NCBI RefSeq assembly: GCF_009914755.1
Contig: NC_060937.1
From: the human T2T-CHM13v2.0 reference genome, Homo sapiens
Length of the DNA: 64,000 bases
Direction: 5' to 3' (one strand)
Of this stretch, positions 1 through 64,000 are shown one piece after another. Within the stretch, counting starts at the first letter, position 1. Every line of letters starts with the position of its first letter. Both the position numbers and the translations under genes were made by a program. The notes beneath the pieces were generated by a model. That model was not told where the DNA came from. It did no database searches and was given only the letters and a program-made list of their open reading frames with translations.

Positions 1-409
1 CCATTTATAATAAACTCTACATAAAATACCAAAGTACCCAAACTGTGTATTATATACTGTCCATAAAATATCAAAGGACCCAAAATATATATTGTAAACT
101 CTACATAAAATATCAAAGTAGCCAAAATACATATTGTATACTGTACATAAAATATAAAAGTACCCCAAATATATATTATATACTGTACATAAAATATCAA
201 AGTACCCATAATACATATTATATACTGTACATAAAATATCAAAGGACCCAAAATAAACATTATATACTGTACATAAAATATCCAAATACTCAAAATATAT
301 ATTACATACTGTACATAAAATATCAAAGTACCCAAATTATGTATTATATACTGTATATAAAATATCAGAGTACCCAAAATATGCATTATATATTGTACAT
401 AAAATATGA

Positions 410-3400
410 AGGTACATCAAATATATAGTATATGCTGCACATAAAATATCAAAGTACCCAAAGTATGTATTATATACTGTACATAAAATATCAAAGTACC
501 AAAAGTATATATTACCTACTGTAAATAAAATATGAAGATACCTCAAATATATATTATATTCTGTACATAAAATATCAAAGTGCACCAAGTATATACTATA
601 TACTCTACATAAAATATTAAATTACCCAAAATATGTATTGTATTGTGTACATAAAATATGAAAGTAACCAAACATTTATAATAAACTGTACATAAAATAT
701 CAAAGTACTCAAACTTTATATTATATACTGTACATAAAGTATCAAAGTACCCAAACTGTGTAGTATATACTGTACATGAAATATCAAGGTACCCAAAATG
801 TATATTGTAAACTGTAGATAAAATATCAAAGTACCCAAAATATATATTATATACTGTACATAAAATATGAAGGCACATCCAATATATATTATATTCTGTA
901 CATAAAATATCAAAGTACACCAAATGTATATTATATACTGTACATAAAATATAAAACTACCCCAAATATATCTTATATAGTCTACATAAAATATCAAAGT
1001 ACCCAAAATATATATTATATACTGTACATAAAATATCAAAGTACCCATAGTATGTATTATATCCTGTACATAAAATATGAAGGTACATCAAATATATATT
1101 CTATTCTGCACATAAAATATCATATTGCACCAAATATATATTGTATACTGTATATAAAATATGAAGGTACTTCAAATATATATTATATGCTGCACATAAA
1201 ATATCAAAGTACCCAAAGTATGCATTATATACTGTACATAAAATATCAAAGTACCCAAAGTGTATATTATATACTGTACATAAATTATGAAGGTTCATCA
1301 AATATATTTTATATTCTGCACATAATATATCAAAGTACAGCAAATATATATTATATATTGTACATAAAATAACAAAGTACCAAAAATATGTATTATATAC
1401 TGTACATAAAATATGAAAGTAACCAAACATTTATAATAAACTGTACATAAAATATCAAAGTACTCAATCTACATATTATATACAGTATATAAAATATCAA
1501 AGTACCCAAACTATATATTATATACTGTACATACTATATCAAAGTACCCAAATATATAGCATACTGTCCATAAAATATCAAAGTACCCAAAATATATATT
1601 GTATACTGTACATAAAATATGAAGGTACATCAAAGATATATTATATCCTGTACATAAAATATCAAAGTATACCAAATATATATTATATGCTGTACATAAT
1701 ATATTAAAGTCGACCAAATATATATTATATACTGTACATAAAATATGAAGGTACCTCAACTATATATTATATGCTGCACATAAAATATCAAAGTACCCAA
1801 AGTATGTATTATATACTGTACATAAAATATCAAAGTACCCAAAGTATATATTATATACTGTACATAAAATATAAAATACCCCAAATATATATTATATGCT
1901 GTACATAAAATATCAAAGTACACAAAATATGTATTATGTACTGTACATACAATATAAAGGACCCAAAATATATACTATATACTGTACATAAAATATCAAA
2001 ATACCCAAAATATATATTATATACTGTACATAAAATACCAAAGTACCCAAAATATATATTATATACCGTACAAAAAATATCAAAGTAGCCAAAATATGTA
2101 TTATACACTGTACATAATATATGAAAGTACCCAAACATTTATAATAAACTGTACATAAAATATCAATGTACTCAAACTATGTATTATGTGCGGTACATAA
2201 CATATCAAAGTATCCATACTATATAGTATGTACTGCACTTAAAATATCAAAATACCCAAAATATATATTATATACGTTACATAAACTATCAAATACACAA
2301 AGTATGTATTATATACTGTACATAAAATAGCAAAGTTCCCAAAATATGTATTATATACTGTACATAAAATATGAAAGTACCCAACCATTTATAATAAACT
2401 CTACATAAAATACCAAAGTACCCAAACTGTGTATTATATACTGTCCATAAAATATCAAAGTACCCAAAATATATATTGCAAACTCTACAAAAAATATCAA
2501 AGTAGCCAAAATACATATTGTATACTGTACATAAAATATAAAAGTACCCCAAATATATATTATATACTGTACATAAAATATCAAAGTACCAATAATACAT
2601 ATTATATACTGTACATAAAATATCAAAGGACCCAAAATAAACATTATATACTGTACATAAAATATCCAAATACTCAAAATATATATTACATACTGTACAT
2701 AAAATATCAAAGTACCCAAATTATGTATTATATACTGTACGTAAAATATCAGAGTACCCAAAATATGCATTATATACTGTACATAAAATATGAAAGTAAC
2801 AAAACATTTATAATAAACTGTACATAAAATATCAAAGTACTCAAACTATATATCATATACTGTACATAAAATATCAAAGTACCCAAACTGTGTATTATTA
2901 TATACTGTATATAAAATATCAAAGTACCTGAAATATATATTGTATACTGTACATAAAATATCAAAGTACCCAAAATATATACTATATACTGAACATAAAA
3001 TATGAAGGTACATCAAATATATATTATATCCTGTACATAAAATATCAAAGTACACCTATTATATATTGTGTACTGTACATAATATATTAAATCGCCCAAA
3101 TATATATTGTATACTGTATATAAAATATGAAGGTACTTCAAATATATATTATATGCTGCACATAAAATATCAAAGTACCCAAAGTATGCATTACATACTG
3201 TACATAAAATATCAAAGTACACAAATTATATATTATATACTGTACATAAAATATGTAGGTTCATCAAATATATTTTATATTCTGTACATAATATATCAAA
3301 GTACATCAAATATATATTATATACGGTACATAAAATATCAAAGTACCCAAAATATGTATTATTTAATGTACATAACATATGAAAGTAACCAAACATTTAT

Positions 3401-5750
3401 AATAAACTGTACATAAAATATCAAAGTACTCAATCTACATATTATATACAGTATATAAAATATCAAAGTACACAAACTGTATATTATATACTGTACATAA
3501 TATATCAAAGTACCCAGAATATATAGCATACTGTACATACAATATCAAAGTACCCAGAATGTATATTGTATACTGTACATAAAATATGAAGGTACATCAA
3601 AGATATATTATATTCTGTACATAAAATATCAAAGTACACCAAATATATATTATATGCTGTACATAATATATTAAATTTGCCCATGCATACATTTTATACT
3701 GTACATAAAATATGAAGGTACATCAAATATATAGTATATGCTGCACATAAAATATCAAAGTACCCAAAGTATGTATTATATACTGTACATAAAATATCAA
3801 AGTACCAAAAGTATATATTACCTACTGTAAATAAAATATGAAGATACCTCAAATATATATTATATTCTGTACATAAAATATCAAAGTACACCAAGTATAT
3901 ACTATATACTCTATATAAAATATTAAATTACCCAAAATATGTATTGTATTGTGTACATAAAATATGAAAGTAACCAAACATTTATAATAAACTGTACATA
4001 AAATATCAAAGTACTCAAACTTTATATTATATACTGTACATAAAGTATCAAAGTACCCAAACTGTGTAGTATATACTGTACATAAAATATCAAGATACCC
4101 AAAATGTATATTGTAAACTGTAGATAAAATATCAAAGTACCCAAAATATATATTATATACTGTACATAAAATATGAAGGCACATCCAATATATATTATAT
4201 TCTGTACATAAAATATCAAAGTACACCAAATGTATATTATATACTGTACATAAAATATAAAACTACCCCAAATATATCTTATATACTCTACATAAAATAT
4301 CAAAGTACCCAAAATATATATTATATACTGTACATAAAATATCAAAGTACCCATAGTATGTATTATATCCTGTACATAAAATATGAAGGTACAGCAAATA
4401 TATATTCTATTCTGCACATAAAATAACATATTGCACCAAATATATATTGTATACTGTATATAAAATATGAAGGTACTTCAAATATATATTATATGCTGCA
4501 CATAAAATATCAAAGAACCCAAAGTATGCATTATATACTGTACATAAAATATCAAAGTACCCAAAGTGTATATTATATACTGTACATAAAATATGAAGGT
4601 TCATCAAATATATTTTATATTCTGCACATAATATATCAAAGTACAGCAAATATATATTATATACTGTACATAAAATAACAAAGTACCAAAAATATGTATT
4701 ATATACTGTACATAAAATATGAAAGTAACCAAATATTTATAATAAACTGTATATAAAATATCAAAGTACTCAAACTACATATTATATACAGTATATAAAA
4801 TATCAAAGTACCCAAACTATATATTATATACTGTACATACTATATCAAAGTACCCAAATATATAGCATACTGTCCATAAAATATCAAAGTACCCAAAATA
4901 TATATTGTATACTGTACATAAAATATGAAGGTACATCAAAGATATATTATATCCTGTACATAAAATATCAAAGTACACCAAATATATATTATATGCTGTA
5001 CATAATATATTAAAGTCGACCAAATATATATTATATACTGTACATAAAATATGAAGGTACCTCAACTATATATTATATGCTGCACATAAAATATCAAAGT
5101 ACCCAAAGTATGTATTATATACTGTACATAAACTATCAAAGTACCCAAAGTATATATTTTATACTGTACATAAAATATAAAATGCCCCAAATATATATTA
5201 TATGCTGTACATAAAATATCAAAGTACACAAAATATGTATTATGTACTGTACATACAATATAAAGGACCCAAAATATATACTATATACTGTACATAAAAT
5301 ATCAAAATACCCAAAATATATATTATATACTGTACATAAAATACCAAAGTACCCAAAGTATATATTATATACCGTACAAAAAATATCAAAGTAGCCAAAA
5401 TATGTATTATACACTGTACGTAATATATGAAAGTACCCAAACATTTATAATAAACTGTACATAAAATATCAATGTACTCAAACTATGTATTATGTGCGGT
5501 ACATAACATATCAAAGTACCCATACTATATAGTATGTACTGCACTTAAAATATCAAAATACCCAAAATATATATTATATACGTTACATAAACTATCAAAT
5601 ACACAAAGTATGTATTATATACTGTACATAAAATAGCAAAGTTCCCAAAATATGTATTATATACTGTACATAAAATATGAAAGTACCCAACCATTTATAA
5701 TAAACTCTACATAAAATACCAAAGTACCCAAACTGTGTATTATATACTGT
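410..5750 (+). repeat. Tandem B-type units with 3,306-bp period
   Basis: ORFs 543/3849, 1511/4817, 1934/5240 and 2289/5595 are offset by 3306. Shared private variants CATACAATATAAAGG (1-bp deletion), CATAACATATC and TACTGCACTT. Confidence 0.85.
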
Positions 5751-7284
5751 CCATAAAATATCAAAGTACCCAAAATATATATTGTAAACTGTACATAAAA
5801 TATCAAAGTAGCCAAAATACATATTGTATACTGTACATAAAATATGAAAGTACCCCAAATATGTATTATATACTGTACATAAAATATCAAAGTACCCATA
5901 ATACATATTATATACTGTACATAAAATATCAAAGGACCCAAAATAAACATTATATACTGTACATAAAATATCCAAATACTCAAAATATATATTACGTACT
6001 GTACATAAAATATCAAAGTACCCAAATTATGTATTATATACTGTACGTAAAATATCAGAGTACCCAAAATATGCATTATATACTGTACATAAAATATGAA
6101 AGTAACAATACATTTATAATAAACTGTACATAAAATATCAAAGTACTCAAACTATATATCATATACTGTACATAAAATATCAAAGTACCCAAACTGTGTA
6201 TTATTATATACTGTATATAAAATATCAAAGTACCTGAAATATATACTGTATACTGTACATAAAATATCAAAGTACCCAAAATATATACTATATACTGTAC
6301 ATAAAATATGAAGGTACATCAAATATATATTATATCCTGTACATAAAATATCAAAGTACACCTATTATATATTGTGTACTGTACATAATATATTAAATCG
6401 CCCAAATATATATTGTATACTGTATATAAAATATGAAGGTACTTCAAATATATATTATATGCTGCACATAAAATATCAAAGTACCCAAAGTATGCATTAA
6501 ACACTGTACATAAAATATCAAAGTACACATATTATCTATTATATAATGTACATAAAATATGAAGGTTCATCAAATATATATTATATTCTGTACATAATAT
6601 ATCAAAGTACATCAAATATATATTATATACTGTACATAAAATATCAAAGTACCAAAAATATGTATTATATACTGTACATAAAACATGAAAGTAACCAAAC
6701 ATTTATAATAAACTGTACATAAAATATCAAAGTACTCAATCTACATATTATATACAGTATATAAAATATCAAAGTACACAAACTGTATATTATATACTGT
6801 ACATAATATATCAAAGTACCCAGAATATATAGCATACTGTACATAAAATATCAAAGTACCCAAAATGTATATTGTATACTGTACATAAAATATGAAGGTA
6901 CATCAAAGATATATTATATTCTGTACATAAAATATCAAAGTACACCAAATATATATTATATGCTGTACATAATATATTAAAGTTGCCCATATATACATTA
7001 TATACTGTACATAAAATATGAACGTACATCAAATATATAGTATATGCTGCACATAAAATATCAAAGTACCCAAAGTATGTATTATACACTGTACATAAAA
7101 TATCAAAGTACCAAAAGTATATATTACATACTGTAAATAAAATATGAAGGTACCTCAAATATATATTATATTCTGTACATAAAATATCAAAGTACACCAA
7201 GTATATACTATATACTCTGCATAAAATATTAAATTACCCAAAATATGTATTGCATTGTGTACATAAAATATGAAAGTAACCAAA

Positions 7285-8206
7285 CATTTATAATAAACTG
7301 TACATAAAATATCAAAGTACTCAAACTGTATATTATATACTGTACATAAAGTATCAAAGTACCCAAACTGTGTAGTATATACTGTACATAAAATATCAAG
7401 GTACCCAAAATATATATTGTAAACTGTAGATAAAATATCAAAGTACCCAAAATATATATTATATACTGTACATAAAATATGAAGGCACATCCAATATATA
7501 TTATATTCTGTACATAATATATCAAAGTACACCAAATGTATATTATATACTGTACATAAAATATCAAAGTACCCAAAGTGTATATTATATACTGTACATA
7601 AACTATGAAAGTTCATCAAATATATTTTATATTCTGCACATAATATATCAAAGTACAGCAAATATATATTATATACTGTACATAAAATATCAAAGTACCC
7701 AAAATATGTATTATATACTGTACATAAAATATGAAAGTAACCAAACATTTATAATAAACTGTACATAAAATATCAAAGTACTCAAACTGTATATTATATA
7801 CTCTACATAAAGTATCAAAGTACCCAAACTGTGTAGTATATACTGTACATAAAATATCAAGGTACCCAAAATATATATTGTAAACTGTAGATAAAATATC
7901 AAAGTACCCAAAATATATATTATATACTGTACATGAAATATGAAGGCCCCTCCAATATATATTATACTCTGTACATAAAATATCAAAGTACACCAAAAGT
8001 ATATTATATACTGTACATAAAATATCAAAGTACCCAAAGTGTATATTATATACTGTACATAAACTATGAAGGTTCATCAAATATATTTTATATTCTGCAC
8101 ATAATATATCAAAGTACAGCAAATATATATTATATACTGTACATAAAATATCAAAGTACCCAAATTATGTATTATATACTGTACATAAAATATGAAAGTA
8201 AGCAAA
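7285..8206 (+). repeat. 461-bp (11-monomer) tandem duplication within an A unit
   Basis: CATTTATAATAAA at 7285, 7746 and 8207; the block AAAGTATC...TGTAGATA...GTACAGC occurs twice; marker spacing 3474 = 3013+461. Confidence 0.88.
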
Positions 8207-9730
8207 CATTTATAATAAACTGTACATAAAGTATCAAAGTACTCAAACTACATATTATATACAGTATATAAAATATCAAAGTACCCAAACTGTATATTAT
8301 ATAATGTACATAATATATCAAAGTACCCGAATATATAGCATACTCTACATAAAATATCAAAGTACCCAAAGTTTGTATTATACACTGCACATAAAATATG
8401 GAGGTACATCAAAGATATATTATATTCTGTACATAAAATATCAAAGTACACCAAATATATGTTATATGCTGTACATAATATATTAAAGTCGACCAAATAT
8501 ATATTATATACTGTACATAAAATATGAAGGTACATCAAATATATATTATATGCTGCACATAAAATATCAAAGTACCCAAAGTATGTGTTATATACTGTAC
8601 ATAAAATATCAAAGTACCCAAAGTATATATTATATACTGTACATAAAATATAAAATACCCCAAATATATATTATATGCTCTACATAAAATATCAAAGTAC
8701 ACAAAATATGTATTATATACTGTACATAAAATACCAAAGGACCCAAAATATATATTATATACTGTACATAAAATATCAAAATACCCAAAATATATATTAT
8801 ATACTGTACATAAAATACCAAAGTACCCAAAGTATATATTATATACCGTACAAAAAATATCAAAGTAGCCAAAATATGTATTATACACTGTACATAATAT
8901 ATGAAAGTACCCAAACATTTATAATAAACTGTACATAAAATATCAATGTACTCAAACTATATATTATGTGCGGTACATAAGATATCAAAGTACCCATACT
9001 ATATAGTATATACTGTACTTAAAATATCAAAATACCCAAAATATATATTATATACGTTACATAAACTATCAAATACACAAAGTATGTATTATATACTGTA
9101 CATAAAATAGCAAAGTTCCCAAAATATGTATTATATACTGTACATAAAATATGAAAGTACCCAACCATTTATAATAAAGTCTACATAAAATACCAAAGTA
9201 CCCAAACTGTGTATTATATACTGTCCATAAAATATCAAAGGACCCAAAATATATATTGTAAACTCTACATAAAATATCAAAGTAGCCAAAATACATATTG
9301 TATACTGTACATAAAATATAAAAGTACCCCAAATATATATTATATACTGTACATAAAATATCAAAGTACCCATAATACATATTATACACTGTACATAAAA
9401 TATCAAAGGACCCAAAATAAACATTATATACTGTACATAAAATATCCAAATACTCAAAATATATATTACATACTGTACATAAAATATCAAAGTACCCAAA
9501 TTATGTATTATACACTGTACGTAAAATATCAGAGTACCCAAAATATGCATTATATACTGTACATAAAATATGAAAGTAACAAAACATTTATAATAAACTG
9601 TACATAAAATATCAAAGTACTCAAACTATATATCATATACTCTACATAAAATATCAAAGTACCCAAACTGTGTATTATTATATACTGTATATAAAATATC
9701 AAAGTACCTGAAATATATACTGTATACTGT

Positions 9731-11313
9731 ACATAAAATATCAAAGTACCCAAAATATATACTATATACTGTACATAAAATATGAAGGTACATCAAATAT
9801 ATATTATATCCTGTACATAAAATATCAAAGTACACCTATTATATATTGTGTACTGTACATAATATATTAAATCGCCCAAATATATATTGTATACTGTATA
9901 TAAAATATGAAGGTACTTCAAATATATATTATATGCTGCACATAAAATATCAAAGTACCCAAAGTATGCATTACATACTGTACATAAAATATCAAAGTAC
10001 ACATATTATCTATTATATAATGTACATAAAATATGAAGGTTCATCAAATATATATTATATTCTGTACATAATATATCAAAGTACATCAAATATATATTAT
10101 ATACTGTACATAAAATATCAAAGTACCAAAAATATGTATTATATACTGTACATAAAACATGAAAGTAACCAAACATTTATAATAAACTGTACATAAAATA
10201 TCAAAGTACTCAATCTACATATTATATACAGTATATAAAATATCAAAGTACACAAACTGTATATTATATACGGTACATAATATATCAAAGTACCCAGAAT
10301 ATATAGCATACTGTAAATAAAATATCAAAGTACCCAAAATATATATTGTATACTGTACATAAAATATGAAGGTACATCAAAGATATATTATATTCTGTAC
10401 ATAAAATATCAAACTACACCAAATATATATTATATGCTGTACATAATATATTAAAGTTGCCCATATATACATTATATACTGTACATAAAATATGAACGTA
10501 CATCAAATATATAGTATATGCTGCACATAAAATATCAAAGTACCCAAAATATATACTATATACTGTACATAAAATATGAAGGTACATCAAATATATATTA
10601 TATCCTGTACATAAAATATCAAAGTACACCTATTATATATTGTGTACTGCACATAATATATTAAATCGCCCAAATATATATTGTATACTGTATATAAAAT
10701 ATGAAGGTACTTCAAATATATATTATATGCTGCACATAAAATATCAAAGTACCCAAAGTATGCATTACATACTGTACATAAAATATCAAATTAAAAAAAT
10801 TATATATTATATTCTGTACATAAAATATGTAGGTTCTTCAAATATATTTTATATTCTGTACATAATATATCAAAGTACATCAAATATATATTATATACGG
10901 TACATAAAATATCAAAGTACCCAAAATATGTATTAATTACTGTGCATAAAATATGAAAGTAACCAAACACTTATAATAAACTGTACATAAAATATCAAAC
11001 TACTCAATCTACATATTATATACAGTATATAAAATATCAAAGTACACAAACTGTATATTATATACTGTACATAATATATCAAAGTACCCAGAATATATAG
11101 CATACTGTACATACAATATCAAAGTACCCAGAATGTATATTGTATTCTGTACATAAAATATGAATGTACATCAAAGATATATTCTGTACATAAAATATCA
11201 AAGTACACCAAATATATATTATATGCTGTACATAATATATTAAAGTTGCCCATGCATACATTTTATACTGTACATAAAATATGAAGGTACATCAAATATA
11301 TAGTATATGCTGC
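9731..11313 (+). repeat. 794-bp (19-monomer) tandem duplication, A-type copy followed by B-type copy
   Basis: TACACCTATT at 9831 and 10625; junction inside ACATAAAATATCAAAGTACCCAAA at 10525-10548; the second copy has a 5-bp deletion near 11180. Confidence 0.85.
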
Positions 11314-14300
11314 ACATAAAATATCAAAGTACCCAAAGTATGTATTATATACTGTACATAAAATATCAAAGTACCAAAAGTATATATTACCTACTGGAAA
11401 TAAAATATGAAGATACCTCAAATATATATTATATTCTGTACATGAAATATCAAAGTACACCAAGTATATACTATATACTCTACATAAAATATTAAATTAC
11501 CCAAAATATGTATTGTATTGTGTACATAAAATATGAAAGTAACCAAACATTTATAATAAACTGTACATAAAATATCAAAGTACTCAAACTTTATATTATA
11601 TACTGTACATAAAGTATCAAAGTACCCAAACTGTGTAGTATATACTGTACATAAAATATCAAGGTACCCAAAATGTGTATTGTAAACTGTAGATAAAATA
11701 TCAAAGTACCCAAAATATATATTATATACTGTACATAAAATATGAAGGCTCATCCAATATATATTATATTCTGTACATAAAATATCAAAGTACACCAAAT
11801 GTATATTATATACTGTACATAAAATATAAAACTACGCCAAATATATCTTATATACTCTACATAAAATATCAAAGTACCCAAAATATATATTATATACTGT
11901 ACATAAAATATCAAAGTACCCATAGTATGTATTATATCCTGTACATAAAATATGAAGGTACATCAAATATATATTCTATTCTGCACATAAAATATCATAT
12001 TGCACCAAATATATATTGTATACTGTATATAAAATATGAAGGTACTTCAAATATATATTATATGCTGCACATAAAATATCAAAGTACCCAAAGTATGCAT
12101 TATATACTGTACATAAAATATCAAAGTACCCAAAGTGTATATTATATACTGTACATAAAATATGAAGGTTCATCAAATATATTTTATATTCTGCACATAA
12201 TATATCAAAGTACAGCAAATATATATTATATACTGTACATAAAATATCAAAGTACCCAAAATATGTATTATATACTGTACATAAAATATGAAAGTAACCA
12301 AACATTTATAATAAACTGTACATAAAATATCAAAGTACTCAAACTACATATTATATACAGTATATAAAATGTCAAAGTACCCAAACTGTATATTATATAC
12401 TGTACATAATATATCAAAGTACCCAAATATATAGCATACTGTACATAAAATATCAAAGTACCCAAAGTGTGTATTATACACTGCACATAAAATATGAAGG
12501 TACATCAAAGATATATTATATTCTGTACATAAAATATCAAAGTACACCAAATATATATTATATGCTGTACAGAATATATTAAAGTCGACCAAATATATAT
12601 TATATACTGTACATAAAATATGAAGGTACATCAAATATATATTATATGCTGCACATAAAATATCAAAGTACCCAAAGTATGTATTATATACTGTACATAA
12701 AATATCAAAGTACCCAAAGTATATATTATATACTGTACATAAAATATAAAATACCCCAAATATATATTATATCCTGTACATAAAATATCAAAGTACCCAA
12801 AATATATATTGTAAACTGTACATAAAATATCAAAGTAGCCAAAATATATATTGTATACTGTCCATAAAATATAAAAGTACCCCAAATATGTATTATATAC
12901 TGTACATAAAATATCAAAGTACCGATAATACATATTATATACTGTACATAAAATATCAAAGGACCCAAAATAAACATTATATACTGTACATAAAATATCC
13001 AAATACTCAAAATATATATTACATACTGTACATAAAATATCAAAGTACCCAAATTATGTATTATATACTGTACGTAAAATATCAGAGTACCCAAAATATG
13101 CATTATATACTGTACATAAAATATGAAAGTAACAAAACATTTATAATAAACTGTACATAAAATATCAAAGTACTCAAACTATATATCATATACTGTACAT
13201 AAAATATCAAAGTACCCAAACTGTGTATTATTATATACTGTATATAAAATATCAAAGTACCTGAAATATATATTGTATACTATACATAAAATATCAAAGT
13301 ACCCAAAATATATACTATATACTGTACATAAAATATGAAGGTACATCAAATATATATTATATCCTGTACATAAAATATCAAAGTACACCTATTATATATT
13401 GTGTACTGTACATAATATATTAAATCGCCCAAATATATATTGTATACTGTATATAAAATATGAAGGTACTTCAAATATATATTATATGCTGCACATAAAA
13501 TATCAAAGTACCCAAGGTATGCATTACATACTGTACATAAACTATCAAAGTACACATATTATATATTATATAATATACATAAAATATGAAGGTTCATCAA
13601 ATATATATTATATTCTGTACATAATATATCAAAGTACATCAAATATATATTATATACTGTACATAAAATATCAAAGTACCAAAAATATGTATTATATACT
13701 GTACATAAAACATGAAAGTAACCAAACATTTATAATAAACTGTACATGAAATATCAAAGTACTCAGTCTACATATTATATACAGTATATAAAATATCAAA
13801 GTACACACACTGTATATTATATACTGTACATAATATATCAAAATACCCAGAATATATAGCATACTGTACATAAAATATCAAAGTACCCAAAATATATATT
13901 GTATACTGTACATAAAATATGAAGGTACATCAAAGATATATTATATTCTGTACATAAAATATCAAACTACACCAAATATATATTATATGCTGTACATAAT
14001 ATATTAAAGTTGCCCATATATACATTATATACTGTACATAAAATATGAACGTACATCAAATATATAGTATATGCTGCACATAAAATATCAAAGTACCCAA
14101 AGTATGTATTATACACTGTACATAAAATATCAAAGTACCAAAAGTATATATTACATACTGTAAATAAAATATGAAGGTACCTCAAATATATATTATATTC
14201 TGTACATGAAATATCAAAGTACACCAAGTATATACTATATACTCTGCATAAAATATTAAATTACCCAAAATATGTATTGCATTGTGTACATAAAATATGA

Positions 14301-17300
14301 AAGTAACCAAACATTTATAATAAACTGTACATAAAATTTCAAAGTACTCAAACTGTATATTATATACTGTACATAAAGTATCAAAGTACCCAAACTGTGT
14401 AGTATATACTGTACATAAAATATCAAGGTACCCAAAATATATATTGTAAACTGTAGATAAAATATCAAAGTACCCAAAATATATATTATATACTGTACAT
14501 AAAATATGAAGGCACATCCAATATATACTATATTCTGTACATAAAATATCAAAGTACACCAAATGTATATTATATACTGTACAAAAAATATCAAAGTACC
14601 CAAAGTGTATATTATATACTGTACATAAAATATGAAGGTTCATCAAATATATTTTATATTCTGCACATAATATATCAAAGTACAGCAAATATATATTATA
14701 TACTGTACATAAAATATCAAAGTACCCAAAATATGTATTATATACTGTACATAAAATATGAAAGTAACCAAACATTTATAATAAACTGTACATAAAGTAT
14801 CAAAGTACTCAAACTACATATTATATACAGTATATAAAATGTCAAAGTACCCAAACTGTATATTATATACTGTACATAATATATCAAAGTACCCGAATAT
14901 ATAGCATACTGTACATAAAATATCAAGGTACCCAAAGTGTGTATTATACACTGCACATAAAATATGAAGGTACATAAAATATATATTGTATTCTGTACAT
15001 AAAATATCAAAGTACTCCAAATATATATTATATGCTGTACATAATATATTATAGTCGCCCAAATATATATTATATACTGTACATAAAATATGAAGGTACA
15101 TCAAATATATATTATATGCTGCACATAAAATATCAAAGTACCCAAAGTATGTGTTATATACTGTACATAAAATATCAAAGTACCCAATGTATATATTATA
15201 TACTGTACATAAAATATAAAATACCCCAAATATATATTATATGCTATACATAAAATATCAAAGTACACAAAATATGTATTATATACTGTACATAAAATAC
15301 CAAAGGACCCAAAATATATATTATATACTGTACATAAAATATCAAAATACCCAAAATATATATTATATACTGTACATAAAATACCAAAGTACCCAAAGTA
15401 TATATTATATACCGTACAAAAAATATCAAAGTAGCCAAAATATGTATTATACACTGTACATAATATATGAAAGTACCCAAACATTTATAATAAACTGTAC
15501 ATAAAATATCAATGTACTCAAACTATATATTATGTGCGGTACATAAGATATCAAAGTACCCATACTATATAGTATATACTGTACTTAAAATATCAAAATA
15601 CCCAAAATATATATTATATACGTTACATAAACTATCAAATACACAAAGTATGTATTATATACTGTACATAAAATAGAAAAGTTCCCAAAATATGTATTAT
15701 ATATATTATAAATATGTACATAAAATATGAAAGTACCCAACCATTTATAATAAACTCTACATAAAACACCAAAGTACCCAAACTGTGTATTATATACTGT
15801 CCATAAAATATCAAAGTACCCAAAATATGTATTGTAAACTCTACATAAAATATCAAAGTAGCCAAAATACATATTGTATACTGTACATAAAATATAAAAG
15901 TACCCCAAATATATATTATATACTGTACATAAAATATCAAAGTACCCATAATACATATTATATACTGTACATAAAATATCAAAGGACCCAAAATAAACAT
16001 TATATACTGTACATAAAATATCCAAATACTCAAAATATATATTACATACTGTACATAAAATATCAAAGTACCCAAATTATGTACTATATACTGTACGTAA
16101 AATATCAGAGTACCCAAAATATGCATTATATACTGTACATAAAATATGAAAGTAACAAAACATTTATAATAAACTGTACATAAAATATCAAAGTACTCAA
16201 ACTATATATCATATACTGTACATAAAATATCAAAGTACCCAAACTGTGTATTATTATATACTGTATATAAAATATCAAAGTACCTGAAATATATATTTTA
16301 TACTGTACATAAAATATCAAAGTACCCAAAATATATACTATATACTGTACATAAAATATGAAGGTACATCAAATATATATTATATCCTGTACATAAAATA
16401 ACAAAGTACACCTATTATATATTGTGTACTGTACATAATATATTAAATCGCCCAAATATATATTGTATACTGTATATAAAATATGAAGGTACTTCAAATA
16501 TATATTATATGCTGCACATAAAATATCAAAGTACCCAAGGTATGCATTACATACTGTACATAAAATATCAAAGTACACAAATTATATATTATATACTGTA
16601 CATAAAATATGTAGGTTCATCAAATATATTTTATATTCTGTACATAATATATCAAAGTACATCAAATATATATTATATACGGTACATAAAATATCAAATT
16701 ACCCAAAATATATATTATTTACTGTACATAAAATATGAAAGTAACCAAACATTTATAATAAACTGTACATAAATTATCAAAGTACTCAATCTACATATTA
16801 TATACAGTATATAAAATATCAAAGTACACAAACTGTATATTATATACTGTACATAATATGTCAAAGTACCCAGAATATATAGCATACTGTACATACAATA
16901 TCAAAGTACCCAGAATGTATATTGTATACTGTACATAAAATATGAAGGTACATCAAAGATATATTATATTCTGTACATAAAATATCAAAGTACACCAAAT
17001 ATATATTATATGCTGTACATAATATATTAAAGTTGCCCATGTATACATTTTATACTGTACATAAAATATGAAGGTACATCAAATATATAGTATATGCTGC
17101 ACATAAAATATCAAAGTACCCAAAGTATGTATTATATACTGTACATAAAATATCAAAGTACCAAAAGTATATATTACCTACTGTAAATAAAATGTGAAGA
17201 TACCTCAAATATATATTATATTCTGTACATGAAATATCAAAGTACACCAAGTATATACTATATACTCTACATAAAATATTAAATTACCCAAAATATGTAT

Positions 17301-18793
17301 TGTATTGTGTACATAAAATATGAAAATAACCAAACATTTATAATAAACTGTACATAAAATATCAAAGTACTCAAACTTTATATTATATACTGTACATAAA
17401 GTATCAAAGTACCCAAACTGTGTAGTATATACTGTACATAAAATATCAAGGTACCCAAAATGTATATTGTAAACTGTAGATAAAATATCAAAGTACCCAA
17501 AATATATATTATATACTGTACATAAAATATGAAGGCACATCCAATATATATTATATTCTGTACATAAAATATCAAAGTACACCAAATGTATATTATATAC
17601 TGTACATAAAATATAAAACTACCCCAAATATATATTATATACTCTACATAAAATATCAAAGTACCCAAAATATATATTATATACTGTACATAATATATCA
17701 AAGTACCCATAGTATGTATTATATCCTGTACATAAAATATGAAAGTACGTCAAATATATATTCTATTCTGCACATAAAATATCATATTGCACCAAATATA
17801 TATTGTATACTGTATATAAAATATGAAGGTACTTCAAATATATATTATATGCTGCACATAAAATATCAAAGTACCCAAAGTATGCATTATATACTGTACA
17901 TAAAATATCAAAGTACCCAAAGTGTATATTATATACTGTACATAAAATATGAAGGTTCATCAAATATATTTTATATTCTGCACATAATATATCAAAGTAC
18001 AGCAAATATATATTATATACTGTACATAAAATAACAAAGTAACAAAAATATGTATTATATACTGTACATAAAATATGAAAGTAACCAAATATTTATAATA
18101 AACTGTATATAAAATATCAAAGTACTCAAACTACATATTATATACAGTATATAAAATATCAAAGTACCCAAACTATATATTATATACTGTACATACTATA
18201 TCAAAGTACCCGAATATAGAGCATACTGTACATAAAATATCAAATTACCCAAAATATATATTGTATACTGTACATAAAATATGAAGGTACATCAAAGATA
18301 TATTATATTCTGTACATAAAATATCAAAGTACACCAAATATATATTATATGCTGTACAGAATATATTAAAGTCGACCAAATGTATATTATATAGTGTACA
18401 TAAAATATGAAGGTACATCAAATATATATTATATGCTGCACATAAAATATCAAAGTACCCAAAGTATGTATTATATACTGTACATAAAATATCAAAGTAC
18501 CCAAAGTATATATTATATACTGTACATAAAATATAAAATACCCCAAATATATATTATATGCTGTACATAAAATATCAAAGTACACAAAATATGCATTATG
18601 TACTGTACATAAATTATCAAAGGACCCAAAATATATATTATATAGTGTACATAAAATATCAAAATACCCAAAATATATATTATATACTGTACATAAAATA
18701 CCAAAGTACCCAAAGTATATATTATATACTGTATAAAAAATATCAAAGTAGCCAAAATATGTATTATACACTGTACATAATATATGAAAGTAC

Positions 18794-21700
18794 CCAAACA
18801 TTTATAATAAACTGTACATAAAATATCAATGTACTCAAATTATATATTATGTGCGGTACTTAAGATATCAAAGTACCCATACTATATAGTATGTACTGTA
18901 CTTAAAATATCAAAATACCCAAAATATATATTATATACGTTACATAAACTATCAAATACACAAAGTATGTATTACATACTGTACATAAAATAGCAAAGTT
19001 CCCAAAATATGTATTATATACTGTACATAAAATATGAAAGTAACCAACCATTTATAATAAACTCTACATAAAATACCAAAGTACCCAAACTGTGTATTAT
19101 ATACTCTCCATAAAATAGCAAAGTACCCAAAATATATATTGTCAACTGTACATAAAATATCAAAGTAGCCAAAATATATATAGTATACCGTACATAAAAT
19201 ATAAAAGTACCCCAAATATGTATTATATACTGTACATAAAATATCAAAGTACCGATAATACATATTATATAGTGTACATAAAATATCAGAGGACCCAAAA
19301 TAAACATTATATACTGTACATAAAATATCCAAATACTCAAAATATATATTACATACTGTACATAAAATATCAAAGTACCCAAATTATGTATTATATACTG
19401 TACATAAAATATCAGAGTACCCAAAATATGCATTATATACTGTACATAAAATATGAAAGTAACAAAACATTTATAATAAACTGTACATAAAATATCAAAG
19501 TACTCAAACTATATATCATATACTGTACATAAAATATCAAAGTACCCAAACTGTGTATTATTATATACTGTATATAAAATATCAAAGTACCTGAAATATA
19601 TACTGTATACTGTACATAAAATATCAAAGTACCCAAAATATATACTATATACTGTACATAAAATATGAAGGTACATCAAATATATATTATATCCTGTACA
19701 TAAAATATCAAAGTACACCTATTATATATTGTGTACTGTACATAATATATTAAATCGCCCAAATATATATTGTATACTGTATATAAAATATGAAGGTACT
19801 TCAAATATATATTATATGCTGCACATAAAATATCAAAGTACCCAAAGTATGCATTACATACTGTACATAAAATATCAACGTACACATATTATCTATTATA
19901 TAATGTACATAAAATATGAAGGTTCATCAAATATATATTATATTCTGTACATAATATATCAAAGTACATCAAATATATATTATATACTGTACATAAAATA
20001 TCAAAGTACCAAAAATATGTATTATATACTGTACATAAAATATGAAAGTAACCAAACATTTATAATATACTGTACATAAAATATCAAAGTACTCAGTCTA
20101 CATATTACATACAGTATATAAAATATCAAAGTACACACACTGTATATTATATACTGTACATAATATATCAAAGTACCCAGAATATATAACATACTGTACA
20201 TAAAATATCAAAGTACCCGAAATATATATGGTATACTGTACATAAAATATGAAGGTACATCAAAGATATATTATATTCTCTACATAAAATATCAAACTAC
20301 ACCAAATATATATTATATGCTGTACATAATATATTAAAGTTGCCCAAATACACATTCTATACTGTACATAAAATATGAACGTACATCAAATATATAGTAT
20401 ATGCTGCACATAAAATATCAAAGTACCCAAAGTATGTATTATACACTGTACATAAAATATCAAAGTACCAAAAGTATATATTACATACTGTAAATAAAAT
20501 ATGAAGGTACCTCAAATATATATTATATTCTGTACATAAAATATCAAAGTCCACCAAGTATATACTATATACTCTGCATAAAATATTAAATTACCCAAAA
20601 TATGTATTGCATTGTGTACATAAAATATGAAAGTAACCAAACATTTATAATAAACTGTACATAAAATATCAAAGTCCTCAAACTGTATATTATATACTGT
20701 ACATAAAGTATCAAAGTACCCAAACTGTGTAGTATATACTGTACATAAAATATCAAGGTACCCAAAATATATATTGTAAACTGTAGATTAAATATCAAAG
20801 TACCCAAAATATATATTATATACTGTACATAAAATATGAAGGCACATCCAATATATACTATATTCTGTACATAAAATATCAAAGTACACCAAATGTATAT
20901 TATATACTGTACATAAAATATCAAAGTACCCAAAGTGTATATTATATACTGTACATAAAATATGAAGGTTCATCAAATATATTTTATATTCTGCACAAAA
21001 TATATCAAAGTACAGCAAATATATATTATATACTGTACATAAAATATCAAAGTACCCAAAATATGTATTATATACTGTACATAAAATATGAAAGTAACCA
21101 AACATTTATAATAAACTTTACATAAAGTATCAAAGTACTCAAACTACATATTATATACAGTATATAAAATATCAAAGTACCCCAACTGTATATTATATAC
21201 TGTACATAATATATAAAGGTACCCAAATATATAGCATACTGTACATAAAATATCAAAGTACCCAAAATATATATTATATACTGTACATAAAATATCAAAA
21301 TACCCAAAATATATATTATATACTGTACATAAATTACCAAAGTACCCAAAGTATATATTATGTAACGTACAAAAAATATCAAAGTAGCCAAAATATGTAT
21401 TATACACTGTACTTAATATATGAAAGTACCCAAACATTTATAATAAACTGTAAATAAAATATCAATGTACTCAAACTATATATTATGTGCGGTACATAAG
21501 ATATCAAAGTACCCATGCTATATAGTATATACTGTACTTAAAATATCAAAATACCCAAAATATATATTATATACGTTACATAAACTATCAAATACACAAA
21601 GTATGTATTATATACTGTACATAAAATAGCAAAGTTCCCAAAATATGTATTATATACTGTACATAAAATATGAAAGTACCCAACCATTTATAATAAACTC

Positions 21701-24700
21701 TACATAAAATACCAAAGTACCCAAACTGTGTATTATATACTGTCCATAAAATATCAAAGGACCCAAAATATATATCGTAAACTCTACATAAAATATCAAA
21801 GTAGCCAAAATACATATTGTATACTGTACATAAAATATAAAAGTACCCCAAATATATATTATATACTGTACATAAAATATCAAAGTACCCATAATACATA
21901 TTATATACTGTACATAAAATATCAAAGGACCCAAAATAAACATTATATACTGTACATAAAATATCCAAATACTCAAAATATATATTACATACTGTACATA
22001 AAATATCAAAGTACCCAAATTATGTATTATATACTGTATATAAAATATCAGAGTACCCAAAATATGCATTATATACTGTACATAAAATATGAAGGTACAT
22101 CAAATATATAGTATATGCTGCACATAAAATATCAAAGTACCCAAAGTATGTATTATATACTGTACATAAAATATCAAAGTACCAAAAGTATATATTACCT
22201 ACTGTAAATAAAATATGAAGATACCTCAAATATATATTATATTCTGTACATAAAATATCAAAGTGCACCAAGTATATACTATATACTCTACATAAAATAT
22301 TAAATTACCCAAAATATGTATTGTATTGTGTACATAAAATATGAAAGTAACCAAACATTTATAATAAACTGTACATAAAATATCAATGTACTCAAATTAT
22401 ATATTATGTGCGGTACTTAAGATATCAAAGTACCCATACTATATAGTATGTACTGTACTTAAAATATCAAAATACCCAAAATATATATTATATACGTTAC
22501 ATAAACTATCAAATACACAAAGTATGTATTACATACTGTACATAAAATAGCAAAGTTCCCAAAATATGTATTATATACTGTACATAAAATATGAAAGTAA
22601 CCAACCATTTATAATAAACTCTACATAAAATACCAAAGTACCCAAACTGTGTATTATATACTCTCCATAAAATAGCAAAGTACCCAAAATATATATTGTC
22701 AACTGTACATAAAATATCAAAGTAGCCAAAATATATATAGTATACCGTACATAAAATATAAAAGTACCCCAAATATGTATTATATACTGTACATAAAATA
22801 TCAAAGTACCGATAATACATATTATATAGTGTACATAAAATATCAGAGGACCCAAAATAAACATTATATACTGTACATAAAATATCCAAATACTCAAAAT
22901 ATATATTACATACTGTACATAAAATATCAAAGTACCCAAATTATGTATTATATACTGTACATAAAATATCAGAGTACCCAAAATATGCATTATATACTGT
23001 ACATAAAATATGAAAGTAACAAAACATTTATAATAAACTGTACATAAAATATCAAAGTACTCAAACTATATATCATATACTGTACATAAAATATCAAAGT
23101 ACCCAAACTGTGTATTATTATATACTGTATATAAAATATCAAAGTACCTGAAATATATACTGTATACTGTACATAAAATATCAAAGTACCCAAAATATAT
23201 ACTATATACTGTACATAAAATATGAAGGTACATCAAATATATATTATATCCTGTACATAAAATATCAAAGTACACCTATTATATATTGTGTACTGTACAT
23301 AATATATTAAATCGCCCAAATATATATTGTATACTGTATATAAAATATGAAGGTACTTCAAATATATATTATATGCTGCACATAAAATATCAAAGTACCC
23401 AAAGTATGCATTACATACTGTACATAAAATATCAACGTACACATATTATCTATTATATAATGTACATAAAATATGAAGGTTCATCAAATATATATTATAT
23501 TCTGTACATAATATATCAAAGTACATCAAATATATATTATATACTGTACATAAAATATCAAAGTACCAAAAATATGTATTATATACTGTACATAAAATAT
23601 GAAAGTAACCAAACATTTATAATATACTGTACATAAAATATCAAAGTACTCAGTCTACATATTACATACAGTATATAAAATATCAAAGTACACACACTGT
23701 ATATTATATACTGTACATAATATATCAAAGTACCCAGAATATATAACATACTGTACATAAAATATCAAAGTACCCGAAATATATATGGTATACTGTACAT
23801 AAAATAGAAAGGTACATCAAAGATATATTATATTCTGTACATAAAATATCAAACTACACCAAATATATATTATATGCTGTACATAATATATTAAAGTTGC
23901 CCAAATACACATTCTATACTGTACATAAAATATGAACGTACATCAAATATATAGTATATGCTGCACATAAAATATCAAAGTACCCAAAGTATGTATTATA
24001 CACTGTACATAAAATATCAAAGTACCAAAAGTATATATTACATACTGTAAATAAAATATGAAGGTACCTCAAATATATATTATATTCTGTACATAAAATA
24101 TCAAAGTCCACCAAGTATATACTATATACTCTGCATAAAATATTAAATTACCCAAAATATGTATTGCATTGTGTACATAAAATATGAAAGTAACCAAACA
24201 TTTATAATAAACTGTACATAAAATATCAAAGTCCTCAAACTGTATATTATATACTGTACATAAAGTATCAAAGTACCCAAACTGTGTAGTATATACTGTA
24301 CATAAAATATCAAGGTACCCAAAATATATATTGTAAACTGTAGATTAAATATCAAAGTACCCAAAATATATATTATATACTGTACATAAAATATGAAGGC
24401 ACATCCAATATATACTATATTCTGTACATAAAATATCAAAGTACACCAAATGTATATTATATACTGTACATAAAATATCAAAGTACCCAAAGTGTATATT
24501 ATATACTGTACATAAAATATGAAGGTTCATCAAATATATTTTATATTCTGCACAAAATATATCAAAGTACAGCAAATATATATTATATACTGTACATAAA
24601 ATATCAAAGTACCCAAAATATGTATTATATACTGTACATAAAATATGAAAGTAACCAAACATTTATAATAAACTTTACATAAAGTATCAAAGTACTCAAA

Positions 24701-25907
24701 CTACATATTATATACAGTATATAAAATATCAAAGTACCCCAACTGTATATTATATACTGTACATAATATATAAAGGTACCCAAATATATAGCATACTGTA
24801 CATAAAATATCAAAGTACCCAAAATATATATTATATACTGTACATAAAATATCAAAATACCCAAAATATATATTATATACTGTACATAAATTACCAAAGT
24901 ACCCAAAGTATATATTATGTAACGTACAAAAAATATCAAAGTAGCCAAAATATGTATTATACACTGTACTTAATATATGAAAGTACCCAAACATTTATAA
25001 TAAACTGTAAATAAAATATCAATGTACTCAAACTATATATTATGTGCGGTACATAAGATATCAAAGTACCCATGCTATATAGTATATACTGTACTTAAAA
25101 TATCAAAATACCCAAAATATATATTATATACGTTACATAAACTATCAAATACACAAAGTATGTATTATATACTGTACATAAAATAGCAAAGTTCCCAAAA
25201 TATGTATTATATACTGTACATAAAATATGAAAGTACCCAACCATTTATAATAAACTCTACATAAAATACCAAAGTACCCAAACTGTGTATTATATACTGT
25301 CCATAAAATATCAAAGGACCCAAAATATATATCGTAAACTCTACATAAAATATCAAAGTAGCCAAAATACATATTGTATACTGTACATAAAATATAAAAG
25401 TACCCCAAATATATATTATATACTGTACATAAAATATCAAAGTACCCATAATACATATTATATACTGTACATAAAATATCAAAGGACCCAAAATAAACAT
25501 TATATACTGTACATAAAATATCCAAATACTCAAAATATATATTACATACTGTACATAAAATATCAAAGTACCCAAATTATGTATTATATACTGTATATAA
25601 AATATCAGAGTACCCAAAATATGCATTATATACTGTACATAAAATATGAAGGTACATCAAATATATAGTATATGCTGCACATAAAATATCAAAGTACCCA
25701 AAGTATGTATTATATACTGTACATAAAATATCAAAGTACCAAAAGTATATATTACCTACTGTAAATAAAATATGAAGATACCTCAAATATATATTATATT
25801 CTGTACATAAAATATCAAAGTGCACCAAGTATATACTATATACTCTACATAAAATATTAAATTACCCAAAATATGTATTGTATTGTGTACATAAAATATG
25901 AAAGTAA
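18794..25907 (+). repeat. Recent near-identical 3,557-bp tandem duplication (18794-22350 / 22351-25907)
   Basis: Markers 18851/22408 and 21487/25044 and all ORFs (18952/22509 ... 22020/25577) are offset by 3557 with identical translations. Private variants are shared (TAGATTAAAT, AACTTTACAT, TATCGTAAAC, CCATGCTATA). Confidence 0.93.
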
Positions 25908-27427
25908 CCAAACATTTATAATAAACTGTACATAAAATATCAAAGTACTCAAACTTTATATTATATACTGTACATAAAGTATCAAAGTACCCAAACTGTG
26001 TAGTATATACTGTACATGAAATATCAAGGTACCCAAAATGTATATTGTAAAGTGTAGATAAAATATCAAAGTACCCAAAATATATATTATATACTGTACA
26101 TAAAATATGAAGGCACATCCAATATATATTATATTCTGTACATAAAATATCAAAGTACACCAAATGTATATTATATACTGTACATAAAATATAAAACTAC
26201 CCCAAATATATCTTATATACTCTACATAAAATATCAAAGTACCCAAAATATATATTATATACTGTACATAAAATATCAAAGTACCCATAGTATGTATTAT
26301 ATCCTGTACATAAAATATGAAGGTACATCAAATATATATTCTATTCTGCACATAAAATATCATATTGCACCAAATATATATTGTATACTGTATATAAAAT
26401 ATGAAGGTACTTCAAATATATATTATATGCTGCACATAAAATATCAAAGTACCCAAAGTATGCATTATATACTGTACATAAAATATCAAAGTACCCAAAG
26501 TGTATATTATATACTGTACATAAAATATGAAGGTTCATCTAATATATTTTATATTCTGCACATAATATATCAAAGTACAGCAAATATATATTATATATTG
26601 TACATAAAATAACAAAGTACCAAAAATATGTATTATATACTGTACATAAAATATGAAAGTAACCAAATATTTATAATAAACTGTATATAAAATATCAAAG
26701 TACTCAAACTACATATTATATACAGTATATAAAATATCAAAGTACCCAAACTATATATTATATACTGTACATACTATATCAAAGTACCCAAATATATAGC
26801 ATACTGTCCATAAAATATCAAAGTACCCAAAATATATATTGTATACTGTACATAAAATATGAAGGTACATCAAAGATATATTATATCCTGTACATAAAAT
26901 ATCAAAGTACACCAAATATATATTATATGCTGTACATAATATATTAAAGTCGACCAAATATATATTATATACTGTACATAAAATATGAAGGTACCTCAAC
27001 TATATATTATATGCTGCACATAAATTATCAAATTACCCAAAGTATGTATTATATACTGTACATAAAATATCAAAGTACCCAAAGTATATATTATATACTG
27101 TACATAAAATATAAAATACCCCAAATATATATTATATGCTGTACATAAAATATCAAAGTACACAAAATATGTATTATGTACTGTACATACAATATAAAGG
27201 ACCCAAAATATATACTATATACTGTACATAAAATATCAAAATACCCAAAATACATATTATATACTGTACATAAAATACCAAAGTACCCAAAGTATATATT
27301 ATATACCGTACAAAAAATATCAAAGTAGCCAAAATATGTATTATACACTGTACATAATATATGAAAGTACCCAAACATTTATAATAAACTGTACATAAAA
27401 TATCAATGTACTCAAACTATGTATTAT

Positions 27428-30400
27428 GTGCGGTACATAACATATCAAAGTATCCATACTATATAGTATGTACTGCACTTAAAATATCAAAATACCCAAA
27501 ATATATATTATATACGTTACATAAACTATCAAATACACAAAGTATGTATTATATACTGTACATAAAATAGCAAAGTTCCCAAAATATGTATTATATACTG
27601 TACATAAAATATGAAAGTACCCAACCATTTATAATAAACTCTACATAAAATACCAAAGTACCCAAACTGTGTATTATATACTGTCCATAAAATATCAAAG
27701 TACCCAAAATATATATTGTAAACTCTACATAAAATATCAAAGTAGCCAAAATACATATTTTATACTGTACATAAAATATGAAATTACCCCAAATATGTAT
27801 TATATACTGTACATAAAATATCAAAGTACCCATAATACATATTATATACTGTACATAAAATATCAAAGGACCCAAAATAAACATTATATACTGTACATAA
27901 AATATCCAAATACTCAAAATATATATTACGTACTGTACATAAAATATCAAAGTACCCAAATTATGTATTATATACTGTACGTAAAATATCAGAGTACCCA
28001 AAATATGCATTATATACTGTACATAAAATATGAAAGTAACAATACATTTATAATAAACTGTACAAAAAATATCAAAGTACTCAAACTATATATCATATAC
28101 TGTACATAAAATATCAAAGTACCCAAACTGTGTATTATTATATACTGTATATAAAATATCAAATACCTGAAATATATATTGTATACTGTACATAAAATAT
28201 CAAAGTACCCAAAATATATACTATATACTGTACATAAAATATGAAGGTACATCAAATATATATTATATCCTGTACATAAAATATCAAAGTACACCTATTA
28301 TATATTGTGTACTGTACATAATATATTAAATCGCCCAAATATATATTGTATACTGTATATAAAATATGAAGGTACTTCAAATATATATTATATGCTGCAC
28401 ATAAAATATCAAAGTACCCAAAGTATGCATTACATACTGTACATAAAATATCAAAGTACACATATTATATATTATATAATGTACATAAAATATGAAGGTT
28501 CATCAAATATATATTATATTCTGTACATAATATATCAAAGTACATAAAATATATATTATATACGGTACATAAAATATCAAAGTACCAAAAATATGTATTA
28601 TATACTGTACATAAAACATGAAAGTAACCAAACATTTATAATAAACTGTACATTAAATATCAAAGTACTCAATGTACATAATATATACAGTATATAAAAT
28701 ATCAAAGTACACAAACTGTATATTATATACTGTACATAATATATCAAAGTACCCAGAATATATAGCATACTGTACATAAAATATCAAAGTACCCAAAATA
28801 TATATTGTATACTGTACTTAAAATATGAAGGTACATCAAAGATATATTATATTCTGTACATAAAATATCAAAGTACACCAAATATATATTATATGCTGTA
28901 CATAGTATATTAAAGTTGCCCGTATATACATTATATACTGTACATAAAATATGAACGTACATCAAATATATAGTATATGCTGCACATAAAATATCAAAGT
29001 ACCCAAAGTATGTATTATACACTGTACATAAAATATCAAAGTACCAAAAGTATATATTACATACTGTAAATAAAATATGAAGGTACCTCAAATATATATT
29101 ATATTCTGTACATAAAATATCAAAGTACACCAAGTATATACTATATACTCTGCATAAAATATTAAATTACCCAAAATATGTATTGTATTGTGTACATAAA
29201 ATATGAAAGTAACCAAACATTTATAATAAACTGTACATAAAATATCAAAATACTCAAACTGTATATTATATACTGTACATAAAGTATCAAAGTACCCAAA
29301 CTGTGTAGTATATACTGTACATAAAATATCAAGGTACCCAAAATATATATTGTAAACTGTAGATAAAATATCAAAGTACCCAAAATATATATTATATACT
29401 GTACATAAAATGTGAAGGCACATCCAATATATATTATATTCTGTACATAAAATATCAAAGTACACCAAATGTATATTATATACTGTACATAAAATATCAA
29501 AGTACCCAAAGTGTATATTATATACTGTACATAAAATATGAAGGTTCATCAAATATATTTTATATTCTGCACATAATATATCAAAGTACAGCAAATATAT
29601 ATTATATACTGTACATAAAATATCAAAGTACCCAAAATATGTATTATATACTGTACATAAAATATGAAAGTAACCAAACATTTATAATAAACTGTACATA
29701 AAGTATCAAAGTACTCAAACTACATATTATATACAGTATATAAAATGTCAAAGTACCCAAACTGTATATTATATACTGTACATAATATATCAAAGTACCC
29801 GAATATATAGCATACTGTACATAAAATATCAAAGTACCCAAAGTGTGTTTTATACACTGCACATAAAATATGAAGGTACATAAAATATATATTGTATTCT
29901 GTACATAAAATATCAAAGTACTCCAAATATATATTATATGCTGTACATAATATATTAAAGTCGCCCAAATATATATTATATACTGTGCATAAAATATGAA
30001 GGTACATCAAATATATATTATATGCTGCACATAAAATATCAAAGTACCCAAAGTATGTGTTATATACTGTACATAAAATATCAAAGTACCCAAAGTATAT
30101 ATTATATACTGTACATAAAATATAAAATACCCCAAATATATATTATATGCTGTACATAAAATATCAAAGTACACAAAATATGTATTATATAGTGTACATA
30201 AAATACCAAAGGACCCAAAATATATATTATATACTGTACATAAAATATCAAAATACCCAAAATATATATTATATACTGTACATAAAATACCAAAGTACCC
30301 AAAGTATATATTATATACCGTACAAAAAATATCAAAGTAGCCAAAATATGTATTATACACTGTACATAATATATGAAAGTACCCAAACATTTATAATAAA

Positions 30401-33400
30401 CTGTACATAAAATATCAATGTACTCAAACTATATATTATGTGCGGTACATAAGATATCAAAGTACCCATACTATATAGTATATACTGTACTTAAAATATC
30501 AAAATACCCAAAATATATATTATATACGTTACATAAACTATCAAGTACACAAAGTATGTATTATATACTGTACATAAAATAGCAAAGTTCCCAAAATATG
30601 TATTATATATATTATAAATATGTACATAAAATATGAAAGTATCCAACCATTTATAATAAACTCTACATAAAACACCAAAGTACCCAAACTGTGTATTATA
30701 TACTGTCCATAAAATATCAAAGTACCCAAAATATATATTGTAAACTGTACATAAAATATCAAAGTAGCCAAAATACATATTGTATACTGTACATAAAATA
30801 TAAAAGTACCCCAAATATATATTATATACTGTACATAAAATATCAAAGTACCCATAATACATATTATATACTGTACATAAAATATCAAAGGACCCAAAAT
30901 AAACATTATATACTGTACATAAAATATCCAAATACTCAAAATATATATTACATACTGTACATAAAATATCAAAGTACCCAAATTATGTATTATATACTGT
31001 ACGTAAAATATCAGAGTACCCAAAATATGCATTATATACTGTACATAAAATATGAAAGTAACAAAACATTTATAATAAACTGTACATAAAATATCAAAGT
31101 ACTCAAACTATATATCATATACTGTACATAAAATATCAAAGTACCCAAAATATATATTGTATACTGTACATAAAATATGAAGGTACATCAAAGATATATT
31201 ATATTCTGTACATAAAATATCAAACTACACCAAATATATATTATATGCTGTACATAATATATCAAAGTTGCCCATATATACATTCTATACTGTACATAAA
31301 ATATGAACGTACATCAAATATATAGTATATGCTGCACATAAAATATCAAAGTACCCAAAGTATGTATTATACACTGTACATAAAATATCAAAGTACCAAA
31401 AGTATATATTACATACTGTAAATAAAATATGAAGGTACCTCAAATATATATTATATTCTATACATAAAATATCAAAGTACACCAAGTATATACTATATAC
31501 TCTGCATAAAATAGTAAATTACCCAAAATATGTATTGCATTGTGTACATAAAATATGAAAGTAACCAAACGTTTATAATAAACTGTACATAAAATATCAA
31601 AGTACTCAAACTGTATATTATATACTGTACATAAAGTATCAAAGTACCCAAACTGTGTAGTATATATTGTACATAAAATACCAAGGTACCCAAAATATAT
31701 ATTGTAAACTGTAGATAAAATATCAAAGTACCCAAAATATATATTATATACTGTACATGAAATATGAAGGCACATCCAATATATATTATACTCTGTACAT
31801 AAAATATCAAAGTACACCAAATGTATATTATATACTGTACATAAAATATGAAAGTACCCAATGTGTATATTATATACTGTACATAAACTATGAAGGTTCA
31901 TCAAATATATTTTATATTCTGCACATAATATATCAAAGTACAGCAAATATATATTATATACTGTACATAAAATATCAAAGTACCCAAAATATGTATTATA
32001 TACTGTACATAAAATATGAAAGTAAGCAAACATTTATAATAAACTGTACATAAAGTATCAAAGTACTCAAACTACATATTATATACAGTATATAAAATAT
32101 CAAAGTACCCAAACTGTATATTATATACTGTACATAATATATCAAAGTACCCGAATATATAGCATACTCCACATAAAATATCAAAGTACCCAAAGTTTGT
32201 ATTATACACTGCACATAAAATATGGAGGTACATCAAAGATATATTATATTCTGTACATAAAATATCCAAGTACACCAAATATATATTATATGCTGTACAT
32301 AATATATTAAAGTCGACCAAATATATATTATATACTGTACATAAAATATGAAGGTACATCAAATATATATTATATGCTGCACATAAAATATCAAAGTACC
32401 CAAAGTATGTGTTATATACTGTACATAAAATATCAAAGTACCCAAAGTATATATTATATACTGTACATAAAATATAAAATACCCCAAATATATATTATAT
32501 GCTCTACATAAAATATCAAAGTACACAAAATATGTATTATATACTGTACATAAAATACCAAAGGACCCAAAATATATATTATATACTGTACATAAAATAT
32601 CAAAATACCCAAAATATATATTATATACTGTACATAAAATACCAAAGTACCCAAAGTATATATTATATACCGTACAAAAAATATCAAAGTAGCCAAAATA
32701 TGTATTATACACTGTACATAATATATGAAAGTACCCAAACATTTATAATAAACTGTACATAAAATATCAATGTACTCAAACTATATATTATGTGCGGTAC
32801 ATAAGATATCAAAGTACCCATACTATATAGTATATACTGTACTTAAAATATCAAAATACCCAAAATATATATTATATACGTTACATAAACTATCACATAC
32901 ACAAAGTATGTATTATATACTGTACATAAAATAGCAAAGTTCCCAAAATATGTATTATATACTGTACATAAAATATGAAAGTACCCAACCATTCATAATA
33001 AAGTCTACATAAAATACCAAAGTACCCAAACTGTGTATTATATACTGTCCATAAAATATCAAAGGACCCAAAATATATATTGTAAACTCTACATAAAATA
33101 TCAAAGTAGCCAAAATACATATTGTATACTGTACATAAAATATAAAAGTACCCGAAATATATATTATATACTGTACATAAAATATCAAAGTACCCATAAT
33201 ACATATTATATACTGTACATAAAATATCAAAGGACCCAAAATAAACATTATATACTGTACATAAAATATCCAAATACTCAAAATATATATTACATACTGT
33301 ACATAAAATATCAAAGTACCCAAATTATGTATTATATACTGTACGTAAAATATCAGAGTACCCAAAATATGCATTATATACTGTACATAAAATATGAAAG

Positions 33401-36400
33401 TAACAAAACATTTATAATAAACTGTACATAAAATATCAAAGTACTCAAACTATATATCATATACTGTACATAAAATATCAAAGTACCCAAACTGTGTATT
33501 ATTACATACTTTATATAAAATATCAAAGTACCTGAAATATATATTGTATACTGTACATAAAATATCAAAGTACCCAAAATATATACTATATACTGTACAT
33601 AAAATATGAAGGTACATCAAATATATATTATATCCTGTACATAAAATATCAAAGTACACCTATTATATATTGTGTACTGTACATAATATATTAAATCGCC
33701 CAAATATATATCGTATACTGTATATAAAATATGAAGTTACTTCAAATATATATTGTATGCTGCACATAAAATATCAAAGTACCCAAAGAATGCATTACAT
33801 ACTGTACATAAAATATCAAGGTACACAAATTATATATTATATACTGTACATAAAATATGTAGGTTCATCAAATATATTTTATATTCTGTACATAATATAT
33901 TAAAGTACATCAAATATATATTATATACTGTACATAAAATATCAAAGTACCCAAAATATGTATTATATACTGTACATAAAACATGAAAGTAACCAAACAT
34001 TTATAATAAACTGTACATAAAATATCAAAGTACTCAATCTACATATTATATACAGTATATAAAATATCAAGGTACACAAACTGTATAATATATACTGCAC
34101 ATAATATATCAAAGTACCCAGAATATATAGCATACTGTACATAAAATATCAAAGTACCCAAAATATATTGTATACTGTACATAAAATATGAAGGTACATC
34201 AAAGATATATTATATTCTGTACATAAAATATCAAACTACACCAAATATGTATTGTATGCTGTACATAATATATTAAAGTTGCCCATATATACATTATATA
34301 CTGTACATAAAATATGAACGTACATCAAATATATAGTATATGCTGCACATAAAATATCAAAGTACCCAAAGTATGTATTATACACTGTACATAAAATATC
34401 AAAGTACCAAAAGTATATATTACATACTGTAAATAAAATATGAAGGTACCTCAAATATATATTATATTCTGTACATAAAATATCAAAGTACACCAAGTAT
34501 ATACTATATAATCTGCATAAAATATTAAATTACCCAAAATATGTATTGTATTGTGTACATAAAATATGAAAGTATCCAAACATTTATAATAAACTGTACA
34601 TAAAATATCAAAGTACTCAAACTGTATATTATATACTGTACATAAAGTATCAAAGTACCCAAACTGTGTAGTATATACTGTACATAAAATATCAAGGTAC
34701 CCAAAATATATATTGTAAACTGTAGATAAAATATCAAAGTACCCAAAATATATATTATATACTGTACATAAAATATGAAGGCACATCCAATATATATTAT
34801 ATTCTGTACATAAAATATCAAAGTACACCAAATGTATATAATATACTGTACATAAAATATCAAAGTACCCAAATTGTATATTATATACTGTACATAAAAT
34901 ATGAAGGTTCATCAAATATATTTTATATTCTGCACATCATATATCAAAGTACAGCAAATATATATTATATACTGTACATAAAATATCAAAGTACCCAAAA
35001 TATGTATTATATACTGTACATAAAATATGAAAGTAACCAAACATTTATAATACACTGTACATAAAGTATCAAAGTACTCAAACTACATATTATATACAGT
35101 ATATAAAATATCAAAGTACCCAAACTGTATATTATATACTGTACATAATATATCAAAGTACCCGAATATATAGCATACTCTACATAAAATATCAAAGTAC
35201 CCAAAGTTTGTATTATACACTGCACAGAAAATATGAAGGTACATCAAAGATATATTATATTCTGTACATAAAATATCAAAGTACACCAAATATATATTAT
35301 ATGCTGTACATAATATATTAAAGTCGACCAAATATATATTATATACTGTACATAAAATATGAAGGTACATCAAATATATATTATATGCTGCACATAAAAT
35401 ATCAAAGTACCCAAAGTATGTGTTATATACTGTACATAAAATATCAAAGTACCCAAAGTATATATTATATACTGTACATAAAATATAAAATACCCCAAAT
35501 ATATATTATATGCTCTACATAAAATATCAAAGTACACAAAATATGTATTATATACTGTACATAAAATACCAAAGGACCCAAAATATATATTATATACTGT
35601 ACATAAAATATCAAAATTCCCAAAATATATATTATATACTGTACATAAAATACCAAAGTACCCAAAGTATATATTATATACCGTACAAAAAATATCAAAG
35701 TAGCCAAAATATGTATTATACACTGTACATAATATATGAAAGTACCCAAACATTTATAATAAATTGTACATAAAATATCAATGTACTCCAACTATATATT
35801 ATGTGCGGTACATAAGATATCAAAGTACCCATACTATATAGTATATACTGTACTTAAAATATCAAAATACCCAAAATATATATTATATACGTTACATAAA
35901 CTATCAAATACACAAAGTATGTATTATATACTGTACATAAAATAGCAAAGTTCCCAAAATATGTATTATATACTGTACATAAAATATGAAAGTACCCAAC
36001 CATTTATAATAAACTCTACATAAAATACCAAAGTACCCAAACTGTGTATTATATACTGTCCATAAAATATCAAAGTACCCAAAATATATATTGTAAACTC
36101 TACATAAAATATCAAAGTAGCCAAAATACATATTGTATACTGTACATAAAATATAAAAGTACCACAAATATATATTATATACTGTACATAAAATATCAAA
36201 GTACCCATAATACATATTATATACTGTACATAAAATATCAAAGGACCCAAAATAAACATTATATACTGTACATAAAATATCCAAATACTCAAAATATATA
36301 TTACATACTGTACATAAAATATCAAAGTACCCAAATTATGTATTATATACTGTACGTAAAATATCAGAGTACCCAAAATATGCATTATATACTGTACATA

Positions 36401-38815
36401 AAATATGAAAGTAACAAAACATTTATAAAAAACTGTACATAAAATATCAAAGTACTCAAACTATATATCATATACTGTACATAAAATATCAAAGTACCCA
36501 AACTGTGTATTATTATATACTGTATATAAAATATCAAAGTACCTGAAATATATACTGTATACTGTACATAAAATATCAAAGTACCCAAAATATATACTAT
36601 ATACTGTACATAAAATATGAAGGTACATCAAATATATATTATATCCTGTACATAAAATATCAAAGTACACCTATTATATATTGTGTACTGTACATAATAT
36701 ATTAAATCGCCCAAATATATATTGTATACTGTATATAAAATATGAAGGTACTTCAAATATATATTATATGCTGCACATAAAATATCAAAGTACCCAAGGT
36801 ATGCATTACATACTGTACATAAAATATCAACGTACACATATTATCTATTATATAATGTACATAAAATATGAAGGTTCATCAAATATATATTATATTCTGT
36901 ACATAATATATCAATGTACATCAAATATATATTATATACTGTACATAAAATATCAAAGTACCAAAAATATGTATTATATACTGTACATAAAACATGAAAG
37001 TAACCAAACATTTATAATAAACTGTACATAAAATATCAAAGTACTCAATCTACATATTATATACAGTATATAAAATATCAAAGTACACAAACTGTATATT
37101 ATATACTGTACATAATATATCAAAGTACCCAGAATATATAGCATACTGTACATAGAATATCAAAGTACCCAAAATATATATTGTATACTGTACATAAAAT
37201 ATGAAGGTACATCAAAGATATATTATATTCTGTACATAAAATATGAAAGTACACCAAATATATATTATATGCTGTACATAATATATTAAAGTTGCCCATA
37301 TATACATTATATACTGTACATAAAATATGAACGTACATCAAATATATAGTATATGCTGCACATAAAATATCAAAGTACCCAAAGTATGTATTATACACTG
37401 TACATAAAATATCAAAGTACCAAAAGTATATATTACATACTGTAAATAAAATATGAAGGTACCTCAAATATATATTATATTCTGTACATAAAATATCAAA
37501 GTACACCAAGTATATACTATATACTCTGCATAAAATATTAAATTACCCGAAATATGTATTGCATTGTGTACATAAAATATGAAAGTAACCAAACATTTAT
37601 AATAAACTGTACATAAAATATCAAAGTACTCAAACTGTATATTATATACTCTACATAAAGTATCAAAGTACCCAAACTGTGTAGTATATACTGTACATAA
37701 AATATCAAGGTACCCAAAATATATATTGTAAACTGTAGATAAAATATCAAAGTACCCAAAATATATATTATATACTGTACATAAAATATGAAGGCACATC
37801 CAATATATATTATATTCTGTACATAAAATATCAAAGTACACCAAATGTATATTATATACTGTACATAAAATATCAAAGTACCCAAAGTGTATATTATATA
37901 CTGTACATAAAATATGAAGGTTCATCAAATATATTTTATATTCTGCACATAATATATCAAAGTACAGCAAATATATATTATATACTGTACATAAAATATC
38001 AAAGTACCCAAAATATGTATTATATACTGTACATAAAATATGAAAGTAAGCAAACATTTATAATAAACTGTACATAAAGTATCAAAGTACTCAAACTACA
38101 TATTATATACAGTATATAAAATATCAAAGTACCCAAACTGTATATTATATACTGTACATAATATATCAAAGTACCCGAATATATAGCATACTCTACATAA
38201 AATATCAAAGTACCCAAAGTTTGTATTATACACTGCACATAAAATATGAAGGTACAACAAAGATATATTATATTCTCTACATAAAATATCAAAGTACACC
38301 AAATATATATTATATGCTGTACATAATATATTAAAGTCGACCAAATATATATTATATACTGTACATAAAATATGAAGGTACATCAAATATATATTATATG
38401 CTGCACATAAAATATCAAAGTACCCAAAGTATGTGTTATATACTGTACATAAAATATCAAATTACCCAAAGTATATATTATATACTGTACATAAAATATA
38501 AAATACCCCAAATATATATTATATGCTCTACATAAAATATCAAAGAACACAAAATATGTATTATATACTGTACATAAAATACCAAAGGACCCAAAATATA
38601 TATTATATACTGTACATAAAATATCAAAATTCCCAAAATATATATTATATACTGTACATAAAATACCAAAGTACCCAAAGTATATGTTATATACCGTACA
38701 AAAAATATCAAAGTAGCCAAAATATTTATTATACACTGTACATAATATATGAAAGTACCCAAACATTTATAATAAACTGTACATAAAATATCAATGTACT
38801 CAAACTATATATTAT
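27428..38815 (+). repeat. Run of four consecutive A-type units (3012, 2352, 3011, 3013 bp) lacking the B cassette
   Basis: No TCATATTGCACC cassette seen between about 26.4 kb and 41.0 kb. The 2352-bp unit = 3013+10-671 (16-monomer deletion at about 31140). Confidence 0.82.
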
Positions 38816-41814
38816 GTGCGGTACATAAGATATCAAAGTACCCATACTATATAGTATATACTGTACTTAAAATATCAAAATACCCAAAATATATATTATA
38901 TACGTTACATAAACTATCAAATACACAAAGTATGTATTATATACTGTACATAAAATAGCAAAGTTCCCAAAATATGTATTATATACTGTACATAAAATAT
39001 GAAAGTACCCAACCATTTATAATAAAGTCTACATAAAATACCAAAGTACCCAAACTGTGTATTATATACTGTCCATAAAATATCAAAGGACCCAAAATAT
39101 ATATTGTAAACTCTACATAAAATATTAAAGTAGCCAAAATACATATTGTATACTGTACATAAAATATAAAAGTACCCCAAATATATATTATATACTGTAC
39201 ATAAAATATCAAAGTACCCATAATACATATTATATACTGTACATAAAATATCAAAGGACCCAAAATAAACATTATATACTGTACATAAAATATCCAAATA
39301 CTCAAAATATATATTACATACTGTACATAAAATATCAAAGTACCCAAATTATGTATTATGTACTGTACGTAAAATATCAGAGTACCCAAATATGCATTAT
39401 ATACTGTACATAAAAAATGAAAGTAACAAAACATTTATAATAAACTGTACATAAAATATCAAAGTACTCAAACTATATATCATATACTGTACATAAAATA
39501 TCAAAGTACCCAAACTGTGTATTATTATATACTGTATATAAAATATCAAAGTACCTGAAATATATACTGTATACTGTACATAAAATATCAAAGTACCCAA
39601 AATATATACTATATACTGTACATAAAATATGAAGGTACATCAAATATATATTATATCCTGTACATAAAATATCAAAGTACACCTATTATATATTGTGTAC
39701 TGTACATAATATATTAAATCGCCCAAATATATATTGTATACTGTATATAAAATATGAAGGTACTTCAAATATATATTATATGCTGCACATAAAATATCAA
39801 AGTACCCAAAGAATGCATTACATACTGTACATAAAATATCAAAATACACATGTTATCTATTATATAATGTACATAAAATATGAAGGTTCATCAAATATAT
39901 ATTATATTCTGTACATAATATATCAAAGTACATCAAATATATATTATATACTGTACATAAAATATCAAAGTACCAAAAATATGTATTATATACTGTACAT
40001 AAAACATGAAAGTAACCAAACATTTATAATAAACTGTACATAAAATATCAAAGTACTCAATCTACATATTATATACAGTATATAAAATATCAAAGTACAC
40101 AAACTGTATATTATATACTGTACATAATATATCAAAGTACCCAGAATATATAGCATACTGTACATACAATATCAAAGTACCCAGAATGTATATTGTATTC
40201 TGTACATAAAATATGAATGTACATCAAAGATATATTATATTCTGTACATAAAATATCAAAGTACACCAAATATATATTATATGCTGTACATAATATATTA
40301 AAGTTGCCCATGCATACATTTTATACTGTACATAAAATATGAAGGTACATCAAATATATAGTATATGCTGCACATAAAATATCAAAGTACCCAAAGTATG
40401 TATTATATACTGTACATAAAATATCAAAGTACCAAAAGTATATATTACCTACTGTAAATAAAATATGAAGATACCTCAAATATATATTATATTCTGTACA
40501 TGAAATATCAAAGTACACCAAGTATATACTATATAGTCTACATAAAATATTAAATTACCCAAAATATGTATTGTATTGTGTACATAAAATATGAAAGTAA
40601 CCAAACATTTATAATAAACTGTACATAAAATATCAAAGTACTCAAACTTTATATTATATACTGTACATAAAGTATCAAAGTACCCAAACTGTGTAGTATA
40701 TACTGTACATAAAATATCAAGGTACCCAAAATGTATATTGTAAACTGTAGATAAAATATCAAAGTACCCAAAATATATATTATATACTGTACATAAAATA
40801 TGAAGGCTCATCCAATATATATTATATTCTGTACATAAAATATCAAAGTACACCAAATGTATATTATATACTGTACATAAAATATAAAACTACCCCAAAT
40901 ATATCTTATATACTCTACATAAAATATCAAAGTACCCAAAATATATATTATATACTGTACATAAAATATCAAAGTACCCATAGTATGTATTATATCCTGT
41001 ACATAAAATATGAAGGTACATCAAATATATATTCTATTCTGCACATAAAATATCATATTGCACCAAATATATATTGTATACTGTATATAAAATATGAAGG
41101 TACTTCAAATATATATTATATGCTGCACATAAAATATCAAAGTACCCAAAGTATGCATTATATACTGTACATAAAATATCAAAGTACCCAAAGTGTATAT
41201 TATATACTGTACATAAAATATGAAGGTTCATCAAATATATTTTATATTCTGCACATAATATATCAAAGTACAGCAAATATATATTATATACTGTACATAA
41301 AATATCAAAGTACCCAAAATATGTATTATATACTGTACATAAAATATGAAAGTAACCAAACATTTATAATAAACTGTACATAAAATATCAAAGTACTCAA
41401 ACTACATATTATATACAGTATATAAAATGTCAAAGTACCCAAACTGTATATTATATACTGTACATAATATATCAAAGTACCCGAATATATAGCATACTGT
41501 ACATAAAATATCAAAGTACCCAAAATATATATTGTATACTGTACATAAAATATGAAGGTACATCAAAGATATATTGTATTCTGTACATAAAATATCAAAG
41601 TACACCAAATATATATTATATGCTGTACAGAATATATTAAAGTCGACCAAATATATATTATATACTGTACATAAAATATGAAGGTACATCAAATATATAT
41701 TATATGCTGCACATAAAATATCAAAGTACCCAAAGTATGTATTATATACTGTACATAAAATATCAAAGTACCCAAAGTATATATTATATACTGTACATAA
41801 AATATAAAATACCC

Positions 41815-42056
41815 CAAATATATATTATATCCTGTACATAAAATATCAAAGTACCCAAAATATATATTGTAAATTGTACATAAAATATCAAAGTAGCCAA
41901 AATATATATTGTATACTGTACATAAAATATGAAGGTACATCAAATATATATTATATCCTGTACATAAAATATCAAAGTACCCAAAATATATATTGTAAAT
42001 TGTACATAAAATATCAAAGTAGCCAAAATATATATTGTATACTGTACATAAAATAT
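41815..42056 (+). repeat. 126-bp-period (3-monomer) local duplication
   Basis: 41815-41930 and 41941-42056 read identically, including the private GTAAATTGTAC variant, and are separated by GAAGGTACAT. Confidence 0.85.
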
Positions 42057-45000
42057 AAAAGTACCCCAAATATGTATTATATACTGTACATAAAATATCA
42101 AAGTACCGATAATACATATTATATACTGTACATAAAATATCAAAGGACCCAAAATAAACATTATATACTGTACATAAAATATCCAAATACTCAAAATATA
42201 TATTACATACTGTACATAAAATATCAAAGTACCCAAATTATGTATTATATACTGTACGTAAAATATCAGAGTACCCAAAATATGCATTATATACTGTACA
42301 TAAAATATGAAAGTAACAAAACATTTATAATAAACTGTACATAAAATATCAAAGTACTCAAACTATATATCATATACTGTACATAAAATATCAAAGTACC
42401 CAAACTGTATATTATTATATACTGTATATAAAATATCAAAGTACCTGAAATATATATTGTATACTCTACATAAAATATCAAAGTACCCAAAATATATACT
42501 ATATACTGTACATAAAATATGAAGGTACATAAATATATATTATATCCTGTACATAAAATATCAAAGTACACCTATTATATATTGTGTACTCTACATAATA
42601 TATTAAGTCGCCCAAATATATATTGTATACTGTATATAAAATATGAAGGTACTTCAAATATATATTATATGCTGCACATAAAATATCAAAGTACCCAAGG
42701 TATGCATTACATACTGTACATAAAATATCAAAGTACACATATTATATATTATATAATATACATAAAATATGAAGGTTCATCAAATATATATTATATTCTG
42801 TACATAATATATCAAAGTACATCAAATATATATTATATACTGTACATAAAATATCAAAGTACCAAAAATATGTATTATATACTGTACATAAAACATGAAA
42901 GTAACCAAACATTTATAATATACTGTACATAAAATATCAAAGTACTCAGTCTACATATTACATACAGTATATAAAATATCAAAGTACACACACTGTATAT
43001 TATATACTGTACATAATATATCAAAGTACCCAGAATATATAACATACTGTACATAAAATATCAAAGTACCCGAAATATATATGGTATACTGTACATAAAA
43101 TATGAAGGTACATCAAAGATATATTATATTCTGTACATAAAATATCAAACTACACCAAATATATATTATATGCTGTACATAATATATTAAAGTTGCCCAA
43201 ATACACATTCTATACTGTACATAAAATATGAACGTACATCAAATATATAGTATATGCTGCACATAAAATATCAAAGTACCCAAAGTATGTATTATACACT
43301 GTACATAAAATATCAAAGTACCAAAAGTATATATTACATACTGTAAATAAAATATGAAGGTACCTCAAATATATATTATATTCTGTACATAAAATATCAA
43401 AGTACACCAAGTATATACTATATACTCTGCATAAAATATTAAATTACCCAAAATATGTATTGTATTGTGTACATAAAATATGAAAGTAACCAAACATTTA
43501 TAATAAACTGTACATAAAATATCAAAGTACTCAAACTGTATATTATATACTGTACATAAAGTATCAAAGTACCCAAACTGTGTAGTATATACTGTACATA
43601 AAATATCAAGGTAGCCAAAATATATATTGTAAACTGTAGATAAAATATCAAAGTACCCAAAATATATATTATATACTGTACATAAAATGTGAAGGCACAT
43701 CCAATATATATTATATTCTGTACATAAAATATCAAAGTACACCAAATGTATATTATATACTGTACATAAAATATCAAAGTACCCAAAGTGTATATTATAT
43801 ACTGTACATAAAATATGAAGGTTCATCAAATATGTTTTATATTCTGCACATAATATATCAAAGTACAGCAAATATATATTATATACTGTACATAAAATAT
43901 CAAAGTACCCAAAATATGTATTATATACTGTACATAAAATATGAAAGTAACCAAACATTTATAATAAACTGTACATAAAGTATCAAAGTACTCAAACTAC
44001 ATATTATATACAGTATATAAAATATCAAAGTACCCAAACTGTATATTATATACTGTACATAATATATCAAAGTACCCGAATATATAGCATACTCTACATA
44101 AAATATCAAAGTACCCAAAGTTTGTATTATACACTGCACATAAAATATGAAGGTACATCAAAGATATATTATATTCTGTACATAAAATATCAAAGTACAC
44201 CAAATATATATTATATGCTGTACATAATATATTAAAGTCGACCAAATATATATTATATACTGTACATAAAATATGAAGGTACATCAAATATATATTATAT
44301 GCTGCACATAAAATATCAAAGTACCCAAAGTATGTGTTATATACTGTACATAAAATATCAAAGTACCCAAAGTATATATTATATACTGTACATAAAATAT
44401 AAAATACCCCAAATATATATTATATGCTGTACATAAAATATCAAAGTACACAAAATATGTATTATATACTGTACATAAAATACCAAAGGACCCAAAATAT
44501 ATATTATATACTGTACATAAAATATCAAAATACCCAAAATATATATTATATACTGTACATAAAATACCAAAGTACCCAAAGTATATATTATATACCGTAC
44601 AAAAAATATCAAAGTAGCCAAAATATGTATTATACACTGTACATAATATATGAAAGTACCCAAACATTTATAATAAACTGTACATAAAATATCAATGTAC
44701 TCAAACTATATATTATGTGCGGTACATAAGATATCAAAGTACCCATACTATATAGTATATACTGTACTTAAAATATCAAAATACCCAAAATATATATTAT
44801 ATACGTTACATAAACTATCAAATACACAAAGTATGTATTATATACTGTACATAAAATAGCAAAGTTCCCAAAATATGTATTACATACTATACATAAAATA
44901 TGAAAGCACCCAACCATTTATAATAAACTCTACATAAAATACCAAAGTACCCAAACTGTGTATTATATACTGTCCATAAAATATCAAAGTACCCAAAATA

Positions 45001-46977
45001 TATATTGTAAACTCTACATAAAATATCAAAGTAGCCAAAATACATATTGTATACTATACATAAAATATAAAAGTACCCCAAATATATATTATATACTGTA
45101 CATAAAATATCAAAGTACCCATAATACATATTATATACTGTACATAAAATATCAAAGGACCCAAAATAAACATTATATACTGTACATAAAATATCCAAAT
45201 ACTCAAAATATATATTACATACTGTACATAAAATATCAAAGTACCCAAATTATGTATTATATACTGTACGTAAAATATCAGAGTACCCAAAATATGCGTT
45301 ATATACTGTACATAAAATATGAAAGTAACAAAACATTTATAATAAACTGTACATAAAATATCAAAGTACTCAAACTATATATCATATACTGTACATAAAA
45401 TATCAAAGTACCCAAACTGTGTATTACTACATACTGTATATAAAATATCAAAGTACCTGAAATATATATTTTATACTGTACATAAAATATCAAAGTACCC
45501 AAAATATATACTATATACTGTACATAAAATATGAAGGTACATCAAATATATATTATATCCTGTACATAAAATATCAAAGTACTCCTATTATATATTGTGT
45601 ACTGTACATAATATATTAAATCGCCCAAATATATATTGTATACTGTATATAAAATATGAAGGTACTTCAAATATATATTATATGCTGCACATAAAATATC
45701 AAAGTAAACCAAATGTATATTATATACTGTACATAAAATATAAAACTACCCCAAATATATCTTATATACTCTACATAAAATATCAAAGTACCCAAAATAT
45801 ATATTATATACTGTACATAATATATCAAAGTACCCATAGTATGTATTATATCCTGTACATAAAATATGAAAGTACGTCAAATATATATTCTATTCTGCAC
45901 ATAAAATATCATATTGCACCAAATATATATTGTATACTGTATATAAAATATGAAGGTACTTCAAATATATATTATATGCTGCACATAAAATATCAAAGTA
46001 CCCAAAGTATGCATTATATACTGTACATAAAATATCAAAGTACCCAAAGTGTATATTATATACTGTACATAAAATATGAAGGTTCATCAAATATATTTTA
46101 TATTCTGCACATAATATATCAAAGTACAGCAAATATATATTATATACTGTACATAAAATAACAAAGTAACAAAAATATGTATTATATACTGTACATAAAA
46201 TATGAAAGTAACCAAATATTTATAATAAACTGTATATAAAATATCAAAGTACTCAAACTACATATTATATACAGTATATAAAATATCAAAGTACCCAAAC
46301 TATATATTATATACTGTACATACTATATCAAAGTACCCGAATATAGAGCATACTGTACATAAAATATCAAATTACCCAAAATATATATTGTATACTGTAC
46401 ATAAAATATGAAGGTACATCAAAGATATATTATATTCTGTACATAAAATATCAAAGTACACCAAATATATATTATATGCTGTACAGAATATATTAAAGTC
46501 GACCAAATGTATATTATATACTGTACATAAAATATGAAGGTACATCAAATATATATTATATGCTGCACATAAAATATCAAAGAACCCAAAGTATGTATTA
46601 TATACTGTACATAAAATATCAAAGTACCCAAAGTATATATTATATACTGTACATAAAATATAAAATACCCCAAATATATATTATATGCTGTACATAAAAT
46701 ATCAAAGTACACAAAATATGCATTATGTACTGTACATAAATTATCAAAGGACCCAAAATATATATTATATAGTGTACATAAAATATCAAAATACCCAAAA
46801 TATATATTATATACTGTACATAAAATACCAAAGTACCCAAAGTATATATTATATACTGTATAAAAAATATCAAAGTAGCCAAAATATGTATTATACACTG
46901 TACATAATATATGAAAGTACCCAAACATTTATAATAAACTGTACATAAAATATCAATGTACTCAAACTATATATTAT

Positions 46978-49900
46978 GTGCGGTACTTAAGATATCAAAG
47001 TACCCATACTATATAGTATGTACTGTACTTAAAATATCAAAATACCCAAAATATATATTATATACGTTACATAAACTATCAAATACACAAAGTATGTATT
47101 ACATACTGTACATAAAATAGCAAAGTTCCCAAAATATGTATTATATACTGTACATAAAATATGAAAGTACCCAACCATTTATAATAAACTCTACATAAAA
47201 TACCAAAGTACCCAAACTGTGTATTATATACTCTCCATAAAATATCAAAGTACCCAAAATATATATTGTCAACTGTACATGAAATATCAAAGTAGCCAAA
47301 ATATATATAGTATACCGTACATAAAATATAAAAGTACCCCAAATATGTATTATATACTGTACATAAAATATCAAAGTACCGATAATACATATTATATACT
47401 GTACATAAAATATCAGAGGACCCAAAATAAACATTATATACTGTACATAAAATATCCAAATACTCACAATATATATTACATACTGTACATAAAATATCAA
47501 AGTACCCAAATTATGTATTATATACTGTACATAAAATATCAGAGTACCCAAAATATGCATTATATACTGTACATAAAATATGAAAGTAACAAAACATTTA
47601 TAATAAACTGTACATAAAATATCAAAGTACTCAAACTATATATCATATACTGTACATAAAATATCAAAGTACCCAAACTGTGTATTATTATATACTGTAT
47701 ATAAAATATCAAAGTACCTGAAATATATACTGTATACTGTACATAAAATATCAAAGTACCCAAAATATATACTATATACTGTACATAAAATATGAAGGTA
47801 CATCAAATATATATTATATCCTGTACATAAAATATCAAAGTACACCTATTATATATTGTGTACTGTACATAATATATTAAATCGCCCAAATATATATTGT
47901 ATACTGTATAAAAAATATGAAGGTACTTCAAATATATATTATATGCTGCACATAAAATATCAAAGTACCCAAAGTATGCATTACATACTGTACATAAAAT
48001 ATCAAAGTACACATATTATCTATTATATAATGTACATAAAATATGAAGGTTCATCAAATATATATTATATTCTGTACATAATATATCAAAGTACATCAAA
48101 TATATATTATATACTGTACATAAAATATCAAAGTACCAAAAATATGTATTATATACTGTACATAAAACATGAAAGTAACCAAACATTTATAATAAACTGT
48201 ACATAAAATATCAAAGTACTCAATCTACATATTATATACAGTATATAAAATATCAAAGTACACAAACTGTATATTATATACTGTACATAATATATCAAAG
48301 TACCCAGAATATATAGCATACTGTACTTAAAATATCAAAGTACCCAAAATATATATTGTATACTGTACATAAAATATGAAGGTACATCAAAGATATATTA
48401 TATTCTGTACATAAAATATCAAAGTACACCAAATATATATTATATGCTGTACATAATATATTAAAGTTGCCCATATATACATTATATACTGTACATAAAA
48501 TATGAACGTACATCAAATATATAGTATATGCTGCACATAAAATATCAAAGTACCCAAAGTATGTATTATACACTGTACATAAAATATCAAAGTACCAAAA
48601 GTATATATTACATACTGTAAATAAAATATGAAGGTACCTCAAATATATATTATATTCTGTACATAAAATATCAAAGTACACCAAGTATATACTATATACT
48701 CTGCATAAAATATTAAATTACCCAAAATATGTATTGCATTGTGTACATAAAATATGAAAGTAACCAAACATTTATAATAAACTGTACATAAAATATCAAA
48801 GTACTCAAACTGTATATTATATACTGTACATAAAGTATCAAAGTACCCAAACTGTGTAGTATATACTGTACATTAAATATCAAGGTACCCAAAATATATA
48901 TTGTAAACTGTAGATAAAATATCAAAGTACCCAAAATATATATTATATACTGTACATAAAATATGAAGGCACATCCAATATATACTATATTCTGTACATA
49001 AAATATCAAAGTACACCAAATGTATATTATATACTGTACAAAAAATATCAAAGTACCCAAAGTGTATATTATATACTGTACATAAAATATGAAGGTTCAT
49101 CAAATATATTTTATATTCTGCACATAATATATCAAAGTACAGCAAATATATATTATATACTGTACATAAAATATCAAAGTACCCAATATATGTATTATAT
49201 ACTGTACATAAAATATGAAAGTAACCAAACATTTATAATAAACTGTACATAAAGTATCAAAGTACTCAAACTACATATTATATACAGTATATAAAATGTC
49301 AAAGTACCCAAACTGTATATTATATACTGTACATAATATATCAAAGTACCCGAATATATAGCATACTGTACATAAAATATCAAGGTACCCAAAGTGTGTA
49401 TTATACACTGCACATAAAATATGAAGGTACATAAAATATATATTGTATTCTGTACATAAAATATCAAAGTACTCCAAATATATATTATATGCTGTACATA
49501 ATATATTAAAGTCGCCCAAATATATATTATATACTGTACATAAAATATGAAGGTACATCAAATATATATTATATGCTGCACATAAAATATCAAAGTACCC
49601 AAAGTATGTGTTATATACTGTACATAAAATATCAAAGTACGCAAAGTATATATTATATACTGTACATAAAATATAAAATACCCCAAATATATATTATATG
49701 CTGTACATAAAATATCAAAGTACACAAAATATGTATTATATACTGTACATAAAATACCAAAGGACCCAAAATATATATTATATACTGTACATAAAATATC
49801 AAAATACCCAAAATATATATTATATACTGTACATAAAATACCAAAGTACCCAAAGTATATATTATATACCGTACAAAAAATATCAAAGTAGCCAAAATAT

Positions 49901-49990
49901 GTATTATACACTGTACATAATATATGAAAGTACCCAAACATTTATAATAAACTGTACATAAAATATCAATGTACTCAAACTATATATTAT
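46978..49990 (+). repeat. Representative higher-order unit type A: 72 monomers, 3,013 bp
   Basis: GTGCGG marker spacings of 3013 (35803-38816, 46978-49991, 53308-56321), 3012 (27428-30440, 59638-62650) and 3011 (32792-35803). 72x42=3024 minus 11, accounted for by six 41-bp CATTTATAATAAA monomers (-6), a 39-mer (-3), a 40-mer (-2), three other 41-mers (-3) and one 45-mer with TATTATTATA (+3). Confidence 0.92.
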
Positions 49991-52900
49991 GTGCGGTACA
50001 TAAGATATCAAAGTACCCATACTATATAGTATATACTGTACTTAAAATATCAAAATACCCAAAATATATATTATATACGTTACATAAACTATCAAATACA
50101 CAAAGTATGTATTATATACTGTACATAAAATAGAAAAGTTCCCAAAATATGTATTATATATATTATAAATATGTACATAAAATATGAAAGTACCCAACCA
50201 TTTATAATAAACTCTACATAAAACACCAAAGTACCCAAACTGTGTATTATATACTGTCCATAAAATATCAAAGTACCCAAAATATATATTGTAAACTCTA
50301 CATAAAATATCAAAGTAGCCAAAATACATATTGTATACTGTACATAAAATATAAAAGTACCCCAAATATATATTATATACTGTACATAAAATATCAAAGT
50401 ACCCATAATACATATTATATACTGTACATAAAATATCAAAGGACCCAAAATAAACATTATATACTGTACATAAAATATCCAAATACTCAAAATATATATT
50501 ACATACTGTACATAAAATATCAAAGTACCCAAATTATGTACTATATACTGTACGTAAAATATCAGAGTACCCAAAATATGCATTATATACTGTACATAAA
50601 ATATGAAAGTAACAAAACATTTATAATAAACTGTACATAAAATATCAAAGTACTCAAACTATATATCATATACTGTACATAAAATATCAAAGTACCCAAA
50701 CTGTGTATTATTATATACTGTATATAAAATATCAAAGTACCTGAAATATATATTGTATACTGTACATAAAATATCAAAGTACCCAAAATATATACTATAT
50801 ACTGTACATAAAATATGAAGGTACATCAAATATATATTATATCCTGTACATAAAATATCAAAGTACACCTATTATATATTGTGTACTGTACATAATATAT
50901 TAAATCGCCCAAATATATATTGTATACTGTATATAAAATATGAAGGTACTTCAAATATATATTATATGCTGCACATAAAATATCAAAGTACCCAAGGTAT
51001 GCATTACATACTGTACATAAAATATCAAAGTACACAAATTATATATTATATACTGTACATAAAATATGTAGGTTCATCAAATATATTTTATATTCTGTAC
51101 ATAATATATCAAAGTACATCAAATATATATTATATACGGTACATAAAATATCAAATTACCCAAAATATATATCATTTACTGTACATAAAATATGAAAGTA
51201 ACCAAACATTTATAATAAACTGTACATAAATTATCAAAGTACTCAATCTACATATTATATACAGTATATAAAATATCAAAGTACACAAACTGTATATTAT
51301 ATACTGTACATAATATGTCAAAGTACCCAGAATATATAGCATACTGTACATACAATATCAAAGTACCCAGAATGTATATTGTATACTGTACATAAAATAT
51401 GAAGGTACATCAAAGATATATTATATTCTGTACATAAAATATCAAAGTACACCAAATATATATTATATGCTGTACATAATATATTAAAGTTGCCCATGTA
51501 TACATTTTATACTGTACATAAAATATGAAGGTACATCAAATATATAGTATATGCTGCACATAAAATATCAAAGTACCCAAAGTATGTATTATATACTGTA
51601 CATAAAATATCAAAGTACCAAAAGTATATATTACCTACTGTAAATAAAATATGAAGATACCTCAAATATATATTATATTCTGTACATGAAATATCAAAGT
51701 ACACCAAGTATACACTATATACTCTACATAAAATATTAAATTACCCAAAATATGTATTGTATTGTGTACATAAAATATGAAAATAACCAAACATTTATAA
51801 TAAACTGTACATAAAATATCAAAGTACTCAAACTTTATATTATATACTGTACATAAAGTATCAAAGTACCCAAACTGTGTAGTATATACTGTACATAAAA
51901 TATCAAGGTACCCAAAATGTATATTGTAAACTGTAGATAAAATATCAAAGTACCCAAAATATATATTATATACTGTACATAAAATATGAAGGCACATCCA
52001 ATATATATTATATTCTGTACATAAAATATCAAAGTACACCAAATGTATATTATATACTGTACATAAAATATAAAACTACCCCAAATATATCTTATATACT
52101 CTACATAAAATATCAAAGTACCCAAAATATATATTATATACTGTACATAATATATCAAAGTACCCATAGTATGTATTATATCCTGTACATAAAATATGAA
52201 AGTACGTCAAATATATATTCTATTCTGCACATAAAATATCATATTGCACCAAATATATATTGTATACTGTATATAAAATATGAAGGTACTTCAAATATAT
52301 ATTATATGCTGCACATAAAATATCAAAGTACCCAAAGTATGCATTATATACTGTACATAAAATATCAAAGTACCCAAAGTGTATATTATATACTGTACAT
52401 AAAATATGAAGGTTCATCAAATATATTTTATATTCTGCACATAATATATCAAAGTACAGCAAATATATATTATATACTGTACATAAAATAACAAAGTAAC
52501 AAAAATATGTATTATATACTGTACATAAAATATGAAAGTAACCAAATATTTATAATAAACTGTATATAAAATATCAAAGTACTCAAACTACATATTATAT
52601 ACAGTATATAAAATATCAAAGTACCCAAACTATATATTATATACTGTACATACTATATCAAAGTACCCGAATACAGAGCATACTGTACATAAAATATCAA
52701 ATTACCCAAAATATATATTGTATACTGTACATAAAATATGAAGGTACATCAAAGATATATTATATTCTGTACATAAAATATCAAAGTACACCAAATATAT
52801 ATTATATGCTGTACAGAATATATTAAAGTCGACCAAATGTATATTATATACTGTACATAAAATATGAAGGTACATCAAATATATATTATATGCTGCACAT

Positions 52901-53307
52901 AAAATATCAAAGAACCCAAAGTATGTATTATATACTGTACATAAAATATCAAAGTACCCAAAGTATATATTATATACTGTACATAAAATATAAAATACCC
53001 CAAATATATATTATATGCTGTACATAAAATATCAAAGTACACAAAATATGCATTATGTACTGTACATAAATTATCAAAGGACCCAAAATATATATTATAT
53101 AGTGTACATAAAATATCAAAATACCCAAAATATATATTATATACTGTACATAAAATACCAAAGTACCCAAAGTATATATTATATACTGTATAAAAAATAT
53201 CAAAGTAGCCAAAATATGTATTATACACTGTACATAATATATGAAAGTACCCAAACATTTATAATAAACTGTACATAAAATATCAATGTACTCAAACTAT
53301 ATATTAT
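49991..53307 (+). repeat. Representative higher-order unit type B: 79 monomers, 3,317 bp (A + 294-bp cassette + 10-bp insertion)
   Basis: Marker spacings of 3317 at 15534-18851, 49991-53308 and 56321-59638, and 3306 at 2188-5494 (no 10-bp insert, 1-bp deletion). B-diagnostic variants: ATGTAGGTTC, CATACAATATC, ATTACCTACTG, CTCAAACTTTA. Confidence 0.9.
52053..52346 (+). repeat. B-specific 7-monomer (294-bp) cassette; further copies start at about 934, 4240, 11809, 17596, 26174, 40867, 45723, 58383
   Basis: Monomers with AAAACTACCCC, CCCATAGTATG and TCATATTGCACC lie between the ACACCAAATGT and CCCAAAGTGTA monomers, which are directly adjacent in A units. Confidence 0.88.
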
Positions 53308-56300
53308 GTGCGGTACTTAAGATATCAAAGTACCCATACTATATAGTATGTACTGTACTTAAAATATCAAAATACCCAAAATATATATTATATACGTTAC
53401 ATAAACTATCAAATACACAAAGTATGTATTACATACTGTACATAAAATAGCAAAGTTCCCAAAATATGTATTATATACTGTACATAAAATATGAAAGTAC
53501 CCAACCATTTATAATAACCTCTACATAAAATACCAAAGTACCCAAACTGTGTATTATATACTCTCCATAAAATATCAAAGTACCCAAAATATATATTGTC
53601 AACTGTACATAAAATATCAAAGTAGCCAAAATATATATAGTATACCGTACATAAAATATAAAAGTACCCCAAATATGTATTATATACTGTACATAAAATA
53701 TCAAAGTACCGATAATACATATTATATAGTGTACATAAAATATCAGAGGACCCAAAATAAACATTATATACTGTACATAAAATATCCAAATACTCAAAAT
53801 ATATATTACATACTGTACATAAAATATCAAAGTACCCAAATTATGTATTATATACTGTACATAAAATATCAGAGTACCCAAAATATGCATTATATACTGT
53901 ACATAAAATATGAAAGTAACAAAACATTTATAATAAACTGTACATAAAATATCAAAGTACTCAAACTATATATCATATACTGTACATAAAATATCAAAGT
54001 ACCCAAACTGTGTATTATTACATACTGTATATAAAATATCAAAGTACCTGAAATATATACTGTATACTGTACATAAAATATCAAAGTACCCAAAATATAT
54101 GCTATATACTGTACATAAAATATGAAGGTACATCAAATATATATTATATCCTGTACATAAAATATCAAAGTACACCTATTATATATTGTGTACTGTACAT
54201 AATATATTAAATCGCCCAAATATATATTGTATACTGTATAAAAAATATGAAGGTACTTCAAATATATATTATATGCTGCACATAAAATATCAAAGTACCC
54301 AAAGTATGCATTACATACTGTACATAAAATATCAAAGTACACATATTATCTATTATATAATGTACATAAAATATGAAGGTTCATCAAATATATATTATAT
54401 TCTGTACATAATATATCAAAGTACATCAAATATATATTATATACTGTACATAAAATATCAAAGTACCAAAAATATGTATTATATACTGTACATAAAACAT
54501 GAAAGTAACCAAACATTTATAATAAACTGTACATAAAATATCAAAGTACTCAATCTACATATTATATACAGTATATAAAATATCAAAGTACACAAACTGT
54601 ATATTATATACTGTACATAATATATCAAAGTACCCAGAATATATAGCATACTGTACTTAAAATATCAAAGTACCCAAAATATATATTGTATACTGTACAT
54701 AAAATATGAAGGTACATCAAAGATATATTATATTCTGTACATAAAATATCAAAGTACACCAAATATATATTATATGCTGTACATAATATATTAAAGTTGC
54801 CCATATATACATTATATACTGTACATAAAATATGAACGTACATCAAATATATAGTATATGCTGCACATAAAATATCAAAGTACCCAAAGTATGTATTATA
54901 CACTGTACATAAAATATCAAAGTACCAAAAGTATATATTACATACTGTAAATAAAATATGAAGGTACCTCAAATATATATTATATTCTGTACATAAAATA
55001 TCAAAGTACACCAAGTATATACTATATACTCTGCATAAAATATTAAATTACCCAAAATATGTATTGCATTGTGTACATAAAATATGAAAGTAACCAAACA
55101 TTTATAATAAACTGTACATAAAATATCAAAGTACTCAAACTGTATATTATATACTGTACATAAAGTATCAAAGTACCCAAACTGTGTAGTATATACTGTA
55201 CATTAAATATCAAGGTACCCAAAATATATATTGTAAACTGTAGATAAAATATCAAAGTACCCAAAATATATATTATATACTGTACATAAAATATGAAGGC
55301 ACATCCAATATATACTATATTCTGTACATAAAATATCAAAGTACACCAAATGTATATTATATACTGTACAAAAAATATCAAAGTACCCAAAGTGTATATT
55401 ATATACTGTACATAAAATATGAAGGTTCATCAAATATATTTTATATTCTGCACATAGTATATCAAACTACAGCAAATATATATTATATACTGTACATAAA
55501 ATATCAAAGTACCCAAAATATGTATTATATACTGTACATAAAATATGAAAGTAACCAAACATTTATAATAAACTGTACATAAAGTATCAAAGTACTCAAA
55601 CTACATATTATATACAGTATATAAAATGTCAAAGTACCCAAACTGTATATTATATACTGTACATAATATATCAAAGTACCCGAATATATAGCATACTGTA
55701 CATAAAATATCAAGGTACCCAAAGTGTGTATTATACACTGCACATAAAATATGAAGGTACATAAAATATATATTGTATTCTGTACATAAAATATCAAAGT
55801 ACTCCAAATATATATTATATGCTGTACATAATATATTATAGTCGCCCAAATATATATTATATACTGTACATAAAATATGAAGCTATATCAAATATATATT
55901 ATATGCTGCACATAAAATATCAAAGTACCCAAAGTATGTGTTATATACTGTACATAAAATATCAAAGTACCCAATGTATATATTATATACTGTACATAAA
56001 ATATAAAATACCCCAAATATATATTATATGCTGTACATAAAATATCAAAGTACACAAAATATGTATTATATACTGTACATAAAATACCAAAGGACCCAAA
56101 ATATATATTATATACTGTACATAAAATATCAAAATACCCAAAATATATATTATATACTGTACATAAAATACCAAAGTACCCAAAGTATATATTATATACC
56201 GTACAAAAAATATCAAAGTAGCCAAAATATGTATTATACACTGTACATAATATATGAAAGTACCCAAACATTTATAATAAACTGTACATAAAATATCAAT

Positions 56301-59300
56301 GTACTCAAACTATATATTATGTGCGGTACATAAGATATCAAAGTACCCATACTATATAGTATATACTGTACTTAAAATATCAAAATACCCAAAATATATA
56401 TTATATACGTTACATAAACTATCAAATACACAAAGTATGTATTATATACTGTACATAAAATAGAAAAGTTCCCAAAATATGTATTATATATATTATAAAT
56501 ATGTACATAAAATATGAAAGTACCCAACCATTTATAATAAACTCTACATAAAACAACAAAGTACCCAAACTGTGTATTATATACTGTCCATAAAATATCA
56601 AAGTACCCAAAATATATATTGTAAACTCTACATAAAATATAAAAGTAGCCAAAATACATATTGTATACTGTACATAAAATATAAAGGTACCCCAAATATA
56701 TATTATATACTGTACATAAAATATCAAAGTACCCATAATACATATTATATACTGTACATAAAATATCAAAGGACCCAAAATAAACATTATATACTGTACA
56801 TAAAATATCCAAATACTCAAAATATATATTACATACTGTACATAAAATATCAAAGTACCCAAATTATGTACTATATACTGTACGTAAAATATCAGAGTAC
56901 CCAAAATATGCATTATATACTGTACATAAAATATGAAAGTAACAAAACATTTATAATAAACTGTACATAAAATATCAAAGTACTCAAACTATATATCATA
57001 TACTGTACATAAAATATCAAAGTACCCAAACTGTGTATTATTATATACTGTATATAAAATATCAAAGTACCTGAAATATATATTGTATACTGTACATAAA
57101 ATATCAAAGTACACAAAATATGTACTATATACTGTACATAAAATATGAAGGTACATCAAATATATATTATATCCTGTACATAAAATATCAAAGTACACCT
57201 ATTATATATTGTGTACTGTACATAATATATTAAATCGCCCAAATATATATTGTATACTGTATATAAAATATGAAGGTACTTCAAATATATATTATATGCT
57301 GCACATAAAATATCAAAGTACCCAAGGTATGCATTACATACTGTACATAAAATATCAAAGTACACAAATTATATATTATATACTGTACATAAAATATGTA
57401 GGTTCATCAAGTATATTTTATATTCTGTACATAATATATCAAAGTACATCAAATATATATTATATACGGTACATAAAATATCAAATTACCCAAAATATAT
57501 ATTATTTACTGTACATAAAATATGAAAGTAACCAAACATTTATAATAAACTGTACATAAATTATCAAAGTACTCAATCTACATATTATATACGGTATATA
57601 AAATATCAAAGTACACAAACTCTATATTATATACTGTACATAATATGTCAAAGTACCCAGAATATATAGCATACTGTACATACAATATCAAAGTACCCAG
57701 AATGTATATTGTATAATGTACATAAAATATGAAGGTACATCAAAGATATATTATATTCTGTACATAAAATATCAAAGTACACCAAATATATATTATATGC
57801 TGTACATAATATATTAAAGTTGCCCATGTATACATTTTATACTGTACATAAAATATGAAGGTACATCAAATATATAGTATATGCTGCACATAAAATATCA
57901 AAGTACCCAAAGTATGTATTATATACTGTACATAAAATATCAAAGTACCAAAAGTATATATTACCTACTGTAAATAAAATATGAAGATACCTCAAATATA
58001 TATTATATTCTGTACATGAAATATCAAAGTACACCAAGTATATACTATATACTCTACATAAAATATTAAATTACCCAAAATATGTATTGTATTGTGTACA
58101 TAAAATATGAAAATAACCAAACATTTATAATAAACTGTACATAAAATATCAAAGTACTCAAACTTTATATTATATACTGTACATAAAGTATCAAAGTACC
58201 CAAACTGTGTAGTATATACTGTACATAAAATATCAAGGTACCCAAAATGTATATTGTAAACTGTAGATAAAATATCAAAGTACCCAAAATATATATTATA
58301 TACTGTACATAAAATATGAAGGCACATCCAATATATATTATATTCTGTACATAAAATATCAAAGTACACCAAATGTATATTATATACTGTACATAAAATA
58401 TAAAACTACCCCAAATATATCTTATATACTCTACATAAAATATCTAAGTACCCAAAATATATATTATATACTGTACATAATATATCAAAGTACCCATAGT
58501 ATGTATTATATCCTGTACATAAAATATGAAAGTACGTCAAATATATATTCTATTCTGCACATAAAATATCATATTGCACCAAATATATATTGTATACTGT
58601 ATATAAAATATGAAGGTACTTCAAATATATATTATATGCTGCACATAAAATATCAAAGTACCCAAAGTATGCATTATATACTGTACATAAAATATCAAAG
58701 TACCCAAAGTGTATATTATATACTGTACATAAAATATGAAGGTTCATCAAATATATTTTATATTCTGCACATAATATATCAAAGTACAGCAAATATATAT
58801 TATATACTGTACATAAAATAACAAAGTAACAAAAATATGTATTATATACTGTACATAAAATATGAAAGTAACCAAATATTTATAATAAACTGTATATAAA
58901 ATATCAAAGAACTCAAACTACATATTATATACAGTATATAAAATATCAAAGTACCCAAACTATATATTATATACTGTACATACTATATCAAAGTACCCGA
59001 ATATATAGCATACTGTACATAAAATATCAAATTACCCAAAATATATATTGTATACTGTACATAAAATATGAAGGTACATCAAAGATATATTATATTCTGT
59101 ACATAAAATATCAAAGTACACCAAATATATATTATATCCTGTACAGAATATATTAAAGTCGACCAAATGTATATTATATACTGTACATAAAATATGAAGG
59201 TACATCAAATATATATTATATGCTGCACATAAAATATCAAAGTACCCAAAGTATGTGTTATATACTGTACATAAAATATCAAAGTACCCAAAGTATATAT

Positions 59301-62300
59301 TATATACTGTACATAAAATATAAAATACCCCAAATATATATTATATGCTGTACATAAAATATCAAAGTACACAAAATATGCATTATGTACTGTACATAAA
59401 TTATCAAAGGACCCAAAATATATATTATATAGTGTACATAAAATATCAAAATACCCAAAATATATATTATATACTGTACATAAAATACCAAAGTACCCAA
59501 AGTATATATTATATACTGTATAAAAAATATCAAAGTAGCCAAAATATGTATTATACACTGTACATAATATATGAAAGTACCCAAACATTTATAATAAACT
59601 GTACATAAAATATCAATGTACTCAAACTATATATTATGTGCGGTACTTAAGATATCAAAGTACCCATACTATATAGTATGTACTGTACTTAAAATATCAA
59701 AATACCCAAAATATATATTATATACGTTACATAAACTATCAAATACACAAAGTATGTATTACATACTGTACATAAAATAGCAAAGTTCCCAAAATATGTA
59801 TTATATACTGTACATAAAATATGAAAGTACCCAACCATTTATAATAAACTCTACATAAAATACCAAAGTACCCAAACTGTGTATTATATACTCTCCATAA
59901 AATATCAAAGTACCCAAAATATATATTGTCAACTGTACATGAAATATCAAAGTAGCCAAAATATATATAGTATACCGTACATAAAATATAAAAGTACCCC
60001 AAATATGTATTATATACTGTACATAAAATATCAAAGTACCGATAATACATATTATATAGTGTACATAAAATATCAGAGGACCCAAAATAAACATTATATA
60101 CTGTACATAAAATATCCAAATACTCAAAATATATATTACATACTATACATAAAATATCAAAGTACCCAAATTATGTATTATATACTGTACATAAAATATC
60201 AGAGTACCCAAAATATGCATTATATACTGTACATAAAATATGAAAGTAACAAAACATTTATAATAAACTGTACATAAAATATCAAAGTACTCAAACTATA
60301 TATCATATACTGTACATAAAATATCAAAGTACCCAAACTGTGTATTATTATATACTGTATATAAAATATCAAAATACCTGAAATATATACTGTATACTGT
60401 ACATAAAATATCAAAGTACCCAAAATATATACTGTATACTGTACATAAAATATGAAGGTACATCAAATATATATTGTATCCTGTACATAAAATATCAAAG
60501 TACACCTATTATATATTGTGTACTGTACATAATATATTAAATCGCCCAAATATATATTGTATACTGTATATAAAATATGAAGTTACTTCAAATATATATT
60601 ATATGCTGCACATAAAATATCAAAGTACCCAAAGTATGCATTACATACTGTACATAAAATATCAAAGTACCCAAAGTGTATATTATATACTGTACATAAA
60701 ATATGAAGGTTCATCAAATATATTTTATATTCTGCACAAAATATATCAAAGTACAGCAAATATATATTATATACTGTACATAAAATAACAAAGTACCAAA
60801 AACATGTATTATATACTGTACATAAAATATGAAAGTAACCAAATATTTATGATAAACTGTATATGAAATATCAAAGTACTCAAACTACATATTATATACA
60901 GTATATAAAATATCAAAGTACCCAAACTGTATATTATATACTGTACATACTATATCAAAGTACCCGAATATATAGCATACTGTACATAAAATATCAAAGT
61001 ACCCAAAATATATATTGTATACTGTACATAAAATATGAAGGTACATCTAAGATATATTATATTCTGTACATAAAATATCAAATTACACCAAATATATATT
61101 ATATGCTGTACATAATATATTAAAGTCGACCAAATATATATTATATACTGTACATAAAATATGAAGATACATCAAATATATATTATATGCTGCACATAAA
61201 ATATCAAAGTACCCAAAGTATGTATTATACACTGTACATAAAATATCAAAGTACCAAAAGTATATATTACATACTGTAAATAAAATATGAAGGTACCTCA
61301 AATATATATTATATTCTGTACATAAAATATCAAAGTACACCAAGTATATACTATATACTCTGCATAAAATATTAAATTACCCAAAATATGTATTGTATTG
61401 TGTACATAAAATATGAAAGTAACCAAACATTTATAATAAACTGTACATAAAATATCAAAGTACTCAAACTGTATATTATATACTGTACATAAAATATCAA
61501 AGTACCCAAACTGTGTAGTATATACTGTACATAAAATATCAAGGTACCCAAAATATATATTGTAAACTGTAGATAAAATATCAAAATACCCAAACTATAT
61601 ATTATATACTGTACATAAAATATGAAGGCACATCAAATATATATTATATTCTGTACATAAAATATCAAAATACACCAAATGTATATTATATACTGTACAT
61701 AAAATATCAAAGTACCCAAAGTGTATATTATATACTGTACATAAAATATGAAGGTTCATCAAACATATTTTATATTCTGCACATAATATATCAAAGTACA
61801 GCAAATATATATTATATACTGTACATAAAATATCAAAGTACCCAGAATATGTATTATATACTGTACATAAAATATGAAAGTAAGCCAACATTTGTAATAA
61901 AATGTACATAAAGTAACAAAGTACTCAAACTACATATTATATACAGTATATAAAATGTCAAAGTACCCAAACTGTATATTATATACTGTACATAATATAT
62001 CAAAGTACCCGAATATATAGCATACTGTACATAAAATATCAAAGTACCCAAAGTGTGTATTATACACTGCACATAAAATATGAAGGTACATAAAATATAT
62101 ATTGTATTCTGTACATAAAATATCAAAGTACTCCAAATATATATTATATGCTGTACATAATATATTAAAGTCGCCCAAATATATATTATATACTGTACAT
62201 AAAATATGAAGGTACATCAAATATATATTATATGCTGCACATAAAATATCAAAGTACCCAAAGTATGTGTTATATACTGTACATAAAATATCAAAGTACC

Positions 62301-64000
62301 CAAAGTATATATTATATACTGTACATAAAATATAAAATACCCCAAATATATATTATATGCTCTACATAAAATATCAAAGTACACAAAATATGTATTATAT
62401 ACTGTACATAAAATACCAAAGGACCCAAAATATATATTATATACTGTACATAAAATATCAAAATACCCAAAATATATATTATATACTGTACATAAAATAC
62501 CAAAGTACCCAAAGTATATATTATATACCGTACAAAAAATATCAAAGTAGCCAAAATATGTATTATACACTGTACATAATATATGAAAGTACCCAAACAT
62601 TTATAATAAACTGTACATAAAATATCAATGTACTCAAACTATATATTATGTGCGGTACATAAGATATCAAAGTACCCATACTATATAGTATATACTGTAC
62701 TTAAAATATCAAAATACCCAAAATATATATTATATACGTTACATAAACTATCAAATACACAAAGTATGTATTATATACTGTACATAAAGTAGCAAAGTTC
62801 CCAAAATATGTATTACATACTGTACATAAAATATGAAAGTACCCAACCATTTATAATAAACTCTACATAAAATACCAAAGTACCCAAACTGTGTATTATA
62901 TACTGTCCATAAAATATAAAAGTACCCAAAATATATATTGTAAACTCTACATAAAATATCAAAGTAGCCAAAATACATATTGTATACTGTACATAAAATA
63001 TAAAAGTACCCCAAATATATATTATATACTGTACATAAAATATCAAAGTACCCATAATACATATTATATACTGTACATAAAATATCAAAGGACCCAAAAT
63101 AAACATTATATACTGTACATAAAATATCCAAATACTCAAAATATATATTACATACTGTACATAAAATATCAAAGTACCCAAATTATGTATTATATACTGT
63201 ACGTAAAATATCAGAGTACCCAAAATATGCGTTATATACTGTACATAAAATATGAAAGTAACAAAACATTTATAATAAACTGTACATAAAATATCAAAGT
63301 ACTCAAACTATATATCATATACTGTACATAAAATATCAAAGTACCCAAACTGTGTATTACTACATACTGTATATAAAATATCAAAATACCTGAAATATAT
63401 ATTTTATACTGTACATAAAATATCAAAGTACCCAAAATATATACTATATACTGTACATAAAATATGAAGGTACATCAAATATACATTATATCCTGTACAT
63501 AAAATATCAAAGTACTCCTATTATATATTGTGTACTGTACATAATATATTAAATCGCCCAAATATATATTGTATACTGTATATAAAATATGAAGGTACTT
63601 CAAATATATATTATATGCTGCACATAAAATATCAAAGTACCCAAAGTATGCATTACATACTGTACATAAAATATCAAAGTACACAAATTATATATTATAT
63701 TCTGTACATAAAATATGTAGGTTCATCAAATATATTTTATATTCTGTACATAATATATCAAAGTACATCAAATATATATTATATACGGTACATAAAATAT
63801 CAAAGTACCCAAAATATGTACTATTTACTGTACCTAAAATATGAAAGTAACCAAACTTTTATAATAAACTGTACATAAAATATCAAAGTACTCAATCTAC
63901 ATATTATATACAGTATATAAAATATGAAAGTACACAAACTGTATATTATATACTGTACATAATATATCAAAGTACCCAGAATATATAGCATACTGTACAT

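What the first reader, a model, noticed from the sequence alone, without database searches (positions are those of the whole stretch)
1..64000. Most monomers encode a perfect Pumilio response element on one strand: a potential NORAD-like PUM mega-sponge
Seen: the + strand monomer core reads TGTACATA (e.g. 184-191), and several recurrent variants change only the degenerate base (TGTATATA, TGTAAATA, TGTAGATA). My hand count in unit 46978-49990 found about 19 of 72 monomers lacking it, so about three quarters are intact. Extrapolated, that is on the order of 1,100 sites in this window at 42-nt spacing. The - strand reads TGTACAGT and lacks the element. Established: UGUANAUA is the PUM1/PUM2 binding consensus, and the lncRNA NORAD uses roughly 15-20 such sites to sequester and condense PUM proteins and protect chromosome segregation; HSat1A transcription has been reported. 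Inference: a 1-kb A-rich-strand transcript would carry about as many PREs as NORAD, so satellite de-repression could titrate or phase-separate PUM. I know of no description of this. Caveats: PUM is mostly cytoplasmic while satellite RNA is often nuclear, and an AT-rich 8-mer in the founder monomer is amplified for free.
Basis: partly seen in the sequence, partly recalled or inferred. Interest (0 to 1): 0.8.

Follow-up and report, generated by a model that had tools for sequence, protein, structure and literature searches.

The report
Pumilio motif inside ordinary HSat1A satellite
The window is a known human 42-bp satellite whose repeat unit happens to spell a strong Pumilio-binding motif on its A-rich strand, so there are over a thousand copies, but nothing found here shows that the motif is maintained or used.

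Summary
The window is one uninterrupted HSat1A (formerly SAR) array: 42-bp period, about 1528 copies. TGTANATA occurs 1110 times on the + strand and 49 times on the - strand. It sits in register in 1106 of 1528 monomers, with a median of 17 per kb.

The motif belongs to the family consensus. It is present in 56-76% of monomers in clean HSat1A samples from chr3, chr4 and elsewhere on chr13. About 1.6e5 sites with the satellite's 3' context exist genome-wide.

No test gave a sign of selection:
- The motif window is never the best-kept window: rank 3 to 12 of 42.
- Recent substitutions hit the seven fixed positions as often as other positions in three arrays (p 0.94, 0.93, 1.0).
- The free fifth base is not consistently more variable.

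Predicted folding partly buries the site. Published HSat1A RNA is nuclear, short and polyadenylated. The published forward primer shows it is of the motif-bearing sense. I found no paper linking Pumilio to HSat1.

Verdict: a known satellite with a motif amplified for free. The sponge idea is untested and cheap to test; I put it at about 6%.

The parts
6..63987 (+). HSat1A (SAR) satellite array. It has a 42-bp monomer and about 1528 copies, with the A-rich strand on + throughout. It is organised in higher-order repeats of about 3.0-3.6 kb.
   Evidence: TRF. Base composition A 29638, T 19964, C 9237, G 5161. Best local self-match lags are 3306, 3011-3013, 3307, 3474 and 3557 at up to 99.9% identity.
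184..191 (+). Example of the in-register TGTACATA 8-mer (consensus columns 11-18). It is one of 1110 + strand TGTANATA sites in the window.
46978..49990 (+). 52 of its 72 monomers carry the motif.
1477..1484 (-). Example of the rare - strand matches (49 in all, 45 of them TGTATATA). They arise from + strand TATATACA variants.

Best explanation
The window is an ordinary stretch of the large chr13 HSat1A (SAR) pericentromeric satellite. Its 42-bp founder monomer happens to contain UGUACAUA on the A-rich strand, and array amplification copied that 8-mer about 1100 times here and about 1.6e5 times genome-wide. The motif persists in 56-76% of monomers because it lies in the slowly diverging half of the monomer (columns 10-24), not because it is itself maintained. 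Any A-rich-strand transcript would carry genuine high-affinity Pumilio consensus sites. Purified PUM homology domain would very probably bind it when it is unfolded (inference). A physiological NORAD-like sponge role is not indicated by anything measurable here.
For: Shown by the sequence and tool results:
- There is a single 42-bp array.
- The motif is in the consensus of every clean HSat1A sample: chr13 window, chr3, chr4 main, chr4 edge, chr13 distal and chr13 at 13.9/15.3 Mb.
- In-register fractions are 56-58% on chr3 (5 of 5 loci), 61-74% on chr4 (5 of 5) and 59-76% at four other chr13 loci.
- Genome-wide, TGTANATAAAATAT has 161,896 matches against 2,232 for the reversed control.

Tests of maintenance:
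- Ranked by intactness among all 42 windows of 8 with the 5th position free, the motif window is 3rd (chr13), 12th (chr3), 7th and 8th (chr4) and 11th (chr13 distal). It always falls behind windows starting at columns 14, 16, 17 or 21.
- For substitutions that arose within groups of near-identical higher-order-repeat orthologues, events per position at the 7 fixed positions versus other positions are 7.71 vs 7.91 (chr13), 5.14 vs 5.32 (chr3) and 3.14 vs 3.21 (chr4). The binomial p values are 0.94, 0.93 and 1.0. A/T-only comparisons also show no difference (other thresholds).
- The G of UGUA, needed for binding (recalled), is among the most mutated positions: 17 events in chr13.
- The free position N5 has 5, 12 and 2 events, so it is not consistently higher.

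Chance and other motifs:
- A founder motif arises by chance in 3.3% to 21% of shuffles.
- Other recalled protein motifs are amplified in the same way: ATCAAAG 784 times on +, TTTTAT 1244 times on -.
Against: - The seven fixed positions average about 0.95 identity to the consensus, against 0.887 for the whole monomer, so the motif lies in a conserved block. Some constraint on that block, at DNA or RNA level, is not excluded.
- The exact 8-mer is an experimentally used strong PRE.
- The motif-bearing strand is the one recovered by 3' RACE in HeLa.
- HSAT1A arrays show the highest RNA:DNA read ratio among centromeric repeat classes in a ChAR-seq preprint, with more RNA reads in K562 (PMC12157442, passages).
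- My recent-substitution test has limited power (328, 229 and 133 events). It also cannot separate selection from gene conversion.
Confidence: 0.85

Rival explanations
1. NORAD-like sponge. When HSat1A is de-repressed, A-rich-strand transcripts bind many PUM1/PUM2 molecules. They titrate or condense them and so raise the level of PUM target mRNAs, many of which act in chromosome segregation.
For: - There are a median of 17 consensus sites per kb, 7 per 400 nt and 3 per 170 nt, against 17 sites in the whole of NORAD.
- UGUACAUA is a validated strong PRE.
- Tichon et al. estimate about 1200 NORAD sites and about 750 PUM molecules per U2OS cell. By my arithmetic, roughly 70 kb of A-rich HSat1A RNA per cell would match NORAD's capacity.
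- RNA of the A-rich sense exists in HeLa.
- Expression varies strongly between cancer lines (review PMC10505914, passages).
- Nuclear RNA would meet cytoplasmic PUM after nuclear envelope breakdown in mitosis (inference).
Against: - RNA-FISH shows consistent nuclear, perinucleolar foci, whereas NORAD is 94% cytoplasmic.
- RACE products are short, 51 to about 400 nt. This fits the 245 canonical poly(A) hexamers on the + strand, about one per 260 nt, and it limits valency.
- The predicted cost of opening the 8-mer averages 3.4 kcal/mol, with a median probability of being unpaired of 0.005 (n=33). That is worse than random 8-mers in the same RNAs (2.8 kcal/mol, n=90, Mann-Whitney p=0.02).
- There is no signature of selection on the motif.
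- The ENCODE eCLIP overview lists CDS as the dominant class for PUM1 and 3'UTR for PUM2 in K562, and its main text never uses the word 'satellite' (PMC7137325, passages). This is weak evidence, since the reference then lacked most HSat1A.
- Orangutan short arms lack HSat1A (preprint 10.64898/2025.12.22.696095, passages), so any role would be recent.
Confidence: 0.06
2. Reverse direction: HSat1A RNA is a PUM substrate, not a PUM regulator. Polyadenylated A-rich-strand fragments that reach the cytoplasm are recognised through their PREs. They are then deadenylated and degraded by the PUM/CCR4-NOT route, which keeps satellite RNA out of the cytoplasm.
For: - The sequence facts are the same as for the sponge idea.
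- PUM acts through deadenylation complexes and mRNA decay (PMC4947167, passage).
- HSat1A RNA is seen only in the nucleus, as expected if cytoplasmic copies are short-lived (inference).
Against: There are no data on HSat1A RNA export or half-life. Exclusive nuclear signal is equally explained by simple retention. There is no selection signature on the motif. This is pure inference.
Confidence: 0.05
3. The conserved block ACATAAAATATCAAAGTAC (columns 14-32), which overlaps the 3' part of the motif, is constrained at the DNA level. The constraint would come from an AT-hook or HMG-box type protein or from nucleosome or scaffold attachment. The UGUA part is then a passenger.
For: - The best-kept windows start at columns 14, 16, 17 and 21 in every array, not at 11.
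- ATCAAAG, which I recall as the TCF/LEF HMG-box core, is present 784 times on +.
Against: Recent substitutions are not clearly depleted in that block once base identity is considered. The protein assignments are recalled and not tested. Uneven divergence may simply reflect old monomer subtypes.
Confidence: 0.04

Closest known systems
HSat1A (RepeatMasker/Dfam SAR), classical human satellite I 42-bp repeat
   Same: It has a 42-bp AT-rich monomer and lies in the chr13 pericentromeric array. Higher-order periods of 3013, 3474 and 6330 bp are seen here and are listed for HSat1A in Lopes et al. 2023. The published HSat1A primer matches exactly 12 times.
   Different: Nothing differs. This is a member.
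NORAD lncRNA (PUM1/PUM2 decoy)
   Same: It has many consensus Pumilio elements on one RNA strand, with the site count per kb equal to NORAD's total.
   Different: - NORAD is a single conserved gene. It has 12 units of about 300 nt, each with PREs plus stem-loops and a U-rich tract. It is abundant and 94% cytoplasmic, and its PREs are conserved across mammals and CLIP-verified.
- HSat1A is a 42-nt satellite absent from orangutan short arms.
- Its RNA is nuclear and short.
- Its motif shows no specific conservation.
- No CLIP evidence for it is known.
HSat3 / HSat2 satellite RNAs that sequester RNA-binding proteins in nuclear stress bodies and CAST bodies
   Same: Tandem-repeat RNA offers many copies of one short protein-binding motif. 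Induction is condition-dependent (review PMC10505914).
   Different: Those cases have demonstrated protein partners and nuclear bodies.
PLCXD1 3' region with 18 PREs lying mostly in transposable elements
   Same: This is a precedent for high PRE counts created by repeated DNA rather than by selection for PUM binding (PMC4947167, passage).
   Different: That is a single gene with interspersed repeats, not a megabase satellite.

Membership tests
HSat1A / SAR satellite | Tandem 42-bp AT-rich monomer | tested here: met
   TRF gives period 42, 1528 copies and 80% matches. A+T is 77.5% by base counts.
HSat1A / SAR satellite | Higher-order periodicities reported for HSat1A (3013, 3474, 6330 bp) | tested here: met
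   Self-match lags 3011-3013, 3474 and 6330 are found. The list is quoted in Lopes 2023.
HSat1A / SAR satellite | Same monomer in the chr3, chr4 and chr13 arrays | tested here: met
   Array consensuses are identical in columns 1-32 in all six groups. Identity to the consensus is 0.85-0.89 in the clean loci.
Pumilio response element (PRE) | 8-nt match to UGUANAUA on the RNA strand | tested here: met
   1110 + strand matches, of which 1011 are UGUACAUA. UGUACAUA is used as the strong PRE in reporters.
Pumilio response element (PRE) | Site single-stranded and accessible in the RNA | tested here: inconclusive
   The ViennaRNA median probability that the 8-mer is unpaired is 0.005 (n=33), lower than for random 8-mers (0.014, n=90, p=0.02). 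The fold is no more stable than shuffles (z -1.31), and in-cell structure is unknown.
Pumilio response element (PRE) | Occupied by PUM1/PUM2 in cells (CLIP) | not testable with these tools
   No read data are available. No paper was found.
NORAD-like PUM decoy RNA | Many PREs per transcript | tested here: met
   Median 17 per kb, 7 per 400 nt and 3 per 170 nt.
NORAD-like PUM decoy RNA | PREs conserved above their flanks | tested here: not met
   The motif window ranks 3 to 12 of 42. The recent substitution rate equals that of other positions in three arrays.
NORAD-like PUM decoy RNA | Abundant, stable, cytoplasmic transcript of the PRE-bearing strand | not testable with these tools
   From the literature only. 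The sense strand is detected, but the RNA is nuclear and 51-400 nt long. NORAD is 94% cytoplasmic.
NORAD-like PUM decoy RNA | Perturbation shifts PUM target mRNAs in a PRE-dependent way | not testable with these tools
   An experiment is needed.
Any curated RNA family (Rfam 15) | Match at gathering score | tested here: not met
   0 matches over the whole window on both strands.

The most novel reading that the evidence does not exclude
A-rich-strand HSat1A RNA, carrying about 17 strong Pumilio elements per kb out of about 1.6e5 encoded genome-wide, is a condition-dependent multivalent PUM1/PUM2 ligand. In cells that de-repress HSat1A (lines such as H1299, HeLa, MDA-MB-231 and K562 are reported to express it), the nuclear pool would meet cytoplasmic PUM at nuclear envelope breakdown. 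It would transiently titrate or condense PUM, linking satellite de-repression to mis-regulation of segregation genes. The mirror-image reading, in which PUM clears leaked satellite RNA, is also not excluded.
Probability: 0.07. Interest if true: 0.75.

Novelty: already known. Interest (0 to 1): 0.3.

Why it matters
If the sponge idea were right, a 13-Mb class of human 'junk' satellite would gain a defined molecular output. Satellite de-repression in cancer would then connect to the PUM/NORAD genome-stability axis.

As it stands, the value is narrower. The note that HSat1A's A-rich strand spells the reporter-grade PRE in most monomers seems not to be in print, according to five searches of the held library. 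Existing PUM eCLIP and PAR-CLIP data re-read against T2T-CHM13 could settle binding in an afternoon.

It is also a caution for CLIP and motif-enrichment work on complete genomes. About 1.6e5 identical consensus sites in one repeat family can distort motif statistics if multimapping reads are kept.

Tried and rejected
Selection and constraint tests:
- Selection on the motif was tested in two ways in up to six array samples, and no signal was found.
Identity to consensus at N5 is 0.90 in chr13, only just below UGU at 0.92-0.93. In chr3, N5 (0.92) is better kept than positions 1, 7 and 8. Recent events at N5 number 5, 12 and 2. The pattern is inconsistent, so it was rejected as evidence.

Structure:
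- The first script (RNAplfold-style) gave no answer. An exhaustive constraint scan timed out. Smaller versions ran.
- The 210-nt fold is not more stable than shuffles, so no specific structure is claimed.
- Rfam gave 0 hits.

'Satellite I ncRNA' of Ideue and Tani (chromosome segregation, Aurora B, RBMX, DHX38): I considered this as support. Their own review describes these as transcripts 'from the alpha-satellite' (PMC7151564, passages). I cannot equate them with HSat1A, and the original papers are not held, so I set it aside.

Literature:
- HSat1A + Pumilio: 0 papers.
- PUM2 + eCLIP + satellite + repetitive elements: 0.
- eCLIP + CHM13 + satellite + RNA-binding protein: 1 paper, unrelated.
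- Pumilio + 'satellite RNA': 29 papers, 15 listed. I opened two of these, and both cite only NORAD.
- A six-term search needing 2 of 6 terms: 86 papers, 15 listed, none joining Pumilio with HSat1.
- PUM1 + PUM2 + CLIP + 'satellite repeats': 0.
- TGTACATA + satellite: 0.
- Lee 2016, Elguindy and Mendell 2021, and the journal version of Hoyt 2022 are not held. The Hoyt preprint does not mention HSat1 or SAR.

Other points:
- Three sampled loci (L024, L025, L028) are not HSat1A and three (L019, L022, L023) are mixed. All six were left out of the array comparison. L014, L018, L020, L021, L026 and L027 were used but not.
- Supplements of bioRxiv preprints (ChAR-seq, ape acrocentrics) could not be seen. 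They may hold per-array or per-strand numbers.
Full report
**What is there.** The whole window is one tandem array with a 42-bp period. It runs from 6 to 63987 with 1528 copies and 80% matches, and its consensus is TATTATATACTGTACATAAAATATCAAAGTACCCAAAATATA. The + strand is A-rich throughout (A 29638, T 19964, C 9237, G 5161). Monomers are arranged in higher-order repeats whose local periods are 3011-3013, 3306-3307, 3474 and 3557 bp, with up to 99.9% identity between neighbouring units and a 6330-bp signal. These periods, the 42-bp unit and the chr13 location identify it as HSat1A, formerly SAR. Lopes et al. 2023 list 3013, 3474 and 6330 bp for HSat1A (PMC9909926, passages). A review places a 5-Mb HSat1 array on chr13 and gives 13.4 Mb of HSat1A in T2T-CHM13 (PMC10505914, passages). 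The Altemose preprint gives the SAR to HSat1A renaming. Rfam has no match at gathering score.

**The observation.**
- TGTANATA occurs 1159 times on both strands, against 300.8 +/- 18.3 in dinucleotide shuffles.
- There are 1110 on the + strand (1011 TGTACATA, 57 TGTATATA, 23 TGTAAATA, 19 TGTAGATA) and 49 on the - strand.
- Wrap-around alignment to the consensus puts the motif at columns 11-18. It is intact in 1106 of 1528 complete monomers.
- Density is 13-21 per kb, median 17. The median is 3 per 170 nt and 7 per 400 nt.

**Is it more than chance?** The excess over shuffles of the whole window only says that the motif lies in the repeat unit. The relevant question is how likely a 42-mer of this make-up is to contain the motif at all. 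The answer is 3.3% of mononucleotide shuffles and 21% of dinucleotide-preserving shuffles of the consensus, counting either strand. Given the many known RNA-binding-protein motifs, one perfect hit in an AT-rich founder is unremarkable. As illustration, using motifs recalled from memory, the + strand also carries ATCAAAG 784 times and the - strand TTTTAT 1244 times. The monomers are also not independent: 392 distinct aligned sequences (259 with the motif) and 58 clusters of 5 or more members (41 with it).

**It is a family property.** The window's own assembly could be searched. The motif with the satellite's six following bases (TGTANATAAAATAT) has 133,168 forward and 28,728 reverse matches, against 2,232 for the reversed control. 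The tool states that such counts are lower bounds. I fetched twenty 10-kb samples.
- In-register motif fractions are 56-58% in five chr3 loci, 61-74% in five chr4 loci and 59-76% in four other clean chr13 loci.
- Three loci are mixed (25-41%) and three are not HSat1A.
- All six array groups share the same consensus in columns 1-32, including the motif.

**Is the motif maintained?** I ran two tests.

The first is standing divergence. For every one of the 42 possible windows of eight with the fifth position free, I took the fraction of monomers matching the array's own consensus. The motif window ranks 3rd in the chr13 window and at 13.9/15.3 Mb, 12th on chr3, 7th and 8th on chr4, and 11th in distal chr13. 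It always falls behind windows starting at columns 14, 16, 17 or 21. The conserved block is ACATAAAATATCAAAGTAC, and the UGU lies at its edge.

The second is recent change. I grouped monomers whose three-monomer context differs by at most 4 of 126 positions, which makes them higher-order-repeat orthologues. I then counted each distinct minority base once.
- Events per position at the seven fixed motif positions versus the 34 other positions are 7.71 vs 7.91 (chr13 window, 328 events), 5.14 vs 5.32 (chr3, 229 events) and 3.14 vs 3.21 (chr4, 133 events). The binomial p values are 0.94, 0.93 and 1.0.
- A/T-only comparisons give p = 0.66, 0.84 and 0.89.
- Looser grouping gives p = 0.45 and 0.28.
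- The G of UGUA is one of the most mutated positions (17 events in chr13). So are the other G and C positions.
- The free fifth base is not consistently more variable: 5, 12 and 2 events, with identity 0.90, 0.92 and 0.93.

The limits are modest event counts and confounding by gene conversion.

**Would the RNA present the site?**
- A 210-nt + strand RNA folds to -33.1 kcal/mol, no better than shuffles (z = -1.31). There is therefore no specific structure.
- Generic AU/GU pairing involves the motif. Per-base unpaired probability is 0.08-0.09 at the G, U and A of UGUA, against a background of 0.44.
- The probability that the whole 8-mer is open has a median of 0.005 (n=33, mean opening cost 3.4 kcal/mol). 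For random 8-mers in the same RNAs it is 0.014 (n=90, 2.8 kcal/mol; Mann-Whitney p=0.02).

At face value this weakens apparent affinity by two orders of magnitude. In-cell structure of AU-rich RNA is uncertain, so I score this as inconclusive.

**What is published.**
- UGUACAUA is exactly the element used three times as the 'strong PRE' reporter. NORAD has 17 PREs at about 70 copies per U2OS cell and is 94% cytoplasmic. PUM1 is estimated at about 200 and PUM2 at about 550 copies per cell (PMC4947167, passages).
- HSat1A RNA shows 'consistent nuclear localization' in clusters next to nucleoli (PMC9909926, section 7 read whole).
- Oligo-dT 3' RACE in HeLa gives products of 51 to about 400 nt in steps of 42 (section 8 read whole).
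- The paper does not state the strand. Its forward primer F1 (supplement) matches the window only on the + strand: 37 of 37 matches at up to 3 mismatches, 12 of them exact. If F1 was the 'HSat1A forward primer' used for RACE, the RNA detected is of the motif-bearing sense. Only that sense was assayed.
- The + strand has 162 AATAAA and 83 ATTAAA, against 1 and 1 on the - strand. That is about one canonical poly(A) hexamer per 260 nt, which fits the short products and limits valency.
- A runs of 8 or more are absent and runs of 6 or more number 29. Internal priming is therefore not obviously the explanation, though it is not excluded.
- A ChAR-seq preprint reports the highest RNA:DNA read ratio for HSAT1A arrays, with more HSAT1A RNA in K562 (PMC12157442, passages).
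- The ENCODE eCLIP overview lists CDS as the top class for PUM1 and 3'UTR for PUM2 in K562, and does not use the word 'satellite' (PMC7137325, passages).
- Orangutan short arms lack HSat1A (preprint, passages).
- No paper in the held library joins Pumilio with HSat1.

**Explanation.** The best-supported reading, at about 85%, is that this is ordinary HSat1A in which a founder 8-mer was amplified for free. Binding of purified PUM to unfolded A-rich-strand RNA is very likely, by inference from the reporter element. A physiological sponge role is not indicated. The RNA is in the wrong compartment and the transcripts are short. The sites are partly buried, and they show no maintenance. I put the sponge at about 6%, the reverse reading (PUM clears leaked satellite RNA) at about 5%, and a DNA-level constraint on the neighbouring block at about 4%.

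**Comparison and novelty.** It is a member of HSat1A, with all tested features met. It resembles NORAD only in site count. The defining NORAD features are either not met (conservation of PREs above their flanks) or untestable here (CLIP occupancy, cytoplasmic abundance, effect on targets). The satellite is already known. The remark that its A-rich strand spells a reporter-grade PRE appears unpublished in the library searched. It is cheap to test with existing CLIP data, hence a modest interest score.

Noticed in passing
window 1-64000, + strand versus - strand: Canonical poly(A) hexamers are strongly strand-asymmetric. AATAAA occurs 162 times and ATTAAA 83 times on the A-rich strand, against 1 and 1 on the T-rich strand. 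That is about one per 260 nt. It could explain the short polyadenylated HSat1A RACE ladder published for HeLa.
   Followed up: partly
window, consensus columns 14-32: The best-kept part of the monomer in every array sampled is ACATAAAATATCAAAGTAC, not the Pumilio 8-mer. It contains ATCAAAG (784 copies on +), which I recall as an HMG-box (TCF/LEF) core. The protein link was not tested.
   Followed up: partly
window, - strand: The T-rich strand carries TTTTAT 1244 times. I recall this as a cytoplasmic-polyadenylation-element-like hexamer. It shows that either strand offers an array of some protein motif for free.
   Followed up: no
window 1-64000: Higher-order repeat length changes along the window: 3306, 3474, 3557, 3011-3013, 2261 and 3307 bp, with adjacent-unit identity from about 0.6 to 0.9985. 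This points to local expansions and unequal exchange within the array.
   Followed up: partly
L009-L013 (G000:C3:92.6-94.2 Mb) and L020-L021 (G000:C13:0.70 and 4.73 Mb): The chr3 array and two distal chr13 pieces share a consensus variant (columns 33-37 ACCAA instead of CCAAA) and the same minor 8-mers (GGTACATA, TGTACAAA, TGTACATG). This suggests they are one subfamily, distinct from the main chr13 array and from chr4.
   Followed up: no
window, consensus positions 10, 12, 25, 29: C and G positions take far more recent substitutions than A/T positions, for example 25 events at G29 and 17 at G12 against about 6-7 at A/T. This is consistent with a GC-to-AT mutation bias in this very AT-rich satellite.
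   Followed up: partly
literature, PMC7151564: The 'satellite I ncRNA' of Ideue and Tani, needed for chromosome segregation, is described in their own review as coming from alpha-satellite. Its relation to the 42-bp HSat1A is unclear from what I could read. It is worth checking in the original papers, which are not held.
   Followed up: no
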